Source of the DNA: Acutalibacteraceae bacterium
Lineage (GTDB): Bacteria; Bacillota; Clostridia; Oscillospirales; Acutalibacteraceae
Reading direction: 5' to 3'
NCBI GenBank assembly: GCA_045598065.1
Contig: JAZLLJ010000030.1
Location: 7,832-71,831 of the forward strand
Length of the DNA stretch: 64,000 nucleotides
Positions within the stretch are counted from its first letter, which is position 1. Every line of letters begins with the position of its first letter. Below are positions 1 through 64,000 of the stretch, in pieces. The translations under genes and the position numbers were made by a program. The notes below the pieces were generated by a model, which ran no database searches, had not been told where the DNA came from, and was given only the letters and a program-made list of their open reading frames with translations.

Positions 1-226
1 TGGTGCCCGCGCCGTAGCTGGACACCGCCAAAAAGTCTACGCTGCACGGAATGGACAGCGCACGCACGAGATCTGCCGCAAAAATATACGAGCCTTTCAG
101 CACGGGGATAATAAATAGATTTTTCCCCTCATAGTCCTTGGAAATACGCGCTGCCACGTCGGTAACGAGAGATTTAATTCTTTCCTCGGTTACCAGCGTG
201 TAGGCGACGTCTTGTTCTCCGTTCAT
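1..226 (-). CDS. hpt: hypoxanthine phosphoribosyltransferase, N-terminal part (gene runs off the left edge)
   Basis: Manual reverse-strand translation from the ATG at 226-224 gives MNGEQDVAYTLVTEERIKSLVTDVAARISKDYEGKNLFIIPVLKGSYIFAADLVRALSIPCSVDFLAVSSYGAGT, a typical HPRT N-terminus. It lies directly downstream of tilS, the conserved tilS-hpt pair. Confidence 0.8.
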   Translation of the reverse strand, partial: MNGEQDVAYTLVTEERIKSLVTDVAARISKDYEGKNLFIIPVLKGSYIFAADLVRALSIPCSVDFLAVSSYGAGT

Positions 227-253
227 TTTGAAACCCTCTCTTTTTCAGTCGAA

Positions 254-1630
254 TTATTTTTCACGAAACGTTTCCGTTTTGGCAAACACTAAAACGTTTT
301 CGGTTTTTTCGGTAATTTTCGCCCGTTCGTCACAACCGAAACCGGGCACCATCACAACGCCGCACTCATCGCACAAGAGCGGTAGCTTGCGGCGGTCATT
401 TTCGGAAAGTCCTGCTTCGTTTAGTAATTTTTTCAGTGTCTTTGTTCCCCGACCGACCGGACGGTAGGCATCGCCGGGAAGACGGTTTCGCACCGTCAGA
501 CCGCCTTTGATTGTAGCATAGTCACAGCAAGAATAAAACAACAAACTGTGAACATTTCGACAATTTTCGAATTCCTTTGCCGAAAACAGCCGCAATGTAT
601 AGGATTCCCCGGCCACCGTCACCGATTCGTTGACATTGACGGGAAAGCAAAACGGCGCGACGTCCTCTTCGACTTCGGCAAGAAACAGTCGGTTGTTTTC
701 CGAAACCACGTTCACGCCGCCGGGAAGCGTCACGGCGCCGTCTTCCCGTGCCAGACGGCAAAGCGCGTCGATATGCTGTTTTTCCACGTTGACGGCGGTG
801 GGAAGCATTTGCAATACCGCGCGGCGTAAAATAGCAGGCGGCGCGGCGCACAGCACTTCCTTGTCGTACACACCGGGGTTTTCTTCAAATTCCGCACATT
901 CGAGGAGCAGCAGTCCTTGATCGCGCAAACATTCTTCGTCTTCACGCAACGTCTCGCAAAGGCGCAACAGTGCCAACTCCGTTTGGGGATTAACCGCTTT
1001 CAGCTCCGGCATAACCGTCGCGCGGATGCGATTGCGTGAATACGCTGTGTCACCGTTGGTTTCGTCGGTAACAAAATCCAAACCGTTTGCCTTTGCGTAG
1101 GCTTCCACGTCGGCGCGCGTGGCAAACAAGAGTGGGCGCACAAGAGAATCTCTTTTCGGAAAAATTCCGCAAAGCCCGTGCAATCCGCTTCCCCGTGTTA
1201 GATGAAGCAGCACGGTTTCGGCGTTATCGGATGCGGTATGCGCGGTAACAATGACGCCTTTTGCCGCGGAATACAGTGCTTCATACCGTAACCGACGGGC
1301 GGCTTGTTCCACGCTTTCCCCCGTTTCGGCCACAGTGGCAGGTACGTCCGCTTTCACCGCGGTAAACGGCACGTTCCACCGCGCACAAAGGGCTTTACAA
1401 AACGCCTCGTCCCGGTCAGCGGTCTCTCCGCGAAGTCTGTGATTAACGTGAAGCGCCGCAATCTCGCCCAAAGAAAGGCGATTCTTGGCGGCTAACAGTA
1501 AATGCAAAAGCACCACTGAATCCGCGCCGCCGGAAAGAGCGCAAAGCACCGGCTCTTTCGGCAAAAACAAACGGTGTTCTTCGGAAAAACCGCAAAAGCG
1601 GTCAAGCATCTCAGAAGGGATTGTCGGCAT
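254..1630 (-). CDS. tilS: tRNA(Ile)-lysidine synthase
   Basis: 458-aa ORF with the PP-loop motif SGGADSVVLL near the N-terminus and a TilS-type C-terminal domain, in tilS-hpt synteny. The start may be the internal Met at 1609, which would remove the 20-nt overlap with dnaB. Confidence 0.85.
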   Translation of the reverse strand: MPTIPSEMLDRFCGFSEEHRLFLPKEPVLCALSGGADSVVLLHLLLAAKNRLSLGEIAALHVNHRLRGETADRDEAFCKALCARWNVPFTAVKADVPATVAETGESVEQAARRLRYEALYSAAKGVIVTAHTASDNAETVLLHLTRGSGLHGLCGIFPKRDSLVRPLLFATRADVEAYAKANGLDFVTDETNGDTAYSRNRIRATVMPELKAVNPQTELALLRLCETLREDEECLRDQGLLLLECAEFEENPGVYDKEVLCAAPPAILRRAVLQMLPTAVNVEKQHIDALCRLAREDGAVTLPGGVNVVSENNRLFLAEVEEDVAPFCFPVNVNESVTVAGESYTLRLFSAKEFENCRNVHSLLFYSCCDYATIKGGLTVRNRLPGDAYRPVGRGTKTLKKLLNEAGLSENDRRKLPLLCDECGVVMVPGFGCDERAKITEKTENVLVFAKTETFREK

Positions 1631-2996
1631 TTTGCGCCTCCTGCTCCGAGCGAGACGCGGTAGAGAACTGGGTAAACTCGCCGGAGAAATTCATATCCAC
1701 CGTACCGAGGCGGCCGTGACGGTTTTTCGCCACAATGACCTCGGCGGTGCCGAATTTGACGTTCGACGGATCTTCGCCGGGATTGGCGGCCATTTCCTCA
1801 CGGTAGAGGAACAACACCTGGTCGGCATCCTGCTCGATAGAGCCGGATTCACGCAGGTGAACGAGTGTCGGGCGCTGGTCACGGGTTGCGGCTTCGCGGC
1901 GCAACTGAGCGCATACCACAACGGGGATGTTCAGTTCTTTGGCCAAGATCTTGAATCCGCGGGTGATATCCGAAACCTCTTGCACACGGTTTTCGGTCTT
2001 TTTAGGTGATTCCATAAGGCCGAGATAGTCCACGATAACCAATCCTACGTCGGGAACACGGCGCAAACGGGCTTTGATATCCGGCGCAGTGACGTTGGTG
2101 CTGTCGTCTAAGAAAATGTGTGCCTGCGAGAGCACGCTTGCGGCGGCGGCCAACCGTGTCCACTCCGCCGGAACGAGGTTGCCTACGCGAAGCCGCGTAG
2201 ACGGCACTTTTGCCTCAGCGGAAAGAAGGCGGTTGACCATTTCCTCTTTGCTCATCTCCAAGTTGAAGATGGCAACGGTACGGTGTTGTTCAATGGCGAC
2301 GTTACGCGCCAAGTTCAGCACAAACGACGTTTTACCCACACCGGGACGGGCACCGACAATAATCAAGTTGCCGCGGTTAAGACCGGTGGTAATGTTATCC
2401 AGTTCCGGCATACCCGTCGGAATACCGACCAGTTTTGCCCGTTCTTCCGGAATAGACATTTTATTGTAGATATCGTAATTCTCTTGGATGGCGGTGGCGA
2501 TGGGTGTCAATCCCCCGTCGTAGCGGTCGTGGCGAATGTCATAAATTCGCTGTTCCGCGTTTTCGATAAGGTTATCGAAATCCGCCGAAGGGTCCATGGA
2601 CTCGTCCAAGATTTTACGGGAAGCGTCAATCAATTTGCGAACGTCCGCCTTTTTCTGGACCATTTCGGCATAGCGACGCACACTACCCACTGACGGAACG
2701 ATGTCCACCAATTTGAGCAGATACTCTTTTCCCTCGTTGCCTGCAAAGAAACCTTCGGATTTCAGCGCTTCGCGAACGGTTACGAAGTCAATGACTTCGT
2801 TTTGCATCATTTTTTGAATCATCACGCGATAAATCGCCTGATGTTCCGGCAAATAAAAGTGTTCGGCTTTCAGCATATCGGCGACTTCATTGATAGCTTT
2901 CGCATCAATGAGAATCGCACCGAGCACCGCCTGTTCCGCTTCGAGACTGTACGGTAAGTTCAGTCCCTCGGAATAGGTTTGGGTATCTTTCGGCAT
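1611..2996 (-). CDS. dnaB: replicative DNA helicase
   Basis: 461-aa ORF. N-terminal LPYSLEAEQAVLGAIL, Walker A GARPGVGKTSF and the C-terminal RecA-like fold motifs typical of DnaB. It follows rplI as in many Firmicutes. Confidence 0.95.
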   Translation of the reverse strand: MPKDTQTYSEGLNLPYSLEAEQAVLGAILIDAKAINEVADMLKAEHFYLPEHQAIYRVMIQKMMQNEVIDFVTVREALKSEGFFAGNEGKEYLLKLVDIVPSVGSVRRYAEMVQKKADVRKLIDASRKILDESMDPSADFDNLIENAEQRIYDIRHDRYDGGLTPIATAIQENYDIYNKMSIPEERAKLVGIPTGMPELDNITTGLNRGNLIIVGARPGVGKTSFVLNLARNVAIEQHRTVAIFNLEMSKEEMVNRLLSAEAKVPSTRLRVGNLVPAEWTRLAAAASVLSQAHIFLDDSTNVTAPDIKARLRRVPDVGLVIVDYLGLMESPKKTENRVQEVSDITRGFKILAKELNIPVVVCAQLRREAATRDQRPTLVHLRESGSIEQDADQVLFLYREEMAANPGEDPSNVKFGTAEVIVAKNRHGRLGTVDMNFSGEFTQFSTASRSEQEAQNADNPF

Positions 2997-2998
2997 AC

Positions 2999-3442
2999 TT
3001 ACTCCTCCGCAACAGTAACGTTCAGCGTGGCAGACACTTCCTGATGGAATTTCACTTTCACCGGGAAGGTGCCGAACTGTTTGATATCGTCCATTTGGAC
3101 AAATTTCTTTTCCACCTCAATGCCGAACACGGTTTTCAGTTCTTCGGCAACGCGTTTGGAGGTCACAGCGCCGAACAGTTTGCCGGCAGAACCGGCTTTA
3201 GCGGCGATACGGATTTCTTTGCCCTCCACTTTAGCGGCGGCTTCTTTAGCTTCTTTCAGCGCCATTTCCGCGTGGTACTGTTTCGAGGATTCGCGGTTTT
3301 TGAGTTCGCTCATCGCTTTGGCATCTGCCGGCGTGGCGAGGTTACGGGGAAACAGATAGTTTCGGGCGTATCCATCGGATACAGTGACCAGTTCCCCTTT
3401 TTTGCCTTGCGCTTTAACATCTTGCAATAAAACGACTTTCAT
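2999..3442 (-). CDS. rplI: 50S ribosomal protein L9
   Basis: 147-aa ORF starting [32 protein letters not shown], the canonical L9 N-terminus. Confidence 0.95.
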
Positions 3443-3463
3443 TGTGATTTCCTCCTCTATTGG

Positions 3464-5326
3464 TTACACATCCATGATGACCGGCAAGATCATCGGGTTG
3501 CGTTTGGTTTTTTGGAATACAAAGCGAGACAGTTCATCTCGCACACGGTTTTTCATCATCGGCCAATCGCGACTGTGAGTGCGACAACAGTCTTCAAGCG
3601 TTTTTCGTGCCACCTGCTTCATCTCATCAAGCAGTTCTTCCGCCTCTTTGGCATACACGAAGCCACGCGTCACGATATCCGGGCCGGACACCAGGTCGCC
3701 GATAATAGAGTCGATTGACGCGACCACCACGATAAGGCCGTCCTGCGACAGTTTGGTACGGTCGCGTAACACCGCATTGCCCACGTCACCGATGCCGAGA
3801 CCGTCCACCAGTAAGCGGCCGGCAGGCACAGTGTTCGTTACTTCCATCTTGTCGCGCGTAAGGGACACTTCCTGCCCGATATCCGAAATCAATACGTTTT
3901 TCGGGGACATCCCCATTGACACCGCCAGCGCCGCGTGTTTGCGTAAATGGCGCTGTTCGCCGTGGACGGGAATAAAGTATTTCGGGCGGACAAGTCCGTG
4001 AATAATTTTCAGTTCTTCTTGGCAGGCGTGGCCGGACGTATGCACGTCGTACATCTTCTCATACACCACGTCACAGCCGCGGCGCATTAGCTCGTTGACT
4101 ACGCGACTGACAGATTTCTCGTTGCCGGGAATGGGGGTAGCGGAGATGATAATCGTGTCTTGCGGCCCGACTTCCACCTGACGATGGTCGGAGAACGCCA
4201 TTCTTGTCAATGCGGACATCGGTTCTCCCTGGCTGCCGGTCGTAATGATGACCAACTTACAAGCAGGATAGTTTCGAATTTCCTCAATGTCAATAAGGAT
4301 GCCTTTCGGCACTTTTAAGTAACCGAGTTCGGTCGCAATCGCCACAAAATTCACCATACTGCGACCGGAGATGGCCACTTTGCGTTTTTCTTTGGCGGCC
4401 GAGTCGATAATCTGCTGAATACGGTGCAAGTTCGATGAGAACGTTGCGACGATAATACGGTCGCCTTGCGCTTTACGGAACAGATTGGCGAGGCTGTCGC
4501 CCACCATTCGTTCGGTCGGCGTATAGCCGGAGCGCTCCACGTTGGTGGAATCGCAAAGAAGCGCCAATACGCCTTCGCGCCCCAATCCACCAAAACGGGC
4601 AAGGTCAATCATTTTGCCGTGAATCGGCGTACAGTCAATCTTAAAGTCGCCGGTGTGCACCACCGTTCCCTGCGGCGTTTTAACAGCAAGCGCCACCGCA
4701 TCGGGGATCGAGTGATTGACGTTGATAAATTCCACCGCGAGTTTACCGAGTTTCACCGTTTGCCCTGCCGCCACTTCGTGATAGTCAGTGGTTTTGTCAA
4801 GACCGAACTCCGTGAGTTTGGAGTTGACGAGCGCAAGCGTAAGTTTTGTACCGTAAACCGGCAGTTTCGCTTCTTTTAAGAAATACGGTAACGCACCGAT
4901 ATGGTCTTCGTGTGCGTGAGTAAGCACAATGCCTTTGATGCGGTCTTTGTTTTGCACCGCATAAGAAAAATCGGGTAATACCACGTCCACGCCCGGCAAA
5001 TCGGCTTCGGGAAAGGTCATACCGCAGTCGATGATGATTGCATCACCGTCGTATTCAAGCATCGTCATATTTTTGCCGATTTCGTTAAGACCGCCGAGGA
5101 ACGTAATTTTCACCGGTGCGGTCGGCAACGTCTCTTTGCGATTTCTTTGTTTCTTTTGCGGTTGTTTTTTCGCCGTTTGGGGTTTTTGTTGTTTTTTCGG
5201 CGGTTGTTTCGCCGTTTTCAAAGTCCGCGCGTCGGCCGCCGTCGTATTCTTTTTGGCAGGTTTCTTCGCGGATTTTTGCTGTTTTTGTTCGGACGGATTC
5301 GTCCGTGCGTTTTGTTGTTTTTTCAA
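3464..5326 (-). CDS. rnj: ribonuclease J (metallo-beta-lactamase/beta-CASP) with a Lys/Gln-rich N-terminal extension
   Basis: 620-aa ORF. It has the HAHEDHIG metal-binding motif, KITFLGGLNEIGKN and RNase J C-terminal domain architecture. The first ~70 aa are low complexity (KKQQ/PKK). Confidence 0.9.
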   Translation of the reverse strand: MKKQQNARTNPSEQKQQKSAKKPAKKNTTAADARTLKTAKQPPKKQQKPQTAKKQPQKKQRNRKETLPTAPVKITFLGGLNEIGKNMTMLEYDGDAIIIDCGMTFPEADLPGVDVVLPDFSYAVQNKDRIKGIVLTHAHEDHIGALPYFLKEAKLPVYGTKLTLALVNSKLTEFGLDKTTDYHEVAAGQTVKLGKLAVEFINVNHSIPDAVALAVKTPQGTVVHTGDFKIDCTPIHGKMIDLARFGGLGREGVLALLCDSTNVERSGYTPTERMVGDSLANLFRKAQGDRIIVATFSSNLHRIQQIIDSAAKEKRKVAISGRSMVNFVAIATELGYLKVPKGILIDIEEIRNYPACKLVIITTGSQGEPMSALTRMAFSDHRQVEVGPQDTIIISATPIPGNEKSVSRVVNELMRRGCDVVYEKMYDVHTSGHACQEELKIIHGLVRPKYFIPVHGEQRHLRKHAALAVSMGMSPKNVLISDIGQEVSLTRDKMEVTNTVPAGRLLVDGLGIGDVGNAVLRDRTKLSQDGLIVVVASIDSIIGDLVSGPDIVTRGFVYAKEAEELLDEMKQVARKTLEDCCRTHSRDWPMMKNRVRDELSRFVFQKTKRNPMILPVIMDV

Positions 5327-5470
5327 CGAATTTCCTCCTAAAATCTACAAGAAAAGACAAAAAGTCCTATAAATAACGCAAACACAGATATTAGTATATT
5401 CCATTTTTGCCGTTTTGTCAATCGAAAGTCTGTCGAAACATGCCTTCTCACAAATTTTTTCCGTTTTCTC

Positions 5471-5498
5471 TTGTATGTGGAGAAATTTTTGGTATAAT
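5471..5498 (+). promoter_or_regulatory. sigma-A-type promoter for rnhA
   Basis: TTGTAT (5471-5476), 16-nt spacer, TGgTATAAT extended -10 (5490-5498). An AGGAGG RBS follows at 5521-5526. Confidence 0.55.
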
Positions 5499-5534
5499 GG
5501 AATGGAAAAATCCGACACTAAGGAGGCGGCTTGT

Positions 5535-5981
5535 TTGAAACACGTGGATTTGTTTACCGACGGCGCTTGTTCCGGCAATCCAGGTCCCGGCGGCTACGGT
5601 ACGATTTTGCGCTATAACGGAAACGAAATAGAACTGTCCGCCGGTGAGGAATCGACCACCAATAATCGCATGGAATTGACCGCCGTAATCGTGGGGCTTG
5701 CCGCACTAAAAGAAACCTGCGACGTCACGGTTTACAGCGACTCAAAATACGTGGTGGATGGCATCCAAAAAGGCTGGGCGGAGAACTGGAAACGCAACGG
5801 TTGGCGCAAAGCGGACAAAAAACCGGCGCTCAACGCGGATTTGTGGGACAAGCTCCTCTCGCTCCTCGCTATCCACGAGGTCCGCTTCGTGTGGCTCAAA
5901 GGTCACGACGGCCATCCCGAAAACGAGCGATGCGACAAAATGGCGGTGGCGGCGTACCAAAAATTCTTGCAAAAACCGTAA
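5535..5981 (+). CDS. rnhA: ribonuclease HI
   Basis: [19 protein letters not shown]...TNNRMEL...SDSKYV...GH motifs of RNase H1. The ORF opens at 5415, but the promoter and RBS geometry favour the in-frame TTG at 5535. Confidence 0.85.
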
Positions 5982-6050
5982 TTTTTTGTGACGAAAGTAT
6001 TGCAATTTCTACCAAATTGGTGTATATTGATTTTCGGTAAAAATTCCCCT

Positions 6051-7259
6051 ATGAAACGAGATGATTCTGTGGCAAAAATGATTTATGCCGACAACGCCGC
6101 CACCACGCGGTTGTTGCCGGAAGTTTTGGATGCGATGATGCCGTATCTGACCGAAGAATACGGCAACGCCTCTTCCCTTTACGGCTTCGGCCAAACCTCC
6201 CGTTATGCGATTGCGGATGCGCGCGAAGATATCGCAAACTGCCTCGGCTGTCTTGCGAGCGAAGTGTATTTCACTTCCGGCGGCAGTGAAGCGGATAACT
6301 GGGCGATCAAAATGGTCGCCGCCGAAATGGCGAAAAAAGGCAAAAAACATTTGATTTCCACCGCGTTTGAACATCACGCCGTTCTTCACACGCTAAAAGC
6401 GCTTGAAAAACAGGGCTTTGAGGTAACGCTTCTCCCCGTTTACGACAACGGTGTGGTGCGCGTGGAAGACGTGAAAAACGCCATCCGCGAGGATACCGCA
6501 CTCGTGTCCGTGATGTTTGCGAACAACGAAATCGGCACGGTACAACCTATCGCCGAAATCGGCGCCGTTTGCCACGAGGCCGGTGTGCTGTTCCACACCG
6601 ATGCGGTGCAGGCGGCCGGCCATTTGCCGATCAACTTCAAAGAGATGAACGTCGACCTTTTATCCCTCTCCGCCCACAAATTCCACGGGCCGAAAGGCAT
6701 GGGCGCATTGCTCTGCCGCCGCGGACTTCGCTTCCCGAACCTCATTGACGGCGGCGCGCAAGAACGCAACCGCCGCGCCGGAACGGAAAATACCGCCGGC
6801 ATCATTGGTACGGCAACCGCGTTGAAACTCGCCTGCGAAAAGCTGGATACAGTTACCCCCGTTATTACGGCGAAGCGCGACCGCCTGATTGCCGGCCTTT
6901 CGCAAATCTCCCATAGCCGCTTAAACGGCGATGCAAAGAAACGCTTACCGGGCAACGTCAATATGAGTTTTGAAGGTGTCGAGGGCGAAAGCCTGCTCCT
7001 CTATCTCGATGCGAAAGGCATTTGCGCCTCCTCCGGCTCGGCGTGCACCTCCGGCTCGCTCGACCCGAGCCACGTGCTGTTGTCCATTGGACTTAAACAC
7101 GAAGTCGCCCACGGCTCGCTGCGCCTGACGATTGACGAGGACACGACCGACGACGATATCAACACGATTTTAACCGCCGTTCCCGAAGTGGTGGATCGCC
7201 TGCGCGCGATGTCGCCGCTGTGGGAAGATATGATGAAACGAGAGAAAGAAGGAAACTGA
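6051..7259 (+). CDS. nifS: cysteine desulfurase (NifS/IscS class)
   Basis: PLP-lysine motif [10 protein letters not shown], catalytic-loop SSGSACTSG and class V aminotransferase layout. The ORF opens at 5988; the start was chosen at the Met at 6051, with 6078 as an alternative. Confidence 0.9.
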
Positions 7260-7260
7260 A

Positions 7261-7704
7261 ATGGCCTCTGTTTACAGCGAAAAAGTAATGGATCACTTCA
7301 CGAATCCCCGCAACGTCGGCGAAATCGCGGACGCGAACGGTGTCGGTGAAGTGGGCAACGCCGTGTGCGGCGATATTATGAAAATGTACATCAAAGTGGA
7401 AAACGACGTGATTGTGGACGTGAAGTTCAAAACGTTCGGTTGCGGCTCCGCGATCGCCACCAGCTCGATGGCGACGGAACTTATCAAAGGCAAACCGCTT
7501 TCCGAAGCGCTGAAACTCACGAACAAAGCCGTTGTGGAAGCGCTGGACGGTCTGCCGGCGCATAAGATCCACTGCTCGGTTTTGGCGGAGCAGGCGATCA
7601 AAGCCGCAATTGCCGACTATTACACCCGTCTCGGCATCGATCCCACCCCGTTTGTGGGCGAACTTCCGAACTCCTGTGACGGCGACTGCTGCCATACGCA
7701 TTAA
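7261..7704 (+). CDS. nifU: Fe-S cluster assembly scaffold (NifU/IscU N-terminal type)
   Basis: 147 aa with the three conserved Cys contexts (NAVCGD, FGCGSAIA, HCSVLA). Tightly coupled downstream of nifS. Confidence 0.9.
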   Translation: MASVYSEKVMDHFTNPRNVGEIADANGVGEVGNAVCGDIMKMYIKVENDVIVDVKFKTFGCGSAIATSSMATELIKGKPLSEALKLTNKAVVEALDGLPAHKIHCSVLAEQAIKAAIADYYTRLGIDPTPFVGELPNSCDGDCCHTH

Positions 7705-7732
7705 AACACAAAACACAAAACCCGCAACCGAA

Positions 7733-8010
7733 GGCCGGGAGTTCTTAAGGAATGTGTTGTTTCTCGCCTAAAAATTCCCGTCTGCATTGTTCCAAAAGCC
7801 CGTAAGGCGTCAGCCTTACGTGCTTTTTCAACTTCCCAGAACGAAAATTTTTATCGGCTACGAAACCGCGAAGCGCCTTAAAACACAGATTTTGGATGAA
7901 GAACGCGAAAAACCGCCTCGACTATACTGGCGTATAGCGGGGCGGTTTGACAATGTTCTGCGCCAAAATCTCGTGTTCTTAAGGAATACATTCCTTAAGA
8001 AATCCCGGCC
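7733..8010. repeat. ~278-bp intergenic element bounded by 26-bp imperfect inverted repeats, with internal hairpins (MITE-like or structured RNA)
   Basis: Left arm GGCCGGGAGTTCTTAAGGAATGTGTT (7733-7758) matches the reverse complement of the right arm (7985-8010) at 24 of 26 positions. Internal stems are CGTAAGGC/GCCTTACG (7801-7820), AAACCGCC...GGCGGTTT (7909-7947) and a 12-bp palindrome TTCTTAAGGAAT/ATTCCTTAAGAA (7975-8000). Confidence 0.6.
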
Positions 8011-8090
8011 AAAGAACGGGGATTTCAAAGGATATTCATAAAACGTGTGTCCGTAAATTTCTTTCGAACATTCACCGGATTACCGCAGTA

Positions 8091-8957
8091 TTATTGTTGT
8101 TTTGGCCCAAAATGTATCAGATCTTCAAAAGCGGATTGCAAATCCGCATACTTTTGAATCGGCGTACCGGAGGAAAAGCTTTCACATTCCTTGTTATCAA
8201 CCGTTATGAACACGGTCATTACTCTTCCCAAATCTGCCGAAGATTGTATTTGTTTAATGCTTTCTGCATCCAGCGTTTCCTTAATCTTTTCTTCCGCCCA
8301 GCAAGCCTCTGACTCAGACAGAGTACGACTGTCTTTCTCCGAGAAAAGGCTTTTTACTGAAAGAATATAATGTCCTTTCTTTTGTTCCAGTGAGCAAAAA
8401 ATCTTAAAGTTGTTTTCTTTTGAAATTTCTATGTAAGCCTTATTAACATTCATCAGAGGCGCTTGGTCGCAATATTTCGAAACGTCGATTCCGTATTTTT
8501 GGTTTAATTCAGCTTCGTTTTCTTTTGCCATGCGTTCCGTTTCCGCAATCAGTTGCTCTTTTGCTTTTTCCATTTCTTCATCAAATATCATTTCCCAATC
8601 ATTCGCGGTTTGAAAACACTGTAATACATCCCAAAAGCGATACTTGACAGCGATTGTGTGGAACTCTTCCGGGGTGACGGGGCAGACAACAGAAAACCGT
8701 TCATCTTCAAGCAGTGCAAACGGCTTGTGTGTATTTAAATCTAAGTAGAACCGCGCATAATAGAAATGTGAACGCGCATAATCGGGAAAACAAATGGCAA
8801 TATCACCATGTTCAATATGAGAAAACAAATCGCCTGCCGGTGGAATATCCGAATTGTATTGTAGTCCTTCTTTTATGAGTTTTTTTCGAAGTACGACAAC
8901 GTTTTTTTCCAATGACGAAGCAAAATGAAAAATCCCAAAGCCTTTTTTCATTGTCAC
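8091..8957 (-). CDS. hypothetical protein (288 aa), AT-rich orphan
   Basis: Long ORF with no competing frame and no motif I recognise. Hand counts of two 60-nt lines inside it give 32% and 37% GC, against 72% for a line of nifS. Confidence 0.6.
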   Translation of the reverse strand: MTMKKGFGIFHFASSLEKNVVVLRKKLIKEGLQYNSDIPPAGDLFSHIEHGDIAICFPDYARSHFYYARFYLDLNTHKPFALLEDERFSVVCPVTPEEFHTIAVKYRFWDVLQCFQTANDWEMIFDEEMEKAKEQLIAETERMAKENEAELNQKYGIDVSKYCDQAPLMNVNKAYIEISKENNFKIFCSLEQKKGHYILSVKSLFSEKDSRTLSESEACWAEEKIKETLDAESIKQIQSSADLGRVMTVFITVDNKECESFSSGTPIQKYADLQSAFEDLIHFGPKQQ

Positions 8958-9121
8958 AACCTCCGTTCTTGCTGAAATTGCAATCCTCTTTGGTGCGAGT
9001 GTTCATAAGGGATTTCATTAAGAACAATGTCCGGTAGCGAACACACATACTCGCCGCATCATTTTCATCAAGGTTTTTAGAACTTTCCATAACAAGCGAA
9101 CTCCTACGAGTGTTTTTGCAG

Positions 9122-10603
9122 TTATTCTTCGTTCTTCGTTTTTTCTTTGTATTCAAGGCATAGCATAGTAATATCGTCAAACTGCGGCGCATCACCGACG
9201 AAGGCGTCAACATCCGCTTTGACTGCCGGAAGTAGGTCAGCGGGAGAGGCATCGGCGTTCTTCGTCAAGATCGCCTCCAACCGCTCCATTCCGTACAATT
9301 CGTTGTCGGCGTTGGTCGCTTCGGTGATACCGTCGGTGTATTGGAACAGTTTATCGCCCACGTCCAACCGGATAGCACCCGACTGGTATTTCATCTCTTC
9401 GATGCCGGCAAGCACAAACGCGGCTTTAATCTTGTACGGCTTAAACGTCTGCCCTTTTTTGCAAATAAACGGCATTTCGTGTCCCGCGTTGACAAAGCGG
9501 AATTCGCCCGTCCGCAAATTCAAAACACCCTCAAACGCGGTGACAAACAACCCCTCGCTGTTGGATTCGCAGAGCAATTCATTCACCTTGGTAAACACGT
9601 CGCCGAGGTCGTTGCCAATCATCGTGTGGTCTTTAATCAGCGTTTTGGCAATGACCATAAACAGCGCCGCCGGCACACCTTTGCCCGACACGTCCGCCAT
9701 CACGATGGCGAGGTGGTCGTCATCCACCATAAAGAAATCGTAAAAGTCACCGCCGACCTCTTTTGCAGGAATCATGCTGGCGTACAGTTCAATTTCATCG
9801 CGTTCCGGAAAAGCAGGGAAAATCCGCGGCAGCATATTGGCTTGGATAGTGGTGGCAAGACTTAATTCCGTTTCAATCCGCGATGCTTTTTTGGCGTTTT
9901 CCGATTGCATTTCAATCATCCGTTTGCCGCGGCTGGCGACGTAACGGCAACTGACCGAAAGCGCGAGGAAAATCAGACACCGCGGGATAAAATCGTTGAG
10001 GAACAAGCTTTTGATGTACGCGGCTTTATCAAATCCCGCATTCAAAACGGCATCGCGCAGCGTACTGTCTTGCAACACGGACAGTTCCGCGCCGTTCGGG
10101 AATTGCAGCATATTCAGGTTGATGATGCCGTAATACCCGTTGACAAAACTCGCCGCTGCAAACGCTATCGCCGTTACCCATGCGACGATGCGGGTGTATT
10201 TTTCGTCAAAATAGCGGGTGCTCACCACGACGGGGAACACCATGGCGAGCGTGACGTTGTGACCGAGCGTGGCGCTTAAAATGGCACACACCAAAATCAA
10301 ATCCACCATCAGCGGCACTTTAAGCCACTTTTTCGTGCCCACGTATTTGGAGTTGAGTACCGTGATGGGCAACTCGATAACGGTGGCGATGACGACCGCC
10401 CACCGCATAATGGTTTTATCGGCGGTAAACACACCGACCTCGTTGAGAATAAGACACAGCATCATAACGACCACGATAATCATCATCGTGGTACCCACCA
10501 TAACGTTGGCGGTAATTTCATTTGCCAAAAAAGCGTCGCCCGACGCAATCGCATTGTTCACCGCCTCGTGCATACGTTTTCTTGCAGATTTGGAACTCGG
10601 CAT
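9122..10603 (-). CDS. membrane-bound PP2C/SpoIIE-family serine phosphatase
   Basis: 493 aa. The N-terminal ~230 aa carry multiple hydrophobic helices. The C-terminal PPM domain has GGDFYDFF and ADVSGKGVPAALFM motifs. Strong RBS AAGGAGG 7 nt upstream of the ATG. Confidence 0.85.
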   Translation of the reverse strand: MPSSKSARKRMHEAVNNAIASGDAFLANEITANVMVGTTMMIIVVVMMLCLILNEVGVFTADKTIMRWAVVIATVIELPITVLNSKYVGTKKWLKVPLMVDLILVCAILSATLGHNVTLAMVFPVVVSTRYFDEKYTRIVAWVTAIAFAAASFVNGYYGIINLNMLQFPNGAELSVLQDSTLRDAVLNAGFDKAAYIKSLFLNDFIPRCLIFLALSVSCRYVASRGKRMIEMQSENAKKASRIETELSLATTIQANMLPRIFPAFPERDEIELYASMIPAKEVGGDFYDFFMVDDDHLAIVMADVSGKGVPAALFMVIAKTLIKDHTMIGNDLGDVFTKVNELLCESNSEGLFVTAFEGVLNLRTGEFRFVNAGHEMPFICKKGQTFKPYKIKAAFVLAGIEEMKYQSGAIRLDVGDKLFQYTDGITEATNADNELYGMERLEAILTKNADASPADLLPAVKADVDAFVGDAPQFDDITMLCLEYKEKTKNEE

Positions 10604-10629
10604 ACTGGTTCCTCCTTATGTTTTTTTAT

Positions 10630-10658
10630 ATAATAGCACATTTTTCCGTAACTTTCAA
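10630..10658 (-). promoter_or_regulatory. sigma-A-type promoter for the PP2C phosphatase gene
   Basis: On the minus strand: TTGAAA (10658-10653), 17-nt spacer, TGcTATTAT (10638-10630). Confidence 0.45.
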
Positions 10659-10840
10659 TACGAAAAGAAGAATATCATGGAAAAAGACTTGTCTTTCGAC
10701 AAGTCTTTTTCCATGATGCCGGTAGCCGGACAGCGACTCGCGCTCAGCGCTCGCTTGCATATGTTCCGCCACGCCAATCGCGCACGGCGCTCTTAGAGCG
10801 TCATGTATTGAACCTCCGGTTCTCATCCGGTTCTCGTGAC

Positions 10841-10879
10841 AAAAAAACTCCCCTTGAGGCGTTGCCCCAAGGAGAGTTT
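10841..10879 (-). terminator. rho-independent terminator after tRNA-Leu(GAG), usable in both directions
   Basis: Minus-strand reading AAAACTCTCCTTGG-loop-CAAGGGGAGTTTTTTT. A second palindromic hairpin GGAAAAAGACTTGTC-n4-GACAAGTCTTTTTCC lies at 10680-10713. Confidence 0.7.
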
Positions 10880-10963
10880 TGGTGCGCGAGACGGGACTTG
10901 AACCCGTACGTCGTCGACACACGCACCTCAAACGTGCCTGTCTGCCAGTTCCAGCACTCGCGC
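10880..10963 (-). tRNA. tRNA-Leu (anticodon GAG), class II with long variable arm, CCA encoded
   Basis: Hand-folded. Acceptor GCGCGAG/CTCGCGC, anticodon stem CACGT/GCGTG with loop TTGAGGT, T-arm ACGGG-TTCAAGT-CCCGT, 3-prime ACCA. Confidence 0.9.
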
Positions 10964-10976
10964 AAATGCAAGGTGT

Positions 10977-11005
10977 ATTATAACACCCGTTTTTCGGTCT
11001 GTCAA
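10977..11005 (-). promoter_or_regulatory. consensus sigma-A promoter driving tRNA-Leu(GAG)
   Basis: Minus strand TTGACA (11005-11000), 17-nt spacer, TATAAT (10982-10977). The tRNA 5-prime end is 13 nt downstream. Confidence 0.7.
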
Positions 11006-11093
11006 GCACTTTTCCCCTCTTTTTTATAAAAAAAGCAAAAAAATCCCGAGGATAGATATCCTCGGGATTTTGTCTTTTTGCCAAAGAAACGTT

Positions 11094-12371
11094 TTATGCC
11101 AAGGGGCTGCCGCATTCGGGGCAGAATTTCGCTCCACCGTCGGCTTTAGCGCCGCACTTCGGGCACACGCCGCCCTCCGGTTTTTTCGCGCCGCAGTTCT
11201 CGCAGAACTTGCCGCCGTTCACCTGACCGCAGGAGCAGGTCCAAGTACCTTGCGCCGCAGGTTTCGCTTTGCCGCATTCCGGGCAGAATTTGCCGGTAGC
11301 GGTCGCGCCGCATTCACATTTCCAACCGTCTGCCGGTTGTGCCGCAGCGGCCGCTTGTTTGTTTTGCTCGTTCATAGCGTAGAGGTTGCCGGCGTTAATA
11401 CCGGTCGCACCGGCGGCCATACCCATACCCATAAAGCCCATCATCGCGCCGTTTTCATTAGACGCGGCAGCTTTCATCGCTTCCGCCTGGGCGCCGGTAA
11501 GCGTACCGGCAGCCATACCCGGATCACGAAGCATACCGGCCTGTTGCGCCTGTTTGAGCATCGCGGCGTCTTCGTCGGTAAGAGAAATCGGATTCAGCGC
11601 GATAGACACGACTTTGATACCGCGTTTTTCGAGCCAATCACGAGTGAGTTCTTCGTTCATGTAATTACACATTTCTTTAGTGTGGCTCATCAGTTGGTTC
11701 GGGCGCAGTTCCAAATCGGACATACGGCCGATAACCGGCATCAGCGCGCTGATGAATTCGGTTTTCAGTTGCTCGTCAATCTCCGAGCGCATATACTCGC
11801 GTTCCACGTTGCCGCAGACGTTGGTGTAGAACAGAATCGGGTTTTCGAGCATATAGGAATACACACCGTTGCAACGAAGCGACATATCGATGTCGAGACC
11901 GATTTTGCTGTCCACCACGCGGAACGGAATGGGCGTCGGCGTGCCAAATTTGTTGTCGAGAATTTCTTTGGTGTTGAAGTAGTAGACACGCTGATCTTTC
12001 GCCGTGTCACCGCCATAGGTAAAACGTTTACCGATGGTCTTAAAGGTCTCCAAAATACCGGTACCGAGTTTGCCGGTAAAGATGCTCGGCTCGGTAGAGG
12101 TGTCATAGGTGAATTCACCCGGTTCGGCGCACACTTCCACGACTTTGCCCTGCTCGACGATGATCATGCACTGACCGTCGGCAACGGCGATACCGGAGCC
12201 GTTGGAAATGATGTTGTCGTTGCCCTTCGTGTTAGAAGAGCGGTTGCCGATTTGTTTTTGTCCTTTGACCACAAGCGTATCTTTAGAAAGCGCATCGCAG
12301 TAGAAAAATTCTTTCCATTGATCCGCCAAAGTGCCGCCGGCCGCACCGGCGATGGCTTTAATAAGTCCCAT
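11094..12371 (-). CDS. SPFH/Band-7-like (YdjI-type) protein with three C-terminal zinc ribbons
   Basis: 425 aa. The N-terminus MGLIKAIAGAAGGTLADQWKEFFYCDAL resembles the YdjI/virion-core-like SPFH family, followed by a Gly/Ala/Met-rich linker. The C-terminus has three CxC/CxxC...CxxC pairs (WKCECG..FCPECG, WTCSCG..FCENCG, CPKCG..FCPECG). Confidence 0.7.
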   Translation of the reverse strand: MGLIKAIAGAAGGTLADQWKEFFYCDALSKDTLVVKGQKQIGNRSSNTKGNDNIISNGSGIAVADGQCMIIVEQGKVVEVCAEPGEFTYDTSTEPSIFTGKLGTGILETFKTIGKRFTYGGDTAKDQRVYYFNTKEILDNKFGTPTPIPFRVVDSKIGLDIDMSLRCNGVYSYMLENPILFYTNVCGNVEREYMRSEIDEQLKTEFISALMPVIGRMSDLELRPNQLMSHTKEMCNYMNEELTRDWLEKRGIKVVSIALNPISLTDEDAAMLKQAQQAGMLRDPGMAAGTLTGAQAEAMKAAASNENGAMMGFMGMGMAAGATGINAGNLYAMNEQNKQAAAAAQPADGWKCECGATATGKFCPECGKAKPAAQGTWTCSCGQVNGGKFCENCGAKKPEGGVCPKCGAKADGGAKFCPECGSPLA

Positions 12372-12431
12372 AAGTAAAAATCCCCTTTCGAATGAGTATA
12401 CAAGGTATGTTATAAAAAGGCGTATGCCGTT

Positions 12432-12710
12432 TTACCGAAATAAATCGTCTGTCTTTTTGGAATACGGGTTTTTGTTCATCGTTTGGGGTTGCGGAGCGTT
12501 GCCTGCTTTGGAGGCAAGGCACAACAGCGCCACCGCCACCAAAATCCACAAAATCCACAATCCCACGGCGGCGGCTGTCCACCACAGCGACAGCCCGAAC
12601 AAAAAGTGGAGCACAAACAGCACCACCGCCGGGAAAAGCCACTGCAAATTCAGCGCCATGGTAAACAAAACTGAGGCCAAAAATCCGGTCGAATTGGAAC
12701 GTCGAAGCAT
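12432..12710 (-). CDS. small membrane protein (about 92 aa) upstream of the SPFH gene
   Basis: ORF 12432-12761. From the internal Met (MLRRSNSTGF...) it encodes three hydrophobic helices. It is co-directional and adjacent to the SPFH gene. No family recognised. Confidence 0.45.
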   Translation of the reverse strand: MLRRSNSTGFLASVLFTMALNLQWLFPAVVLFVLHFLFGLSLWWTAAAVGLWILWILVAVALLCLASKAGNAPQPQTMNKNPYSKKTDDLFR

Positions 12711-12764
12711 ATCGATTCCCCCATTCTTCGTCAGTATAACACATTTTCGAAAAAAAAGCAAGGA

Positions 12765-12799
12765 AAAATCCGCTTTCGATTTTTTCGAAAGCGGATTTT
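12765..12799 (-). terminator. rho-independent terminator after the 383-aa gene
   Basis: AAAAATCCGCTTTCGA-tttttt-CGAAAGCGGATTTT perfect hairpin with flanking T/A runs. Confidence 0.75.
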
Positions 12800-12820
12800 G
12801 ACCGTTTTAATCTGTTATGT

Positions 12821-13972
12821 TCAGAAATCCAGGGTTTCCGGCGCCTTCATTTCCTCGCCGTCCATTTTGAACTTCTCATCGATCTCTTTTGCAAAAAACT
12901 CTCCGTTTCCGAATTCCTCGCCGTCCAAAATGTTTTCAAGAGCCTTGACGTCTTCTTCCTTCAGCGGATTCAAAACGTTTTCGTCCTCATACATCACGCG
13001 GTCGTATTCCTCGGTCTCCCAAGGCTCCGGTTCCGGCTCCGGACCGGGATCTTTGCCGGTCTCCAAAATCACCTTTTCGCGGTCGGAAAGCGTGCCGAGG
13101 AATTTCTCGGTCAAATCATACTCCGTGATCTTGCCGGCGGCATAGTCATCCAGCATCCCGCGGTTGTTTTCGTCCATCTCGAACAGAAGCAGCCGATCGG
13201 CAAGCAATTCGTTGCCGAATTGCTCGGACATTCTGGCGGAAAACTCAAACATTTTTTCTTCGATTTCTTTCTGTGTTGCCTTTTGGGCAAAATCTTTGAA
13301 TTCCGGCCCGAGGTCTTCGCCGCTGTTGAGCTTGTTATAGAGGATTCCCGTGGCGATGGCAGCTCCAATACAAGAAGCCGTATTGTGTTTGTAGGTATCC
13401 AAGCCGGTTGACAGCATCGCGCGCTCATCGGCATCTATCGAATTGCCTTTCAAATCGTTCACGATATCGTCCTGTTTTTCGAGCAAACCCTTCAGCATAT
13501 CGCGCAGGCGATCCTGCACTCTGTCCAATTTGTCGAAAAAGCCTCGGTATTCCGCAACGGCTTCTTTGTTTTTAAGATGGTATTCGCGGTCATCGTTGCG
13601 GTCGGCTCTGTGCAAGTTTTGTTCGTACACTTTAGCCACTTTCTCACGGTCTTCCGTCAGTTGCTCCAGCATTTTCTGCTTTTTATCCGGCCACTTTTCG
13701 TTCAACAGCTTCGACTCTTTGTAGTCGTTATATTCTTCGTCCCCTTTTCCGTCTCCGAACAGCTTGTTCCACGCATTGCGGAAAAAGGCCGCAAGAGAAA
13801 ACGACACTTTCGGCGGGTCGTTTTGCTCGATCATTTTTTCGATATGATCCAGTTCATCTTTGTAGTTTTTTCCGGGATAATTGAGAAGACGATCGGAACG
13901 CTCTTGAATATCCTCAAACTGTTGATTCCAAATGTTCCGCTTTTGTTCGAAATCGACACTAAACTTCGGCAT
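12821..13972 (-). CDS. hypothetical acidic, helix-rich cytoplasmic protein (383 aa)
   Basis: Long ORF with RBS GGAGGTGG 4 nt upstream of the ATG. Very D/E/K rich with a PEPEPEP linker. No TM segment and no recognised motif. Confidence 0.6.
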   Translation of the reverse strand: MPKFSVDFEQKRNIWNQQFEDIQERSDRLLNYPGKNYKDELDHIEKMIEQNDPPKVSFSLAAFFRNAWNKLFGDGKGDEEYNDYKESKLLNEKWPDKKQKMLEQLTEDREKVAKVYEQNLHRADRNDDREYHLKNKEAVAEYRGFFDKLDRVQDRLRDMLKGLLEKQDDIVNDLKGNSIDADERAMLSTGLDTYKHNTASCIGAAIATGILYNKLNSGEDLGPEFKDFAQKATQKEIEEKMFEFSARMSEQFGNELLADRLLLFEMDENNRGMLDDYAAGKITEYDLTEKFLGTLSDREKVILETGKDPGPEPEPEPWETEEYDRVMYEDENVLNPLKEEDVKALENILDGEEFGNGEFFAKEIDEKFKMDGEEMKAPETLDF

Positions 13973-14029
13973 AACGCCACCTCCGATTTTGATAAACTCA
14001 ATAATAATACCGCTATACGCGGGAAAAAG

Positions 14030-16117
14030 TTACGTGGCTGGCGAATGGTTCTCGTCCGCGACTCCATCGGTGTCAGTGTACACTTTTTTTCCTAAAAGCG
14101 CACATCCGGAAACTCCGAATTGCTTCATTTCAGGGTATTTTTTGTAATCGATATACGGTGTGCCGCAATGGGGACAGTTAAACGAGTTGTAATATCGGAA
14201 TGTTTTTCCATCCACCGTACGTGTCCAAATGTCTTTATCGATTTCGTACTCAGTAATTCTGCACACGTCCAACCCGTCATCCGAATACGCAACGTCTTCT
14301 TGTACCATATAGAAGGCATAGCCATAGAAGGTAAACGAGCGTTTGCACTCCGGACAAATACCGATCAACCGCACGTTGGAAGGCGTGGTGGATCCCGGAT
14401 ACTTCAATCCTTTCGACACGAGATCGCGCCCCCGCACTTGCTCATAGGACTCTGTTTCCTCCGCGCCGTTGCAGGAAAGACAAAATCCTTCCATGCGATA
14501 ACCGATATCCTGTAACGTCATCGCACATTCTTCTTCGGTGTCGGAGATAAATCCGTCAATTTGGAACGCAATAAAGGACGACTCATTCTGAGATTGGGTA
14601 AAGTGCATTCTCACGGAAATATGGAAATATTTCCCGCTGAAATCCTCTTCGTCCTCTGTCTGCAAGCAGAAACTTCTCACCAACTGATCATTACCGTACA
14701 CGCAGATCGTGGGCGTTTTCTCGGAAAGGAGAATGGCCTCATTTTTTTCGTATACATCTTCGTTGAGATGATTGCATTTCCAATCAATCAAAGCATCGGG
14801 ATGGAAATGCACTTCCGTTCCCTTAATGGCAATCGGCTCTGCGACGGCTTTTTCTTCATTCTGTTGCGTCCTGCGTTCCTCAAAGCAATGATACAAATAG
14901 TTTCGGAAAGAGATAATGTTCTCGATGTTCAGTTTTCCGGATGCGAAAAGGATATGATTGCCCAGCAACGTCCACGCCTTTATCAACTCCACATCCGAGG
15001 CGGCAGCCACTTTTTCCTCCACACGCGACGTTTTGGTTGCTCCCAACAAATCGTTCATGACAAGCGTGATCGTCGCCGTTGCAACATATATTCCGTTAGC
15101 GATATCTTCTTTCGTTTCCCCTCTCAGGGTTCCTTCCGCTCGTTCTTTCTCATAATCACTCCATATCGCTTCAACGAAAACTCTTAACGGACCAAGATCC
15201 ACCACAGGCGAAAGCGCTGTCAGTTCTTCTTGGAAACCGTTGTAAAAAAGTGGCAATTTCGCAAACTCCGGCGCAAAAAAGTGACCGATTCTTCTCATTT
15301 TATACACATCGCCATCACTGTATGCATAGGACGGAATATCCAAGGTTTTCGAACCGGTAAGTTTGTTATATTTGATCCGCGCATACAGTATATCCTCAAG
15401 TCTGAACTTGTAAAGCGTGTCAAGGTTCTCTCGCGCTGTTCCTGATGTATCCCACACTACAAAGTAGTACATCAAAGTGATAAACGCGACAAAAATAAAC
15501 AATCCTCCTATGCCACTCAACCTTTGTTGGGGTCGAAAATCCGTTGTTTTGGCATTGAAGACCTCATAAGTCCTGCAATACGTCGTCTTGGGACCGGGCG
15601 CAGAATAGACAGCATACGGATCGACCGGTGTTTTGATTGAAGGCAAAGAATACGTTCTTTCCCGACGTTCCATTGTTCCGTAAAAAGTCTGCGTTACCGT
15701 TTCATTGTCTAAGTCAAAAAGCGCCTTTTTTACTTTTGCTTTTTCCTTGTCGGAAAAACATATATATCCCGTTGTGCCGTCCGGTGTCAAAAAGGTGAAA
15801 AATTGATTAACACCTGAACCTCCGACATTGTCGAGCAATTGCATTACTTCCAGTTTCATATAGTCCGACTTATTCTCGCTATACGGCACCGGCTTTTCAT
15901 GAAAGATAAAGGAAAGTCCCAAGAATACAACCGCCATAGCCGCCATTGCTCCTAAGATTATGTAGCGCAACCGACGGCTTTTTTTCATTTTTTCCATTCT
16001 CTTGATTTTTTTCTTCAGCTCTTCTTCGCTCTTGTCAAAAGATTGAATTGCTTTTTCGAGCATGGTAATCTCTTTTTTTAGATCCTTTCCCTTCTTTTTC
16101 TCGGAATCGCCTTTCAT
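14030..16117 (-). CDS. hypothetical membrane protein (695 aa) with a Cys-rich, zinc-ribbon-like C-terminus
   Basis: RBS GGGAGG upstream. N-terminal coiled-coil-like K/E stretch and two hydrophobic helices (around aa 50-72 and 205-225). C-terminal CPECKRS...CPHCGTPY pairs. About 40% GC by hand count of two lines. Confidence 0.6.
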   Translation of the reverse strand: MKGDSEKKKGKDLKKEITMLEKAIQSFDKSEEELKKKIKRMEKMKKSRRLRYIILGAMAAMAVVFLGLSFIFHEKPVPYSENKSDYMKLEVMQLLDNVGGSGVNQFFTFLTPDGTTGYICFSDKEKAKVKKALFDLDNETVTQTFYGTMERRERTYSLPSIKTPVDPYAVYSAPGPKTTYCRTYEVFNAKTTDFRPQQRLSGIGGLFIFVAFITLMYYFVVWDTSGTARENLDTLYKFRLEDILYARIKYNKLTGSKTLDIPSYAYSDGDVYKMRRIGHFFAPEFAKLPLFYNGFQEELTALSPVVDLGPLRVFVEAIWSDYEKERAEGTLRGETKEDIANGIYVATATITLVMNDLLGATKTSRVEEKVAAASDVELIKAWTLLGNHILFASGKLNIENIISFRNYLYHCFEERRTQQNEEKAVAEPIAIKGTEVHFHPDALIDWKCNHLNEDVYEKNEAILLSEKTPTICVYGNDQLVRSFCLQTEDEEDFSGKYFHISVRMHFTQSQNESSFIAFQIDGFISDTEEECAMTLQDIGYRMEGFCLSCNGAEETESYEQVRGRDLVSKGLKYPGSTTPSNVRLIGICPECKRSFTFYGYAFYMVQEDVAYSDDGLDVCRITEYEIDKDIWTRTVDGKTFRYYNSFNCPHCGTPYIDYKKYPEMKQFGVSGCALLGKKVYTDTDGVADENHSPAT

Positions 16118-16190
16118 TCTTTATCCTCCCATTCGCTTATCACTCGTTCGCAATACCTCTGTGGGCATTTTTGGAGTTCGGCTTATTCTA

Positions 16191-16230
16191 AAAATCCCGC
16201 CTTGCCCTATAAGGGGACAAAGCGGGATTT
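16191..16230 (-). terminator. rho-independent terminator after tRNA-Leu(TAG)
   Basis: AAAATCCCGC...GCGGGATTTT stem with an inner CCCT/AGGG pair, followed by a T-run on the minus strand. Confidence 0.65.
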
Positions 16231-16315
16231 TGGTGCGGATAACAGGGGTCGAACCTGCACGCCTTGCGGCACCGGATCCTAAATCCGGCGCGTCTGCCAA
16301 TTCCGCCATACCCGC
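16231..16315 (-). tRNA. tRNA-Leu (anticodon TAG), class II, CCA encoded
   Basis: Hand-folded. Anticodon stem CCGGA/TCCGG with loop TTTAGGA, T-arm GCAGG-TTCGACC-CCTGT, acceptor GCGGGTA/TATCCGC, 3-prime ACCA. Confidence 0.9.
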
Positions 16316-16359
16316 GTATCTCGCGTAAAGGTGTTGTCCTTTACGCGATGAAGTCGGAT

Positions 16360-18972
16360 TTAACCGATGGCGGCCATGCTCTGTTCGAGCAGGGCGAGTT
16401 TTTCCTGCAGCCGCGCGGCCTGCTCACGAGCGCCGTTGACCACAGCTTCGGGAGCTTTATCGGTAAACGCAGGGTTGGACAAACGGGCATTCACGCCGTC
16501 CAGCTGTTTTTTAACGTTTTCCATTTCTTTTTGCAGGCGTGTTTTCTCCTGCTCGGTGTCCACCAGTTCCGCGAGCGGGATCTTGATGGTCGCGTCCGGC
16601 GTAACGATGCTGACCGCACCGGCCACATCGAAGCTCTCGCCCACGTTCACGTCGGTGGCAAACGCCAAACGGTTCATAAACGCGGCGCCGGTCTTAAAGG
16701 TGTCGGCAAACGCGGTTTCGATGAACAGCTCCGTTTTCTTGGACGGCGGCACGTTCATCTCGGCGCGGCGGTTGCGGATGGCGCGAATAGCTTCCATCAA
16801 ACGTTCCATCTCTTTTTCCTCCGCCGTAAAGGCAAGCGCCTTGTCATACGCCGGCCAATCGGAGCGCATCAGCGTGTCACCCACGTGCGGCAACGACTGC
16901 CAAATTTCCTCCGTGATAAACGGCATAAACGGATGCAGGAGTTTGAGCATATTCGTCATCACGTACACAAGCACGCGGCAAACGTTCTCTTTATCCTCGC
17001 CCTGCAAGCGGTTTTTGCACAGTTCGATATACCAGTCGCAGAAATCGTCCCAAATAAAGTCGTACAGTTTCTGCACCGCCATACCGAGTTCGAATTTTTC
17101 GAGGTTATCGGTAACGGCCTGCGTCAGCGTGTTGAGTTTGGAAAGAATCCACTTGTCTTCGAGCGTCAGCGTATCGGGCAGCGAGAGTTCGGTGTTGTCG
17201 CCGAGGTTCATACGAATGAAGCGAGCGGCGTTCCAAATCTTGTTCGCGAAGTTACGGGAGGATTCCACTTTCTCCTGCATAAAGCGCATATCGTTTCCGG
17301 GGCTGTTGCCGGTTGCGAGCATAAAGCGCAGCGCATCCGCGCCGTATTCCTCGATGATTTCCAGCGGATCAATGCCGTTGCCGAGGGATTTGGACATCTT
17401 GCGGCCTTTGGAGTCGCGCACAAGGCCGTGGATAAACACGGTGTTGAACGGGGCTTTGCCGGTGTAGGCAAGGCCGGAGAACATCATACGCACCACCCAG
17501 AAGAAGATGATATCGTAACCGGTCACCATCGTGTGAGTGGGATAGAAATAGTCGTATTCGGGCGTTTTGTCCGGCCATCCCATGGTCGAGAACGGCCACA
17601 ACGCGGACGAGAACCAGGTATCGAGCGTGTCCTCATCCTGATGCAGATGGTCACAGCCGCAATGCGGACAAACGGTCGGATCTTCGCGAGTAACAATGGT
17701 TTCGCCGCATTCCGGGCAATACCACGCCGGAATCCGGTGGCCCCACCACAGTTGACGGGAAATGCACCAGTCGCGGATATTTTCGAGCCAGTGGAAATAC
17801 ACTTTTTCAAAACGCTCCGGCACAAATTTGGTTTGGCCGGATTTCACCGCTTCTATCGCCGGTTTCGCCAGCTCGTCCATCTTCACGAACCATTGCAGCG
17901 ACACACGCGGCTCCACGGTAGTGTGGCAGCGGTAACATTGGCCGACGTTGTGTTTCATCGGCTCGATTTTGACCACGTAGCCACCGGCTTCGAGGTCTTC
18001 CATAATCGCTTTGCGGCAATCGAGGATGCTCATGCCCTCGTATTTGCCGGCAAGTTCGTTCATAAAGCCGTCTTCGGTCGTAACGGTGATGACTTCGAGG
18101 TTGTGGCGCAAGCCAACCTCAAAGTCGTTCGGATCGTGGGCGGGAGTGATTTTCACCACGCCTGTACCGAAGTCCATCTCCACGTATTCGTCGGCGACGA
18201 TCGGGATTTCTTTGTTGACGATCGGCAAAACCACATTTTTGCCGACAATGTCTTTATAGCGTTCGTCATCCGGATGCACCGCCACGGCCGTATCACCGAG
18301 CAAGGTTTCCGGACGGGTGGTGGCGAGTTCCAAATAGCCGTTGCCGTCCGCCATCGGATAGCGCAGATGATAGAAGAACGCATCTTTTTCCTCAAACTCC
18401 ACCTCGGCATCCGAGATAGAGGTCAGGCAATGCGGACACCAGTTGATGATGCGCTCGCCGCGATAGATTTTGCCCTCTTCATACAGGCGCACAAACACCT
18501 CGCGCACCGCTTTGGAACAACCTTCGTCCATCGTGAAGCGCTCGCGTTCCCAGTCACAGGACGAGCCCATTTTACGCAGCTGCGACACAATGCGGCTGCC
18601 GTATTGCTCGCGCCATTTCCACGCACGTTCCAGGAACTTCTCGCGACCGAGATCGTCTTTCGTCAGTCCCTCTTTTTTCATGGACTCCACGATTTTCGCC
18701 TCGGTAGCAATAGAGGCGTGGTCGGTGCCCGGCATCCACAGCGCTTCATAGCCCTGCATCCGACGCCAGCGAATAAGGATATCCTGCAGCGTGTTGTCCA
18801 GCGCGTGGCCCATGTGCAGTTGTCCCGTAATGTTCGGGGGCGGCATCACGATGGTGTAGGGTTTCTTATCTTTATTTACCTCCGCGTGGAAGTAGCCGTT
18901 CGACTCCCAAAAGTCATAAATACGGTTTTCCACCTCACGGGGATCGTAGGTTTTTGCCAATTCTCGCTCCAT
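16360..18972 (-). CDS. valS: valine--tRNA ligase
   Basis: HIGH-type motif PPNITGQLHMGHAL, KMSKS motif, and a C-terminal coiled coil typical of ValRS. The ORF extends to 19053, but the Met at 18972 is preceded by RBS GGGAGG and gives the canonical MERELAKTYDP start. Confidence 0.95.
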   Translation of the reverse strand: MERELAKTYDPREVENRIYDFWESNGYFHAEVNKDKKPYTIVMPPPNITGQLHMGHALDNTLQDILIRWRRMQGYEALWMPGTDHASIATEAKIVESMKKEGLTKDDLGREKFLERAWKWREQYGSRIVSQLRKMGSSCDWERERFTMDEGCSKAVREVFVRLYEEGKIYRGERIINWCPHCLTSISDAEVEFEEKDAFFYHLRYPMADGNGYLELATTRPETLLGDTAVAVHPDDERYKDIVGKNVVLPIVNKEIPIVADEYVEMDFGTGVVKITPAHDPNDFEVGLRHNLEVITVTTEDGFMNELAGKYEGMSILDCRKAIMEDLEAGGYVVKIEPMKHNVGQCYRCHTTVEPRVSLQWFVKMDELAKPAIEAVKSGQTKFVPERFEKVYFHWLENIRDWCISRQLWWGHRIPAWYCPECGETIVTREDPTVCPHCGCDHLHQDEDTLDTWFSSALWPFSTMGWPDKTPEYDYFYPTHTMVTGYDIIFFWVVRMMFSGLAYTGKAPFNTVFIHGLVRDSKGRKMSKSLGNGIDPLEIIEEYGADALRFMLATGNSPGNDMRFMQEKVESSRNFANKIWNAARFIRMNLGDNTELSLPDTLTLEDKWILSKLNTLTQAVTDNLEKFELGMAVQKLYDFIWDDFCDWYIELCKNRLQGEDKENVCRVLVYVMTNMLKLLHPFMPFITEEIWQSLPHVGDTLMRSDWPAYDKALAFTAEEKEMERLMEAIRAIRNRRAEMNVPPSKKTELFIETAFADTFKTGAAFMNRLAFATDVNVGESFDVAGAVSIVTPDATIKIPLAELVDTEQEKTRLQKEMENVKKQLDGVNARLSNPAFTDKAPEAVVNGAREQAARLQEKLALLEQSMAAIG

Positions 18973-19080
18973 AATCGGTCGAGCCTCCCTTGTTTTTACA
19001 TATATGAAAAAGTATAGCCTATTTCCGTAAAAAAAGCAACCAAAAAATTTCATTTTTCTCTTTTCTTTTGCGAAAAAGGG

Positions 19081-19089
19081 TGTTATAAT
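19081..19089 (+). promoter_or_regulatory. extended -10 promoter element for the apgM-pdxK operon
   Basis: TGtTATAAT at 19081-19089. No good -35 at 17-nt spacing. Confidence 0.4.
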
Positions 19090-19102
19090 GGCAGACGAAT
19101 GA

Positions 19103-20332
19103 ATGGAAAGGATGATTTTCTTGAAATACGCAGTGCTTTTATGCGACGGTATGGCGGATTACCCCGTACCCGAATTGAATAACCAAACCCCCATGGAAGC
19201 CGCGAACAAACCGACGATGGATGCACTTGCAAAAGTGTCCGAACTGGGACTTATGAAAACTGTTCCGGATGGAATGCCTGCCGGAAGCGACGTTGCCAAC
19301 CTGTCGGTCGTGGGCTACAATCCTGCCGATTGCTACACCGGCCGCTCTCCCCTTGAAGCCGCCAACATCGGTGTCAAAATGGCGGACGATGACGTGGCGC
19401 TTCGCTGCAACCTCGTCACGCTGTCCGACGAGTCGGTCTACGCCGAAAAACGGATGGTGGACTACTGCGGCGGCGACATCTCCACCGCCGAAGCGGACGA
19501 ACTCGTGAAAGCGCTGCAAGCGGCGTTCGGCGGCGGCGAATTCGATTTTTATACCGGCACGGCGTATCGCCATTGTCTCATTTGGCACGGCGGCAAAACC
19601 GAGCTCGGCAAAATCACTCCGCCGCACGACATCAGTGGCCGCGTGGTCGGGGACTATCTCCCGAACGATCCTGCCGCGGCAAAACTTAAAGACATTATGG
19701 AAAAGAGCGTAGCGGTGCTCGAAAACCACCCGATTAACGTCGCACGCCGCGAAAAAGGCTTGTCTCCTGCCACCTCCGCGTGGTTTTGGGGCCAAGGTTC
19801 CCGTCCTGCGCTCGAAAATTTCAAAGAAAAATACGGCCTCGACGCCGCAATGATTTCCGCTGTGGACCTGCTTAAAGGCATCGGTCGCTTGGCAGGGATG
19901 AAAGTCTATAACGTCGAGGGCGCGACCGGCTATATCGACACGAATTTCGACGGTAAAGCCGCCGCCGCGATTGATGCGTTCAAAACCGGATGCGACTACG
20001 TATATATCCACGTGGAAGCGCCGGACGAATGCGGTCACCGCGGCGAAATCCAAAACAAGCCGCGCTCCATCGAACTCATTGACGAAAAAATTCTTGCGCC
20101 CCTGCTCACCTATTTGCGCGAAAGCGGCGAGGATTTCGCCCTGCTCATCTGCCCCGACCATCCGACGCCGCTCTCCATTCGCACCCACGTAGCAGACTGC
20201 GTGCCGTATCTTCTCTATCGCAGTAACGCCGAAATGAGCGGTGCCGACCGCTTCACCGAACAAACCGCTAAAGACACCGGACATTTCCTGCCCCGTGCCT
20301 CGGATATGCTTAAAAAAATGATGAATGCTTAA
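19103..20332 (+). CDS. apgM: cofactor-independent phosphoglycerate mutase, ApgM family
   Basis: LLCDGMAD N-terminal metal site, HVEAPDECGHRG and CPDHPTP motifs. The likely true start is the TTG at 19121, with RBS GGAAAGGA 8 nt upstream. Confidence 0.8.
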   Translation: MERMIFLKYAVLLCDGMADYPVPELNNQTPMEAANKPTMDALAKVSELGLMKTVPDGMPAGSDVANLSVVGYNPADCYTGRSPLEAANIGVKMADDDVALRCNLVTLSDESVYAEKRMVDYCGGDISTAEADELVKALQAAFGGGEFDFYTGTAYRHCLIWHGGKTELGKITPPHDISGRVVGDYLPNDPAAAKLKDIMEKSVAVLENHPINVARREKGLSPATSAWFWGQGSRPALENFKEKYGLDAAMISAVDLLKGIGRLAGMKVYNVEGATGYIDTNFDGKAAAAIDAFKTGCDYVYIHVEAPDECGHRGEIQNKPRSIELIDEKILAPLLTYLRESGEDFALLICPDHPTPLSIRTHVADCVPYLLYRSNAEMSGADRFTEQTAKDTGHFLPRASDMLKKMMNA

Positions 20333-20344
20333 CAGCAAAAGGAG

Positions 20345-21178
20345 ATGTCGAAAATGTATAAACGTGTCTTAACCATCCAAGACGTGTCGTGTGTCGGTCA
20401 GTGCTCGTTGACCGTCGCGCTGCCCATTCTCTCCGCCTGCGGACTGGAAACCGCGGTCATTCCGTCCGCCGTACTGTCCACCCACACCGCAGGATTTTCC
20501 GGCTATACCTTCCGTGACCTTACGGAAGATATGCCTGCCATCCTCGCGCATTGGGAAAAAGAAAATCTGACGTTCGACTCCATCTATACCGGCTACCTCG
20601 GCAGTACCGAGCAAATCGACTACGTAAAAGCCATCGCCAAAAGTCGCTTAAAAGCCGGCGGCAAACTTATCGTTGATCCTGCCATGGCGGACAACGGCAA
20701 GCTCTACCCCGCGTTCGACCAAGCCTACGTGGACGCAATGAAAACCCTCTGCGCCGAAGCGGACGTGCTCGTCCCCAACATCACCGAAGCCTGCTTCCTC
20801 ACGGATTTCGAGTATAAAGAAACCTACGACGAAGCGTATATCCTCGACTTGTGCAAAGCGCTCTTTGCGCTCTCCGGCAAGGATATCGTGCTGACCGGTG
20901 TCGGCTACGAAGAAGGTGCGACCGGCGTTGTCACCTTTGACGGCGCGGATTTACAGTATTACAAACACCGCAAGATCGCCAATGGGTGCCACGGCACCGG
21001 CGACGTGTACGCCTCCGCTTTCGTGGGCGCGCTCGAAAACGACCAGTCGCTTTACAACGCCGCTAAAACCGCCGCCGATTACACGTTGCGGTGCATTGAA
21101 TACACGCAGGGCGACGAGAGCCACTGGTACGGTGTCAAATTCGAGCCGGTGCTGAAAGAACTCATTGAGATGCTGTAA
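20345..21178 (+). CDS. pdxK: pyridoxal/pyridoxamine kinase
   Basis: 277 aa. TIQDVSCVGQCSLTVALPILSACG N-terminus and GTGDVYASAF ribokinase-superfamily anion-hole motif. Confidence 0.85.
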   Translation: MSKMYKRVLTIQDVSCVGQCSLTVALPILSACGLETAVIPSAVLSTHTAGFSGYTFRDLTEDMPAILAHWEKENLTFDSIYTGYLGSTEQIDYVKAIAKSRLKAGGKLIVDPAMADNGKLYPAFDQAYVDAMKTLCAEADVLVPNITEACFLTDFEYKETYDEAYILDLCKALFALSGKDIVLTGVGYEEGATGVVTFDGADLQYYKHRKIANGCHGTGDVYASAFVGALENDQSLYNAAKTAADYTLRCIEYTQGDESHWYGVKFEPVLKELIEML

Positions 21179-21195
21179 AACCGCAAAAAACAAAG

Positions 21196-21224
21196 AAAAA
21201 AGACGGGTCTTCCCGTCTTTTTTT
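21196..21224 (+). terminator. rho-independent terminator after pdxK
   Basis: AAAAAAGACGGG-tctt-CCCGTCTTTTTTT. Confidence 0.85.
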
Positions 21225-21254
21225 AATAAGTGTAATCCACCCGCCCACGGTGGT

Positions 21255-21500
21255 TTCACAGGAGACATTCACGAATGTCCCCCTTTTCGGTCGGTGCAAA
21301 AAACAAAATGGGGGGATTCATGAATCGCCCCTACATACACGCCGAAAACGCCATCAAAATTCCGCGGCGGCGCACAAACGCGGTGTAGGGACCGGCGTCC
21401 TCGATGGTCCATTTTTTGAATTCTGATAAAACCCGTGGCGGTTTTGTAGGGCAAGACCTTGGTCTTGCCGCCGTTGGTCGGTGCGGAATTCTAAAACTTG
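21255..21500. repeat. cluster of short GC-rich hairpin (REP-like) repeats in a convergent intergenic region
   Basis: Hairpins GGAGACATTC-acg-GAATGTCCCC (21261-21283), GGGGGGATTC-atg-GAATCGCCCC (21311-21334) and GGCAAGACC-tt-GGTCTTGCC (about 21450-21470). The flanks CC(A/G)(C/T)GG(T/C)GGTTT and GGTCGGTGC each occur twice. Confidence 0.6.
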
Positions 21501-21511
21501 ACTGCCACACC

Positions 21512-21546
21512 AAAAAAGAGGATGCTATCGCATCCTCTTTTTTTGC
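21512..21546 (-). terminator. terminator hairpin overlapping the stop codon of the Gx transporter gene
   Basis: AAAAAAGAGGATGC-tatc-GCATCCTCTTTTTTT, readable on both strands. Confidence 0.7.
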
Positions 21547-22031
21547 ATTTTCTTCGGCAGTCGCTGTACCACAAGCCCGCCGAGCACGCCGATGACCGCG
21601 CCGGCAATCGTGCCGGACAAAAGCAATACCGGCAAATACCACGAAAGCGACACCGTTTGCATCACCAAAATCGCGCAAATCAGTTGGCCGATATTGTGTG
21701 CCACACCGCCGACAACGCTGACACCGACCGGCGAAAACATCGGCAGTTTTTTGAAGAGCCACATCACGAGAAAGCTCAAAGTTCCGCCGCAAAACGCATA
21801 CAGCATCGAACTTAAACTGCCAAACGTAAACCCGGCCAACACGATGCGGCAAAGCGCCACTGCTGCCGCTCCGGGAACGGGAAGCAAATAGAGCGCAACA
21901 AGCGTTACAAGGTTGGCAAGCCCCAATTTCACGCCGGGAATACCGAGCGAAAACGGCATAAGCGCCTCGACGTAAGAAAACACAAAAGCCAGTGCCACCA
22001 GTATGCCGTAAAGAGGAATATTTTTCTTCAT
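21525..22031 (-). CDS. Gx transporter family membrane protein (heptaprenyl diphosphate synthase component I-like)
   Basis: 168 aa with five hydrophobic helices. The sequence and size are typical of the Hpre_diP_synt_I/Gx family, and it is paired with a NusG domain II protein as usual. Confidence 0.65.
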   Translation of the reverse strand: MKKNIPLYGILVALAFVFSYVEALMPFSLGIPGVKLGLANLVTLVALYLLPVPGAAAVALCRIVLAGFTFGSLSSMLYAFCGGTLSFLVMWLFKKLPMFSPVGVSVVGGVAHNIGQLICAILVMQTVSLSWYLPVLLLSGTIAGAVIGVLGGLVVQRLPKKMQKKRMR

Positions 22032-22043
22032 CTTTTCTCCCCC

Positions 22044-22442
22044 TTACACCACGAAATCGACCGTGTCCGAGGCTTCATCGTCCACCACAGAAACCGTCAT
22101 TTTATGCGGCAGGCAGACAATACTCTCCCCCGGCCGCGAAATAGCGCGGCTTTTGACACAGATTTGATTTTTGCAGTCCGCCTCGCGCACAAACACGCGG
22201 CCGTTTTCCACCACCACAACGTTATAGCCGTCATCCGTTTCCACGGTGTATGTAGAATTTTGCGACAAGGGCAACGTTTTCACCGTTTGGTTGTTGACGG
22301 TGATTTTCGCCACCGCGCCAGTCGGCTTCGGCGCGGCAAAATGAAAGACGAACAGCGCTGCCGCCAAAAGCAGCAACGCTGAAACAATCACGATATCTCC
22401 TCGCTTTAAAAAACGCGGTTTTTTCGTCTCATTCGCCATCAT
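22044..22442 (-). CDS. NusG domain II-containing membrane-anchored protein
   Basis: 132 aa. N-terminal TM anchor, then a beta-rich domain ending CKNQICV...IVCLPHK, typical of the NusG_II (DUF1312) family. Confidence 0.65.
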   Translation of the reverse strand: MMANETKKPRFLKRGDIVIVSALLLLAAALFVFHFAAPKPTGAVAKITVNNQTVKTLPLSQNSTYTVETDDGYNVVVVENGRVFVREADCKNQICVKSRAISRPGESIVCLPHKMTVSVVDDEASDTVDFVV

Positions 22443-23550
22443 CTGTCAAAAGAGCGGCGAAACCGGACGATTGCGCGGTGGTGCCGTCGGCAAGAATCCA
22501 AAACGCCTCCACACCGTCGGTTTTCTCGATAAGCGCTTTGCCCTTTTCGAGCGGAAGCAGAAACAACGCCGTAGACAACGCATCACACAGTCCTGCATCG
22601 TCGCCGACTACCGTGGTTGAACGGAACATACGGGCAGGATAGTTGGTATCGGGATCGATGATGTGGCAGTAACGCTCGCCCTCCACCTCGTAATAGCGCT
22701 CGTAGTCGCCGCTGGTAACAACACACTGGTTTTCCACGGAAATCGCTTCAATATACCCGTTTCCGTCCGGATCGGCGATGCCCACCGCCCATTTGGAACC
22801 GTCATCTTTCGTGCCGATAGTGCACACGTTGCCGCCCATATTCAGCGCCGCCGAGGTCACGCCCAACGCTCGCAGATATTCACAGCCTTTTTGTGCCGCG
22901 TACCCTTTGGCGATGGCGCCGACGTTCAACTGCATATCCGGATCTTTAAGAAACGCGGTACTGTTGTCACGGTTGATGACCACATCGTCAATATTCGAAT
23001 GGGCGGCACATTCCGCAAGCGTGTTCTCGTTAGGAAGCACGTACACGTTGTCCTCTTCCGCCACTTTCCACATCGTATGCCATTGCGCAAGTACGCGGCC
23101 GTAGGCGATATTCACTTTGCCTTCGCTAAATGCATAGGCTTCTTTGCCGAGTTCCAGCAAATCGAGGATTTCACCGTCAACGATAAGCGGTTTATCTCCG
23201 GCGGACATATTGAGTTCGCGCAGATTCTTCAAATCGCCGTACGCGTTATAAATATCGTACATCTGCTGGTAGGAAAGCAGGCGTTCATGCAGGTTTTCCG
23301 AAAGTTCCTTAAACTGCGCCTCGCTGTCGGTGTAGGCGATAAACGTGCAAACCGTATCGAACAAATCGTAGTAGGTTTCTTCATATTTTCCCGGTCCGGG
23401 ATCTTTCGACGTTTCGCTTTCAGAGGTGCCCGTCGCTCCCATCGGTTGACCGTTTACCGATACGGCCGAGCCGTCTTGCTCCACGGCTTTGCAGGCCGGC
23501 AAAGCCAGGCACAGGCACACACACAACGCCAAACACAGTAATTTTTTCAT
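22429..23550 (-). CDS. apbE: FAD:protein FMN transferase (ApbE family) lipoprotein
   Basis: Lipobox LALPAC. ApbE motifs GAIAKGYA and HIIDP..G. Located next to the rnf operon, whose RnfG and RnfD need flavinylation. Confidence 0.85.
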   Translation of the reverse strand: MKKLLCLALCVCLCLALPACKAVEQDGSAVSVNGQPMGATGTSESETSKDPGPGKYEETYYDLFDTVCTFIAYTDSEAQFKELSENLHERLLSYQQMYDIYNAYGDLKNLRELNMSAGDKPLIVDGEILDLLELGKEAYAFSEGKVNIAYGRVLAQWHTMWKVAEEDNVYVLPNENTLAECAAHSNIDDVVINRDNSTAFLKDPDMQLNVGAIAKGYAAQKGCEYLRALGVTSAALNMGGNVCTIGTKDDGSKWAVGIADPDGNGYIEAISVENQCVVTSGDYERYYEVEGERYCHIIDPDTNYPARMFRSTTVVGDDAGLCDALSTALFLLPLEKGKALIEKTDGVEAFWILADGTTAQSSGFAALLTDDGE

Positions 23551-23620
23551 TCCGTTTTCCTCCGACTTGCCTCTTCAAAAGCAAAGGCAAAAGCCTTTAC
23601 TTTTGAAGAGAACGAACTGT

Positions 23621-24748
23621 TTATCTGGATTCTATTAATTCTTCTCCTATACGGCTCAACGTGTCCTCAACTCGGCTGGCAACGTCTTCTGCCACGCTAG
23701 CCGCCTCGTCGAGAAAGCCGTCGGCCTCGGTTTTCGTGTCATTTTCCACCGTGGCATCCGCGGACGTTTCGTCCATAGCTTTCAATACGTTTTCGAGCAT
23801 TTCCGACACGCGAATATCGCATTTTTTCGCCAATTCGGTGTCGGCGGCAGGTTTCCCATTCGTCAAGGGCGTAACCTTTACTTGCTTTGCCGTCTTTCCC
23901 ACCACATATTCTTCAAACGCCTTGGCGCAGGCAATCCATTCCGCGTCTTTTTCCGTGTCGGACGTGTCATCCATTCCGGTTTTTTGGTCTTTTTTCGAAG
24001 AAAACGCTCCGGCCGTTCCGTCAAATGCACCGTCGGTCACAGCCACTTTTTTGCCAGCAACGTCCACTTGGCAATCGGTGACAACGCCGCGAGAATTCAT
24101 ACACACCGCCGCGATATGCACGTCCGTTTGCACCGCCTCGTCGCTGTTATTTGTTCCGTCCGTCGCCATCAACGCAAGCGACAGCGTATCCCCTTCCTGT
24201 GCCCCTCGTTCAGCCGCCATATCGCAGGCTTTTCCGATAGCTTCCAAAAACGGGGTAATATCCAGTTCACAGCGCGAGCGCAGAGCCTCGTCCTTTGCCA
24301 CACCGTTTTCAACGGGAATCTCCGCTACCTGTGCGGCGGTCTTTCCCACCACGTAGTCACAAAGAGCATCCGCCTGTTTGTACCACGCTTTCGAGAGCGG
24401 AGCCGAAGTGTTCAGACCATAGTCCTCCCCTTGAGCATACTTACTGCGTGGTGACTTCTCCCGAACAATTTTGCCGTCGCTCAGTTTGGCATCGGTCTCG
24501 ATCTCGTCCAGTTTGCAGGCGGCGATTTTTCCGTCTTTCTCCATAGCAACGGCGGCAACCACCGTTTTTTCGGTCAACGCATCGTCCGAGACGGCCAGTG
24601 TGTTCACCGAAGCCAGTCCCGTTTTCACCATAGCGACCGGCAAAGTAGACGACTCCGCCTTTTCGCCTTTGGAAATGTTGCTCTCACACGCCGTCAAAAG
24701 CATCGTCAGCGCCAGCAACACCGCCGGCAGTATTCTCCATTTTTTCAC
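23621..24748 (-). CDS. lipoprotein made of two homologous ~150-aa repeats, function unknown
   Basis: Lipobox LLTAC. Internal duplication: VVAAVAMEKDGKIAACKLDE...YVVGKTAAQVAEIP...RSRCELDITPFLEAIGKA aligns with IAAVCMNSRGVVTDCQVDV...YVVGKTAKQVKVTP...AKKCDIRVSEMLENVLKA. Confidence 0.7.
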   Translation of the reverse strand: MKKWRILPAVLLALTMLLTACESNISKGEKAESSTLPVAMVKTGLASVNTLAVSDDALTEKTVVAAVAMEKDGKIAACKLDEIETDAKLSDGKIVREKSPRSKYAQGEDYGLNTSAPLSKAWYKQADALCDYVVGKTAAQVAEIPVENGVAKDEALRSRCELDITPFLEAIGKACDMAAERGAQEGDTLSLALMATDGTNNSDEAVQTDVHIAAVCMNSRGVVTDCQVDVAGKKVAVTDGAFDGTAGAFSSKKDQKTGMDDTSDTEKDAEWIACAKAFEEYVVGKTAKQVKVTPLTNGKPAADTELAKKCDIRVSEMLENVLKAMDETSADATVENDTKTEADGFLDEAASVAEDVASRVEDTLSRIGEELIESR

Positions 24749-24805
24749 AAAGATACCTCCTTACAGTTGTCGGCGATTTCACGCCGCTGTAAGGTAGTAT
24801 ATCCG

Positions 24806-25597
24806 TTATCTGCGCCGAATAACCTTTGTCGGGCATTTTTCTACACACCAACCGCAGTTGATGCATTCCGATTGGTCAATATGCGCAATATTGTTTTTAA
24901 TCGTAATCGCGCCGGTAATACACTCTCTGGCGCAAAGGCCGCAACCGATACAACCCGCCTCGCACATATCTTTGACGGATTTGCCGCGCTCTTGGGACAA
25001 ACACGTCACCACGTATTGGGCGTCATACGGCACCATTTCGATGATGTTTTGTGGGCAGGCATCCGCACATTTACCGCAGGCGGTACATTTTTCTTTGTCC
25101 ACCACCGCCACACCTTCAATAATTTTGATGGCGTCATATTCGCACACTTTCACGCACGAGCCGAAACCGAGGCAACCGTAGGCGCACGCTTTAGTGCCGC
25201 GACCGGGAACCATCGTCACGCGGCGGCAATCCTCGTCGCCGAAATATTCGTAAATATGACGGGTTTTCTCGCACGTACCGGAACAGCGAACGTAGGCGGA
25301 CATCCGCACAAAGTCCGCTTTTTTGCCGGTCAATTCTCCAATCAATTCCGCGACCTTTTGGCCGCCGACAGGACAAGAGGTCGGACTGGCCTCTCCTTTG
25401 GCGATGGCTTCCGCCAACGCATCACATCCTGCATAGCCACATCCGCCGCAGTTGTTACCGGGCAAAACGTCTCGGATTTTTTCGGTGAGTTCGTCGGTAG
25501 GCACAGATAAAAACTTATCTGCCGTCACAAGCAACACACCGATAAGCAGGCCCATACCGCCTACCACCGCGGCAGCAATCAACACAGCCGTTCCCAT
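24806..25597 (-). CDS. rnfB: Rnf electron transport complex subunit B
   Basis: N-terminal TM helix, CGGCGYAGC cluster motif and multiple CxxCxxCxxxCP ferredoxin motifs. Last gene of the rnfCDGEAB order. Confidence 0.9.
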   Translation of the reverse strand: MGTAVLIAAAVVGGMGLLIGVLLVTADKFLSVPTDELTEKIRDVLPGNNCGGCGYAGCDALAEAIAKGEASPTSCPVGGQKVAELIGELTGKKADFVRMSAYVRCSGTCEKTRHIYEYFGDEDCRRVTMVPGRGTKACAYGCLGFGSCVKVCEYDAIKIIEGVAVVDKEKCTACGKCADACPQNIIEMVPYDAQYVVTCLSQERGKSVKDMCEAGCIGCGLCARECITGAITIKNNIAHIDQSECINCGWCVEKCPTKVIRRR

Positions 25598-25627
25598 AAG
25601 GTCGCCTCCTTTCGAGAAGATCAGAAA

Positions 25628-26203
25628 TTACAAAAGCGATTTGAATCCGTAAAATGCAATCGCCATCAACCCCGCAGTCAACAGCGTAATGGGCATTCCC
25701 TTAAACGATTCGGGCACGTCGTTGTTGGCGATTTTTTCGCGCAATCCTGCCATCACCACAATCGCAATAAGGAAGCCGAGAGATGTGCCGAATCCGTTGG
25801 CCACCGAGGTCAAAAACCCGTTTTCCTGCTGCACGTTTTGCAACGCCACACCGAGCACCGCGCAGTTGGTGGTAATAAGCGGCAAATACACGCCGAGCGC
25901 CGCATACAGCGGACGGCTATACCGTTTGAGTGTCATTTCCACCAGTTGCACCAACGCCGCGATTACCAAGATAAAAGCGATGGTGTTCATATACTCCAAA
26001 TGGAGCGGCAACAAAACACCGGTATATAACAGCGACGTAATGGCAGAGGACAGCGTGACCACACACATAACCGCCAAACCCATACCGGCGGCGGTTTTCA
26101 GTTGTTTGGAGACGCCAAGGAACGGACAAAGTCCCAAAAACTGGCTTAAAACCACGTTGTTAACGAGCGCGGTAGTCAGCAAGAGAAGAAGCATGGTCGT
26201 CAT
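25628..26203 (-). CDS. rnfA: Rnf complex subunit A
   Basis: 191-aa polytopic membrane protein. NNVVLSQFLGLCPFLGVS motif typical of RnfA/NqrE. Confidence 0.9.
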   Translation of the reverse strand: MTTMLLLLLTTALVNNVVLSQFLGLCPFLGVSKQLKTAAGMGLAVMCVVTLSSAITSLLYTGVLLPLHLEYMNTIAFILVIAALVQLVEMTLKRYSRPLYAALGVYLPLITTNCAVLGVALQNVQQENGFLTSVANGFGTSLGFLIAIVVMAGLREKIANNDVPESFKGMPITLLTAGLMAIAFYGFKSLL

Positions 26204-26913
26204 CGGTCATCCCCCTCTCTCTTGGCATCTGCATCCGCGGCGCAACCCAAGCAGCCGGAGGGGCAAGCGGCACAGTTACCGGAGCAAGTGCGGTTTTTCG
26301 CTTTGGGGGTATTGGTTGCCGACGGCGCTTTCAGTTTGTTTTGCAGCGCCGTAAGGCACGCAAGCACAAAGAACGCGCCGGGCGCCATCGTAAAGATTGC
26401 GATGCGTGCCACGTTTTCCGGTACTACCGTCAGCCCGAACACCGAACCGTTACCAAGCAATTCGCGCACCGCACCGATACAGGTCAGCGCCAACGTGAAG
26501 CCAAGCCCCATTCCGAGACCGTCAAACAGCGACGGCCACACGGGATGTTTGGAGGCATACGCCTCAGCGCGACCGAGGATAATGCAGTTGACCACAATCA
26601 GCGGAATATACAGTCCGAGCGCCTCGTTCAGCGACGGGACGTAGGCTTGCATCAGCAGTTGAACCATCGTCACAAACGTGGCAACGATGACGATATAGGC
26701 AGGCATCCTCACTCTTTGCGGAATGACGTTGCGCAAAGCGGAAATCATCAGGTTGGACAGTGTCAGCACCGCCGCGGTGGAAAGTCCCATGCCGAGGCCG
26801 TTGATGGCCGCCGTTGTTACCGCGAGTGTCGGGCACATACCAAGCATCAGCACAAAAGTGGGGTTTTCTTTGATAAGGCCGTTATACAGCCGTTCCCACG
26901 CTTGTTTAAGCAT
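26200..26913 (-). CDS. rnfE: Rnf complex subunit E
   Basis: LIKENPTFVLMLGMCPTLAVTT motif typical of RnfE/NqrD. Cys-rich C-terminal tail. Confidence 0.9.
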   Translation of the reverse strand: MLKQAWERLYNGLIKENPTFVLMLGMCPTLAVTTAAINGLGMGLSTAAVLTLSNLMISALRNVIPQRVRMPAYIVIVATFVTMVQLLMQAYVPSLNEALGLYIPLIVVNCIILGRAEAYASKHPVWPSLFDGLGMGLGFTLALTCIGAVRELLGNGSVFGLTVVPENVARIAIFTMAPGAFFVLACLTALQNKLKAPSATNTPKAKNRTCSGNCAACPSGCLGCAADADAKREGDDR

Positions 26914-27517
26914 CGGCGCTCACCCCGCTTTCCGCCTCGCGTACCGTATACAACGCCGCGCCGCAAATTTCTTTCAGCGCGTTGGACGTGTAGGTGGCAC
27001 CGGAAATCATATCCACATCGGCGGCGGACTTGTCGCCGACAAAGGTTTTTTGGTAGTCTGCATCATCGCATTGTGCGCCGAAGCCGGCCGTCTCGCTGTG
27101 GGAGATGACGGTCAAACCGCAAATTTCTCCCTCGTTCGTCACACCCACGGCGGCCACGATGTCTCCGCCGTAACCGCTTTTGGACGTCACGGACAGCACG
27201 TAGCCGCACGGCGCGCCGTTCTTGTCCACCGCGCGGAGGATTTCCGACACGGATGCTTTTTTAAGCGACCAATCGCCGTCTTTCGCCTCGCCGGAAGCAA
27301 ACGCCTCGTTCGCATCCGAGAGAAGGTCTTCCGCCTTGTCGATGTTCTCGAAAGAGACATCATCAAATACTTTTTCATACGCCTCTTGTTTGGTTTCCTC
27401 GGCGGCTTTTTCGATCGGTTCTTTCGTCAGCGCATACACGCAGGAAAGCGCCACCGCCGCCACCAGCGTGATGGTGAACAGGATCAGGGCATCTTTGAGC
27501 AGTCCTTTTTTCTTCAT
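26906..27517 (-). CDS. rnfG: Rnf complex subunit G (FMN-binding)
   Basis: N-terminal TM anchor, FMN-binding domain with the flavinylation motif ISGATYTS. Confidence 0.9.
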   Translation of the reverse strand: MKKKGLLKDALILFTITLVAAVALSCVYALTKEPIEKAAEETKQEAYEKVFDDVSFENIDKAEDLLSDANEAFASGEAKDGDWSLKKASVSEILRAVDKNGAPCGYVLSVTSKSGYGGDIVAAVGVTNEGEICGLTVISHSETAGFGAQCDDADYQKTFVGDKSAADVDMISGATYTSNALKEICGAALYTVREAESGVSADA

Positions 27518-28497
27518 AAACGACCGCCCCCTTTACCGAACGCGCGGGGCATCGTGATTTTTTCAATCAGCGGCACCAGCAGGTTGGCGGTGATAATAGC
27601 GAACGATACGCCTTCCGGCATTTTGCCGAGAATACGGAACGCCGCCGTCAAAAAACCGAGGAACAATCCGTATAGCAATCGACCGCCGTTGGTAATCGGG
27701 CAGGTCACGTAGTCCGTCGCCATAAAGAAAGCGCCGAGCATCAAACCGCCGCCGCACAGCTGCGCAGCAAGATACGGCAGCATATCCATATCGGCAGGCA
27801 CAGCACCTTTCACGCTTGCAAACACCGCGAAAAACGCCGCAGCAGAGGCAAGATACGCCACGGGAATATGCCAGGTAATCACGCGGCGGAAGAACAAATA
27901 GGCCGCACCAATCAGCACCGCCGCCACCGAGGTTTCACCGATACAACCGGCGTGCGTTCCCAAAAACATACTCAAAAGATCTACGCTGTTGCCGGCTTTC
28001 ATTTCCGCAAGCGGCGTGGCGGAAGAGATAAGATCCACCGCTTTTTGCGTTTGTTCGGTATGAATCGGAAGATATTTTGTCATCTCCTGCGCAAACGAGA
28101 TAAACAAAAAGCAACGTGCCGCGAGCGCAGGGTTCATAATGTTTTGGCCGATACCGCCAAACAGTTGTTTTACTACGAGAACAGCAAAGATTCCGCCGAT
28201 AATCGGGATATACAGCGGCACGGATGCCGGCAAGCAATACGCCAGCAAAAGGCCGGTCACGACAGCACTACCGTCCGACACGGTCACGGGACGTTTCATC
28301 GCTTTTTGGAACACGAATTCCGTCAACATACAGGTAATAACGCTCGTCGCAATCACCCACAACGCCTTTAAGCCGAACAGATAAACACCGCAAATGCCGC
28401 AGGGCAAAAGCGCGATAACCACGTCCTGCATAATGCGCTCGGTGGTTACGTCACAGCGAATATGCGGCGCGGAAGAAACATGAATTTTATCGGTCAT
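27514..28497 (-). CDS. rnfD: Rnf complex subunit D
   Basis: Polytopic protein with SSAPHIR near the start and the RnfD/NqrB layout. The ORF opens at 28746, but the Met at 28497 overlaps the rnfC stop (ATGA) and gives the canonical MTDKIHVSSAPH start. Confidence 0.9.
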   Translation of the reverse strand: MTDKIHVSSAPHIRCDVTTERIMQDVVIALLPCGICGVYLFGLKALWVIATSVITCMLTEFVFQKAMKRPVTVSDGSAVVTGLLLAYCLPASVPLYIPIIGGIFAVLVVKQLFGGIGQNIMNPALAARCFLFISFAQEMTKYLPIHTEQTQKAVDLISSATPLAEMKAGNSVDLLSMFLGTHAGCIGETSVAAVLIGAAYLFFRRVITWHIPVAYLASAAAFFAVFASVKGAVPADMDMLPYLAAQLCGGGLMLGAFFMATDYVTCPITNGGRLLYGLFLGFLTAAFRILGKMPEGVSFAIITANLLVPLIEKITMPRAFGKGGGRL

Positions 28498-29840
28498 TTT
28501 TCTCCCCCGCTTTCTTTCGTGGATTTTACTTGTAACAGGGCTTTGGTTTTCCGTCGGGCATATTGGAAACTTTGTGTCAACGGAATTTTTGCAGGACAGA
28601 CGTACGTACACGAGCCGCACTCGATACACTCCATCCCGTTGAGCTCCATAAACCGCTCGAAATCCTCCGCTTGCGCAGCAGCATGCATCGAACGTGGCAC
28701 GAGCAGTTCCGGGCAGGCGCGCAAGCACCGTCCGCAATGGATGCACGCGGTGGTTTTCGACTGTTCCACCTCGTCCTCGGCAAATGCGAGGATGCAGGAA
28801 GAGGTTTTTACCACGGGAATTTCGAGAGAGAACAACGAAAGTCCCATCATCGGGCCGCCGGAAATCACTTTTTTCGGTTCTCCGATAAAGCCGCCCGCTT
28901 CTTCCACAACGTGGGAGTACAAATCACCGCAGGCAACGCGCAGGTTGCACGGATGTTTCACCGCATCACCGGACACCGTAACCACACGGTGCGTCAGCGG
29001 CAACCCGTCGCACACCGCTTCTTCAATCGCGACCATCGTGGCGATGTTGTCCACAAGGCAGCCAACCGCGGCAGGCAGTTGACCGGAGTGGATATCCCGA
29101 CCGGTCACGGCGTGGATAAGCATCCTCTCGTCGCCTTCGGGGTACTTGGTTTTAAGCGGCGCCACCGAAATGCGCGGCTCGCTTGCCACTTTTTCGCTCA
29201 AAAGCCGAATGGCTTCGGGTTTGTTTTTCTCAATAGCGATAATCGCCTTGGCATGGGGGAACATCGACAAAACGATTTGCAATCCGCGAATGATTTTGTC
29301 GGGCTGCTCTATCATCAGCCGATAGTCTGTGGTGAGGTACGGCTCACATTCCACACCGTTGGCAATAATCGTATCAATTTCCTCCGGCTTCGGAGGGCTC
29401 AGTTTGATATGTGTCGGGAAGCCTGCACCGCCGAGACCGACGATACCGGCACCTTTGATAATCTCGCGAATTTCATCCGGCGACAGTTGGGTATAATCCC
29501 GTTTTTGACCGAAACCCTCAATCGTTTCGTACTGTTCGTCGTTTTCCACTACAATGGCATCAATCATCTCGCCGCGCACACCGAGGAACGCGCCCACGCG
29601 CGTGACGGTGCCGGACACAGCAGAGATAACGTCGGCAGACACCGCAGCAGAAGCGGCGGCAATCGTCTGACCGACCAACACGCGGTCTCCTTGGGAAACA
29701 AGTGGCGAAGCAGGACGCCCGATATGCTGCGCCAACGGGTACGCCATAATCTTTCCGGGCAAAATCTCACGAATGACTTCATTTTCCGCCAACGCTTTGT
29801 TGCCATCCACGTGAACACCGTGTGCAAAAGAACGCCACAT
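28494..29840 (-). CDS. rnfC: Rnf complex subunit C
   Basis: 448 aa. NADH-binding GLGGAGFPTHIK motif and two CxxCxxCxxxCP clusters at the C-terminus. Confidence 0.92.
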   Translation of the reverse strand: MWRSFAHGVHVDGNKALAENEVIREILPGKIMAYPLAQHIGRPASPLVSQGDRVLVGQTIAAASAAVSADVISAVSGTVTRVGAFLGVRGEMIDAIVVENDEQYETIEGFGQKRDYTQLSPDEIREIIKGAGIVGLGGAGFPTHIKLSPPKPEEIDTIIANGVECEPYLTTDYRLMIEQPDKIIRGLQIVLSMFPHAKAIIAIEKNKPEAIRLLSEKVASEPRISVAPLKTKYPEGDERMLIHAVTGRDIHSGQLPAAVGCLVDNIATMVAIEEAVCDGLPLTHRVVTVSGDAVKHPCNLRVACGDLYSHVVEEAGGFIGEPKKVISGGPMMGLSLFSLEIPVVKTSSCILAFAEDEVEQSKTTACIHCGRCLRACPELLVPRSMHAAAQAEDFERFMELNGMECIECGSCTYVCPAKIPLTQSFQYARRKTKALLQVKSTKESGGEK

Positions 29841-30006
29841 ATCGTTTCCCTCCTTTTGGGCGAAATACTGAGAAATAAAAAATCACCCATTCTCCGTGAG
29901 TATATCATAGCTTATATAATAAATCTATGTTTTCGCGCATTTTTATAAATATTTCGACAGAATTTACAACAGAACCAAAATTTATAGCCTTTTGGAATGG
30001 TTTTTG

Positions 30007-30036
30007 TTGACAAATCCCCTTTCTATGCGGTAGAAT
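30007..30036 (+). promoter_or_regulatory. sigma-A-type promoter for glnA (type III)
   Basis: TTGACA (30007-30012), 18-nt spacer, TAGAAT (30031-30036). AGGAGG RBS before the ATG at 30071. Confidence 0.5.
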
Positions 30037-30070
30037 AACCATAGGAATGTATAAAAGGAGGGGATTTCCC

Positions 30071-32176
30071 ATGACCAATATTCCGGAAATCTTCGGCTCG
30101 ATGGTTTTCGGCGATTCCGCAATGAAACGGTATCTGCCGTCGGACACCTATCGCGCTTTAAAAAATACTATGGAGAACGGCAAGCGTTTAGATCCCGCTT
30201 TGGCCAACGATATCGCCGCGGCAATGCGTGACTGGGCGGTGGAACGCGGTGCGACGCACTATACCCACTGGTTCCAGCCGATGACCGGCATCACCGCCGA
30301 AAAACACGACAGCTTCCTGATGCCCGACGGCAAAGGCGGCGTCATTATGGAATTCTCCGGCAAAGAACTGGTCAAAGGCGAGTCGGATGCATCCAGCTTC
30401 CCCTCCGGCGGTCTGCGCGCCACCTTCGAGGCACGCGGCTACACCGCATGGGATCCCACGTCCTACGCGTTCATCAAAGACAACACGCTTTGCATCCCCA
30501 CGGCGTTCTGCTCGTTCGGCGGCGAAGCGCTCGATAAGAAAACGCCGCTCCTCCGCTCGATGGAAGCGGTCAGCCGCGAGGCACTCCGCGTTCTCCGTCT
30601 GTTCGAGGTGGGCGAAAAGTCCGCTATCAATATGGTCCATCCCACCGTCGGCGCCGAGCAAGAATATTTCCTCGTTGACCGTGCGATGTTTGATGCTCGC
30701 CGCGACTTGATTTTCACCGGCCGCACGCTGTTCGGTGCAAAACCGCCACGCGGTCAGGATTTGGATGACCACTATTTCGGTACCATCAAACCCCGTGTCG
30801 CCGCCTTTATGCGCGACTTGGACGAAGAGCTGTGGAAACTGGGCGTTTACGCCAAAACCGAACATAACGAGGCCGCTCCCGGACAACACGAGTTGGCCCC
30901 GTTCTATAACACGGTCAACATCGCCACCGACCACAACCAGTTGACCATGGAAACCATGAAAAAACTCGCCACCCGTCATGGGATGGTGTGCCTGCTCCAC
31001 GAAAAGCCCTTTGCAGGTGTCAACGGTTCGGGCAAACATATCAACTGGTCGTTGCAAACCGATACCGGCGAAAACCTCTTTGAACCGGGCGACACGCCGC
31101 ACCAAAACGCTCGCTTTCTCTTGTTCCTCTGTGCAGTGATTAAAGGCGTAGATGAACATCAAGACCTTCTGCGTATCTCGGTTGCCGGCCCCGGCAACGA
31201 CCACCGTCTCGGCGCGAACGAGGCACCACCTGCCGTGGTATCGCTGTTCCTCGGGGACGAACTGACCGAGATTCTCACCGCAATCGAAGAAGGCATCCCC
31301 TACGATCCGAAAGAAACCGTGTCGATGAAAGTGGGCGTGCACGTACTGCCCCGTTTCCCGAAAGACACCACCGACCGCAACCGCACCTCGCCGTGTGCCT
31401 TTACCGGCAACAAATTCGAATTGCGGATGCTCGGTTCTTCCGCCTCGGTTGCCGGCCCGAACATCGCCTTAAACACCATCGTCGCCGACGAGTTAGCGCA
31501 GTTCGCCACTCGTTTGGAATCGGCAAGAGATTTTCAAGCGGAGATGCACAACCTTATCCGCGAAACCATCCATGCCCACAAACGCATCATCTTCAACGGC
31601 AACGGCTACGATGACCGCTGGATTGCCGAAGCAACGCAAGGCCGCGGTTTGCTCAATCTCAAAACCACACCCGATTGCCTGCCCTACTGGGTTTCCAGTA
31701 AAAATGTGGCGCTGTTCTCCCGTCATCGGGTGTTCACCGAAAGCGAGCTCCGTTCGCGTTGCGAAATCTTGCTCGAAAATTACGTCAAAGTGCTGAACAT
31801 CGAAGCGCTGACCATGCTCGATATGGCGCGCAAAGATATCTATCCGGCAGTGTCCGGCTATCTGCGTAAACTGTCCGAGAGCGTTCTCCTTCGCAAAACC
31901 GCTTTGCCGGAAGCGAACGTCGCCTCGCCGGAAGAAACCGTTATCGCAAAACTGTCCACGCTGCTGGATGCGCTGGGCAAAGAGATTGACACGCTCGATG
32001 CTGCTTTGTCTAAGGCGAAAGAGTATCCCGATGCGTGGGAACTTTCCGTCTACTACCGCGACTACGTGCTGCGCGCGATGAACGCTCTGCGCGAAACAGC
32101 GGACGAAATGGAAACGCTCACCGCCAAAGCGGATTGGCCGTTCCCCACCTACGGCGACATTCTTTTCAGCGTCTAA
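30071..32176 (+). CDS. glnA: glutamine synthetase, type III
   Basis: About 700 aa, the size of a GSIII. EQEYFLVD and HNEAAPGQHELAP catalytic-domain motifs, and the GSIII-type N-terminus IPEIFGSMVFGDSAMKRYLP. Confidence 0.9.
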   Translation: MTNIPEIFGSMVFGDSAMKRYLPSDTYRALKNTMENGKRLDPALANDIAAAMRDWAVERGATHYTHWFQPMTGITAEKHDSFLMPDGKGGVIMEFSGKELVKGESDASSFPSGGLRATFEARGYTAWDPTSYAFIKDNTLCIPTAFCSFGGEALDKKTPLLRSMEAVSREALRVLRLFEVGEKSAINMVHPTVGAEQEYFLVDRAMFDARRDLIFTGRTLFGAKPPRGQDLDDHYFGTIKPRVAAFMRDLDEELWKLGVYAKTEHNEAAPGQHELAPFYNTVNIATDHNQLTMETMKKLATRHGMVCLLHEKPFAGVNGSGKHINWSLQTDTGENLFEPGDTPHQNARFLLFLCAVIKGVDEHQDLLRISVAGPGNDHRLGANEAPPAVVSLFLGDELTEILTAIEEGIPYDPKETVSMKVGVHVLPRFPKDTTDRNRTSPCAFTGNKFELRMLGSSASVAGPNIALNTIVADELAQFATRLESARDFQAEMHNLIRETIHAHKRIIFNGNGYDDRWIAEATQGRGLLNLKTTPDCLPYWVSSKNVALFSRHRVFTESELRSRCEILLENYVKVLNIEALTMLDMARKDIYPAVSGYLRKLSESVLLRKTALPEANVASPEETVIAKLSTLLDALGKEIDTLDAALSKAKEYPDAWELSVYYRDYVLRAMNALRETADEMETLTAKADWPFPTYGDILFSV

Positions 32177-32190
32177 ATAACCAACCGCTC

Positions 32191-32224
32191 GGGCGGCTTT
32201 CTTTCGGGAGAGCCGCCCTTTTCT
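32191..32224 (+). terminator. rho-independent terminator after glnA
   Basis: GGGCGGCT-ttctttcgggag-AGCCGCCC followed by TTTTCT. Confidence 0.7.
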
Positions 32225-32239
32225 AAAAGGAGATGCCTT

Positions 32240-32890
32240 ATGGATAAATCTGCCATTCTCGCGCGCGTGGACCACACTCTGCTTTCCCCCACCGCCACGC
32301 GAGACGAACTGTATGCCCTTTGCGACGATGCCCGAAAATTTGCCTGCGCCTCGGTGTGTGTGCCACCGTCGCTCGTAAGCGCTGCCTATCGCTATATGAA
32401 AAAGCGTTTTCCGGTGTGCACCGTCATCGGTTTCCCGAACGGCTACAACTCCACCGCCGCCAAAATCGCGGAAGCGCGGCTTGCCATTGAAGACGGCGCG
32501 ACCGAGCTGGATATGGTGGTCAATTTAGGGATGGTGAAAGAGGGCGATTTTGCTGCTGTCACCGCCGAAATTGCCGCGCTCAAAGCAGTGTGCGGCGACC
32601 TTGTACTCAAAGTCATTGTGGAGACCTGCCTTTTGACCGAAGAGGAGAAAATCGCGCTGTGTCACTGTGTTTCGGATGCCGGCGCGGATTTTATCAAAAC
32701 CTCTACCGGCTTTTCGAAAGGCGGCGCCACAGTGGAAGATATCGCGCTGTTCAAGGCACACGTTGCCGAAAACGTCAAAATCAAAGCCGCCGGCGGCATT
32801 CGCACCTTTGAAGCCGCCGAAACGCTGATTAAAGCCGGCGCGGACCGCATCGGCGCCTCCGCGCTTGTGAAACTGATGAAAGAATCCTAA
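32240..32890 (+). CDS. deoC: deoxyribose-phosphate aldolase
   Basis: 216 aa. VDHTLL start region and Schiff-base lysine context DFIKTSTGF. Confidence 0.9.
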   Translation: MDKSAILARVDHTLLSPTATRDELYALCDDARKFACASVCVPPSLVSAAYRYMKKRFPVCTVIGFPNGYNSTAAKIAEARLAIEDGATELDMVVNLGMVKEGDFAAVTAEIAALKAVCGDLVLKVIVETCLLTEEEKIALCHCVSDAGADFIKTSTGFSKGGATVEDIALFKAHVAENVKIKAAGGIRTFEAAETLIKAGADRIGASALVKLMKES

Positions 32891-32908
32891 CGAAAAGGAG
32901 TGTTGTTT

Positions 32909-33631
32909 ATGATTCCCTCTACCCCCCATATCAAACTGCAAAACGACCGCGGTTTTGCCAAAACCGTGTTGATGCCCGGCGATCCGCTCCGCTCGAAATA
33001 TATCGCCGAAAATCTGATGACCGATGCCGTTTTAGTCAACGACGTGCGCGGTGTGCAGGGCTATACCGGTCTTTATAATGGCAAGCCCGTGTCGGTGATG
33101 GCAAGCGGTATGGGAATGCCGTCTATCGGCATTTACTCCTACGAACTCTATACAAAATTCGGCGTGGAAACCATTCTCCGTGTCGGTTCTGCCGGCGCAA
33201 TGCAGGAACATCTCCATTTGCGCGACGTGGTGGCCGGCGCCGGCGCTTGTACCAACTCGAATTTTGCCGCTCAATACGGACTTTCCGGCACGTTTGCCCC
33301 TATCGCCGACTACGGCACACTCAAAAAAGCGGAAGCCGCCGCGGCAGAAATGGGGCTGACACTTCACGTAGGCAACATTCTCTCCTCCGACACGTTTTAT
33401 TCGGACGATACCGAAGCCAACGCGAATTGGAAAAAGATGGGCGTGCTCGCGGTGGAAATGGAAGCCGCCGCACTCTATATGACCGCGGCGCGGTGCGGCA
33501 AAAAGGCGCTTTGCCTTTGCACCATCTCCGATTTGCTGTTTGACCAAAGCCGTGAACTCACCCCCGACGAACGCCAACAGGGAATGAACGATATGCTCCG
33601 TTTGGCATTGAATGTCGCTACCGCCGATTGA
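32909..33631 (+). CDS. deoD: purine nucleoside phosphorylase (DeoD type)
   Basis: TPHI...GDPLR, GMGMPSIGIYSYEL and AVEMEAAAL motifs. AGGAG RBS 8 nt upstream of the ATG at 32909 (the ORF opens at 32900). Confidence 0.9.
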   Translation: MIPSTPHIKLQNDRGFAKTVLMPGDPLRSKYIAENLMTDAVLVNDVRGVQGYTGLYNGKPVSVMASGMGMPSIGIYSYELYTKFGVETILRVGSAGAMQEHLHLRDVVAGAGACTNSNFAAQYGLSGTFAPIADYGTLKKAEAAAAEMGLTLHVGNILSSDTFYSDDTEANANWKKMGVLAVEMEAAALYMTAARCGKKALCLCTISDLLFDQSRELTPDERQQGMNDMLRLALNVATAD

Positions 33632-33642
33632 AAGGAAAAACT

Positions 33643-34815
33643 ATGACCAAACGTATTTTTTGGATTGTGCTCGACAGCCTCGGCATCGGCCATGCACCGG
33701 ATGCCGCCGCTTTCGGTGACGAGGGAAGCCACACCTTAAAAAGCGCCTATTCCGATCCCGTTTGCCGTCTGCCCAACCTGCAGAAACTGGGACTTTTCAA
33801 CATCGAAGAAGTAGACTGCGGCGAAGCAATCACCGCTCCTACTGCCGCTTTCGGTCGCCTCACCGAGCGTTCCGGCGGCAAAGACACCACTTCCGGCCAC
33901 TGGGAAATGGCAGGACTTGTGTCTGAAACGCCGTTTCCCACCTATCCGAATGGGTTCCCCGACGAAATCCTACAAAAATTTTCCAAAAAAACCGGCCGCG
34001 GCGTTTTATGCAACATGCCCTATTCCGGTACGGAAGTCATTAAGGACTACGGCGAGGAACATCTGAAAACCGGCGACCTTATCGTGTACACTTCGGCGGA
34101 CAGCGTATTCCAAATCGCCGCCCACGAGGACGTCGTGCCGGTAAAAACACTGTACGAATATTGCCAAATCGCCCGTGATATCTTGCAGGGCGAACACGGT
34201 GTCGGCCGCGTCATCGCGCGCCCGTTTGTGGGCACTTGCGCCGCCGATTTCACTCGTACTCCCCGTCGTCACGATTTTTCGCTTGTGCCGCCGAAAGACA
34301 CGGTGCTGAACGTGGCGGAAAATGCAGGACTTTCGGTGATTTCTATCGGAAAAATCCGCGATATTTTTGCCGGAAGCGGCATCACCGAGTCGAATCCCAC
34401 CACCGGCAACACCGACGGGATGGACAAAACGCTCGCGGTTGCCGACCGCGATTTTACCGGCATCTGCTTTACGAATTTAGTCGATTTTGATATGCTCTAC
34501 GGCCATCGCAACGACATCCACGGTTACGCCGCCGCTTTAGCGGAATTTGACGCGTGGCTTCCGCAACTGCTCGAAAAACTCAAAGCCGACGACGTGTTGC
34601 TCATCACCGGCGACCACGGCTGTGATCCTGCCACCGACAGCACCGACCACTCTCGCGAGCGCGTACCGCTTCTCGTTTACGGAAACGCCGTCAAATCGGG
34701 GAATTTCGGCACACGCGCCTGCTTTGCCGACCTCGGCAAAACCGTTGCGGATTTGCTGGGAATCGACGGCTCTTCCCTTTCGGGCGAAAGCTTCAAAAAG
34801 GAGATTGTAAAATGA
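33643..34815 (+). CDS. deoB: phosphopentomutase
   Basis: VLDSLGIG, TSGHWEMAG and TGDHGCDP motifs of the alkaline-phosphatase-superfamily mutase DeoB. Confidence 0.9.
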   Translation: MTKRIFWIVLDSLGIGHAPDAAAFGDEGSHTLKSAYSDPVCRLPNLQKLGLFNIEEVDCGEAITAPTAAFGRLTERSGGKDTTSGHWEMAGLVSETPFPTYPNGFPDEILQKFSKKTGRGVLCNMPYSGTEVIKDYGEEHLKTGDLIVYTSADSVFQIAAHEDVVPVKTLYEYCQIARDILQGEHGVGRVIARPFVGTCAADFTRTPRRHDFSLVPPKDTVLNVAENAGLSVISIGKIRDIFAGSGITESNPTTGNTDGMDKTLAVADRDFTGICFTNLVDFDMLYGHRNDIHGYAAALAEFDAWLPQLLEKLKADDVLLITGDHGCDPATDSTDHSRERVPLLVYGNAVKSGNFGTRACFADLGKTVADLLGIDGSSLSGESFKKEIVK

Positions 34816-35219
34816 ACGAATGGAATTTGATAGAAGCCGCCGAACAGGCGCGCAAACACGCCTACGTCCCCTATTCCCACTTTGCGGTTGGCGCGGCGCT
34901 CCTTTGTGCCGACGGCACGGTAGTGACCGGTTGTAACGTGGAAAACGCATCCTATCCGCTCGGCAACTGCGCCGAGCGAACGGCGATTTTTGCCGCCGTC
35001 GCCGCCGGAAAACGGGAGTTCTCCGCTCTCGCTATCGTCGGCGGAAAAGAAAACGAATCCGCCGACACACTTTGCCCTCCGTGCGGCGCCTGTCGGCAGG
35101 TCATCCGTGAATTTTGCGCTCCGGATTTCCCCGTTTTTCTCAAAAACGGCAGCGAAATCGTCCACCGCACACTTTCCGAGCTTCTTCCCGACAGTTTTGG
35201 ACCGGATAACCTCGCCTGA
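34812..35219 (+). CDS. cdd: cytidine deaminase
   Basis: 135 aa with zinc motifs CAERTAIF and PCGACRQV. Confidence 0.92.
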   Translation: MNEWNLIEAAEQARKHAYVPYSHFAVGAALLCADGTVVTGCNVENASYPLGNCAERTAIFAAVAAGKREFSALAIVGGKENESADTLCPPCGACRQVIREFCAPDFPVFLKNGSEIVHRTLSELLPDSFGPDNLA

Positions 35220-35294
35220 TATCACCGTTTTGCTGTAAAGCGTTTCGCCTTTTCGCATCAGAAAAATTCTCTTGATTCATCCAAGCGTCCTTCA

Positions 35295-35329
35295 AAGAAA
35301 CCGCTTTCCAAAGCGGTTTCTTTTGTTTT
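35295..35329 (+). terminator. rho-independent terminator after the deo-cdd operon
   Basis: AAAGAAACCGCTTT-cca-AAGCGGTTTCTTTTGTTTT. Confidence 0.8.
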
Positions 35330-35440
35330 ATCTTTTTTCGTCGAAACGGGCAACATCTCGAAAAAGTATAAAGCGAAATCCCTTTACGAATTCGCGCATT
35401 TTCCCCAACGCGAAAAGTGACGAAATCCGCGAAAAAACTA

Positions 35441-35469
35441 TTGACATTTCGATTGTTTTTCTGTATAGT
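35441..35469 (+). promoter_or_regulatory. near-consensus sigma-A promoter for the pot operon
   Basis: TTGACA (35441-35446), 17-nt spacer, TATAGT (35464-35469). Confidence 0.65.
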
Positions 35470-35474
35470 TATAT

Positions 35475-35712
35475 CGTTGCTTTCTTATATATATAAAAAA
35501 GAATGCGTCTTTTTTCCATCGGCAGGTGCCGATAGCGGCAGAAACGAATACGCCGCAGGCGACTTTTTTCAAAAAAGTACGCTTGTGAAAAACCCTTTGC
35601 GGAGGGCGTTTTCAAAATCTGCCGCGGTTTCTTGTTCCAAGGAACGCCGGAACGTTCGATTTCGGCTGACTACGGGAGACTTCATACGCGGTCAAATCCG
35701 CGTATCCGCAAA
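35475..35712 (+). promoter_or_regulatory. ~240-nt structured 5-prime leader of potA (candidate cis-regulatory RNA)
   Basis: It lies between the promoter and the potA RBS. Stems seen are ATCGGCA-gg-TGCCGAT, GCGGC-n12-GCCGC and ACGCGG-tcaaat-CCGCGT, the last just before the RBS. ORF 35417-35773 in it has no RBS. Confidence 0.4.
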
Positions 35713-35726
35713 GGGGGATGCACTCA

Positions 35727-36875
35727 ATGAACAACTCTATCATTACGCTCAAAGACATCGCTGTATCGTTTGACGGTGAACAGGTGCTGAAGGACTTTAA
35801 CCTTAGCATCTCCGATGGCGAATTCGTCACCTTGCTCGGCCCTTCCGGCTGTGGCAAGACGACGACACTTCGTCTTATCGGCGGTTTTATTTCACCAACA
35901 AGCGGCGATGTTTTTTTTGGCGAAAAAAACGTCCGCGACCTGCCGCCGTATAAGCGTGAGGTCAACACCATTTTCCAGCGGTATGCCCTGTTTCCGCACA
36001 TGGACGTCTACGAAAACGTAGCGTTCGGTTTACGCGTGCAAAAAAAGAGCAAAGCCGAAATCGAGGAAACGGTACAGCAGATGTTGTCTCTCGTCAACCT
36101 TAAAGGCTTCGAACACCGCAAGGTGTCTACCCTTTCCGGTGGCCAGCAACAACGTGTTGCCATTGCCCGTGCGCTTGCCAACCGCCCGAAAGTGCTGCTT
36201 TTGGATGAGCCGCTCGCCGCGCTCGACTTAAAACTGCGTAAAGATATGCAAAACGAGCTGAAAAGTATGCAAAAGCAGCTCGGTATTACGTTTGTTTACG
36301 TTACCCACGACCAGGAAGAGGCTCTCTCGATGTCCGACACCGTCGTCGTGATGGACGGCGGCAAAATTCAACAAATCGGCACGCCGCTCGATATTTATAA
36401 CGAGCCGATTAACGCCTTTGTCGCGGATTTTATCGGCGAAAGCAATATTTTGGACGGCGTGATGAAACGCGACTTTTTGGTGGAGTTCTTCGGCCGCACG
36501 TTTGAATGTCTCGACAGCGGTTTTGCCGAAAACGAACCGGTGGACGTGGTTATCCGCCCGGAGGATATCGATATTGTGGAACCGATTAAAGGCCACCTGA
36601 TGGGTACGGTGACGTCCGTAACGTTCAAAGGCGTCCACTACGAAACCATCGTGGACTTCAAGGGTTTCAAATGGCTCATTCAAACCACCGATTACTATGC
36701 TCCCGGCACCGTCATCGGCATCGTCTTAAACCCCGAAGACATCCACATTATGAAAAAATCCGAATACTCCGGCATGTTCGGCGATTACAGTTCCTATTCC
36801 GAGGAATTTGACGAAATGGCCGATCCGGAAATCGACCTCGTTGAAGAAACCAAGGAGGCCGAAAGCTATGAATAA
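35727..36875 (+). CDS. potA: spermidine/putrescine ABC transporter ATP-binding protein
   Basis: Walker [10 protein letters not shown], signature [15 protein letters not shown], Walker B LLLDEPL, and a PotA-type C-terminal regulatory domain. The start at 35727 fits RBS GGGGGA. Confidence 0.9.
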
Positions 36876-37686
36876 AAAACGTCTGGCGGCTCCCTTCGGG
36901 CTGTGGATGTTTTTATTCACGGTCGTTCCCCTCGGTATGGTGCTTTGGTTTGCGCTGACCGACCAAAGCGGCACATTCACTTTTTCGAATTTGCCGAAAA
37001 TCACCGTCTATTCCAAAAGTTTTTGGTACTCTCTTTACGTAGGGGCCGTGTCCACCGCGGTATGTCTGGTGCTTGCCTATCCCTTGGCTTTTTCCATCTC
37101 GCGCCGCAGCGAACGCGCCCAGCGCATCCTCGTTATGCTCGTGATGCTTCCTATGTGGATGAACTCCGTTTTGCGCATTACGGCGCTGAAAAACATCTTG
37201 ATGAACAACGGTATCCTCAACGCACTTCTCTCGGCACTTCACCTGCCGGAACAGCATCTAATGTATTCCACCGGCGCCATCATTCTCGGCACAGTGTTCG
37301 ACTTCTTGCCTTTTATGGTACTGCCGCTCTACTCCGTTATGACCAAAATCGACAACAAAGTATTGGAAGCGGCTCAAGACCTCGGCGCCAACGGATTCCA
37401 GGTGTTTTGGCGTGTCGTTCTCCCCTTGTCCGTTCCCGGCATTACCGCCGGCATCACAATGGTGTTTGTGCCGTCGGTCAGTTCCTTTGTTGTGTCGGTT
37501 CTCTTGGGCGGTCAAGACAATATGATGATCGGTCAATGGATTGAAAAACTGTATACCGGCACCTCCCCTGATTTCAACGTCGGCGCGGTGCTGTCCCTTG
37601 TGCTGATGGTGCTGATGCTCCTTTGCATGGCGGTCATGAACGTCTTCGATAAAGACGATGACGAGATGGAGGGGATGATTGCATGA
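36868..37686 (+). CDS. potB: spermidine/putrescine ABC transporter permease
   Basis: Six-helix ABC permease with an EAAQDLGA loop. The start overlaps the potA stop (ATGAATAA). Confidence 0.88.
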
Positions 37687-38489
37687 AAACACTCTCCAAA
37701 ATCTACAATTTCCTCATTTTCGCGTTCTTGTACGCTCCTGTATTGGTGCTGATTGTCTTTTCGTTTAACGACGCAAGAAGCCAATCAAAATGGACCGGTT
37801 TTTCGTTTCACTGGTATCAAGACCTTTTCACAGACAGCGAGATTATGGAATCGCTGAAAATCACGTTGGAAATTGCCTCTCTTGCCGCCATTATTTCCAC
37901 CGTCATCGGCGTGCTGTCAGCGCTCGGCATCTTTGCGATGAACGGCAAACTCCGCAAAACGTTTTTGGCGGTCAACAACATCCCGATGGTCAACCCCGAA
38001 ATCGTGACCGGCATCTCGCTGATGCTGCTCTTTGTGTTCATTTACCGCGCCATCGGGATCCTACAACCGGGTTTTGTCACGTTGCTGATCGCCCACGTCA
38101 CCTTCTGTATCCCCTACGTCATCCTGCAGGTGATGCCGAAACTGCGGCAGCTGGACCCTCACCTTTACGAAGCGGCGGTCGATCTCGGCTGCCCGCCCAC
38201 CAAAGCCTTTTTGAAAGTGGTACTTCCGGAAATCACCTCCGGCGTACTCACCGGCGCGCTGATGGCGTTCACCATGTCGCTCGACGATTTCGTCATCAGT
38301 TATTTCAACTCCGGCTCGACGGCGCAAACGCTGTCGGTGTATATCTACAACATCACCAGAAAAAAAGTTCCGAACAGCATCAACGCACTGTCCACCTTGA
38401 TGTTCGGCGCCATTTTGCTGTTGCTCGTTCTTATCAACATCCGCCAAGTGCGGGATATTGACAAAAAACAAAAGGGGGTTTCCAAATGA
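37683..38489 (+). CDS. potC: spermidine/putrescine ABC transporter permease
   Basis: ABC permease with a YEAAVDLGC loop. 4-nt overlap with potB. Confidence 0.88.
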   Translation: MKTLSKIYNFLIFAFLYAPVLVLIVFSFNDARSQSKWTGFSFHWYQDLFTDSEIMESLKITLEIASLAAIISTVIGVLSALGIFAMNGKLRKTFLAVNNIPMVNPEIVTGISLMLLFVFIYRAIGILQPGFVTLLIAHVTFCIPYVILQVMPKLRQLDPHLYEAAVDLGCPPTKAFLKVVLPEITSGVLTGALMAFTMSLDDFVISYFNSGSTAQTLSVYIYNITRKKVPNSINALSTLMFGAILLLLVLINIRQVRDIDKKQKGVSK

Positions 38490-39547
38490 AAAAATTTATC
38501 GCGCTCGTTCTCTGCTTGGTTCTGATTGTTCCTTTTGCCGGTTGCAACAACGGCAAGAACACCGTCACCATCAACGTTTATAACTGGGGCGAATACATCG
38601 ACGACGAAGTGATGGACGTCAACGCAGAATTTACCAGACGTACCGGCATCAAAATCAATTACAAGACCTTTGAAAACAACGAAAGAATGTATGCTCTGCT
38701 CAGTAAAGGCGGTGCCGATTATGACGTCGTGTGCCCGTCCGATTATATGATGGGAAAAATGATTGACGAAGGAATGATGAAAAAACTCAACTTCGACAAT
38801 ATCCCGAACTACAAGTACATCGGCGACGAGTACAAAAACCTCGCCTATGATCCCCAAAACGAATACTCCGTTCCCTATACGTGGGGCACGGTGGGCATTT
38901 TCTATAACTCCAAATACGTGTCGGAAGAAGACGTGAAACAAAACTGGGACGTCCTTTGGAACGAGAAATACAAAGGAAAAATCTTAATGTTCGAGAGCCA
39001 GCGCGATGCGTTCGCTATCGCGCTGCAAAAACTCGGATATTCCCTCAACACCACAAACGAAAGCGAGTGGAACGAGGCGTATGACCTGTTGGAAGAACAA
39101 AAGCCGTTGGTGTTGCAATATGTTAACGACCAAGTGTACGACCTTATGATTAACGAAGAAGCGTGGATTGCGCCGTATTATGCCGGCGACGCCAACATTA
39201 TGATTTACGACGAAGCCGGTAACGAGGACATTAAGTTCTACATCCCCGAATCCGGCACCAACTTCTTTGTGGATTGCTGGGGCGTTCTTGAAAACAGCAA
39301 ACATCCGGACGAAGCGGAGCAATATATCAACTTCCTCTGCGAAACCGAAGTCGCCAAAGCCAACGCGGAATACATCGGCTACTCTACACCGCACGTCGAG
39401 GCGCGCAAAATCCTTGATCCGGAAGTGGGCGAAAACCCCTATTTCTATCCGCCGGAAAGCATTATGAAAAACACCGAGATGTTCCTGCCGCTGGACGATA
39501 AAATCAACAAACTGCAAGATGATTTGTGGGTGAAACTGCGCCAGTAA
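38486..39547 (+). CDS. potD: spermidine/putrescine-binding lipoprotein
   Basis: Lipobox PFAGC and the PotD/PotF-family layout (VYNWGEYID..., PSDYM, YTWGT). Confidence 0.88.
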   Translation: MKKFIALVLCLVLIVPFAGCNNGKNTVTINVYNWGEYIDDEVMDVNAEFTRRTGIKINYKTFENNERMYALLSKGGADYDVVCPSDYMMGKMIDEGMMKKLNFDNIPNYKYIGDEYKNLAYDPQNEYSVPYTWGTVGIFYNSKYVSEEDVKQNWDVLWNEKYKGKILMFESQRDAFAIALQKLGYSLNTTNESEWNEAYDLLEEQKPLVLQYVNDQVYDLMINEEAWIAPYYAGDANIMIYDEAGNEDIKFYIPESGTNFFVDCWGVLENSKHPDEAEQYINFLCETEVAKANAEYIGYSTPHVEARKILDPEVGENPYFYPPESIMKNTEMFLPLDDKINKLQDDLWVKLRQ

Positions 39548-39577
39548 TTACAACGTCGTCGAAAAGGAGAAACCGCT

Positions 39578-40453
39578 ATGTTAACAACGCTTAAAAACGA
39601 AACGACCACCGTTACCATTTCCTCGCTCGGTGCCGAGATGCAATCCTTTGTGTCCGGCGGCATTGACTATCTGTGGAACGGCGATCCTGCCTACTGGTCC
39701 GGCCGTGCGCCGCACCTGTTCCCCATTGTCGGCGGCCTCAGAAACGGCAAAGCCACCTCCTCCGGCGGTGACGTCACCTGCGCAAAACACGGTTTTGTGC
39801 GCAAAAGTGAGCTTGCCTTGGTGGAGGCGGACGACGAAAACGCCACCTATGCGCTGTACGCCAACGACGAAACGCGCGCGGTGTATCCGTATGACTTCGC
39901 GTTTTTCGTGAAATACCAACTGTCCGGCGTGTCGCTCAAAGTCACTTATGAAGTCCACAACACCGGCGACAAACCCCTGCCGTTTTGCATCGGCGGCCAT
40001 CCGGGCTTCCGCGTGCCGCTGACGGCGGACGACTGCTTCGAGGATTATTGCATCGAACTGGAGCAAAAAGAAACCCTCGACTGCCCGCAGGTGGATATGT
40101 CCGCCGCGCTCATCAACGACCGCATCCGCAACCGCGTGCTGACCGACAACAACAAACTCACCTTAAACCACGTGATGTTCCGCGGAGATGCGCTCATTTT
40201 CGACCGTCTTCAATCCCGTGTTATCCGCCTCTATTCCCAAAAAACCGGCCACGGCGTGGATATGAACTTCGAGAGCTTCCCCTTTGTCGCCGTATGGACG
40301 CCGGTGGAAGACAGCCCGTTCGTTTGCTTGGAGCCGTGGAACGGTATGGCAACCTGCGTGTCGGAGGACGACGTGTTCGAGCATAAAATCGGCGCGGAAA
40401 TCCTGCCTGCCGGTGAAAAGAGCGTCTATAACTTCACGCTCACCGTGTATTAA
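39578..40453 (+). CDS. aldose 1-epimerase family protein (LacX-like)
   Basis: 291 aa. WNGDPAYWSGRAPHLFPIVG and GGHPGF motifs typical of the LacX/YihR-type mutarotase fold. Confidence 0.8.
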   Translation: MLTTLKNETTTVTISSLGAEMQSFVSGGIDYLWNGDPAYWSGRAPHLFPIVGGLRNGKATSSGGDVTCAKHGFVRKSELALVEADDENATYALYANDETRAVYPYDFAFFVKYQLSGVSLKVTYEVHNTGDKPLPFCIGGHPGFRVPLTADDCFEDYCIELEQKETLDCPQVDMSAALINDRIRNRVLTDNNKLTLNHVMFRGDALIFDRLQSRVIRLYSQKTGHGVDMNFESFPFVAVWTPVEDSPFVCLEPWNGMATCVSEDDVFEHKIGAEILPAGEKSVYNFTLTVY

Positions 40454-40520
40454 ACGAAAAACGCCGTTTTTCGGGCTTTCTTCGAAAGAGACTCTTTCCC
40501 GCAAAATGAAAATAAACGCA

Positions 40521-40557
40521 AAAAACCGCCCGTATTCTTGCGAATACGGGCGGTTTT
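40521..40557. terminator. bidirectional terminator between the convergent epimerase gene and the T4SS-like operon
   Basis: AAAAACCGCCCGTATTC-ttgc-GAATACGGGCGGTTTT. Confidence 0.85.
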
Positions 40558-40561
40558 CATT

Positions 40562-41332
40562 TTATTCTTCGGTCTCGTCAATTTCCGGCGTTTCCTCGTC
40601 AGGTTCTTCATCAAGAGCGGCTTGCAGTTTCTCCAATTTAGCTTTCATCTTCTGTTTTTTCCGCTCTTTCTTTTCGGCGGCGGCGCGTTCTTTCATTTCC
40701 GCCTTGTACGCTTTTTTCTCCTCTTTGGTCATTGTTTTCTCGATGACTTTTTTGTCCTCGTCGGTCGCATCCTTCTTGGCTTTCTTAATCTTCACCACAT
40801 CCAGGCGTTCCAACTCGTAAGGAATATTCCGACTCCACTTCCAAAACGCGTGAGCAGCGTTAAGGCGCGCAATCAGCGTACGAGCGGTCACTACCGTCAT
40901 CTCCACGGCCTCCTCTTCCTTGTCGAGAGAAAGAAGAAGTACCGAGGGGTTATAGAGGACCGGGGCGTAAAAGGTGGCAATTTGGTCGGGATCAGCATCC
41001 AGAAGCACACGCCGTCCGAGGTTTTGCAAAGATTTGTCGCCCTCTTCAAGCAATTTGCGCGCCCGTTGTTTTTTTCGGGTATCGCCGGTTTTACGGTTCT
41101 TTTTCTTTTCCTCTTTAGAGAGCACGTCCGACGACGACTCCTCTTCCGAGAAACGATAGCGGCGCTTGATCGCCGTAACACCAAATACACGAGCAAAACC
41201 CGTCCCGTTAAACGTGCCAAGCATCCGCATTTTCACCGATTCCCGAGCGGCCACGATGCAAGTATCGTAGTATGCGATATATCCCAACAGAATGCGGCGT
41301 ATTTCTTTTTTTACATCATTGATGTCGCTCAT
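40562..41332 (-). CDS. hypothetical cytoplasmic protein (256 aa) with a Lys/Glu-rich tail; last gene of the T4SS-like operon
   Basis: Long ORF with no TM segment. Contains basic and acidic low-complexity stretches (KKKNRKTGDTRKKQRARK; C-terminal KERAAAEKKERKKQKMKAKLEKL...EEPDEETPEIDETEE). No family recognised. Confidence 0.6.
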   Translation of the reverse strand: MSDINDVKKEIRRILLGYIAYYDTCIVAARESVKMRMLGTFNGTGFARVFGVTAIKRRYRFSEEESSSDVLSKEEKKKNRKTGDTRKKQRARKLLEEGDKSLQNLGRRVLLDADPDQIATFYAPVLYNPSVLLLSLDKEEEAVEMTVVTARTLIARLNAAHAFWKWSRNIPYELERLDVVKIKKAKKDATDEDKKVIEKTMTKEEKKAYKAEMKERAAAEKKERKKQKMKAKLEKLQAALDEEPDEETPEIDETEE

Positions 41333-41371
41333 AACGGCTCTCTCTTTTCTAAAAGTTCGCGAATATACTGA

Positions 41372-42142
41372 TTATTCCGCTTCGGTCGAAACCGGCGCAA
41401 GAGTTACCCACTCGTGCGAGAGGATTGAAAATCCGCCATCGTCGTTGTGCTGCAATTCCACTTTCAAGGTATCGTTGTTTTTCGCGTCGCGAATATAAAT
41501 CAGACAGTTTTCCGTGCCGGAGCAAGCGAACGAATATCCGACAAGCGACACGCCGTTACCGACTTCTTCGCCCATATCCATTTTCTCATACTTCACTTCA
41601 CCGCGCATCGGGAAAAATTCCCATTCGGCATCTTCTTTTCCGGCAACGGTGACCGCAAAGCTACCGTCTGCCAGTTGTTTTACGGTATAGGAATCACTCT
41701 CAATGTCATCAGCCATTTCTTTGTGGCTCAAAGCCTTGTACGTGACCTTTTGCCCTTGCGCCGTTGCCGTCATGAAAATCTGACTGCGAACATCCGTGCG
41801 AGAGAAAACGTCTCGCAAAGAGAACGTCAAGCAAGACTCGCCGGACATCAACGGCTTAATAAGGAACGTAGTTCCTTCTTCATTGGTGCTTTCAAGAACG
41901 GTGGACAGCGTGTTTCGCTCGTAGTCCGTGACAACCCACTCGTATCCTTCGAGAGAGCCTTTGATAAACAGTTTAATGTTGTCACCGTCTTGCGTCACGG
42001 TACACGGATATTTCGCGCTGCTGTCGTCCGCGTTCAGCGGAACAATCGCAGGCTTTTTGGGCGTGCAAAGCCACAGAATCAAGAGCGCCACCGCCAAAGC
42101 GACCACGATACCCAAAACAATCCATATCACTTTCTTTTTCAC
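41372..42142 (-). CDS. hypothetical N-terminally membrane-anchored extracytoplasmic protein (256 aa)
   Basis: One N-terminal TM helix (IWIVLGIVVALAVALLILWLC) followed by a ~225-aa beta-rich domain. No family recognised. Confidence 0.6.
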   Translation of the reverse strand: MKKKVIWIVLGIVVALAVALLILWLCTPKKPAIVPLNADDSSAKYPCTVTQDGDNIKLFIKGSLEGYEWVVTDYERNTLSTVLESTNEEGTTFLIKPLMSGESCLTFSLRDVFSRTDVRSQIFMTATAQGQKVTYKALSHKEMADDIESDSYTVKQLADGSFAVTVAGKEDAEWEFFPMRGEVKYEKMDMGEEVGNGVSLVGYSFACSGTENCLIYIRDAKNNDTLKVELQHNDDGGFSILSHEWVTLAPVSTEAE

Positions 42143-42172
42143 AACGATGTCCCCCTTGATACGTGGTAAAAC

Positions 42173-45100
42173 TTATTCGGTCACAGAAGTTGTTGTCGGT
42201 TCGGTAACTTCCGTTTCCGAACCGGAGGCGACGGTTTCCGTCGTCTCCGGCGAAGTCTCTTCGGTAGGTGTCGGCTCGGTAGATGCTGTCGTCGGCTCAG
42301 TGGTCGTGAGCATCGTGTTTTCCGCCTCAACGCTGATTTCCACTACCGCCTGAACAGCCGGGTTTTCATCCGACGTGATAATCACACGGTACACTTCGAT
42401 TCCACCGGTCGTGTTCCGCGGCGAATCAAACACAATCTGACTGCCGTTTTTCGTGAAGCAATCCACTTCGGAAACCGCGTCGCCGACCGCTTTGACCGCC
42501 GACACCGTGTACCCGTATCCGGCAAGCGAACCGTTCACTGTCGGTTTAATCGTCACCTGATCGCCGGAGTACACGAGCACCGCGCTCTTCCCTTGGGAAT
42601 CGCTGTTGATGGTGCTGGATTTTTCAACTTTGCTGTTATAGAAACTGGTCTTCGTCGAAATCGAAATGTTGCACAGGTTAATCGTGCGCGGATCACCCTC
42701 ACGGATAATCGGATCGGACAATTTACGCTCAGCCAACTGCTCTTTGCCGTCAACAATCGTCCGCACTTTGAGATTTTCTATACCCCACGCCGCCTGGCTG
42801 TACGGCTCCTTGGAGTGCGGTTCAATAACGACATACCGAATCTCACTGCAATTCTTCATCAGGAAACTAAACGTTGCCGTTTTGCCGGCTTCCAGTTTCC
42901 CGTCGGTCATATAGGCACGCACGTCGTCGATGGCCATCGTACGGGTTTGGCGACCATCCTGGCTGACATAACCAATCGTCATGCGAATGGGATCCGCCGT
43001 AGACGAACTTACAACATCTGTGCTTTCCGCGGTAGTAACGGTAATTTCCACGGGCGCAACGTTGACATCCGTCACACTCATCAGTACCGGAGTAGCTGTA
43101 AGTTTGGCCGCTGCCGCGAAGTTATACCATTTGGTCGGCGTGCTGGTATCACCCTGTATCGGATAGCAACCCACCGTCATTCCGTCCACCGAAGCATTGA
43201 CGCTGCCGGTGCCGGCGACGGTAATGCCGGTAATCTCTTTCAGGTTGGGGATAGCAAAAGGAACCTGAACGAGCAATCCCGGTTTCACAGCCGCATACTT
43301 CATAATTTCCTGTCCATCAGCATCCTTTGTCTTCACATCCGTCAGGAAAACGTACGGCGAACTGTATTCTTTCCCCAGAGGATCGCCTTTCAGCGTATAG
43401 CGAATCGAAATAGCCACATCGGATGCCTCGGCAACCAAGCCGGAGGCAACCGTGTCCTTACCAAACAGCATCGTAACGATCTGCTGTTCAGTGGATATGG
43501 AATGCTTGCTCGAGGGGAATTGCTCACCGGTACTGCTGAATACGTTGATGGGATTTCCAGTACCCGGCGTATGATAATCCATATAGTAATATCCGATAAC
43601 CACACCGGAACGTACGTGCTGAACAATCATATGGTCCACCAAAGCGCTGACCTTATCCAAACTGGGCACGACGAGGTTCGTCTTGTTCAGCGTGGTAAAG
43701 CCGTACGCCGTGATGCCGGTAGCATAGAACACTCTGTCGGTAGTATCGTAGTTAAGACCGTTGACCGTCATTCGCATCGGGCCGTCGTGATCGGAAGATT
43801 CATACGTCAACTCCGCTCTGAGGTCATAGACCTTGGTGGTCTGCCCGTTCGATACTTTCACCGGTGACTGAGCGTTTTCCGCCATATAGACGTACACGTT
43901 CAGTGAATCGTTTCTATTTTCCGGTTTACGGGTGATCGTAGAGGACCAACCCTCTTCCGATTCCTTCGTTACAATAGTGTTGTCCTCAAAAGTGATTACC
44001 TGGTTACCCTCATCTTGGTTCGGAGGAAGAATGACGGCATAAGTATTTTGATCGCTCTTGGTAATCAATTTCATCTGATTATCGGTGTGACGTTGGAACT
44101 CATCCACGCAGTTTAGACGAAGCGTGCCGTTCTCCAACAACTGCCACACTTTCACTTCCTTGATGTTCCACGTTGTACCGTACACGTCGCGTGCAAAGAG
44201 TTCTATTTTCTTAATAGAAGTCACATCCGTCAGACTGATAAAGAAACGGTCGGTATGTCCCTCGCGGAACATATATTCGCGGTTGCTGACAGCGCAGACC
44301 ACTTCTCCGCCGCTCTCGCCGGTCATTTTGCCGAGTGACTTACCTTCACGTGTCTCGTAGCGAGGTTGCTGACCGTTGTACTCGTACATCTTCTGGACAA
44401 CGTCAAAGTTCTTCTTTTGTTCTCCGTCTTTATTGATGTAGGTAACCGTCGCCGTCACTGTTCCTTCAAACTGACTATCGAAAGCCTCACCCGAATACGT
44501 ATCCTCGGCGGCCACATTATACGGATCCGTCGTAATGGAGACCATCAAGTTGGAACTGACGCCCTTTCCGGAGACCGTAAACTCACGCACCAAGTCGCTG
44601 GCGTTACGGCCTTGAAGACCGGACGCCGTGTTTTTCGGCGCATCGTCGCGGTAGTCAATCTTAATCCATCCGACGTTGTCGAAGAACCACGAAGTCGAAG
44701 CCACCGCCGAACTTTTCTTCGTCACGGTGATACTCTTGATATTCAATTTATCGAAAATGTCGGTGCTCTCGTTGGTATCCGAATCGTCCGGCAAAATGCG
44801 AATCGCCGTCAAGTCGCCGAGGTCTTGGTTCGTATAAATGGTAAACGATTCTTTCTCACCGGCACGGAAACCGTCTGCCGTCAACTGTTGGTTTGCGAGA
44901 ACGTACCCACTGTTGCCGCCTTGGAACGTCAACTGGAAGTAGAACAAGTTTTTCGAGCCGGTGTCACCGTCTTTTTCGTTTGCGGAATCGTTGCCTGCCA
45001 CCTGGACTTCCACCTCATAGGTTCCACGAACACGGTTGAAGCCCAGATCCTGCATCGACTCCTTGTAGGTCATAGAATGCTTCAGTTTGTTCCAGTCGAG

Positions 45101-47131
45101 ATCGGTTTCGACGTCGCTTTCTTTGTTTTCGGAACTTTCTTCAAATTCCCCTTTACGGTTGGCGGTCTCTTCATCGCCACCGTTCACATAAATCGGCTCT
45201 TCACCGGGTTTCTCCTTGTCAGAGGCGCCATAAGAGCACATAATCGTCGATTTATCGAAATCACGGGTAATAATCCAGTTGGAAGTGACTTTGCCGGTAC
45301 CGGCGCCCTCTCCCCGTTCATGAAGTTCCAAAACGCGATGGCCGATCCATTCGGGATCGTAGATGATAAGGCTCTTCATCTGCCAGTCGTCGGCGTAGGT
45401 GGAATTCATAGATATATCAAACGACTTGAATTGAGAGACATCGTCCACATCCATAAAGAACATAATCTCTCCACCGGGACGCAGCCCATAATAGCGATGG
45501 TAATCCGGAAATGCCGAACCGTCATCGTAGAATACGTTATCATAGTACGGCCAATATCCATAGAAATCCTCGGGTGCGGTAATCAATGAGTAGGTTTTGG
45601 TGGTTTTGGTAACACCGGAGGTGGATTGATAGGTGAATTTAATTTTCACCTCAGACGTCGTGCCTGCATCTTTGGGCGTATCGGTCTTGATAACGACCAC
45701 GTAGCGACCTTTATAATCGGGCGACAAATCAGCACCGGTGTCATTTTCTTTCACCGAAAGCGTTTTCGGCGAGTCATAAGACAGCGTAATACCGCTGTTT
45801 CCTTCCGCCATCACATACGCAATCGGAATACCGTTGATAGTGTAGAACAAATCCGTCTCACCGTCACCGGTATATTCCAGTTGATCAACATTCTTATACA
45901 GTTTGAAGGACGAAATGGACAGCGTATCTTTTTCGAGTTTATCTTTCGTCCAGTTCTCTAAATCCGGTGAGAGTCTCCCTGAAACGGTGTTTTTAATCCC
46001 CGCGAGTTCAGGCACATCCAAGGTGTAGGACAGTTTGCAGGAAGTCATTTTCTTGAACGCAGGAAGCTTACCGGAGAACACTAACTGCTCTCCCTGCTGC
46101 AACACTTTCCACGGGCACAACGCTTTGTCGTATTCAGCATACCCGTTTTCCGTCGACCACGCAGCCGCGCTGGAAAGCACCGGGAGTTTTGCTGAATACG
46201 AAACACCGCCGACATCTTCATAGGTGATATCCAGCATCAGCACCTCTTTGATAAGTATCATATCCCGGAACGGACACTCGATCATCATTTTTTCAATACC
46301 GGCTTTATAAAAATCCGCAATATCGATTTCAAACAAGTATTCGTCGCTGTCATGGGTGGAATACGCCTCGTTGTTACCGCTGACGAACTGGTAATCGCCG
46401 CCGGAGGGGGCAAAGCAAAACACCTTGTCATTGCCGGACAGGTTTAAATCCACCGTCTTGTTGAAAGAGTAAATCGCTTTGCCGGAGAAATCAATGAACA
46501 GACTGGTAGAATAATATCCAATCATCTGCAGGCCGTAAAGCGTTTCCACTTTATAAATGCTGATACCTTTACAGGTCCACCCCTTCTTGTAGGTAGAAGA
46601 GTAATGTTCGTGAACGTCCACCGAGGTAATGCTGTCCACCGTGTAGTGCGGCGTAAACAGAATCTCATCGGTACTGTTGGGCATCAGCATATTGCTCGAC
46701 ATTAGATTATCAATGTCAACGGTATAGCCGGTATAGTTTTCGACGTTGCTCAGGCGTTTTTCCAAACCGCTGACAGACATCGCTAATTCATAGGTACTTT
46801 CTTTCGGATGGGAATTCGGCGACACAAATTCCACACGGGACACGCCACCCTTGTCCTTATAATGCACTGCAAAATAACTGACGTCCGCGCCGCCGTTGAC
46901 ACCGGTGGAAACGCGAAGGAGATAGGTGTTTTCACAGGCTTTCCCTTCCTGTGAAGCAACACTAACACCGCCGGATGACTTACTTATCCCTTCGTTTGCC
47001 GCAGATGCCGGCAAAGCAGGTGCAATATAAGGCATGACAAAGCAGAGGATCAGCAAAAGCGCCGTAAAACGCCATACTGTCCTCTTTGCTTTTTGCAAAG
47101 AATGCCGTGTTGTCGAGTGTTCCATAGCCAT
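42173..47131 (-). CDS. giant secreted protein (1652 aa) built from repeated beta-sandwich (PLAT/LH2-like) modules with a Thr/Glu/Pro-rich C-terminus
   Basis: Signal-like N-terminus (FTALLLILCFVMPYIAPALPASAANEG). At least 6-8 modules follow the pattern Y.v.v.T....G(T/A)....v...f....G......f.....d...i..i.i......W....i.v. No LPXTG motif and no C-terminal TM. Confidence 0.75.
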   Translation of the reverse strand: MAMEHSTTRHSLQKAKRTVWRFTALLLILCFVMPYIAPALPASAANEGISKSSGGVSVASQEGKACENTYLLRVSTGVNGGADVSYFAVHYKDKGGVSRVEFVSPNSHPKESTYELAMSVSGLEKRLSNVENYTGYTVDIDNLMSSNMLMPNSTDEILFTPHYTVDSITSVDVHEHYSSTYKKGWTCKGISIYKVETLYGLQMIGYYSTSLFIDFSGKAIYSFNKTVDLNLSGNDKVFCFAPSGGDYQFVSGNNEAYSTHDSDEYLFEIDIADFYKAGIEKMMIECPFRDMILIKEVLMLDITYEDVGGVSYSAKLPVLSSAAAWSTENGYAEYDKALCPWKVLQQGEQLVFSGKLPAFKKMTSCKLSYTLDVPELAGIKNTVSGRLSPDLENWTKDKLEKDTLSISSFKLYKNVDQLEYTGDGETDLFYTINGIPIAYVMAEGNSGITLSYDSPKTLSVKENDTGADLSPDYKGRYVVVIKTDTPKDAGTTSEVKIKFTYQSTSGVTKTTKTYSLITAPEDFYGYWPYYDNVFYDDGSAFPDYHRYYGLRPGGEIMFFMDVDDVSQFKSFDISMNSTYADDWQMKSLIIYDPEWIGHRVLELHERGEGAGTGKVTSNWIITRDFDKSTIMCSYGASDKEKPGEEPIYVNGGDEETANRKGEFEESSENKESDVETDLDWNKLKHSMTYKESMQDLGFNRVRGTYEVEVQVAGNDSANEKDGDTGSKNLFYFQLTFQGGNSGYVLANQQLTADGFRAGEKESFTIYTNQDLGDLTAIRILPDDSDTNESTDIFDKLNIKSITVTKKSSAVASTSWFFDNVGWIKIDYRDDAPKNTASGLQGRNASDLVREFTVSGKGVSSNLMVSITTDPYNVAAEDTYSGEAFDSQFEGTVTATVTYINKDGEQKKNFDVVQKMYEYNGQQPRYETREGKSLGKMTGESGGEVVCAVSNREYMFREGHTDRFFISLTDVTSIKKIELFARDVYGTTWNIKEVKVWQLLENGTLRLNCVDEFQRHTDNQMKLITKSDQNTYAVILPPNQDEGNQVITFEDNTIVTKESEEGWSSTITRKPENRNDSLNVYVYMAENAQSPVKVSNGQTTKVYDLRAELTYESSDHDGPMRMTVNGLNYDTTDRVFYATGITAYGFTTLNKTNLVVPSLDKVSALVDHMIVQHVRSGVVIGYYYMDYHTPGTGNPINVFSSTGEQFPSSKHSISTEQQIVTMLFGKDTVASGLVAEASDVAISIRYTLKGDPLGKEYSSPYVFLTDVKTKDADGQEIMKYAAVKPGLLVQVPFAIPNLKEITGITVAGTGSVNASVDGMTVGCYPIQGDTSTPTKWYNFAAAAKLTATPVLMSVTDVNVAPVEITVTTAESTDVVSSSTADPIRMTIGYVSQDGRQTRTMAIDDVRAYMTDGKLEAGKTATFSFLMKNCSEIRYVVIEPHSKEPYSQAAWGIENLKVRTIVDGKEQLAERKLSDPIIREGDPRTINLCNISISTKTSFYNSKVEKSSTINSDSQGKSAVLVYSGDQVTIKPTVNGSLAGYGYTVSAVKAVGDAVSEVDCFTKNGSQIVFDSPRNTTGGIEVYRVIITSDENPAVQAVVEISVEAENTMLTTTEPTTASTEPTPTEETSPETTETVASGSETEVTEPTTTSVTE

Positions 47132-47226
47132 TCCTCCAAGTTTCCGCGTTTTGCAAGGTTTCTCTAACCAAAAAAGGGAAAAACGCGGTGAAAGGTTACA
47201 TTATTAAAGAGAATATTTTCCGATAC

Positions 47227-47532
47227 TTATCCGTTATCAATATGCAAAAGCCCTGCAAATCCGGTCATTTCAAATACTTCCATCACCATACGGTTAACAC
47301 GGCGAAGGACCAGTTCTCCCTCTCGCTTACGCATTTTGATGTGGAGATTTTTAAGAATGCGCAGACCGGCGGAAGAAACGTACTCCATTCCTTCCATATT
47401 CAAAATCACACGGGAAAACCGTTCGGAAACGTTTTCAAAAATCGTTTCCATTTCCTTTGACGTTACCGAATCCAGTCGGCCCATCAGAATGAGTTCTCCT
47501 TCATCCCCTCGGTTAATCAGTTTTACTTTCAT
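47227..47532 (-). CDS. STAS-domain protein (anti-sigma-factor antagonist, SpoIIAA/RsbV-like)
   Basis: About 101 aa from MKVKLINRGDEGELILMGRLD. Conserved phospho-serine context MEYVSSAGLRIL. The ORF extends to 47571, but the internal Met gives the normal STAS length. Confidence 0.8.
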   Translation of the reverse strand: MKVKLINRGDEGELILMGRLDSVTSKEMETIFENVSERFSRVILNMEGMEYVSSAGLRILKNLHIKMRKREGELVLRRVNRMVMEVFEMTGFAGLLHIDNG

Positions 47533-47571
47533 AGCAGGAAAAGAGAACCTCCTTTCTGTCCTTTGTTTCAC

Positions 47572-50500
47572 TTAACCACGTTTCGAATTATAATGCGCCA
47601 GTTCTTCAATCGTAATGGCAATTACGGTCTCACCGTAATCTTTCATACGATCAATCGGCGACACATCGCCAAGGCGCTTGGCTTCCATAACCAAAAGCGA
47701 CATAATATCGAAGCCGGATTTCTTCTTTTCCTCGTCGCCTTCGGCAGCGGAATCCGGTTTTTCCGCCGGTTTTTCTTCCGGTTTTTCCGTCGGTTTTTCT
47801 TCCGGTTTTTCCGTCGGTTTTTCTTCCGGTTTTTCCGCCGGTTTTTCTCCCGGCTTTTCTTCCGGTTTTTCTGCCGCCGGCGTCTCTGCTTTTTCGGCAA
47901 CAGGCGGTATGTCGTTGGCCTCGTCTCTATCCACAGTCACTGTGCCGGAAGCGCCCGGAATCATACCCGGCACCTCATACTGCGCCACCGTAGGCTCCGT
48001 TGCCAATCCGCCGGAAGCATTCGTTCCACGCTCCACTGCCAAAGCGGCATCCACGGCGCGGCGAATCTCCTCCTGCATAGCATCGTGGCTGAATTTAGAC
48101 AAAAGTTCCGCCAACAACCGCTCTGTTTCGCCGGAAGAAGCCGGTGCCTGCACCACAACAGGTTGCATCAAAGGTGTGGCCGACGCCGCGATAAGCGCCG
48201 GATCCACCGTCGGAACGACCGGAGCGGAAACCGCGTTGCTCTCGGGCAGGTCGAACTCCTCTTCCAGCTCGATTTCTTCTGTAAAGGCAACCGCCTTTTC
48301 AGAAGAACGTTTAGTTTCTTCGGCGGCAAGTTCTTCTTCCTCGGTAATCTCTTCAAATACCACGTGCGCACGAGCTTCTTTTTCAACGATTTCCTCTTCC
48401 ATAACCTTCTTCACGTGGACATTCTGTTCGTGAATTTCACGGGAATCGCCCATAAAGTCATCCCATGCGGCTTCACCGTCGTCATCACGGAAATAACGGG
48501 AAATATACTCCCGTTCTTTGAACATCGCCACAACGTCCTCCGGCACTGCCACCTTAAAGGTGGAACGGCTTTGGGGCGACATAATAGCAAATGCCTGACC
48601 GCGAGGAGCAGAAATAATTTCTTCCTGCTCACTTTCGTTGATTCCGCCCGCTTTTTCATACAGCGTGCACAAATCTTCCATATCGTTCGGCGCCAAAGAG
48701 AACACAAAACTGTATTGGCAGGCATTAATGATAGCCGTGGATTTGCGAGCAATTTCTTCCGAGCCCACAAAGTCCTTGATGTTCTGGGTAATGACAATCT
48801 GCATACCGTTGTATTTACGAATACGCTTCGCCAACTGATACATAAAGTCAAGCGCGACCGGGAATTTGGTATCAATAAACACGTGTGCCTCATCAATAAC
48901 TACCACAATTTTACGCTTGACACCGTAACGCATATTGTAGTCGCGGTTTTTGATGATCTCGTTGTCGATGTATTTCAGCACCAAAAGCATCTGTGCATTG
49001 GCAATGGTGCCGTTACGGTTGGCAAGCAAGCTTTGGAAGTTGAACACCGTGAAGTTCTCGTCGGTCGTAACCGTAGACGGACCGTTCCAAATGTTGGCGT
49101 TGCGCCCACCGGCAGAGAATTTCGCAATGTAGTTCATCAGCGTACGAAGCATAGTGCGAATATACTCGTTGTCGGTGGTCTGGAACTCCGACAGCACCGC
49201 ATCGTACAAGTCATCAAACACCGGGTAATCTTCCGGGCGCAGACGGCTCAAATCCGTTTCGGCGGTGATACCCATATTGGTATACATCCGGTCGATAATG
49301 GAGTTTAAGTATTCCATCGCATCGCGGTCGCAATCCGGCAGAATCTGGCGGAAGAACTCCTCTAAGAACTGCAGGTGTGTCGCATAACTGCCCGAAACCG
49401 TCTCCGTTCCCTCTTCGTCATCATCCAAAGCGGTGATGATATGGAACGGGTTGAGTCGCCCATATTGCGCGTTGCCCACGTTGATAAACTTGCCGTGGAG
49501 GTTGTGCGCCAATTCGGTATATTCATTTTCCGGATCAAGGATAAAGATTTTGCTGTCATCTGCAGCCAAGTTAGCAAGCAGACTCTTGGTGGCATAGGAT
49601 TTACCGGAACCGGATTTACCCACAATCACCATATTGGAGTTAACGCGCTCGGAATCGCGGCGGAAGAAGTCAATAAACACCGGCACGCCGTCCGATTGAC
49701 CGAGTTTAATACCCTTTTCATCCGAAATGTGGGCGAAAATCCACGGATAGGAAGCCGCAACAGAGTTGCTGGGAATTCCGCGGCCGTCTTTGTGCATAGG
49801 ATCCCACGCGCTGATTTGACTGCCCACAAACGCATGGACTTGGTCAAAGTCCATATTGTTAAGGCGCAGGTTGGATTCACTGTAAAGTCGACGGACCGTG
49901 CGTTTCATATTGGTGATGTTGGCAAGCGACGACTCTTTCAATTTGGGATCGTCGTTAAGCACGCACGTTTGGTTGATATCGTAGCAAGTCACGTAGATGT
50001 TGACCGAAAGAAGGGTTTCGTTATCCCCTTGCAGTGTGGCCAGTAAATCGCTTAACGTCTCAATGTGTTCTTGCAGTTCAATACGTTTGGAATCGATACC
50101 GGTAGCACGATATTGGGCGCGCAGTTCTTGCAGCGAGAAGTCGATGGCACGCACCGATTTATTGCGGTCCATCGGCGTGCATTTCACCACCACTTTGGTG
50201 GCCGGCATAGACATTACACCGGCAAGCCACGCATCGCCGACAACCGACGGATAGTTGACCACTCGCATATTGTGGGTAACAATTTGGTTAACGAGAACCG
50301 TCCGGGCTTTCATCTGCACGTACTGTGGCATCGCCCATTTGGCATAATCCTCGGGTTTCACGTTGTCAATCTCTTTTTCGTCAAAATCCAACGCGTTGGA
50401 ATATTTAAGGAACACTGCCAATTCTTTGTTTCCGAGGCGGTGAACTTTGAGTTCGGCGTTACGCAAAAGGTCCAGCGCAGAATGCACCGCATTGTTCAGT

Positions 50501-51465
50501 TGATTGCGATCGCTGTCGAACAGCACGACGTAATAGAACGGCACCACCACTTTGTCACCGAAGCAGAGATTGCGCAGGTCGTTGATTCGATCATACAGCA
50601 CCTCCACACGGGCTTTCATCTCATCTTCCGAGAGAAAGCCTTTTTCGTAGGACTGTTTCAGTTCGTCCAATTTGTCATACTCATGGTCCAAATGGCTTTC
50701 AAAATCGACCGGTCGCTCAATCTTTACAATGTTGGCGGCAAATTCCGGCGGCAAAGAACGCAGCACACGCCCTAAACCGTTTTCAATGGAGTTTGCGCGG
50801 CGAGAAGGCGAGAAGAAACGGAATTCCACCGGATCAATCTCAATCGCCGCACCGTAATATTTGTTGCCGTATTTGATAAAATTGTCCCGAATATCGGTAA
50901 ACGCTATAATCTCTTCCATCTCAAAAGAGTTAGCGGAAGGCGCGTTTTTCTTTTTCGCTTTTTCGCGTTTTTTCGCGGCACTTTGGTTGGCACGTTTCAG
51001 CCAAATCGCATCTTTTTCCTCATCGGACACGTTTTTGTCCTTCAGGATTTTGTCATCCGCTTTGCGCTCGGCTTTTTCGGCTTTGAGACGCGCCTTGCGG
51101 TTCAACTCGTTTTCCGGCGCCTGCTGTCCGTCCACAAACAGTTCCTCAAACGCCGCTTCTTTCATTCCCTTGTCGTTTTGTAAACGCAAAGAAGCGTCGT
51201 CATAGGTGCGCTCGTAATGGTGGCGATACCCGAAATGCCGCAACATATGGAGCAAAAAGATATAGTTCGGCTCTTTGTCTAAACGCACCAAAAGGATTGC
51301 TGCCAAAAACAGCAATCCTGCGGCAATAAACAGTCGTCCGGGGATGGTCGAAAGCAGAATGAGTAAAATCAGTCCCGCTGCCACAACACCAATGGCAACG
51401 TCTGCAATTCGAACGCCCTTAAAGAACTCGACTTGTACTTTTGTTCTGCCCGGAATCAGGCGCAT
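47572..51465 (-). CDS. VirB3(PrgI)-VirB4-like T4SS ATPase fusion with a ~330-aa acidic repetitive C-terminal tail
   Basis: 1297 aa. Two N-terminal TM helices, then the IEIDPVEFRFFS VirB4 N-domain. Walker A GKSGSGKS is encoded at 49597-49621 and Walker B VVVIDEAHVF at 48877-48906. The tail is rich in E/A/P with (PEEKPxEK)n. Confidence 0.85.
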   Translation of the reverse strand: MRLIPGRTKVQVEFFKGVRIADVAIGVVAAGLILLILLSTIPGRLFIAAGLLFLAAILLVRLDKEPNYIFLLHMLRHFGYRHHYERTYDDASLRLQNDKGMKEAAFEELFVDGQQAPENELNRKARLKAEKAERKADDKILKDKNVSDEEKDAIWLKRANQSAAKKREKAKKKNAPSANSFEMEEIIAFTDIRDNFIKYGNKYYGAAIEIDPVEFRFFSPSRRANSIENGLGRVLRSLPPEFAANIVKIERPVDFESHLDHEYDKLDELKQSYEKGFLSEDEMKARVEVLYDRINDLRNLCFGDKVVVPFYYVVLFDSDRNQLNNAVHSALDLLRNAELKVHRLGNKELAVFLKYSNALDFDEKEIDNVKPEDYAKWAMPQYVQMKARTVLVNQIVTHNMRVVNYPSVVGDAWLAGVMSMPATKVVVKCTPMDRNKSVRAIDFSLQELRAQYRATGIDSKRIELQEHIETLSDLLATLQGDNETLLSVNIYVTCYDINQTCVLNDDPKLKESSLANITNMKRTVRRLYSESNLRLNNMDFDQVHAFVGSQISAWDPMHKDGRGIPSNSVAASYPWIFAHISDEKGIKLGQSDGVPVFIDFFRRDSERVNSNMVIVGKSGSGKSYATKSLLANLAADDSKIFILDPENEYTELAHNLHGKFINVGNAQYGRLNPFHIITALDDDEEGTETVSGSYATHLQFLEEFFRQILPDCDRDAMEYLNSIIDRMYTNMGITAETDLSRLRPEDYPVFDDLYDAVLSEFQTTDNEYIRTMLRTLMNYIAKFSAGGRNANIWNGPSTVTTDENFTVFNFQSLLANRNGTIANAQMLLVLKYIDNEIIKNRDYNMRYGVKRKIVVVIDEAHVFIDTKFPVALDFMYQLAKRIRKYNGMQIVITQNIKDFVGSEEIARKSTAIINACQYSFVFSLAPNDMEDLCTLYEKAGGINESEQEEIISAPRGQAFAIMSPQSRSTFKVAVPEDVVAMFKEREYISRYFRDDDGEAAWDDFMGDSREIHEQNVHVKKVMEEEIVEKEARAHVVFEEITEEEELAAEETKRSSEKAVAFTEEIELEEEFDLPESNAVSAPVVPTVDPALIAASATPLMQPVVVQAPASSGETERLLAELLSKFSHDAMQEEIRRAVDAALAVERGTNASGGLATEPTVAQYEVPGMIPGASGTVTVDRDEANDIPPVAEKAETPAAEKPEEKPGEKPAEKPEEKPTEKPEEKPTEKPEEKPAEKPDSAAEGDEEKKKSGFDIMSLLVMEAKRLGDVSPIDRMKDYGETVIAITIEELAHYNSKRG
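47750..47880. repeat. 12/24-bp in-frame tandem repeat inside the VirB4-like tail
   Basis: CCGGTTTTTCCG/CCGGTTTTTCTT units repeated about 10 times, encoding PAEKPEEKPTEKPEEKPTEKPEEKPAEKP. Confidence 0.85.
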
Positions 51466-51509
51466 AGGGGTTCACCTCCCAAAAGGTTCGGGGTTTATAA
51501 CGGGGTTTA

Positions 51510-51545
51510 CCCGACCGCGCAAAACACTTTTTTTGCGCGGTCGGG
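51510..51545 (-). promoter_or_regulatory. strong intra-operon stem-loop between the VirB6-like and VirB4-like genes
   Basis: CCCGACCGCGCAAAA-n6-TTTTGCGCGGTCGGG (15-bp stem). No T-run on the minus strand, so a partial terminator or mRNA-stability element is more likely than a full stop. Confidence 0.5.
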
Positions 51546-51556
51546 GATGCTAAAAT

Positions 51557-54280
51557 TTATTTTTTATTTTGGTTTCCCGGAAGTGGCTTCGGATTACTCA
51601 GCGGATCGTAAATTCTCTTCGGCGGAGACTTTTTCTTCGGAACATCCACCGCCGCATTGCTCGCTTGAACGTTGCCGTTGTTCGCCGGGACGGCGTTGTT
51701 GTTCGCCGGGACGGCGTTGTTGTTCGCCGGGACGGCGTTGTTGTTCGCCGGAACAGCGTTGTTGTTCGCCGGAACAGCGTTGTTGTTCGCCGGAACAGCG
51801 TTGCCGCCGCCTTGGTTTCCACCACCGACATTACCGCCTCGGTTTCCACCGCCGACATTACCGCCTTGGTTTCCACCACCGACATTACCGCCTTGGTTTC
51901 CACCACCGACATTACCACCTTGGTTTCCACCGCCGGCTACGTTGCCGCCGTTTCCGCCTTGGTTTCCGCCCTTCGGCTGCGCAGGCTTACTCGGTGCCGG
52001 AGCAGGTTTCGATTGGTCCGCACCCACGGCATCCTTACCGTAATACACACCGCCGAGGCCTTTTCCGTCATGGCCTTTTTTGTAGGCATCGTTCTCGGCT
52101 TCGGTATACTTTTTGCCGTTTTCGGCGCGGCCGACGTACTGTTCACCGCGTTCGTTTTTGCCAAGACCTTTCAGCATGGACTGGCGTTCCGACTCGGTAA
52201 ACGCATTGCCCATATCGTCTTTACCAACGTAGGCCTCACCGTCGGCATTAGTGCCAAGACCATAGTCTTGCTGACTCTGCGGAAGCGGTTGTTCGCCTTC
52301 GACATTCGTACCGTTTTCATTGTTCAAAGAGGTAGTGCTTTCCGTCTGGTTCTCGTTTCCGTTGCCCTGCTGATTACTCGGAAGCACGCCGTTTGTATTG
52401 TTGTCTTCGGTATTATTAGCCGTGTTCGTACCGTTTTGGTTAGTGTTATCCGTGGTGGTGTTGTTGTTATTATTATCCTTTTGCTGGTTGTCGGGCAAGC
52501 CATTAGAGTTGTTGTTATTGTTATTGTTGTTGTTTTCGGCTTTCTTCGCAACAGCACCAGCAGCGGCCGCACCGGCAGCGCCGGCAACACCGGCGCCGAC
52601 TTTTTGCGCCAATTTCGCCGCTTTTTCTTTCTTCGCAGCTTCTTTCTTATCCTTTTCGCGATCTTTTTTCGCCTGTTTCTTCTCGCCGAGCGGATCATCC
52701 GGATCCTCGCCGCCGAAGTGCTTACCGAAGTGACGGCCGAACTGACGGTCAGCCAAATCGTTGGTATTCGATGCCTGGATAGCGGCAAAGCCCGCGTTGT
52801 TCGCCAAGATACCGGTGAGGATGCCGCTGAAACGGCTGACACCTTCCATCATACCGGTGATAAGTAAACCTTTGGCAACCACGTTTAACGTGGCGGAAGG
52901 AAGCAGAATCAAATTCGAATCCATCACCATAGGAACGAACAAAATGACAAGACGCATGGGAATAATGTTGCCGAACACGCCGAACATCTGGATAATCATA
53001 GAAGTCGTCCACTCCTTAAAACGACGACCGTCATCCAAAGACATAGTCGCCGCAAGAGGAGGCGCAATAACATAAAGTCCGACAATGTTTACAAGACGTG
53101 TGCAGCAGTTGAGGATACAACGGTACAAGTTTTTCAGTACCCAATATCCCACAAACCAAATCATAAAGTAGGAAATACCGCCAAGCTGATAACGGAAAGC
53201 GGATTTCACGTCGCTAAACGAATAAATGCTCTTTTCGCCGGTATAGAACGCACCGCGCAATCCATCAGAAACACTGGGATTCTTGTTAAAGTTATCATTC
53301 TTCGCCGCATTCATCGTTCCCATAAGGAACACCACGCGGTCAAGGGATGCGCTGTCGGCAGAAGTATATTCGTTTTTGTAACTCTTCAGTGCACGGAAAC
53401 TGGCATCCGTTCGGAGAATATCCATAATATCGGTAAGTGCCTGCGAAGTCTCCGGATAATAGAGATCCATGCTCAACTCGTTTTCGGGGTTGGCCGCATA
53501 TACCAACCGTTCGAGCTCACTTTGCCAGGTATGTATCGGTTTTTGCTCTTCGTCCCGGGTGGGATACACCAAATCGAATATCCCTTTGTCCTGCAAATAG
53601 AGCAGTTTAGGACGAATTTCGTTATAACAAGTATTCAAATTGTAACGATGGTTATACGTGGCGTTCATAGAATACTCATCAATGGTCGTGAGAATATCGA
53701 ACATCACGGCACGATCCTCGTCCGTAAATTCAATCTCTTGCTTTTGAGTAAGCGCTTTATTTTGGTCAAACACGTAACTGACACGCTCGATAAGGACGTT
53801 TGTAAAGGTCATCGTCACCGACATAACAGCGGTCAACATAACCATCACAAACAAACTTTTCAGCATACCGCCGATAATCTGTCCCAGCGACTGCTGCTGT
53901 TTGTCGTTGATATCGAACATCTTTCGCACCACGGCGATAATGGTGAACACAACGGCAAGGACGGCGCCTATCATTACCATTCCCCAATAGATGCCGTTGA
54001 TGGCCTCATTTTCAAAGAACAGGTTGGTCAGATAGGTAAAATCCTCTTTCATCTGCACCTTGCTGATGCCTGCAAACACCGCAAACACCGCGTATGCCGC
54101 TTTGATGATATCGCACCAGGCCCAGGTCAAGTAATAGCAAGCAATTCCAAGGCCTTCTTTGATCGCGTCAAGGATGGCATTACCGATGGCATCCGCGATA
54201 CTGTCAAATACATCGCCGATAACATCAACGATGGAATCAAACACATCGAAAATGCCCATTATTCCCAAGGATCGGAACAT
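51557..54280 (-). CDS. VirB6-like polytopic membrane protein (907 aa) with a ~400-aa Asn/Gly/Gln-rich low-complexity C-terminal region
   Basis: About 8 hydrophobic helices in the first ~500 aa with a large loop, and a position between VirD4-like and VirB4-like genes. The tail has a poly-Asn run, (GGNQGGNVG)n and (NNAVPAN)6. The VirB6 call rests on architecture only. Confidence 0.6.
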   Translation of the reverse strand: MFRSLGIMGIFDVFDSIVDVIGDVFDSIADAIGNAILDAIKEGLGIACYYLTWAWCDIIKAAYAVFAVFAGISKVQMKEDFTYLTNLFFENEAINGIYWGMVMIGAVLAVVFTIIAVVRKMFDINDKQQQSLGQIIGGMLKSLFVMVMLTAVMSVTMTFTNVLIERVSYVFDQNKALTQKQEIEFTDEDRAVMFDILTTIDEYSMNATYNHRYNLNTCYNEIRPKLLYLQDKGIFDLVYPTRDEEQKPIHTWQSELERLVYAANPENELSMDLYYPETSQALTDIMDILRTDASFRALKSYKNEYTSADSASLDRVVFLMGTMNAAKNDNFNKNPSVSDGLRGAFYTGEKSIYSFSDVKSAFRYQLGGISYFMIWFVGYWVLKNLYRCILNCCTRLVNIVGLYVIAPPLAATMSLDDGRRFKEWTTSMIIQMFGVFGNIIPMRLVILFVPMVMDSNLILLPSATLNVVAKGLLITGMMEGVSRFSGILTGILANNAGFAAIQASNTNDLADRQFGRHFGKHFGGEDPDDPLGEKKQAKKDREKDKKEAAKKEKAAKLAQKVGAGVAGAAGAAAAGAVAKKAENNNNNNNNNSNGLPDNQQKDNNNNNTTTDNTNQNGTNTANNTEDNNTNGVLPSNQQGNGNENQTESTTSLNNENGTNVEGEQPLPQSQQDYGLGTNADGEAYVGKDDMGNAFTESERQSMLKGLGKNERGEQYVGRAENGKKYTEAENDAYKKGHDGKGLGGVYYGKDAVGADQSKPAPAPSKPAQPKGGNQGGNGGNVAGGGNQGGNVGGGNQGGNVGGGNQGGNVGGGNRGGNVGGGNQGGGNAVPANNNAVPANNNAVPANNNAVPANNNAVPANNNAVPANNGNVQASNAAVDVPKKKSPPKRIYDPLSNPKPLPGNQNKK
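51668..51803. repeat. 21-bp in-frame tandem repeat, 6 copies (3+3 subtypes)
   Basis: GTTGTTCGCCGGGACGGCGTT x3 then GTTGTTCGCCGGAACAGCGTT x3, encoding NNAVPAN x6 on the minus strand. Confidence 0.9.
51811..51970. repeat. 27-bp in-frame tandem repeat, about 5 copies
   Basis: CTTGGTTTCCACCACCGACATTACCGC units with few substitutions, encoding GGNQGGNVG repeats. Confidence 0.9.
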
Positions 54281-54318
54281 ATCTTAACGCTCTCCCTTCT
54301 TTGTGGATTTGTGCGAAA

Positions 54319-55275
54319 TCAACGCACACGCAATTTCTTTCTGGAAACAACAAGATACGCAATGAGTCCTCCGAGCGTCGCCAACAACAGCAGGGCAAAC
54401 GCGACAGCGGACAGGTTAAAATAAATCAAAATGCGGAAATTATAGGTAGTTTCATTGCCTGCGGCATCCGTGAGAATCAGGTGGTAGACACCGCTTTGTG
54501 TCAATTTGTCTTTCTTTTGAATTTCCCGATTGCCGAGCAGGATTTTAATGGAAACATCCGGCTCCAAATCGGAAATATCCACCGGGCCTTTGGCCACGTT
54601 GTTTTTCACCGCTTCCAATTTCAATGTCGGCGGCGTGTGATCCACTTCAACGCTAAGGGTGTACGGATGGTCAATCACATCACAGCGATAACTGATTGTG
54701 TATTTTCCCTCCGCAGACATATCCGCCACGTTAAAACTAAACGGAGCCTCCGCTCCATCGAGACGGGCATCTGTAATAGTAAACCCCTCAGGAACCATAA
54801 AAGTTTCAAGAAGTCCGGTTTTTTTTGCTAAAATTGTGAAGCGGAGGATTTGTTCGGCGCGAGTACCAACACCCGTAGCCAACAGAATGTATTCTCCGGT
54901 TTCTTCGATGTGGTCATAATCCACATCCTTCACCGTTTCTCCGTCACGGGTAAGTGTCGGAGTGACGCCGGCGGGAATTTTTATTTTCACCGGTTCCGTC
55001 GTGTACATTCCATCCGCCACAGAAGCATAAAAACTACCTTCCGGCGTAACGGTTTCTTTGGTATAGCAAAACATTCCCTCGTTTTTATCGTACCAGGTCG
55101 TTTCGTTGACACAAACAAGCGTGTAGCCGGTTTCCTCGTCCAGAGGTTGGTCGGTATCGGGGTTGATTTGTTCGATGGTGGTGGAAACCGCCGCTGCATT
55201 GAATCCAAGCGACATACACAGCACAACCGTCAAAACTATCGCAATAAGCTTTTTCACGTTCTCCACCCCTCTCAC
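54319..55275 (-). CDS. hypothetical surface protein (318 aa): signal peptide, beta-rich ectodomain, C-terminal TM anchor
   Basis: N-terminal LIAIVLTVVLCMSLGFNAAAV, C-terminal LSAVAFALLLLATLGGLIAYLVVSRKKLRVR. Its start overlaps the stop of the upstream VirD4-like gene by 4 nt. Confidence 0.65.
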   Translation of the reverse strand: MRGVENVKKLIAIVLTVVLCMSLGFNAAAVSTTIEQINPDTDQPLDEETGYTLVCVNETTWYDKNEGMFCYTKETVTPEGSFYASVADGMYTTEPVKIKIPAGVTPTLTRDGETVKDVDYDHIEETGEYILLATGVGTRAEQILRFTILAKKTGLLETFMVPEGFTITDARLDGAEAPFSFNVADMSAEGKYTISYRCDVIDHPYTLSVEVDHTPPTLKLEAVKNNVAKGPVDISDLEPDVSIKILLGNREIQKKDKLTQSGVYHLILTDAAGNETTYNFRILIYFNLSAVAFALLLLATLGGLIAYLVVSRKKLRVR

Positions 55276-57269
55276 TGCTTCAGCACGGTAGCGTTTCGTG
55301 CCTTGATATCATAAAACGCTTCATCCGCTCGGAAAATGTGAGAACGAATCTCGTCCAAATCCATCCGACCGAACTGATAGAAGTCGCATTTGTATGACGG
55401 GGTGTATTTGGTCATCAGCGGATAGTTACCGAACGTCACGATAATGGCGTTACCGGTCGAGGTTTTATTGTTAAGTTTTTGCAAATCCGACGGATAAATA
55501 AGCGGACGAGTCTGCAACTGGTTACTGACGTTCATATCGCCGTCTTTCGAACCGAGACCGGCGGAAGTCGAAGTGGTACGCACCGTTTTGTTACCGCACA
55601 ACTCCGAGAACTCTTTACAAGTGCCGATATCGTTCGAACCGATAAACATTTTCAGCGCACAGTTGGATTTCACAACGTCCGCCACGCCCTCGCCGTAAAT
55701 ATTGTTGAGCTGGGCGTAACTCTGCACCACCATATTGAACCAAATCTTACGGCTACGACCGACGGTAATCATCTTGTCGAATTTCTCGATACGCGGCATA
55801 TTACCGAACTCATCGAGGATGAAATACACGTTGCGCGGCAAAGACAAATCCTCGCGCGCGGACGCGACTTTAATTAAACCCTTATAGAGACTCAGGATAA
55901 ACAACGACGCCAATCCGTGTCGAGTATCCTTTTCGTCCGGGATTTTAAGGAACAACGCCGTGGGACGTTCGGCGAATTGTTCGGCGCGGATATCCGTGGC
56001 CGAAGTCAAGCCGCAAATGCCGCGGTCGTTGAAAATATTCAATTTATCGAAGGTAATAGACATATAGCTGGAAAGCGTTTGATCCGCCGCCGCCAACACC
56101 TGGCGAGACAGCGACACCGCTTGGGACAGTTTGCTTCTGCCCTCAAAATAGCGTTTTAAATGGATATAGTTTTTCTCACTGTTAGTGAGAATCTTGTTAA
56201 GATTAAAGAAATTGAATTTCTCCTTGGTCATGCCGAGGCGTTTATCTTGGCTGTCTTCGAGCATGGCAATGCAGGTCGCCAAAATGATAGAACGGGCACC
56301 TTTTTCCCACAAGGGATCTTTTTCGTTGGTAATGGGGCAAATACCCGAAATGAGGTCGTTTAAGTCCTCGTACATCTCATCGTAAATGCGCTGTTTCGCC
56401 ACAGAAACGTCGTCCTGACAGTGGCGAAGGTCCGTATACGCTTTGCCGTCCCACTCGCACCACACCTCACCGGCAGGCTCGTCATCCATCCGCTTAAGGG
56501 ACGGATAATCATCAAGGCTGTCGCGGTGAGCAAGGATATCCTTGCCCATCTCGGCGTACTGCTGATACATATCCCAAACGGATTCCAACGGATTCCAACG
56601 GGAGGAAGAATAGGTGTCGCGCAAATCGAGCACCATCACGTCATAACCGCGGGATTTCAGGAATTTGGAGTGCATATCGAACAACTCGCCCTTCGGGTCG
56701 GTCATCACCATGCTGGAACCGCAGTTGGTCGCGCCGATTAACTGAATCATGGGGTTAATAAACGTGGTGGTTTTACCGGAACCGGTAGAACCGATAACAA
56801 GCGCATGCGCACCGGACATCATATTGATGTGCATTTGCCCTTTTTTGTCCACAATCGCACGCAACGGCGCGCCGTCTTTCTTTGCATTCGGCAGCATTTC
56901 ATAGGTCAACGGGGTAAACAACTTATCCCGTTCTTTTTCGGTCATATAGCGGCTGTTCTCCAACACGGATTCCACGTCGCCGTTTTTACCTTTTCCCATA
57001 ATGTTGTGACCGCGGCCGAAGTTGCTGCCCATAAAGACCAAAAGCAAAACCAGCGCCACAATCACAAAGCCGGTCAGCCACGTACCGATGGACACCAAAT
57101 ATTTCCAGTAGAGCACGAACGATTCGCCATGAATGATACCTCGTGCGTTGGCAATAATATTACGCAACAGAAAGCCCAAAAGGCCTGCTCCGAACAATGC
57201 AATCGCGCCATACGCAATCAACTTGTCCAGAGGCAGGCTTTTAAACCAATCTTTGAGTTTGTTCATCAT
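55272..57269 (-). CDS. VirD4/TraG-type type IV coupling protein
   Basis: 665 aa. Two N-terminal TM helices. Walker A IGSTGSGKTT is encoded at 56766-56795. The FILDEFGNMPRIEKF...GRSRKIWFNMVVQSYAQLNNIYG block is typical of T4CPs. Confidence 0.85.
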   Translation of the reverse strand: MMNKLKDWFKSLPLDKLIAYGAIALFGAGLLGFLLRNIIANARGIIHGESFVLYWKYLVSIGTWLTGFVIVALVLLLVFMGSNFGRGHNIMGKGKNGDVESVLENSRYMTEKERDKLFTPLTYEMLPNAKKDGAPLRAIVDKKGQMHINMMSGAHALVIGSTGSGKTTTFINPMIQLIGATNCGSSMVMTDPKGELFDMHSKFLKSRGYDVMVLDLRDTYSSSRWNPLESVWDMYQQYAEMGKDILAHRDSLDDYPSLKRMDDEPAGEVWCEWDGKAYTDLRHCQDDVSVAKQRIYDEMYEDLNDLISGICPITNEKDPLWEKGARSIILATCIAMLEDSQDKRLGMTKEKFNFFNLNKILTNSEKNYIHLKRYFEGRSKLSQAVSLSRQVLAAADQTLSSYMSITFDKLNIFNDRGICGLTSATDIRAEQFAERPTALFLKIPDEKDTRHGLASLFILSLYKGLIKVASAREDLSLPRNVYFILDEFGNMPRIEKFDKMITVGRSRKIWFNMVVQSYAQLNNIYGEGVADVVKSNCALKMFIGSNDIGTCKEFSELCGNKTVRTTSTSAGLGSKDGDMNVSNQLQTRPLIYPSDLQKLNNKTSTGNAIIVTFGNYPLMTKYTPSYKCDFYQFGRMDLDEIRSHIFRADEAFYDIKARNATVLKQ

Positions 57270-57293
57270 AAAGATGCCCCGCTTTCTGTCAAA

Positions 57294-57325
57294 CGCTTAG
57301 GCGAGAGTTTCCCCTCGCCTAAGCG
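57294..57325 (-). promoter_or_regulatory. intra-operon stem-loop between the 672-aa gene and the coupling-protein gene
   Basis: CGCTTAGGCGAG-n8-CTCGCCTAAGCG (12-bp perfect stem), followed on the minus strand by only TTT. Confidence 0.5.
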
Positions 57326-57362
57326 GAATTTTCAAATGTATTTTATCCGGTCGATTCTCCTG

Positions 57363-59381
57363 TCAGCGATAAAAAACGTTTTTTTGACCGGACACGGTTT
57401 TCGCGGCGTTATCCATTTTGAGGGTTCCGTTTAACACCGTGGTTCCTTCGTTGTTGAAATAACTACCGGAACTACCGAAAAAGTCTGCCTGGGCTGCCAT
57501 TTTTTCAAGTCCGTCAATGGTCGCATTGTTGGACTTATCATTAAGAATTTTCGGTCCGGGAGTGAATTTTTTTGCATAAAAACCGGCAAAAATACCGGCG
57601 CCACCCCGGTTTTGCACCTCTCCGTCTTCAATCGAAATACCGTTCGGCAACACCATAACGCCCATATTCAGCACCGTTGCCCCTTGGTACACGTACAGAG
57701 GTTGGCCGGACTCACTTCCCATATACAAGGCGGCTTCATTCATTACAATCAATTCGCCGCCGCAATCGTCATACGACGTGGGATCGTCCGTAGTTTTATT
57801 TTCCGCCATATAGTCGCGGATGACTTGGTCACGGTTGGCAATGAAATCATCATAGTCCTCGCGCAACTTTGCCGTATCTTCCTTCAGTTTCTGTTCCTCT
57901 TTTTCCAAGTCTGCAAGAGCCGCCTCAATGCTGGCTCTATCCGTGGGAGAAGCATACTTCAGAGAGGCATTATACGCCAGACGTCTTGATTGGATGGTGG
58001 CATACGGAAGAGAAAACTGCGTTCGCCACGATTCTTCATATTCCGCCAGTTTTTCTTCGTATTTTTCCGTGGCTTTTTTCACGTTGTCGCGGAAGAAGGT
58101 ACTGGAAAATTCCACAGTACTGCCATAGTTATTGATACACCCTTCCGAACCGTTGTCGGTGCATATCGCGGAGTCATTGTTGATGACAATCGTACCGCAG
58201 TTTTCAATCGTACCGCGGTTGTACAAAATACCGGACACCGTCAAGGTGGCACCGGGTTCAATCAACAACCGCGTGCCTTCGTCGATAACGGTATTGCTTT
58301 TGGCGTTGTACGTCGAACCTTTGGTAATGGTGTAGTCTTCTTTAATATCCATCATTTCACGGGAAGTACCGTAGTACAGCGCAAAGTTACTGGTACAAAG
58401 AGGCGGAATTCCTATCAACGGACAGACAACAGCAACACCGGCACCGTCATAACAAAGACCGTATGGAGAAATTTCACCTTCGATACAGAAGGGTAACTGC
58501 ACTTTATCGGGATCGACAAGTTTCGTACCAAATCCGAAAAATCCGGGTTCATTTTTGTTGTCAGCAGTAAGCACAGCACACTCAACATTCGTTAAATACG
58601 TGCCGTTGCCCCAATCCAAATCTAAAGAACCAACAACAATAGGAGACGACATCACACTCAGACTTTTGCCGTCGCCCTTGAAGAGCACGATAGGCGTTCC
58701 TTCATCGGTGTATTTTTTTACATCCATACTCAATTTCGAGTTGTTCTCGGCGGTATAAAACACGTCCGAATCAATCGAAACACCGGAAAGATCGGAGATT
58801 TTCTTTCCTTTCAGCGGTCTAGCAAACGAAAAGTCCCCTGAGCCGGATATCCAAAAGCGCTGCGCCGCCGGGCTTGTCGCCCAGCTTTCTTTGCTGTTTC
58901 CGGCCACGTTATCGCGGAAAGCATCCAACAAGTTGCTGTTGTTGGCATTTGCTACAAAATAGTCGTCAAAACTGTTGTAACCGCTGATAGCACTTTCTTG
59001 CGTTTCCTGCAGATATTTCTTATATGCGGTCAGCATATCAGCAGGCATATTCGCCACGTTACGGCTGGAGATACCGTCGAGATAGAACGAACGGAAAGTG
59101 GATTCTCTTTCGGTTCCCGACAGGGCATACGTCGTTCCGTCGGCAGCCTCCCAGCAGATGTACACCGGCACGTTTTTGCCCACAAAGGCCTTTAAATCGT
59201 TTTTGCCGGTCACACGTTTCCATTCCCATACGGTGGTTCTGCCTCCATTCGCAGAATCGGTTGCTCCCGCCGATGCCGGAACGGCATAGACGGCAAGCAT
59301 GGATGCCGCCGTAAGGCAGGCAAGCGAGAAGGCGAGCATATGTCGCATATTCGATTGAATTCTCTTGAAAACGGCTTTCAT
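57363..59381 (-). CDS. hypothetical secreted protein (672 aa) with a central coiled-coil segment and Gly/Asn-rich beta-helix-like stretches
   Basis: Signal peptide MLAFSLACLTAASMLAVYAVPASA. Segment NRGTIENCGTIVINNDSAICTDNGSEGCINNYGSTVEF. Coiled-coil-like KKATEKYEEKLAEYEE...LADLEKEEQKLKEDTAKLREDYDDF. No family recognised. Confidence 0.65.
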   Translation of the reverse strand: MKAVFKRIQSNMRHMLAFSLACLTAASMLAVYAVPASAGATDSANGGRTTVWEWKRVTGKNDLKAFVGKNVPVYICWEAADGTTYALSGTERESTFRSFYLDGISSRNVANMPADMLTAYKKYLQETQESAISGYNSFDDYFVANANNSNLLDAFRDNVAGNSKESWATSPAAQRFWISGSGDFSFARPLKGKKISDLSGVSIDSDVFYTAENNSKLSMDVKKYTDEGTPIVLFKGDGKSLSVMSSPIVVGSLDLDWGNGTYLTNVECAVLTADNKNEPGFFGFGTKLVDPDKVQLPFCIEGEISPYGLCYDGAGVAVVCPLIGIPPLCTSNFALYYGTSREMMDIKEDYTITKGSTYNAKSNTVIDEGTRLLIEPGATLTVSGILYNRGTIENCGTIVINNDSAICTDNGSEGCINNYGSTVEFSSTFFRDNVKKATEKYEEKLAEYEESWRTQFSLPYATIQSRRLAYNASLKYASPTDRASIEAALADLEKEEQKLKEDTAKLREDYDDFIANRDQVIRDYMAENKTTDDPTSYDDCGGELIVMNEAALYMGSESGQPLYVYQGATVLNMGVMVLPNGISIEDGEVQNRGGAGIFAGFYAKKFTPGPKILNDKSNNATIDGLEKMAAQADFFGSSGSYFNNEGTTVLNGTLKMDNAAKTVSGQKNVFYR

Positions 59382-59447
59382 ACTACATCATCCTTCCGCT
59401 TGCCTGCCGTTATTTCACGGATTCGGCAAACAATTTACTCTCAAAAG

Positions 59448-59852
59448 TTACAGTTTGCTGGCGTCAATGACGTCGCCGCCGCTGACGTTGTCGTTCACCC
59501 ACTCGGCGAGGAGAGGCGTGACCAGGTTCAGGACAAGGATCAAGACGAAGATCAGCACGAAGCCGATAACCGCGTTTTGCAGGTGAGATTTCGCTTTCTC
59601 ACGATCCTGCGGCTCTTCCGCTTTGGCGAATTTCACACCGAGGATGATGCAGTACAGAGCGCCCACGGCAACGACGAGGACGAGGGCCGCCGTCATCAAC
59701 GTGCGGAGAAGGTTAACGATCGGGTCGGTAACTGCTTCCAGGCCCTCACCTTCCGCCAGAACGGCGAAGCCCATGAGCATCGCGGTGCCCATAATGGCAG
59801 CGAGACGCGCGGTCAGTTGTTTTGCGGTGAATTTTTTGCTGAGTTTTTTCAT
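59448..59852 (-). CDS. VirB2/TrbC-like pilin-type small membrane protein (134 aa)
   Basis: Signal-like N-terminus, then two hydrophobic helices separated by a short charged loop (KFAKAEEPQDREKAKSH), the canonical T4SS pilin topology. RBS GGAGGAAC. Confidence 0.55.
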   Translation of the reverse strand: MKKLSKKFTAKQLTARLAAIMGTAMLMGFAVLAEGEGLEAVTDPIVNLLRTLMTAALVLVVAVGALYCIILGVKFAKAEEPQDREKAKSHLQNAVIGFVLIFVLILVLNLVTPLLAEWVNDNVSGGDVIDASKL

Positions 59853-59920
59853 TGTTTGTTCCTCCTAAGAAGTTTTTTTATTTGATTTGCATTGCTGCAA
59901 AAGAAACCAAGTGAATTCGT

Positions 59921-60367
59921 TTACATCATCGGTGCCTGTTTTTCCGGCACGTTCAGTTCCGGCTCATTTACCGTCACCGACACAAGATTGACGTCTTTCA
60001 GTTCGTTTTCGGCGATGCGTGTAAGCTCGTCGGTGAATTTGCCGTTTTCCAAATCGTGGCCGATTTCCTCAGGCGAGCGGTCAACCAACGCCTCAAACGC
60101 CGGCAACTCTTTCATCTGAGTGGCAAGCGCTTCCACGTCCGTTCCGGCAGGTAGACGGTTATTCTGTGCCAAACGGCCGACGGCGGCAGCAGCGGTCAAA
60201 TCGCGCATGTCGCTTTTCGACGCGGTATTTCCGAGCGATTTCAGCTCTTTTTCCGCCTCACGGCCCTTTTCAACGGCCTTGACGGTCGTCACCATGCTCT
60301 CGACCAGCTCTTTCGGAGCGCCGGCCGGTTCGCCGATGGCTTTCGATACTTTCTCTTTCGGTGTCAT
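59921..60367 (-). CDS. hypothetical soluble helical protein (148 aa), tightly coupled to the ECF sigma gene
   Basis: Starts 4 nt after the sigma stop codon. No TM segment and no HxxxCxxC zinc anti-sigma motif. Confidence 0.6.
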   Translation of the reverse strand: MTPKEKVSKAIGEPAGAPKELVESMVTTVKAVEKGREAEKELKSLGNTASKSDMRDLTAAAAVGRLAQNNRLPAGTDVEALATQMKELPAFEALVDRSPEEIGHDLENGKFTDELTRIAENELKDVNLVSVTVNEPELNVPEKQAPMM

Positions 60368-60371
60368 TCCA

Positions 60372-60833
60372 TCATCCCTCTAACTGCGTTTTGAGCGCTT
60401 CTCTTGCCCGCATTAGCGTGACCTTTATCGTGTTTTCCGGTTTGCCGAGAATCTCGGCAATTTCCTTAATCTTCAGGTCTTGTAGGTAGAACAGCGTAAT
60501 GACTTCCCGTTGGGCATCGGGAAGTTTTTGGATAGCGCGCCGCAAATCGAGAATTTCATCGTTTTCGGTGCGTTCCCCTTTGTCGTCGGTCAACCCTTCA
60601 TCCAACTCCACGTCGTACGTCCGGCCGGACAGCATATCTTTCGCGCAGTTGATGGTCACGCGAATGAGCCAGGCCTTGCGATGTTCCTCGCTTTCAAAGG
60701 AGCGTTCCTTCTTGAAATACGCGAGGAACGTCTCGGAGTAAACATCTTCCGCGTCAGCGGGGTTGCGAACATAGCGCATGGCAATTTTATACACCATGTC
60801 GGAATACGTGCGGACGATTTCTTCGCCGTTCAT
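60372..60833 (-). CDS. ECF-type (group IV) sigma-70 family sigma factor
   Basis: Region 2 (AEDVYSETFLAYFKK...KAWLIRVTINCAKD) and region 4 HTH (REVITLFYLQDLKIKEIAEILGKPENTIKVTLMRAREAL). The ORF opens at 60902; the start was chosen at MNGEEIV. Confidence 0.85.
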   Translation of the reverse strand: MNGEEIVRTYSDMVYKIAMRYVRNPADAEDVYSETFLAYFKKERSFESEEHRKAWLIRVTINCAKDMLSGRTYDVELDEGLTDDKGERTENDEILDLRRAIQKLPDAQREVITLFYLQDLKIKEIAEILGKPENTIKVTLMRAREALKTQLEG

Positions 60834-61094
60834 AAACAACACCCGCTCCTTTCGGGAAAGGTTACAACCCATCCAAATTTTTTGCGCAGCTTTTGGGACC
60901 ACAGTATCATATATACGCGCACATGATAGCCCAATTTCCCTTATTTTCGCATATTATATAAGAAAAGTCAACCCCTCTTTACAAGAAATAGTATAAATTT
61001 CTTCCATAATTCACCGTTTTTCGACCGACACCGGGGTTTTCGGAATATTTTTTCTCCTCTTTGCATAGCGTAAGACCAAAAAGGAGGCTTTTTT

Positions 61095-61388
61095 ATGCAA
61101 ACAAAACCCCTATCCCCACCCGAACTTGCCGAAACACAGCAAATCGTCACCCTTACCGATCGTCGCCGCCTTTCCGTCTCCGGTATCACCGAAGTCATCC
61201 GCTTTGATGACACCACCGCCGCCTTTGATACCGTGCAAGGACGGCTGACCGTTCGAGGCGAAAATCTGCGCGTAGAAAGGCTGGACGTGGACGCCGGAAA
61301 TTTGATACTAAAAGGCACGATAAGCGCCCTTGGGTATACCGGAAACAATGCGGAAAAATCCGGCGTTTTCGGAAAAATATTTCGCTGA
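61095..61388 (+). CDS. yabP: sporulation protein YabP
   Basis: 97 aa. The pattern (L.V.GI..V..FD......DT..G.L.V.G..L.....D) and its position ahead of yabQ-divIC match YabP. Confidence 0.8.
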   Translation: MQTKPLSPPELAETQQIVTLTDRRRLSVSGITEVIRFDDTTAAFDTVQGRLTVRGENLRVERLDVDAGNLILKGTISALGYTGNNAEKSGVFGKIFR

Positions 61389-61403
61389 GGAAGCCGCGGC
61401 TAT

Positions 61404-61784
61404 ATGGAACTTATCAACAACGAAAAAGCGCTGTATACCTTGTTTTTGTGCATAGGATACGGCGTGGTATGCGGAGCGCTTTTTGCCGGCATTGCCCACC
61501 TGCTTCCACTGCGAAAGCACCAGAAAATTCGGCGAATGATACGGGACATATCTTTATCTTTTTGGTCAGCTCTCGGACTGTTTCTTTTGTCGCTTTCCCT
61601 CACCGACGGCCGTCCGCGTTTTTCTCTTTTTTTCGGAACAGCCATCGGTTGGTTTTCTTGGAAATTGATTTTTAAGCAACCGTTTTTCACGGCAATTCAT
61701 TGGCTCTGCCGTCCGATCGCGCTATGTTGTCATACAATCCGTTCGTTTTTTTATTCTCTGAGGGTAATCATTCAAAAAAAATAA
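61404..61784 (+). CDS. yabQ: spore cortex biosynthesis protein YabQ
   Basis: 126-aa membrane protein immediately after yabP, with YabQ-like helices. Confidence 0.7.
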   Translation: MELINNEKALYTLFLCIGYGVVCGALFAGIAHLLPLRKHQKIRRMIRDISLSFWSALGLFLLSLSLTDGRPRFSLFFGTAIGWFSWKLIFKQPFFTAIHWLCRPIALCCHTIRSFFYSLRVIIQKK

Positions 61785-61813
61785 AAAAACCTGAAATTTT
61801 TTTCAAAAACCTA

Positions 61814-61843
61814 TTGAAATCCCCGAGGGAATCAGTATATAAT
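61814..61843 (+). promoter_or_regulatory. sigma-A-type promoter upstream of the divIC-like gene
   Basis: TTGAAA (61814-61819), 18-nt spacer, TATAAT (61838-61843). Confidence 0.5.
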
Positions 61844-61892
61844 AGCAACAATTAAATATATTTTTCCCATTGGGAATTGAGGATGGTAGAAA

Positions 61893-62156
61893 ATGAAGAC
61901 AAAAGGAAGTCTCCTGCTTCGCCTTGCTTTGATTCTTTTCGCCGGATATATAATCGTTATGCTCGTCCAACTCCAAATGCAAATCAACTCAAAGCAGATG
62001 GAAATCGACAGCATACAGGCTCAAATTCGCGAACTTCAAGAAGGAAACGCCGTTTTGGAAGAGGAGCTTAAAAGCCCCGATAAAGCACAGGAAAAAGCGG
62101 CGCAAGACCAAGGCTACGTCGGACACGACGATGACATATACGAGGAATATAACTGA
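61893..62156 (+). CDS. divIC: septum formation initiator (DivIC/FtsB family)
   Basis: 87 aa. N-terminal TM helix followed by a coiled coil (QMQINSKQMEIDSIQAQIRELQEGNAVLEEEL). Synteny after yabQ. Confidence 0.8.
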   Translation: MKTKGSLLLRLALILFAGYIIVMLVQLQMQINSKQMEIDSIQAQIRELQEGNAVLEEELKSPDKAQEKAAQDQGYVGHDDDIYEEYN

Positions 62157-62182
62157 GTCAACAAGTAAAGGCAGGCGGCAGT

Positions 62183-62668
62183 ATGCAACTGGAAGTAGGT
62201 TCGATTTTAGAGGGTAAAGTCACCGGCATCGCCAAATTCGGCGCCTTTGTCGAAGTGGCGGACGGTGTTACCGGCATGGTCCATATCTCGGAGGTTTCGT
62301 CCTCTTTTGTCAACGATATTCACGACCATTTGACCGAAGGACAATCCGTTAAAGTAAAAGTGATGTCGGTGGAAGAAAACGGCAAAATTGCCCTTTCCAT
62401 CAAAAAAGCCGAGGCGCCGGACACCCAAAAACGCGCGCCCCGTCCCACTGCGCCCGGTTCCAAGCGCGAAACCGCCCAAAAGAAACGCGCGCCGCGCCCT
62501 GCTGCCGAGCCGGTCACTCGTCCCGGTGATGCGGAATGGGAGCCGCGCAAGAGCAATTCCGGCTCGTTTGAAGAAATGATGTCCCGCTTCAAGCAGGACA
62601 GCGATGAGAAACTCTCCGGTATGAAAAAAGCGGTGGACGATCGCCGCACCGGATATCACCGCAAATAA
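62183..62668 (+). CDS. yabR: S1 RNA-binding domain protein (YabR-like)
   Basis: GSILEGKVTGIAKFGAFVEV...GMVHISEVS S1 motif and a basic C-terminal tail. Synteny after divIC. Confidence 0.85.
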   Translation: MQLEVGSILEGKVTGIAKFGAFVEVADGVTGMVHISEVSSSFVNDIHDHLTEGQSVKVKVMSVEENGKIALSIKKAEAPDTQKRAPRPTAPGSKRETAQKKRAPRPAAEPVTRPGDAEWEPRKSNSGSFEEMMSRFKQDSDEKLSGMKKAVDDRRTGYHRK

Positions 62669-62678
62669 TGTCAAAAAT

Positions 62679-62706
62679 AGGCAGGTGAACCCTGCCTGTT
62701 TTTCCG
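62679..62706 (+). terminator. rho-independent terminator after yabR
   Basis: AGGCAGG-tgaacc-CCTGCCT followed by GTTTTTCC. Confidence 0.75.
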
Positions 62707-62736
62707 TTTTAGAACTGAAAAAGCGAGGATTTTACT

Positions 62737-63384
62737 ATGAAAAAAGGCGCTGCAACCTCCAAAAAAGAAGGTTCTGCATCCCCGAAAAAGGACGTTTCCC
62801 CTAAAAAAGATAATACAAAATCCGCCAAAAATAACACCTCTTCCGAGCCCCCGAAAAGTCCCTTTATCGCCAAGGTGTTTTCTGTGTTTTTTATGATTTT
62901 GGCGTGGACAGTCGAGGCTATCGGCGGCCTGTTTTATCCTCTGCTCCTCATTCTCGGTTCACTGCTCGTCCCCACCAACGAGGGCAATTATATTGTCCAC
63001 ACTCCCGGTCTTCCGTTGGTTTTGGTGGGACTTGGTTTTGCCGCCGTATTTATGTTAACCGGCCTCATCCTCTTTCACAAAAAGAAAACCAAATGGGCAT
63101 TTATTTTCATGATTACCGCTGCCGTGCTGTTCATCGCTTGTTTCATCGGCATTTCCAGCCTCTTTATCAACAAAAACAGCGCCATCAGTTTGGATTATCG
63201 CGGAGAATACAAATTAACGCAAGCAAAACTCATCTGGCGCCACGGTATTCCGGTACTGATTCCCGTTTTTGCGATGCTCTCTATGGTGGTTAAAAACGTT
63301 GCCAGCGAACGCAAACTGTTTAAAGAAGCCATAGACGAGATCAAAGAAGACGAAAAGAAAGGCAAGAAAGTCTCTTTGGATTAA
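62737..63384 (+). CDS. hypothetical membrane protein (215 aa) with a Lys/Ser-rich N-terminus
   Basis: Four to five hydrophobic helices. No family recognised. Confidence 0.6.
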   Translation: MKKGAATSKKEGSASPKKDVSPKKDNTKSAKNNTSSEPPKSPFIAKVFSVFFMILAWTVEAIGGLFYPLLLILGSLLVPTNEGNYIVHTPGLPLVLVGLGFAAVFMLTGLILFHKKKTKWAFIFMITAAVLFIACFIGISSLFINKNSAISLDYRGEYKLTQAKLIWRHGIPVLIPVFAMLSMVVKNVASERKLFKEAIDEIKEDEKKGKKVSLD

Positions 63385-63443
63385 GCCTTTTCGTCCCTAA
63401 CTGTGTTTATAAATTTTCAATATAAGAAAGAAGGATGTTCCAA

Positions 63444-64000
63444 ATGAAGCAAGACCTCATCGCCATTTTGGACGTTGGTTCGGAGGAGAACTCCCGCCTC
63501 GCCCGCGCTATCCGCGCCCTCGGTGTGTATAGCGAAATCTATCCCCACGACATCAAAAAAGAGGAACTGTTCGGTCAGCAAAACCTCCGCGGTATCATCG
63601 TAAACGGCGGCCCGAACAACGTGCTGAACGGCAAACCCGTGACTGTCAAAGACTTTGTCTATGACAGCGACGTGCCGGTGCTGGTCATCGACCACAAAAC
63701 CAAAAAACACCCGACCGACGTGAAAAAACTCCCGTCTTCGGATGCGAAACTCGCCGCGGTGCTCAAAGACTTCCTCTTTAAGACCTGCAAAGCCGAGAAA
63801 AACTGGAATATGGAAAACTTCATCGCCGACCAGGTGGAAGCCATCCGCGCCCAAGTGGGCAAGAAAAAGGTGCTTCTCGCCCTCTCCGGCGGTGTCGATT
63901 CCTCTGTTGTTGCCGCGTTGTTGCTCAAAGCCATCGGCAACCAACTTCACACCGTCCACGTCAACCACGGTCTGATGCGCAAAAACGAGAGCGAAAGCGT
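63444..64000 (+). CDS. guaA: GMP synthase, N-terminal part (runs off the right edge), with an apparently truncated glutaminase domain
   Basis: Manual translation gives MKQDLIAILDVGSEENSRLARAIRALGVYSEIYPHD...WNMENFIADQVEAIRAQVGKKKVLLALSGGVDSSVVAALLLKAIGNQLHTVHVNHGLMRKNESES. The PP-loop SGGVDSS and its context match GuaA. An in-frame stop at 63423 fixes the N-terminus. Confidence 0.8.
   Translation, partial: MKQDLIAILDVGSEENSRLARAIRALGVYSEIYPHDIKKEELFGQQNLRGIIVNGGPNNVLNGKPVTVKDFVYDSDVPVLVIDHKTKKHPTDVKKLPSSDAKLAAVLKDFLFKTCKAEKNWNMENFIADQVEAIRAQVGKKKVLLALSGGVDSSVVAALLLKAIGNQLHTVHVNHGLMRKNESES

What the first reader, a model, noticed from the sequence alone, without database searches (positions are those of the whole stretch)
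40562..60902. Chromosomal T4SS-like operon with no recognisable relaxase, integrase or hydrolase, wedged between housekeeping and sporulation genes
Twelve co-directional, tightly spaced minus-strand genes run from an ECF sigma factor (60833) to a bidirectional terminator (40521-40557).
- Recognisable secretion parts are a VirB2-like pilin (59448-59852), a VirD4-type coupling protein (Walker A at 56766-56795), a VirB6-like polytopic protein (51557-54280) and a VirB3-VirB4 fusion ATPase (Walker A at 49597-49621, Walker B at 48877-48906).
- I could not recognise several things a conjugative element normally carries: a relaxase, an oriT-like repeat, an integrase or recombinase, replication or partition genes, or a CHAP/NlpC/lysozyme-type hydrolase.
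- The locus is bounded on both sides, inside the window, by core genes: potABCD and an epimerase on one side, yabP-yabQ-divIC on the other. The missing functions therefore cannot simply lie off-window.
- The other seven genes are a sigma partner, a STAS protein, a 1652-aa secreted protein and four secreted, anchored or cytoplasmic proteins with no family I recognise.

Together this looks like a domesticated or repurposed Gram-positive type IV apparatus, for protein, adhesin or pilus export or for non-conjugative DNA release or uptake. It does not look like an ordinary ICE.
Basis: partly seen in the sequence, partly recalled or inferred. Interest (0 to 1): 0.85.

Follow-up and report, generated by a model that had tools for sequence, protein, structure and literature searches.

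The report
Host-fixed type IV secretion system, Clostridia
This 20-kb operon is an intact type IV secretion machine with no DNA-mobilising or integrating genes. It sits at the same chromosomal site in related species and recurs, with its own regulators and giant surface proteins, in at least 195 species-representative genomes, mostly gut and rumen Clostridia, so it looks like a host-owned cell-contact machine rather than a conjugative element.

Summary
Twelve co-directional minus-strand genes (40562-60902) encode an ECF sigma factor, a VirB2-like pilin, a VirD4 coupling protein, a VirB6-like protein, a 1297-aa VirB4 and a STAS protein. They also encode five secreted or cytoplasmic proteins of no known family. 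A 17-bp-stem terminator closes the operon.

No relaxase, recombinase, transposase or wall hydrolase was found in the 12 proteins. None was found in 94 orthologues of the unknowns, among the commonest families in 99 flanking ORFs of related loci, or in the window ORFs tested.

- The core module order (pilin, g4, T4CP, g6, VirB6, VirB4, STAS, giant PLAT-domain protein, g11, g12) recurs across the 80 retrieved loci, out of 195 matching species genomes.
- It is missing from 72,556 plasmids (best VirB4 match 28-30% identity) and from 2.9 million viral contigs.
- Four related genome bins carry it at the same site.
- The ATPases there are 86-92% identical, while exposed parts are only 33-60% identical.
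- Other loci add an RsbW-like kinase, a PP2C phosphatase or a two-component system.

Best reading: a host-fixed, signal-gated T4SS for contact-dependent transfer. The substrate is unknown. The main caveat is that its nearest conjugative relatives, the Mollicutes elements, also lack a recognisable relaxase.

The parts
60372..60902 (-). g1, ECF-type sigma factor and first gene of the operon. The likely start is the ATG at 60833, giving about 153 aa.
   Evidence: Pfam Sigma70_r2, Sigma70_r4_2 and Sigma70_ECF. Orthologues are 153-162 aa and 86-88% identical in sister species.
60943..60971 (-). Sigma-70-like promoter match (TTGACT, 17 nt, TG-GAAAAT) upstream of g1.
   Evidence: Consensus scan. The TTGACTT and GCGAAAAT blocks are conserved in L084 and L085. 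Function is inferred only.
59921..60367 (-). g2, a 148-aa acidic cytoplasmic protein of unknown family. It is found only in the Oscillospirales-type loci.
   Evidence: No Pfam, NCBIfam or PDB relative. Homologues in 17 loci. No hydrophobic segment.
59448..59852 (-). g3, VirB2/TrbC-like T4SS pilin with a long signal peptide and two hydrophobic helices.
   Evidence: PF18895, 45.2 bits (cut-off 26.6). NCBIfam Mbov_0395 pilin-like, 60.7 bits (cut-off 40). Topology. Homologues in 54 loci.
57363..59381 (-). g4, a secreted 672-aa protein with a beta-helix-like G/N-rich repeat core. It is the fastest-evolving component.
   Evidence: Signal peptide. No family for the window copy. Single orthologues hit Fil_haemagg and Cthe_2159, and the window copy hits tapirin weakly. 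Only 33-35% identical in sister species.
55272..57269 (-). g5, VirD4-type coupling protein (T4CP) with two N-terminal TM segments.
   Evidence: PF02534 (8e-51), TraG-D_C and TrwB_AAD_bind. NCBIfam conju_CD1115, 291 bits (cut-off 250). 62-92% identical across loci.
54319..55275 (-). g6, a membrane-anchored stalk: signal peptide, three tandem Ig-like domains and a C-terminal TM helix. It always lies between the T4CP and VirB6 genes.
   Evidence: AlphaFold2 pLDDT 91.3. Foldseek matches titin, NCAM, SGBP-B, SiiE and SraP Ig tandems. Found in 54-64 loci. The family has 200 clusters at 50% identity with E <= 1e-30.
51557..54280 (-). g7, VirB6-like polytopic membrane protein with a long N/G/Q-rich C-terminal tail.
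   Evidence: NCBIfam MMCAP2_0566, 101.3 bits (cut-off 90). ICE_Mbov_0396_TM, 67.5 bits (cut-off 70). Hydrophobic segments.
47572..51465 (-). g8, an extended VirB4 ATPase of 1297 aa. It has an N-terminal hydrophobic hairpin (VirB3-like by position only), a K/E-rich linker, the VirB4 core (about residues 190-975), an acidic/proline-rich linker and a conserved C-terminal domain of about 50 aa.
   Evidence: Pfam P-loop_TraG, DUF87 and AAA_10. NCBIfam VirB4_plasma, 549 bits (cut-off 590). 620 homologues at 53-87% identity, all about 1200-1450 aa. Conservation.
47227..47571 (-). g9, an RsbV/SpoIIAA-type STAS protein. The likely start is 47532, giving about 100 aa. It lies directly after virB4.
   Evidence: PF01740. 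The SSAGLR motif, which holds the serine phosphorylated in anti-sigma antagonists, is at least 90% conserved in 52 orthologues. Present after VirB4 in 56 loci.
42173..47131 (-). g10, a 1652-aa secreted, mostly beta protein with a central PLAT/LH2 domain (residues about 700-830) and weak PLAT-like repeats.
   Evidence: PLAT detected in 19 of 22 orthologues. Local Foldseek hits to lipoxygenase and lipase PLAT domains, probability about 1.0. hhalign internal repeats are weak. The overall AlphaFold2 model is poor, pLDDT 49.5.
41372..42142 (-). g11, an N-terminally anchored extracellular beta-rich protein, possibly with chagasin-like Ig folds.
   Evidence: TM segment at residues 5-23. The profile hits amoebiasin-1 weakly, E = 0.002. 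Three sequences in the pooled set of g4, g6, g11, g12 and g2 orthologues hit Inhibitor_I42; which protein they belong to was not reported. Found in 37 loci.
40562..41332 (-). g12, a cytoplasmic protein with a conserved core of about 150 aa and a lysine-rich disordered tail. It is a candidate substrate or nucleic-acid binder.
   Evidence: Alignment A3. No Pfam, NCBIfam or PDB relative. Found in 30 loci.
40521..40558 (.). Bidirectional intrinsic terminator closing the operon and the convergent epimerase gene.
   Evidence: 17-bp stem with 8 GC pairs and T-runs on both strands.
9122..10603 (-). Unlinked membrane SpoIIE/PP2C phosphatase, a tentative trans-acting partner of the STAS protein.
   Evidence: PF07228, E = 3e-44. 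45-59% identical to PP2C phosphatases encoded at the ends of the T4SS module in 7 other loci. The link to the operon is inferred only.

Best explanation
This is a chromosomally fixed, relaxase-less ('MOBless') minimised Gram-positive type IV secretion system. It belongs to a conserved family found mostly in Clostridial genome bins labelled Oscillospirales-type, Lachnospiraceae and Anaerovoracaceae. It is not an integrative conjugative element.

Proposed mechanism:
- The ECF sigma factor switches on the operon. Other lineages carry a LytS-type two-component system at the same 5' position instead.
- VirB6-like g7 and the membrane-anchored VirB4 g8 form the membrane translocon. VirD4 g5 recruits a cytoplasmic substrate. 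The VirB2-like pilin g3 forms a short conduit or pilus through the wall.
- Four surface proteins hold and probe a neighbouring cell: the Ig-stalk g6, the beta-helix-like g4, the giant PLAT-domain g10 and the anchored g11. PLAT domains are membrane- and lipid-binding modules.
- Activity is gated after translation by the phosphorylation state of the STAS protein. A PP2C phosphatase and an RsbW-like kinase would set that state.

What is shown: the parts list, the lack of mobility genes, family-wide conservation, positional stability and strong constraint on the ATPases.

What is inferred: the assembly, the gating and the contact-dependent transfer. My preferred substrate is protein (candidates g12 and g2, or effectors encoded elsewhere), by analogy with relaxase-less VirD4-containing systems of Gram-negative bacteria.
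For: Parts. The four T4SS families pass or nearly pass curated cut-offs.

No mobility or hydrolase genes were found in any of these sets:
- the 12 operon proteins;
- 94 orthologues of g2, g4, g6, g11 and g12, which hit only Ig-like, beta-sandwich and beta-helix families;
- 99 flanking ORFs from the related loci, whose commonest families are His_kinase (11), HATPase_c (10) and SpoIIE (7), followed by housekeeping genes such as PolA, PlsX, TsaD and LigA;
- the other window ORFs tested, which include TilS, DnaB, RNase J, ValRS, Rnf and GlnA.

Conservation and position:
- The module order is conserved across the 80 retrieved loci, drawn from 195 matching species genomes.
- Agathobaculum carries it between response regulators and trmD-rimM-rpsP-ffh.
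- In related bins the yabP junction (L084, L085) and the epimerase/potD junction (L004, L005) match the window.
- T4CP is 91-92% identical, VirB4 86-87% and sigma 86-88%. The flanking yabP is 55-63%, potD 75-89% and the epimerase 94-95%. The exposed g4 is 33-35%, g11 42-44%, and g6 and g10 56-60%.

Not on mobile elements:
- The best VirB4 match among 72,556 plasmids is 28-30% identical.
- No relative was found in 2.9 million viral contigs.
- There are no att-like repeats.

Regulation:
- The STAS serine motif is at least 90% conserved.
- Related loci carry an RsbW-like HATPase_c_2 kinase, a SpoIIE phosphatase, a His_kinase and a response regulator.
- The window holds a homologous PP2C phosphatase.

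Surface parts: g6 is a confident three-Ig stalk, and PLAT is found in 19 of 22 orthologues of the giant protein.

Literature: MOBless chromosomal T4SSs are usually protein secretion systems (PMC3158045).
Against: - No substrate, effector or immunity gene was identified.
- The nearest conjugative relatives also lack any recognised relaxase yet move DNA. The mycoplasma ICE relaxase is only postulated (PMC6030558), and the best-matching Spiroplasma plasmid is typed non-mobilizable. Relaxase absence therefore does not exclude DNA transfer.
- No VirB1-type hydrolase or VirB8-like protein was found, although the host appears to be walled and spore-forming. How the wall is crossed is unexplained.
- No RsbW-like kinase lies in the window. 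The link between the distant PP2C gene and the operon is only by homology.
- The VirB4 tree only partly follows the taxon labels, and one bin holds two copies. Some horizontal spread of the module is likely.
- Nearly all the evidence comes from metagenome bins, and there are no expression data.
Confidence: 0.55

Rival explanations
1. A domesticated DNA-exchange organelle. The same host-fixed machine would export or import chromosomal DNA between cells without a dedicated relaxase or oriT. Precedents are mycoplasma chromosomal transfer and the archaeal Ced/Ted systems.
For: - VirB4, VirB6 and the pilin score best against Mollicutes ICE families. The closest plasmid VirB4s are from Spiroplasma.
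- Those systems move chromosomal DNA with no identified relaxase (PMC6030558; PMC12857230, section 21).
- Ced/Ted are chromosomal VirB2, VirB4 and VirB6 derivatives that import DNA without a relaxase (PMC9905601).
- The T4CP keeps the TrwB_AAD_bind and TraG-D_C domains and is 62-92% conserved.
- g12 has a lysine-rich tail compatible with nucleic-acid binding.
Against: - The module and its conserved neighbours contain no nuclease, helicase, SSB, primase or partition gene.
- The coupling-protein domains are shared by protein-translocating T4CPs, so they do not discriminate.
- There is no direct evidence either way.
Confidence: 0.25
2. A pilus or adhesion apparatus only. The machine would build a VirB2-type pilus and display the giant surface proteins for aggregation, biofilm or substrate attachment, with no substrate translocation.
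For: - Five of the 12 genes encode the pilin or secreted or anchored beta-rich proteins.
- The exposed parts evolve fast, as adhesins do.
- g4 hits tapirin weakly, and single orthologues hit Cthe_2159, a carbohydrate-binding family.
Against: - The VirD4 coupling protein is the most conserved component, 91-92% between sister species. It is retained in 55 loci. From general knowledge of T4SSs, T4CPs are not needed for pilus biogenesis.
- g10, g4, g6 and g11 carry ordinary signal peptides or anchors. They do not need a T4SS for export.
Confidence: 0.1
3. An ICE of the Mollicutes type, either active with unrecognised relaxase and recombinase genes, or a decaying remnant that has lost them.
For: - Family-level similarity to mycoplasma ICE conjugation proteins.
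- Unrecognised relaxases are plausible in this lineage (PMC6030558).
- The VirB4 tree is not strictly congruent with taxon labels, and one bin holds two copies.
Against: - No DDE transposase, integrase or ParA was found in or beside the module.
- There are no terminal repeats.
- Related bins share the window's yabP junction or its epimerase/potD junction. All tested genes are intact, and the ATPases are at least as conserved as most neighbouring core genes.
- The family is absent from plasmids and viral contigs.
- Host-type signal-transduction genes are built into the module.
Confidence: 0.07

Closest known systems
Mollicutes ICE and Spiroplasma plasmid T4SS (Mycoplasma ICEA/ICEB CDS5, CDS15, CDS16, CDS17; NCBIfam Mbov_0395, Mbov_0396 and Mbov_0397 families)
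   Same: These are the best-scoring families for the pilin-like protein, the VirB6-like protein and VirB4. The minimal part set is the same: VirD4, VirB4, VirB6 and small TM proteins. VirB1-like and VirB8-like parts are absent (PMC12857230, section 21). No relaxase has been recognised (PMC6030558).
   Different: - Those are mobile elements with a DDE transposase, a ParA-like gene and the CDS14 lipoprotein, in wall-less hosts.
- Here there are no mobility genes and the chromosomal site is fixed. The host carries sporulation genes.
- VirB4 is only about 28% identical and scores below the equivalog cut-off (549 against 590).
- This module adds a sigma factor, STAS, an Ig-stalk and a giant PLAT protein.
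Patescibacteria (CPR) chromosomal T4SS
   Same: It is a monoderm, chromosomal T4SS derived from MPF-FATA, with VirB2-like pilins, usually no relaxase and a proposed non-conjugative role (PMC12102498; PMC12857230, section 22).
   Different: - The CPR system has arrays of several pilins, no VirB3-VirB4 fusion and no adhesins detected, and it is essential for epibiotic growth.
- Here there is one pilin, an extended membrane-anchored VirB4, several adhesin-like proteins and partner-switching regulators, in free-living Clostridia.
- The phylogenetic relation of the two VirB4 clades was not tested.
Archaeal Ced/Ted DNA-import systems
   Same: They are 'domesticated' conjugation machinery encoded on the chromosome, with VirB2-, VirB4- and VirB6-like parts and no relaxase (PMC9905601).
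   Different: - There is no meaningful sequence similarity; the only hits are weak NCBIfam matches to CedB and CedD at E = 6e-4 and 9e-8, far below cut-off.
- Ced is UV-induced and imports DNA.
- The function here is unknown.
Relaxase-less VirB/VirD4 effector translocators of Gram-negative bacteria (Bartonella VirB/D4, the Xanthomonas/Stenotrophomonas antibacterial T4SS, Cag)
   Same: They are chromosomal, relaxase-less and VirD4-dependent, and they have adhesive surface parts. 'MOBless T4SS' is a recognised category (PMC3158045).
   Different: Those are diderm machines with a VirB7/9/10 core and VirB11, and their effectors are known. None of that is present or known here.
Bordetella BtrS (ECF sigma) plus BtrU/V/W partner-switching control of type III secretion
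   Same: A secretion machine placed under an ECF sigma factor together with a STAS, kinase and PP2C partner switch.
   Different: The secretion system is different (T3SS). Here the kinase is absent from the window and the phosphatase gene is unlinked.

Membership tests
Type IV secretion system (VirB4-based mating-pair-formation apparatus) | [quoted passage not shown] | tested here: met
   Pfam P-loop_TraG (7e-22), DUF87 and AAA_10. NCBIfam VirB4_plasma, E = 1.7e-164. GKSGSGKS and VVVIDEAH are invariant in 12 homologues.
Type IV secretion system | VirD4-type coupling protein | tested here: met
   PF02534, 173.8 bits (cut-off 20.1). conju_CD1115, 291.2 bits (cut-off 250).
Type IV secretion system | VirB6-like polytopic membrane protein | tested here: met
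   NCBIfam MMCAP2_0566 domain, 101.3 bits (cut-off 90). Multiple hydrophobic segments.
Type IV secretion system | VirB2/TrbC-like pilin | tested here: met
   PF18895, 45.2 bits (cut-off 26.6). NF045849, 60.7 bits (cut-off 40). TrbC PF04956, 21.6 bits, is below its cut-off of 27.9.
Type IV secretion system | VirB3-like protein (claimed here as a fusion to VirB4) | tested here: inconclusive
   Only an N-terminal hydrophobic hairpin at residues about 22-61. No VirB3, PrgI or TraL family hit at E <= 0.01.
Gram-positive conjugative T4SS (MPF-FA / MPF-FATA) | VirB1-like cell-wall hydrolase (CHAP, NlpC/P60, SLT or lysozyme) | tested here: not met
   None found in the 12 proteins, in 94 orthologues of the unknowns, or among the 25 listed flank families.
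Gram-positive conjugative T4SS (MPF-FA / MPF-FATA) | VirB8-like (NTF2-fold) channel protein | tested here: not met
   The only conserved bitopic protein, g6, folds as three Ig-like domains with a C-terminal anchor (pLDDT 91). No VirB8, PrgL or TraM hit was found. g11 and g4 were not modelled.
Integrative conjugative element / conjugative plasmid | Relaxase (MOB family, Rep_trans or TcpM-like) | tested here: not met
   No hit in the operon proteins, their orthologues, the listed flank families or the window ORFs tested. Caveat: MOBscan and CONJScan were not available, and relaxases of the related Mollicutes elements are themselves unknown.
Integrative conjugative element / conjugative plasmid | Integrase, recombinase or DDE transposase, and flanking att repeats | tested here: not met
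   No recombinase family. The longest direct repeat between the two borders is 10 nt.
Integrative conjugative element / conjugative plasmid | Mobility signature: occurrence on plasmids, or a variable site among close relatives | tested here: not met
   The best plasmid VirB4 match is 28-30% identical. No viral-contig relative. The yabP junction is conserved in L084 and L085, and the epimerase/potD junction in L004 and L005.
Mollicutes ICE T4SS (NCBIfam equivalogs) | Scores above the equivalog cut-offs for Mbov_0397 (VirB4), Mbov_0396 (TM protein) and Mbov_0395 (pilin-like) | tested here: inconclusive
   Mbov_0395 passes (60.7 against 40). Mbov_0397 fails narrowly (548.9 against 590). Mbov_0396 fails narrowly (67.5 against 70). 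The module is related to this family but is not a member.
Partner-switching module (RsbV/RsbW/RsbU type) | STAS antagonist with a conserved phosphorylatable serine | tested here: met
   PF01740. The Y.SSAGLR motif is at least 90% conserved in 52 orthologues.
Partner-switching module (RsbV/RsbW/RsbU type) | RsbW-like HATPase_c_2 kinase and PP2C phosphatase encoded with it | tested here: inconclusive
   A kinase (PF13581) is present in 12 related loci and a SpoIIE phosphatase in 7. The window has no kinase hit and only an unlinked PP2C gene at 9122-10603.
Patescibacteria-clade T4SS | VirB4 falls inside the monophyletic CPR clade, with multi-copy VirB2-like pilin arrays | not tested
Only one pilin gene is present here.

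The most novel reading that the evidence does not exclude
This is the first widespread, dedicated non-conjugative T4SS of walled Gram-positive bacteria. In this reading it is a partner-switch-gated, contact-dependent machine that gut and rumen Clostridia use to deliver proteins into neighbouring cells. The giant PLAT-domain protein and the fast-evolving surface set would determine target specificity.
Probability: 0.35. Interest if true: 0.9.

Novelty: new variant of a known kind. Interest (0 to 1): 0.8.

Why it matters
[quoted passage not shown] It calls the question of whether dedicated effector translocators have evolved in them 'a long-standing one'. The only exceptions it cites are the S. 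suis 89K island and the Patescibacteria systems (PMC12857230, section 22).

The family described here is a strong candidate for such a system:
- It is relaxase-less and positionally stable.
- It is under purifying selection.
- It carries its own regulators.
- It occurs in abundant gut and rumen Clostridia.

It is also experimentally reachable, because several carriers are cultured isolates:
- Pseudobutyrivibrio sp. YE44
- Eubacterium ruminantium FB3002
- Lachnospiraceae NC2004, AC2029 and C10
- Ruminococcaceae FB2012

If the substrate is protein, a new mode of interbacterial or host interaction in the microbiome opens up. If it is DNA, this would be a bacterial counterpart of the archaeal Ced system and a relaxase-free route of gene flow among commensals.

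Two further questions arise. How does a minimal T4SS cross a thick wall without VirB1 or VirB8? What does a STAS switch do next to VirB4?

Tried and rejected
- Source genome. Exact look-ups of window proteins and of the 100%-identical hits P0121 and P0174 found no contig and no name. The organism is inferred only from its nearest loci, which are Acutalibacteraceae bins.
- AlphaFold2 of the giant protein. The permitted 7-sequence alignment gave pLDDT 49.5. I trust only the local PLAT matches, not the complement C5, ferlin or PrgB hits.
- PDB profile searches. g6, g12, g2 and g4 gave nothing useful. g11 gave only a weak chagasin-like hit.
- ECF-type promoter motif. TGTAAC-N15-18-CGT occurs at chance level, with no site in an operon intergenic region. 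I make no claim that the sigma factor autoregulates.
- A strong sigma-70 match at 57292-57265 overlaps the T4CP start codon and was disregarded.
- Search for an 'empty site' through the epimerase gene in metagenomes. More distant relatives keep potABCD-epimerase but have neither the T4SS nor yabP downstream. This is uninformative about insertion or excision.
- Sporulation link. I rejected it as an explanation, because adjacency to yabP-yabQ-divIC is seen only in the window's closest relatives and other carriers place the module elsewhere.
- Literature. Eight full-text searches found no description of this family. The held library does not cover subscription journals.

Full report
**Observation**

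The window carries twelve co-directional minus-strand ORFs between 40562 and 60902. Gaps range from a 4-nt overlap to 95 nt.

- g1 is an ECF-type sigma factor.
- g3 is a T4SS pilin: PF18895 scores 45.2 bits against a cut-off of 26.6, and NCBIfam Mbov_0395 pilin-like scores 60.7 against 40.
- g5 is a VirD4-type coupling protein: PF02534 at E = 8e-51, and conju_CD1115 at 291 bits against 250.
- g7 is VirB6-like: MMCAP2_0566 at 101 bits against 90.
- g8 is a VirB4: P-loop_TraG, DUF87 and AAA_10. VirB4_plasma scores 549 bits, just under its cut-off of 590.
- g9 is a STAS protein.

A 17-bp-stem bidirectional terminator closes the operon at 40521-40558.

The flanks are potABCD and an aldose 1-epimerase on one side. 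On the other are yabP, yabQ, divIC and an S1-domain gene. The other window ORFs tested are housekeeping: TilS, DnaB, RNase J, ValRS, phosphoglycerate mutase, Rnf, ApbE and type III glutamine synthetase. GC content across the operon (0.46-0.52) is slightly below the 0.50-0.56 of much of the window, with no sharp boundary.

**What is missing, and how hard I looked**

No relaxase, tyrosine or serine recombinase, DDE transposase, replication or partition protein, or CHAP/NlpC/SLT-type hydrolase was found in any of these sets.
- The 12 proteins, searched against Pfam and NCBIfam.
- 94 orthologues of the five unknown proteins from other species. These hit only Ig-like, beta-sandwich and beta-helix families.
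- PDB profile searches with alignments of g2, g4, g6, g11 and g12.

The conserved 318-aa protein g6 was modelled with high confidence (pLDDT 91.3). It is a signal peptide, three tandem Ig-like domains and a C-terminal membrane anchor. Its structural matches are titin, NCAM, SGBP-B, SiiE and SraP Ig tandems. It is therefore neither an enzyme nor a VirB8-like NTF2 protein.

The 1652-aa protein g10 has a PLAT/LH2 domain in 19 of 22 orthologues. Local Foldseek hits to lipoxygenase and lipase PLAT domains agree. The overall model is poor (pLDDT 49.5), and the internal PLAT-like repeats are only weakly supported.

The two borders share no direct repeat longer than 10 nt.

**The locus is one member of a large conserved family**

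- VirB4 has 620 detected homologues at 53-87% identity. All are unusually long, about 1200-1450 aa, and most were seen on a single contig.
- A scan of one genome per GTDB species found relatives in 195 species, and 80 loci were retrieved. Their record titles include Acutalibacteraceae, Oscillospiraceae, Ruminococcaceae, Agathobaculum, Lachnospiraceae (including the cultured Pseudobutyrivibrio sp. YE44 and Eubacterium ruminantium FB3002) and Anaerovoracaceae.
- Across these loci the order is conserved: pilin, g4, T4CP, g6, VirB6, VirB4, STAS, giant protein, g11, g12.
- Counts by locus: VirB4 74, VirB6 61, giant protein 58, STAS 56, T4CP 55, g6 54.
- The g6 family alone has 200 clusters at 50% identity with E <= 1e-30.
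- Variants exist. In some loci the T4CP gene has moved behind g11 and STAS is absent. One lineage has a circularly permuted order. One genome bin holds two copies.

**It is not on mobile elements, and it stays put**

- Among 72,556 plasmids the best VirB4 matches are only 28-30% identical. They come from Spiroplasma and Bacillus thuringiensis.
- No relative was found in 2.9 million viral contigs.
- In Agathobaculum the same module lies between response-regulator genes and trmD-rimM-rpsP-ffh.
- In 99 flanking ORFs from the other loci, the commonest Pfam families are His_kinase, HATPase_c and SpoIIE. Ordinary housekeeping genes follow. No mobility family appears among the 25 listed of 58.
- In four related Acutalibacteraceae-type bins the site matches the window. 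L084 and L085 keep the S1-divIC-yabQ-yabP junction, and L004 and L005 keep the epimerase/potD junction.
- The identity pattern is telling. T4CP is 91-92% identical, VirB4 86-87%, sigma 86-88% and STAS 80-83%. The flanking yabP is 55-63%, yabQ 48-55%, potD 75-89% and the epimerase 94-95%. The exposed components are far more diverged: g4 33-35%, g11 42-44%, and g6 and the giant protein 56-60%.

The motor is thus under purifying selection at least as strong as that on most neighbouring core genes, while the surface evolves fast. A decaying ICE remnant would not look like this.

**Built-in regulation**

- Oscillospirales-type loci start with the ECF sigma factor, usually with g2.
- Lachnospiraceae-type loci carry a LytS-type histidine kinase and a response regulator at the same 5' position instead.
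- The STAS protein follows virB4 directly. It keeps the SSAGLR serine motif of RsbV/SpoIIAA-type antagonists in at least 90% of 52 orthologues.
- Twelve loci add an RsbW-like HATPase_c_2 kinase, and seven add a membrane SpoIIE/PP2C phosphatase.
- The window has no such kinase. It does have a PP2C phosphatase at 9122-10603 that is 45-59% identical to the module-linked ones.

I infer, but have not shown, that a partner switch gates the machine or its sigma factor.

**Comparison with what is known**

The closest conjugative relatives are the minimal T4SSs of Mollicutes ICEs and plasmids. Like this module, they have VirD4, VirB4, VirB6 and small TM proteins and lack VirB1 and VirB8 (PMC12857230, section 21). 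Unlike this module, they carry a DDE transposase and are mobile (PMC6030558).

Their relaxase has never been identified. It is only postulated in the ICEA model (PMC6030558). The best-matching Spiroplasma plasmid is typed 'non-mobilizable'. So 'no recognisable relaxase' is, on its own, weak evidence in this lineage. The argument for domestication rests instead on positional stability, housekeeping flanks, absence from plasmids, integrated host-type regulators and family-wide conservation.

Conceptually the nearest precedents are three.
- The relaxase-less chromosomal T4SS of Patescibacteria, which has VirB2-like pilins (PMC12102498).
- The archaeal Ced/Ted systems, described as domesticated conjugation machinery (PMC9905601).
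- The general category of 'MOBless T4SS', argued to be mostly protein secretion systems (PMC3158045).

Two papers state that Gram-positive T4SSs lack VirB2 pilins apart from Patescibacteria (PMC12857230, section 7; PMC12102498, section 13). The review adds that nearly all known Gram-positive T4SS functions are conjugative (PMC12857230, section 22). Eight full-text searches found no description of this Clostridial family.

**Verdict**

The locus belongs to a widespread, host-fixed, relaxase-less T4SS family found mostly in Clostridia.

I favour a signal-gated, contact-dependent translocation machine with a protein substrate (confidence about 0.55 for this package). A domesticated DNA-exchange role is the main rival (0.25). 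Adhesion or pilus formation only (0.10) and a cryptic or decaying ICE (0.07) are less likely.

The system is a new variant of a known kind. It is of high interest because it makes a long-standing question about Gram-positive T4SS function testable in cultured strains.

Noticed in passing
window 8091-16117: Low-GC patches (0.45-0.47) hold three minus-strand genes with no Pfam family: 8091-8957 (288 aa), 12821-13972 (383 aa) and 14030-16117 (695 aa, K/E-rich N-terminus). They lie around a membrane SpoIIE/PP2C phosphatase gene (9122-10603) that resembles the phosphatases linked to the T4SS module in other species.
   Followed up: partly
window 51676-51779 and 47747-47854: Tandem DNA repeats lie inside coding regions. 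21-nt units encode AVPANNN repeats in the C-terminal tail of the VirB6-like protein. Short units encode EKPxEKPEEKP repeats in the VirB4 C-terminal linker. Both could vary in length between strains.
   Followed up: no
window about 59885-59900 (minus strand): A 16-nt palindrome, TTTGCAGCAATGCAAA, lies about 35 nt upstream of the pilin start codon. It sits in a block that is almost identical in the sister loci L084 and L085, although the neighbouring coding sequence has diverged. It could be an operator or an RNA element.
   Followed up: no
L052, L059, L060, L063, L068, L069, L074; L042/L043; L044 plus L059: Architectural variants of the module. In one, the T4CP gene has moved behind g11 and STAS is absent. 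Lachnospiraceae C10 has a circularly permuted order (VirB4, STAS, sigma, pilin ... VirB6). One bin (JAFWTG01) holds two paralogous modules.
   Followed up: partly
L016, L018, L020, L021, L023, L028, L029, L054, L065: Contigs carrying this Clostridial module sit in bins titled Bacteroidaceae, Paludibacteraceae, Desulfovibrio piger or Bifidobacteriaceae. These are probably mis-binned contigs rather than real cross-phylum occurrences.
   Followed up: no
window 54319-55275 (g6, residues about 160-282); P0186, P0197, P0254, P0272: The middle Ig-like domain of g6 recurs 15-21 times in giant proteins of 2300-3400 aa elsewhere in the protein universe. It is therefore a shared surface-protein building block.
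   Followed up: no
window 47572-47720 (C-terminal about 50 aa of VirB4): A conserved C-terminal domain follows a long acidic/proline-rich linker. Its consensus is GFDIMALL...SPIEMME.YDE.V..ITLEEL..YN. It is specific to this VirB4 family and lies directly upstream of the STAS gene. It may be a docking site.
   Followed up: no
L025, L035, L058, L081, L082 (module ends): Several Lachnospiraceae-type loci end with 500-750-aa proteins that are highly charged and low in complexity, with no Pfam family (clusters F40, F54, F60). They are possible cargo or effector candidates. No homologue is present in the window.
   Followed up: partly

What the first reader, a model, noticed from the sequence alone, without database searches (positions are those of the whole stretch)
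40562..60902. Chromosomal T4SS-like operon with no recognisable relaxase, integrase or hydrolase, wedged between housekeeping and sporulation genes
Twelve co-directional, tightly spaced minus-strand genes run from an ECF sigma factor (60833) to a bidirectional terminator (40521-40557).
- Recognisable secretion parts are a VirB2-like pilin (59448-59852), a VirD4-type coupling protein (Walker A at 56766-56795), a VirB6-like polytopic protein (51557-54280) and a VirB3-VirB4 fusion ATPase (Walker A at 49597-49621, Walker B at 48877-48906).
- I could not recognise several things a conjugative element normally carries: a relaxase, an oriT-like repeat, an integrase or recombinase, replication or partition genes, or a CHAP/NlpC/lysozyme-type hydrolase.
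- The locus is bounded on both sides, inside the window, by core genes: potABCD and an epimerase on one side, yabP-yabQ-divIC on the other. The missing functions therefore cannot simply lie off-window.
- The other seven genes are a sigma partner, a STAS protein, a 1652-aa secreted protein and four secreted, anchored or cytoplasmic proteins with no family I recognise.

Together this looks like a domesticated or repurposed Gram-positive type IV apparatus, for protein, adhesin or pilus export or for non-conjugative DNA release or uptake. It does not look like an ordinary ICE.
Basis: partly seen in the sequence, partly recalled or inferred. Interest (0 to 1): 0.85.

Follow-up and report, generated by a model that had tools for sequence, protein, structure and literature searches.

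The report
Relaxase-less type IV secretion cassette
A gut-type Clostridia genome of only 1.6 Mb carries an intact, conserved 12-gene type IV secretion machine that descends from conjugation systems but has no DNA-processing or integration genes, so it probably now does something other than transfer itself.

Summary
Twelve co-directional minus-strand genes (40562-60902) encode an ECF sigma factor, a likely anti-sigma partner, a VirB2-type pilin, a VirD4 coupling ATPase, a VirB6-like polytopic protein, a VirB3-VirB4 ATPase, a STAS protein and five proteins with no family.

No relaxase, recombinase or wall hydrolase was found in the cluster. Six relaxase Pfam families were also not found in the 99%-complete genome.

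The same cassette sits at the same site in four sister species, under purifying selection. A fifth species lost it by a 20-kb deletion that left half of the last gene.

The same gene set also occurs in other families of the order and in a cultured Pseudobutyrivibrio, each time in different housekeeping surroundings and without relaxase or integrase. On a VirB4 tree these STAS-linked systems form one clade beside true conjugative elements that carry a MobL relaxase.

The ATPases are more alike between families than ValS is, so the cassette has moved horizontally.

Function is inferred: a sigma-controlled contact or translocation apparatus with a 1652-aa PLAT-bearing surface protein. I rate it a new variant of a known kind. 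I found no description of it in the papers searched.

The parts
60943..60971 (-). Promoter-like site upstream of the sigma gene (TTGACT, 17 nt, TG-extended GAAAAT)
   Evidence: Consensus scan. The TTGACT and TGnGAnAAT elements are conserved in G011 and G002 (alignment A7). A consensus match only; no transcript data.
60372..60833 (-). g1: ECF-type sigma factor. The mechanical ORF extends to a GTG at 60902; the ATG at 60833 is the start conserved among species.
   Evidence: PF08281 7.2e-19, PF04542 6.6e-15, TIGR02937 101 bits against cut-off 42.9. Start from alignment A7. 86-88% identical in sister species.
59921..60367 (-). g2: 148-aa cytoplasmic protein of no known family; candidate soluble anti-sigma factor
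   Evidence: No Pfam, NCBIfam or meaningful PDB sequence hit. Conserved in every long-form cassette. Complex prediction with g1: score 0.70, best of 3 controls 0.34. Its residues 3-36 lie against sigma regions 2 and 4.
59448..59852 (-). g3: VirB2-type T4SS pilin (signal sequence plus two hydrophobic helices)
   Evidence: PF18895 9.8e-12; NF045849 (Mbov_0395 pilin-like) 60.7 bits against cut-off 40. Hydrophobic segments.
57363..59381 (-). g4: secreted 672-aa protein, the fastest-evolving member. It has a beta-solenoid core (about residues 330-600) interrupted by a coiled-coil hairpin (429-515).
   Evidence: Signal peptide. 33-35% identity within the genus; dN/dS 0.37. Conserved G-x-L-x-N-x-G-x-I-x-N-x-G type repeats. 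AF2 mean pLDDT 58, but 65-92 over most of residues 330-600. Foldseek found no match at E<=0.001; the top weak rows are TibA, Ag43 and pectate lyase.
55272..57269 (-). g5: VirD4-type coupling protein (T4CP), two N-terminal TM helices, intact Walker A and B
   Evidence: PF02534 7.9e-51, PF12696 4e-31, PF10412 4e-27; NF045973 291 bits against cut-off 250. Motifs. 91% identity in genus; dN/dS 0.066.
54319..55275 (-). g6: 318-aa surface protein with a signal peptide and a C-terminal membrane anchor
   Evidence: Topology. 53 homologues, none with a Pfam domain. Homologous to the C-terminal part of the 1424-aa surface protein of the MobL-bearing element in G412 (tblastn 2e-13).
51557..54280 (-). g7: VirB6-like polytopic membrane protein with a variable N/G-rich repeat tail
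   Evidence: NF045848 (MMCAP2_0566) 101 bits against cut-off 90; NF045889 (Mbov_0396) 67.5 bits against cut-off 70. TM segments. 21- and 27-nt tandem repeats at 51636-51970.
47572..51465 (-). g8: VirB3-VirB4 ATPase, 1297 aa. It has an N-terminal two-helix hairpin, an ATPase core at about residues 170-980, and an acidic low-complexity extension with (EKPx)n repeats and a conserved C-terminal motif of about 45 aa.
   Evidence: NF045975 549 bits (cut-off 590), NF045971, PF19044, PF12846. Motifs. Extension read; 12-nt repeats at 47731-47898. It is the only VirB4 in the genome.
47227..47532 (-). g9: STAS protein of the anti-sigma-antagonist type, directly after virB4. The mechanical ORF extends to 47571.
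   Evidence: PF01740 8e-14; TIGR00377 59.4 bits against cut-off 53.45. Invariant Y-[VI]-S-S-A-G-L-R motif in 10 orthologues. The virB4-STAS pair is kept even in the short-form relatives G029 and G404.
42173..47131 (-). g10: secreted 1652-aa all-beta multi-domain protein with a PLAT/LH2 domain (about 680-840, its most conserved part) and a Thr/Glu/Pro-rich tail. No LPXTG motif and no C-terminal anchor.
   Evidence: PF01477 2.4e-06. Conservation profile. AF2 of residues 60-1190: pLDDT 83.8, pTM 0.70. Foldseek matched lipoxygenase and lipase PLAT domains at probability 1.0 over about 155 residues; there were weak matches to ferlins and PrgB Ig-like domains, and none to a hydrolase. 178 homologues.
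41372..42142 (-). g11: 256-aa protein with an N-terminal membrane anchor and an extracellular domain; poorly conserved
   Evidence: Topology. 42-45% identity in genus; 24% to a 383-aa protein in G382. No family.
40562..41332 (-). g12: 256-aa cytoplasmic protein with a conserved core of about 170 aa and a Lys-rich then acidic tail
   Evidence: No Pfam, NCBIfam or PDB hit. Alignment A1 shows no invariant His, Tyr or Ser. Its 3' half is what remains in G006 after the deletion.
40522..40557 (.). Bidirectional terminator-like hairpin shared with the convergent epimerase gene
   Evidence: 16-bp perfect inverted repeat, 4-nt loop, A-run before and T-run after.

Best explanation
**What it is.** This is an intact member of a distinct, relaxase-less lineage of Gram-positive type IV secretion systems. 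The lineage descends from MobL-type conjugative elements of Clostridia. It kept these parts:
- the membrane translocon: a VirB3-VirB4 ATPase, a VirB6-like channel protein and a VirD4 coupling ATPase;
- a VirB2-type pilin;
- an anchored surface protein (g6).

It lacks the relaxase and the ArdC-like and methylase genes that its relaxase-bearing relatives carry. Not seen in those relatives, it has:
- an ECF sigma factor with a soluble anti-sigma partner (g2);
- a STAS protein fixed behind virB4;
- a long acidic tail on VirB4;
- a beta-solenoid secreted protein (g4);
- a 1652-aa secreted protein built of beta-sandwich domains around a conserved PLAT (lipid- or membrane-binding type) domain (g10);
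- a small cytoplasmic protein (g12).

**Proposed working (inferred).**
1. A signal releases the sigma factor from g2, possibly through the STAS protein acting as a phosphorylatable antagonist.
2. The operon is transcribed and the translocon assembles with pilin and the surface proteins.
3. g4 and g10 make contact with a target surface or membrane.
4. The coupling ATPase feeds a cytoplasmic substrate, more likely protein than the element's own DNA, into the channel.

**Shown.** The parts, their conservation, the missing relaxase and integrase, the phylogenetic position, vertical persistence at this site, and horizontal spread between families.

**Inferred.** The regulation, the contact role and the substrate.
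For: **Parts.** Profile hits above or near curated cut-offs for pilin, T4CP, VirB6-like and VirB4. Walker motifs are intact.

**No DNA-processing genes.**
- No relaxase or recombinase family hit any of the 12 proteins.
- PF03432, PF01076, PF02486, PF03389, PF08751 and PF18555 were not found in the own genome (99% complete) nor in G382 and G045.
- The same scan detects MobL beside the T4SS in G412 and G638.
- tblastn with the G412 MobL finds nothing in the window.
- g12 has no invariant His, Tyr or Ser.

**Function is retained.**
- All 12 ORFs are intact and syntenic at the epimerase/yabP site in G002 and G011. G007 and G008 carry the part that lies on their contigs.
- dN/dS against G011 is 0.066 for T4CP and 0.072 for STAS; for VirB4, against G002, it is 0.082. 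Flanking housekeeping genes give 0.04-0.06. dS is similar: 0.90 against 0.86-0.87.

**It is a family.**
- The same gene set is in G382, G045, Agathobaculum sp. GCA_022775115, cultured Pseudobutyrivibrio sp. YE44 and four further metagenome-assembled or uncultured-genome records (L025, L044-L046).
- The flanks differ and are housekeeping or regulatory where a Pfam family was recognised. None has a relaxase or integrase in the span read.

**Descent.** In the VirB4 tree, STAS-linked systems form one clade (SH-aLRT 94; long form 100). They sit beside MobL-linked elements that share the order T4CP, surface protein, pilin, VirB6-like, VirB4.

**Regulation.**
- g1+g2 complex prediction scored 0.70, best of 3 controls 0.34. 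That mark was reached by 58 of 80 solved complexes and 2 of 110 mismatched pairs, counts that hold only roughly with my own alignments.
- The runs agree in at least 58% of contacts, and the partner pLDDT is at least 73.
- ECF sigma/anti-sigma complexes have been solved, so this pass may reflect likeness rather than binding.
- The STAS motif Y-[VI]-SSAGLR is invariant.
- HATPase_c_2 and SpoIIE-type phosphatase genes follow the cassette in two unrelated loci.

**Surface parts.** See the g10 model and PLAT matches and the g4 beta-solenoid.
Against: - No experiment or transcript data bear on this. No substrate has been identified.
- The coupling protein keeps the domains that DNA-transfer systems have (PF10412, PF12696), so DNA cannot be excluded as the substrate.
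- Mycoplasma ICEs have related VirB4, VirB6-like and pilin-like proteins and do transfer DNA (PMC12857230).
- The cassette has moved between families by an unknown route. That could mean it still transfers itself.
- G011 and G002 each carry one PF03432 relaxase on another contig.
- The C-terminal third of g10, and g6, g11 and g12, were not folded. A cryptic enzyme could lie there.
- The genome is a 98-contig draft.
- The tree is small (19 rows), made with a quick search, and its outgroup branches are long.
Confidence: 0.6

Rival explanations
1. It is still a DNA-transfer machine. Either it conjugates using an unrecognised initiator encoded in the cassette, or it serves relaxases of mobilisable elements in trans, or it moves chromosomal DNA without a dedicated origin, as mycoplasma ICE systems are reported to do.
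For: - The T4CP has PF02534, PF10412 and PF12696 domains and is 91% conserved.
- The closest named families are the Mycoplasma ICE pilin-like, VirB6-like and VirB4 proteins. Those systems transfer ICE and chromosomal DNA (PMC12857230, sections 21-22).
- The cassette has crossed family boundaries: VirB4 core 74-77% and T4CP 68-73% identical, against 61% for ValS.
- G011 and G002 carry a PF03432 relaxase elsewhere.
Against: - Six relaxase families were not found in the own genome, G382 or G045.
- The only unexplained cytoplasmic protein, g12, has no invariant His, Tyr or Ser.
- No integrase, att repeats or tRNA site.
- It has stayed at the same site across five species, with dS equal to that of the flanks.
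- The relaxase-bearing relatives form a separate branch.
Confidence: 0.2
2. It is a pilus or adhesion organelle only. The T4SS core assembles VirB2-type pilin and displays g4, g6 and g10 for attachment to host mucus, particles or other cells, and nothing is translocated.
For: - The pilin is kept in every variant.
- Three or four surface proteins evolve fast: dN/dS 0.17-0.37, and g4 is 33% identical within the genus.
- g4 has a beta-solenoid like autotransporter adhesins, though the match is weak.
- g10 is made of PLAT, C2-like and Ig-like domains.
- A pilus has been proposed for the Patescibacteria T4SS (PMC12857230).
Against: - From general knowledge of the Agrobacterium VirB system, pilus assembly does not need a coupling protein. 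Here the T4CP is among the most constrained genes (dN/dS 0.066) and is present in every cassette.
- No pilus made by a T4SS has been shown in a Gram-positive bacterium (PMC12857230).
Confidence: 0.15
3. It is a decaying remnant of an integrated conjugative element that has lost its relaxase and integrase and is no longer functional.
For: - Presence/absence polymorphism within the genus: found in 5 of 12 species.
- One species has a deletion scar.
- The cassette is rare in the order: 6 of 400.
Against: - All 12 reading frames are intact here and in G002 and G011, with no stop or frameshift in the parts G007 and G008 hold. dN/dS is 0.07-0.37.
- The same relaxase-less gene set, with added genes, is conserved across families and in Lachnospiraceae.
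- Walker motifs are intact.
Confidence: 0.03

Closest known systems
MobL (MOB_L)-type conjugative elements of Firmicutes. The archetype relaxase is that of pLS20 (PMC5313138). The closest examples seen here are the elements in G412 and G638.
   Same: - Same gene order: T4CP, surface protein, VirB2-type pilin, VirB6-like protein, VirB3-VirB4.
- VirB4 is 41-44% and T4CP 43% identical.
- g6 matches the C-terminal part of their giant surface protein.
- They are the neighbouring branch in the VirB4 tree.
   Different: - Those elements have a MobL relaxase immediately upstream of the T4CP, plus an ArdC-like gene. G412 also has DUF3846 and a DNA methylase.
- The window's cassette has none of these.
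- It instead has an anti-sigma partner, STAS, g4, g10, g12 and a VirB4 tail. (G412 has only a sigma region-4 HTH protein upstream.)
Mycoplasma integrative conjugative elements (Mbov_0395/0396/0397, MMCAP2_0565/0566 families)
   Same: They are the best named NCBIfam matches for pilin-like, VirB6-like and VirB4 proteins. It is a minimal monoderm T4SS with no recognised VirB1 or VirB8 (PMC12857230).
   Different: - VirB4 scores 549 bits, below the 590-bit equivalog cut-off.
- Mycoplasma ICEs excise, integrate and transfer (PMC12857230).
- Here there is no mobility gene, the host has a cell wall, and sigma, STAS and the PLAT protein are added.
Chromosomal T4SS of Patescibacteria (PMC12102498; PMC12857230 section 22)
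   Same: - A chromosomal, mostly relaxase-less T4SS of monoderm (MPF_FATA-like) ancestry.
- It has VirB2-type pilins and sits in small genomes.
- It is proposed to have been co-opted for a non-conjugative role.
   Different: - It is in a different phylum.
- There the T4CP is usually unlinked and not essential, pilins come in arrays, and VirB1-like hydrolases occur nearby.
- Here the T4CP is inside the operon and strongly constrained, and there is one pilin.
- I did not test the phylogenetic relation between the two.
Streptococcus suis 89K island T4SS (effector-secreting Gram-positive T4SS)
   Same: A Gram-positive VirB/D4-type system reported to export a protein rather than only DNA (PMC12857230).
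   Different: That system lies on a mobile pathogenicity island with VirB1 and VirB8 homologues. No sequence comparison was made here.

Membership tests
Type IV secretion system (monoderm / MPF_FATA-like) | VirB4-family ATPase with intact Walker A and B | tested here: met
   PF19044, PF12846, NF045975 1.7e-164, NF045971 8.4e-45. GKSGSGKS and VVVIDE motifs.
Type IV secretion system (monoderm / MPF_FATA-like) | VirD4/TcpA-type coupling protein | tested here: met
   PF02534 7.9e-51; NF045973 291 bits against cut-off 250.
Type IV secretion system (monoderm / MPF_FATA-like) | VirB6-like polytopic protein and VirB3-like hairpin | tested here: met
   NF045848 above cut-off. The two-helix hairpin fused to VirB4 is seen by hydropathy only.
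Type IV secretion system (monoderm / MPF_FATA-like) | VirB1-like wall hydrolase and VirB8-like protein | tested here: inconclusive
   - No hydrolase or VirB8 family hit in the 12 proteins or in orthologues.
- g10 residues 60-1190 show no hydrolase fold.
- The C-terminal third of g10, and g6 and g11, were not folded.
- The relaxase-bearing relative also shows none.
Integrative and conjugative element (ICE) | Relaxase (MOB family) with the T4SS | tested here: not met
   None in the cluster. Six relaxase Pfams were not found in the genome. Positive controls were found.
Integrative and conjugative element (ICE) | Integrase or recombinase (tyrosine, serine or DDE) at an element end | tested here: not met
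   No such family in the 12 proteins. The immediate flanks are epimerase/potABCD and yabP/yabQ/divIC. I did not scan the genome for integrases.
Integrative and conjugative element (ICE) | Flanking att direct repeats, and precise presence/absence at the insertion site | tested here: not met
   No flanking repeat beyond a 16-mer that lies inside coding sequence. The empty site in G006 is an imprecise deletion that keeps the 3' half of g12.
Mycoplasma ICE VirB4 equivalog (NF045975) | Score at or above the curated equivalog cut-off | tested here: not met
   548.9 bits against a cut-off of 590. It is a relative, not a member.
ECF sigma / anti-sigma pair | Group-4 sigma with regions 2 and 4 only, and a co-encoded partner that binds both regions | tested here: inconclusive
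   - The sigma requirement is met.
- Partner binding rests on a model only: score 0.70 against best control 0.34.
- g2 matches no anti-sigma family.
Partner-switching STAS antagonist (SpoIIAA/RsbV type) | STAS fold with a conserved phosphorylatable serine, and a cognate HATPase_c_2 kinase and PP2C phosphatase | tested here: inconclusive
   - TIGR00377 above cut-off.
- The SSAGLR motif is invariant.
- Kinase and phosphatase genes are adjacent in L025 and L043 but not in this window's cluster.
- A PP2C-like gene lies at 9122-10603.

The most novel reading that the evidence does not exclude
This cassette could be the first widespread, dedicated non-conjugative type IV secretion system of Firmicutes. 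It would be a sigma- and partner-switch-controlled machine of gut and rumen Clostridia. It would use a PLAT-domain giant protein and a variable beta-solenoid protein to engage another cell's membrane, and its coupling ATPase to deliver protein (or relaxase-independent DNA) into neighbouring bacteria or host cells.
Probability: 0.3. Interest if true: 0.85.

Novelty: new variant of a known kind. Interest (0 to 1): 0.66.

Why it matters
- **An open question.** A 2025 review of T4SSs notes that nearly all known Gram-positive T4SS functions are DNA transfer. It calls the existence of dedicated effector or other-purpose systems in Gram-positives a long-standing open question (PMC12857230).
- **What this finding adds.** Here is a coherent, conserved, relaxase-less T4SS family in common gut and rumen Clostridia.
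  - It has its own regulators and large surface proteins.
  - Its conjugative sister group is identifiable.
  - At least one carrier is cultured (Pseudobutyrivibrio sp. YE44). That makes the question testable.
- **Cost to the host.** The cassette takes 1.3% of a 1.6-Mb genome and is kept under purifying selection. That argues it pays its way.
- **Annotation.** VirB4 plus T4CP without a relaxase in Clostridia need not mean a broken ICE.

Tried and rejected
- **PDB sequence searches.** Searches with g4, g7, g10, and with profiles of g12 and g2, gave nothing meaningful.
- **ESM Atlas.** Feature search for g10 and g4 gave no usable hit.
- **VirB4 tail.** Pfam at E up to 5 on the VirB4 C-terminal extension and the N- and C-terminal parts of g7 gave nothing. 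The extension is low-complexity and not a hidden relaxase domain.
- **g4 fold.** Foldseek with the g4 model gave no match at E<=0.001. The beta-helix resemblance is weak only.
- **Public sequencing runs.** None was listed for 55272-59852, so no read mapping or expression check could be made.
- **Plasmid database.** The best VirB4 relatives are under 30% identical (Spiroplasma citri and Bacillus thuringiensis plasmids). There is no close plasmid-borne form.
- **att-type repeats.** None at about 40.5 and 61.0 kb.
- **g12 as relaxase or recombinase.** Considered and rejected, because it has no invariant His, Tyr or Ser.
- **Missing wall hydrolase as evidence of repurposing.** Considered and rejected, because none was recognised in the relaxase-bearing relative either.
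- **Literature.** Searches for T4SS in Oscillospiraceae, for PF18895, and for relaxase-less Firmicute T4SS found no description of this cassette. The library is incomplete, so this does not prove it is undescribed.

Full report
**1. Observation**

The region 40562-60902 holds twelve co-directional minus-strand ORFs with short or overlapping junctions.

- an ECF sigma factor;
- a VirB2-type pilin (PF18895; NF045849 above cut-off);
- a VirD4 coupling protein (PF02534 at 7.9e-51; NF045973 above cut-off);
- a polytopic protein of the MMCAP2_0566/Mbov_0396 family, the VirB6-like component of mycoplasma ICEs;
- a 1297-aa VirB4 (NF045975 at 1.7e-164) with a two-helix hairpin at its N-terminus;
- a STAS protein.

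The flanks are potABCD-like transporter genes and aldose 1-epimerase on one side. On the other side are yabP, yabQ (both above NCBIfam cut-offs) and divIC.

G+C content does not set the cluster apart.

**2. The host**

The window lies in a 1.6-Mb, 98-contig genome scored 99% complete. It holds a single VirB4 gene.

Close VirB4 homologues come from records named as Clostridiales, Eubacteriales, Clostridia, Agathobaculum and Candidatus Cacconaster-like bacteria.

**3. What is missing**

None of the 12 proteins matches a relaxase, recombinase, replication, partition or wall-hydrolase family.

Whole-genome six-frame scans covered six relaxase families: PF03432, PF01076, PF02486, PF03389, PF08751 and PF18555 (MobL). 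They found nothing in the own genome, nor in two other carriers, G382 and G045. The MobL scan does find its target in the positive cases G412 and G638.

Other checks:
- g12, the one cytoplasmic protein left unexplained, has no invariant His, Tyr or Ser across seven orthologues. That speaks against an HUH relaxase or a tyrosine or serine recombinase.
- The long C-terminal extension of VirB4 is acidic low-complexity sequence with (EKPx)n repeats and a short conserved end motif. It is not a hidden enzyme domain.
- No att-like repeats flank the cluster.
- No tRNA gene is near it.

**4. History at this site**

In same-genus species G002 and G011 the whole cassette lies between the same epimerase and yabP genes, in the same order. 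G007 and G008 show the same site and order on contigs that end inside the cassette.

Identity follows function:

| Protein | Identity to sister species |
|---|---|
| T4CP | 91% |
| VirB4 | 87% |
| sigma | 86-88% |
| STAS | 80-85% |
| pilin | about 72% |
| g7 | 66% |
| g6 | 59% |
| g10 | 57% |
| g11 | 43% |
| g4 | 33% |

dN/dS is 0.066 for T4CP and 0.072 for STAS (both against G011), and 0.082 for VirB4 (against G002). Flanking potA, epimerase and the S1 protein give 0.04-0.06. Synonymous divergence is similar: T4CP 0.90 against epimerase 0.87 and S1 0.86. The cassette has therefore co-diverged with its flanks under purifying selection.

A further close relative, G006 (epimerase 96% identical), has an empty site. 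There, yabP is followed after about 100 bp by only the 3' half of g12 and then the epimerase. That is an imprecise deletion of about 20 kb, not a site-specific excision.

More distant members of the genus lack the cassette, and their epimerase and S1 genes are not adjacent. Their ValS is 72-85% identical to the window's.

**5. It is a family, not a one-off**

The same set of genes recurs in:
- other families of the order (G382, G045);
- Agathobaculum sp. GCA_022775115;
- four further metagenome-assembled or uncultured-genome records;
- the cultured rumen isolate Pseudobutyrivibrio sp. YE44, a different order by NCBI naming.

The recurring set is sigma, g2, pilin, g4, T4CP, g6, the VirB6-like protein, long VirB4, STAS, a PLAT protein of about 1600 aa, one or two small proteins, and g12.

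The flanking genes differ each time:

| Flanking genes |
|---|
| Response regulators and trmD-rimM-rpsP-ffh |
| FakA/DegV/plsX/acpP and mnmA |
| A hybrid kinase |
| A lipase and an oxidoreductase |
| SpoIIE/HATPase_c_2/STAS modules |

None of the spans read holds a relaxase or integrase.

Prevalence is low. At E<=1e-150, VirB4 was found in 6 of 400 sampled species of the order, in five families. It was found in 5 of 398 other genomes of the class.

**6. Where it came from**

Relatives with 41-44% VirB4 identity in G412 and G638 are ordinary conjugative elements. A MobL relaxase sits immediately upstream of the T4CP. It is followed by a giant surface protein, pilin, a VirB6-like protein and VirB3-VirB4, then an ArdC-like gene. 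In G412 a DUF3846 gene and a DNA methylase follow as well. g6 is homologous to the C-terminal part of that giant surface protein.

An intermediate short form occurs in G029 and G404. It has 53-55% VirB4 identity and no VirB4 tail, keeps STAS behind virB4, and lacks MobL.

In a maximum-likelihood VirB4 tree the STAS-linked systems form one clade (SH-aLRT 94). The long form has support 100 and the short form 100. They stand beside the MobL-linked pair and a set from very small genomes.

The tree is small and quick, and its outgroup branches are long. I take from it the grouping, not the order of events.

**7. Horizontal movement**

Identity to the window's proteins in three other genomes:

| Protein | G011 (same genus) | G382 (other family) | G045 (other family) |
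|---|---|---|---|
| ValS | 96% | 61% | 61% |
| VirB4, full length | 88% | 63% | 58% |
| VirB4 core (residues 170-980) | not measured for G011; 93% in G002 and G007 | 77% | 74% |
| T4CP | 91% | 73% | 68% |

Within the genus ValS is the more conserved protein. Between families the order reverses: the VirB4 core and the T4CP are more alike than ValS. The simplest reading is that the cassette passed between families after they diverged. The route is unknown. This tempers the word 'domesticated': the cassette is an accessory module that can move, settle for long periods and be lost.

**8. The parts that relaxase-bearing relatives lack**

*g10*
- Its most conserved stretch is the PLAT region.
- An AlphaFold model of residues 60-1190 (73-sequence alignment, pLDDT 83.8, pTM 0.70) is all-beta.
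- Foldseek matches the PLAT domains of lipoxygenases and pancreatic lipase-related protein at probability 1.0.
- It matches multi-C2 ferlins and PrgB Ig-like domains only weakly.
- It finds no hydrolase.

*g4*
- It has repeats typical of a beta-solenoid.
- Its model is poor overall (pLDDT 58) but reaches 65-92 over most of residues 330-600. It shows a solenoid interrupted by a coiled-coil hairpin.
- Structural matches are not significant.
- Its family has 103 representatives at 50% clustering. No wall-hydrolase domain was found among 54 members scanned, and one member carries PI-PLC-X.

*g2*
- It is predicted to bind the sigma factor through its first 36 residues, lying against regions 2 and 4.
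- The score is 0.70, best of 3 controls 0.34. That mark was reached by 58 of 80 solved complexes and 2 of 110 mismatched pairs.
- The runs agree in at least 58% of contacts, and the partner pLDDT is at least 73.
- Solved sigma/anti-sigma complexes exist, so this pass may reflect likeness only.

*STAS*
- The protein keeps an invariant Y-[VI]-SSAGLR motif. From general knowledge, this corresponds to the phosphorylated serine loop of SpoIIAA/RsbV-type antagonists.
- Anti-sigma-kinase-type (HATPase_c_2) and SpoIIE-type phosphatase genes follow the cassette in two unrelated loci.

**9. Mechanism proposed**

*Shown:* an intact, selected translocon with pilin, a coupling ATPase and large surface proteins, its own sigma factor, and no DNA-processing genes.

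*Inferred:*
- sigma release from g2, possibly through STAS partner switching;
- contact with a target surface through g4 and the PLAT protein;
- T4CP-dependent delivery of a cytoplasmic substrate.

I favour protein over DNA because no relaxase was found in this genome. The strong constraint on the T4CP argues against a pilus-only role. DNA transfer by an unrecognised route remains a real rival.

**10. Comparison with known systems**

- The cassette works like a monoderm T4SS and meets the ATPase, T4CP and VirB6/VirB3 criteria.
- It fails the ICE criteria that I tested: relaxase, integrase, and att repeats with precise excision.
- It is a relative, not a member, of the mycoplasma ICE VirB4 equivalog (549 bits against 590).
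- In concept it parallels the chromosomal, relaxase-less, pilin-bearing T4SS of Patescibacteria (PMC12102498; PMC12857230). It differs in phylum, in keeping the T4CP inside the operon, and in its regulators and PLAT protein.
- I found no paper describing this cassette in the library searched.

**11. Verdict**

- I rate it a new variant of a known kind, with interest 0.66.
- It bears on whether Gram-positive bacteria have non-conjugative T4SSs, and a cultured carrier exists.
- The function is still unproven.

Noticed in passing
window 47731-47898 and 51636-51970: In-frame tandem repeats. 12-nt units encode (EKPx)n in the VirB4 C-terminal extension. 21- and 27-nt units encode an Asn/Gly-rich tail of the VirB6-like protein. 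That protein's length varies between species (610-989 aa). The repeats are possibly slippage-prone, length-variable linkers.
   Followed up: partly
L022:3815-4270 (G006, same genus): A deletion scar. Only the 3' half of g12 survives between yabP and the epimerase gene, as a 129-codon frame with a TTG start. The other 11 genes are gone.
   Followed up: yes
L025:20043-22523 and L043:20649-25214: Partner-switching genes (SpoIIE-type PP2C phosphatase, HATPase_c_2 kinase, and in L025 a second STAS) lie directly downstream of the cassette. This occurs in an uncultured Oscillospirales-type contig and in Pseudobutyrivibrio sp. YE44, but not in this window.
   Followed up: partly
window 9122-10603 (-): A 493-aa protein with weak matches to PP2C-type phosphatases of the SiaA/RssB kind. 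It is a possible partner for STAS proteins, about 37 kb from the cassette's STAS gene.
   Followed up: no
G761:C3:413255-415564, G560:C2:86503-88854, G504:C2:73687-76041: Three genera of one Clostridia family with genomes of only 1.0-1.1 Mb each hold a VirB4 44-45% identical to this one. In G761, T4CP, pilin and a VirB6-like gene lie nearby. MobL was not found in G761 and G560. G504 has one on another contig, with a stop inside. This may be a second case of a retained T4SS in reduced genomes.
   Followed up: partly
L034:1113-19524 (G412) and L041:4538-21179 (G638): Complete MobL-type conjugative elements with a VirB2-type pilin and a giant surface protein (1424 aa in G412). They are the closest relaxase-bearing relatives of the cassette.
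   Followed up: partly
alignment A8 (g4 family): One of 54 g4-family members carries a PI-PLC-X phospholipase C domain (3.1e-11). Alongside the PLAT domain of g10, this hints that membranes may be the target.
   Followed up: no
G011:C16:22753-25437: The ValS match in the sister species is reported with one in-frame TAG and an open frame of 1133 aa. I did not examine it.
   Followed up: no
window 14030-16117 (-) and 11094-12371 (-): Two large ORFs (695 and 425 aa) beside valS and two tRNA-Leu genes have no NCBIfam match at 1e-10.
   Followed up: no
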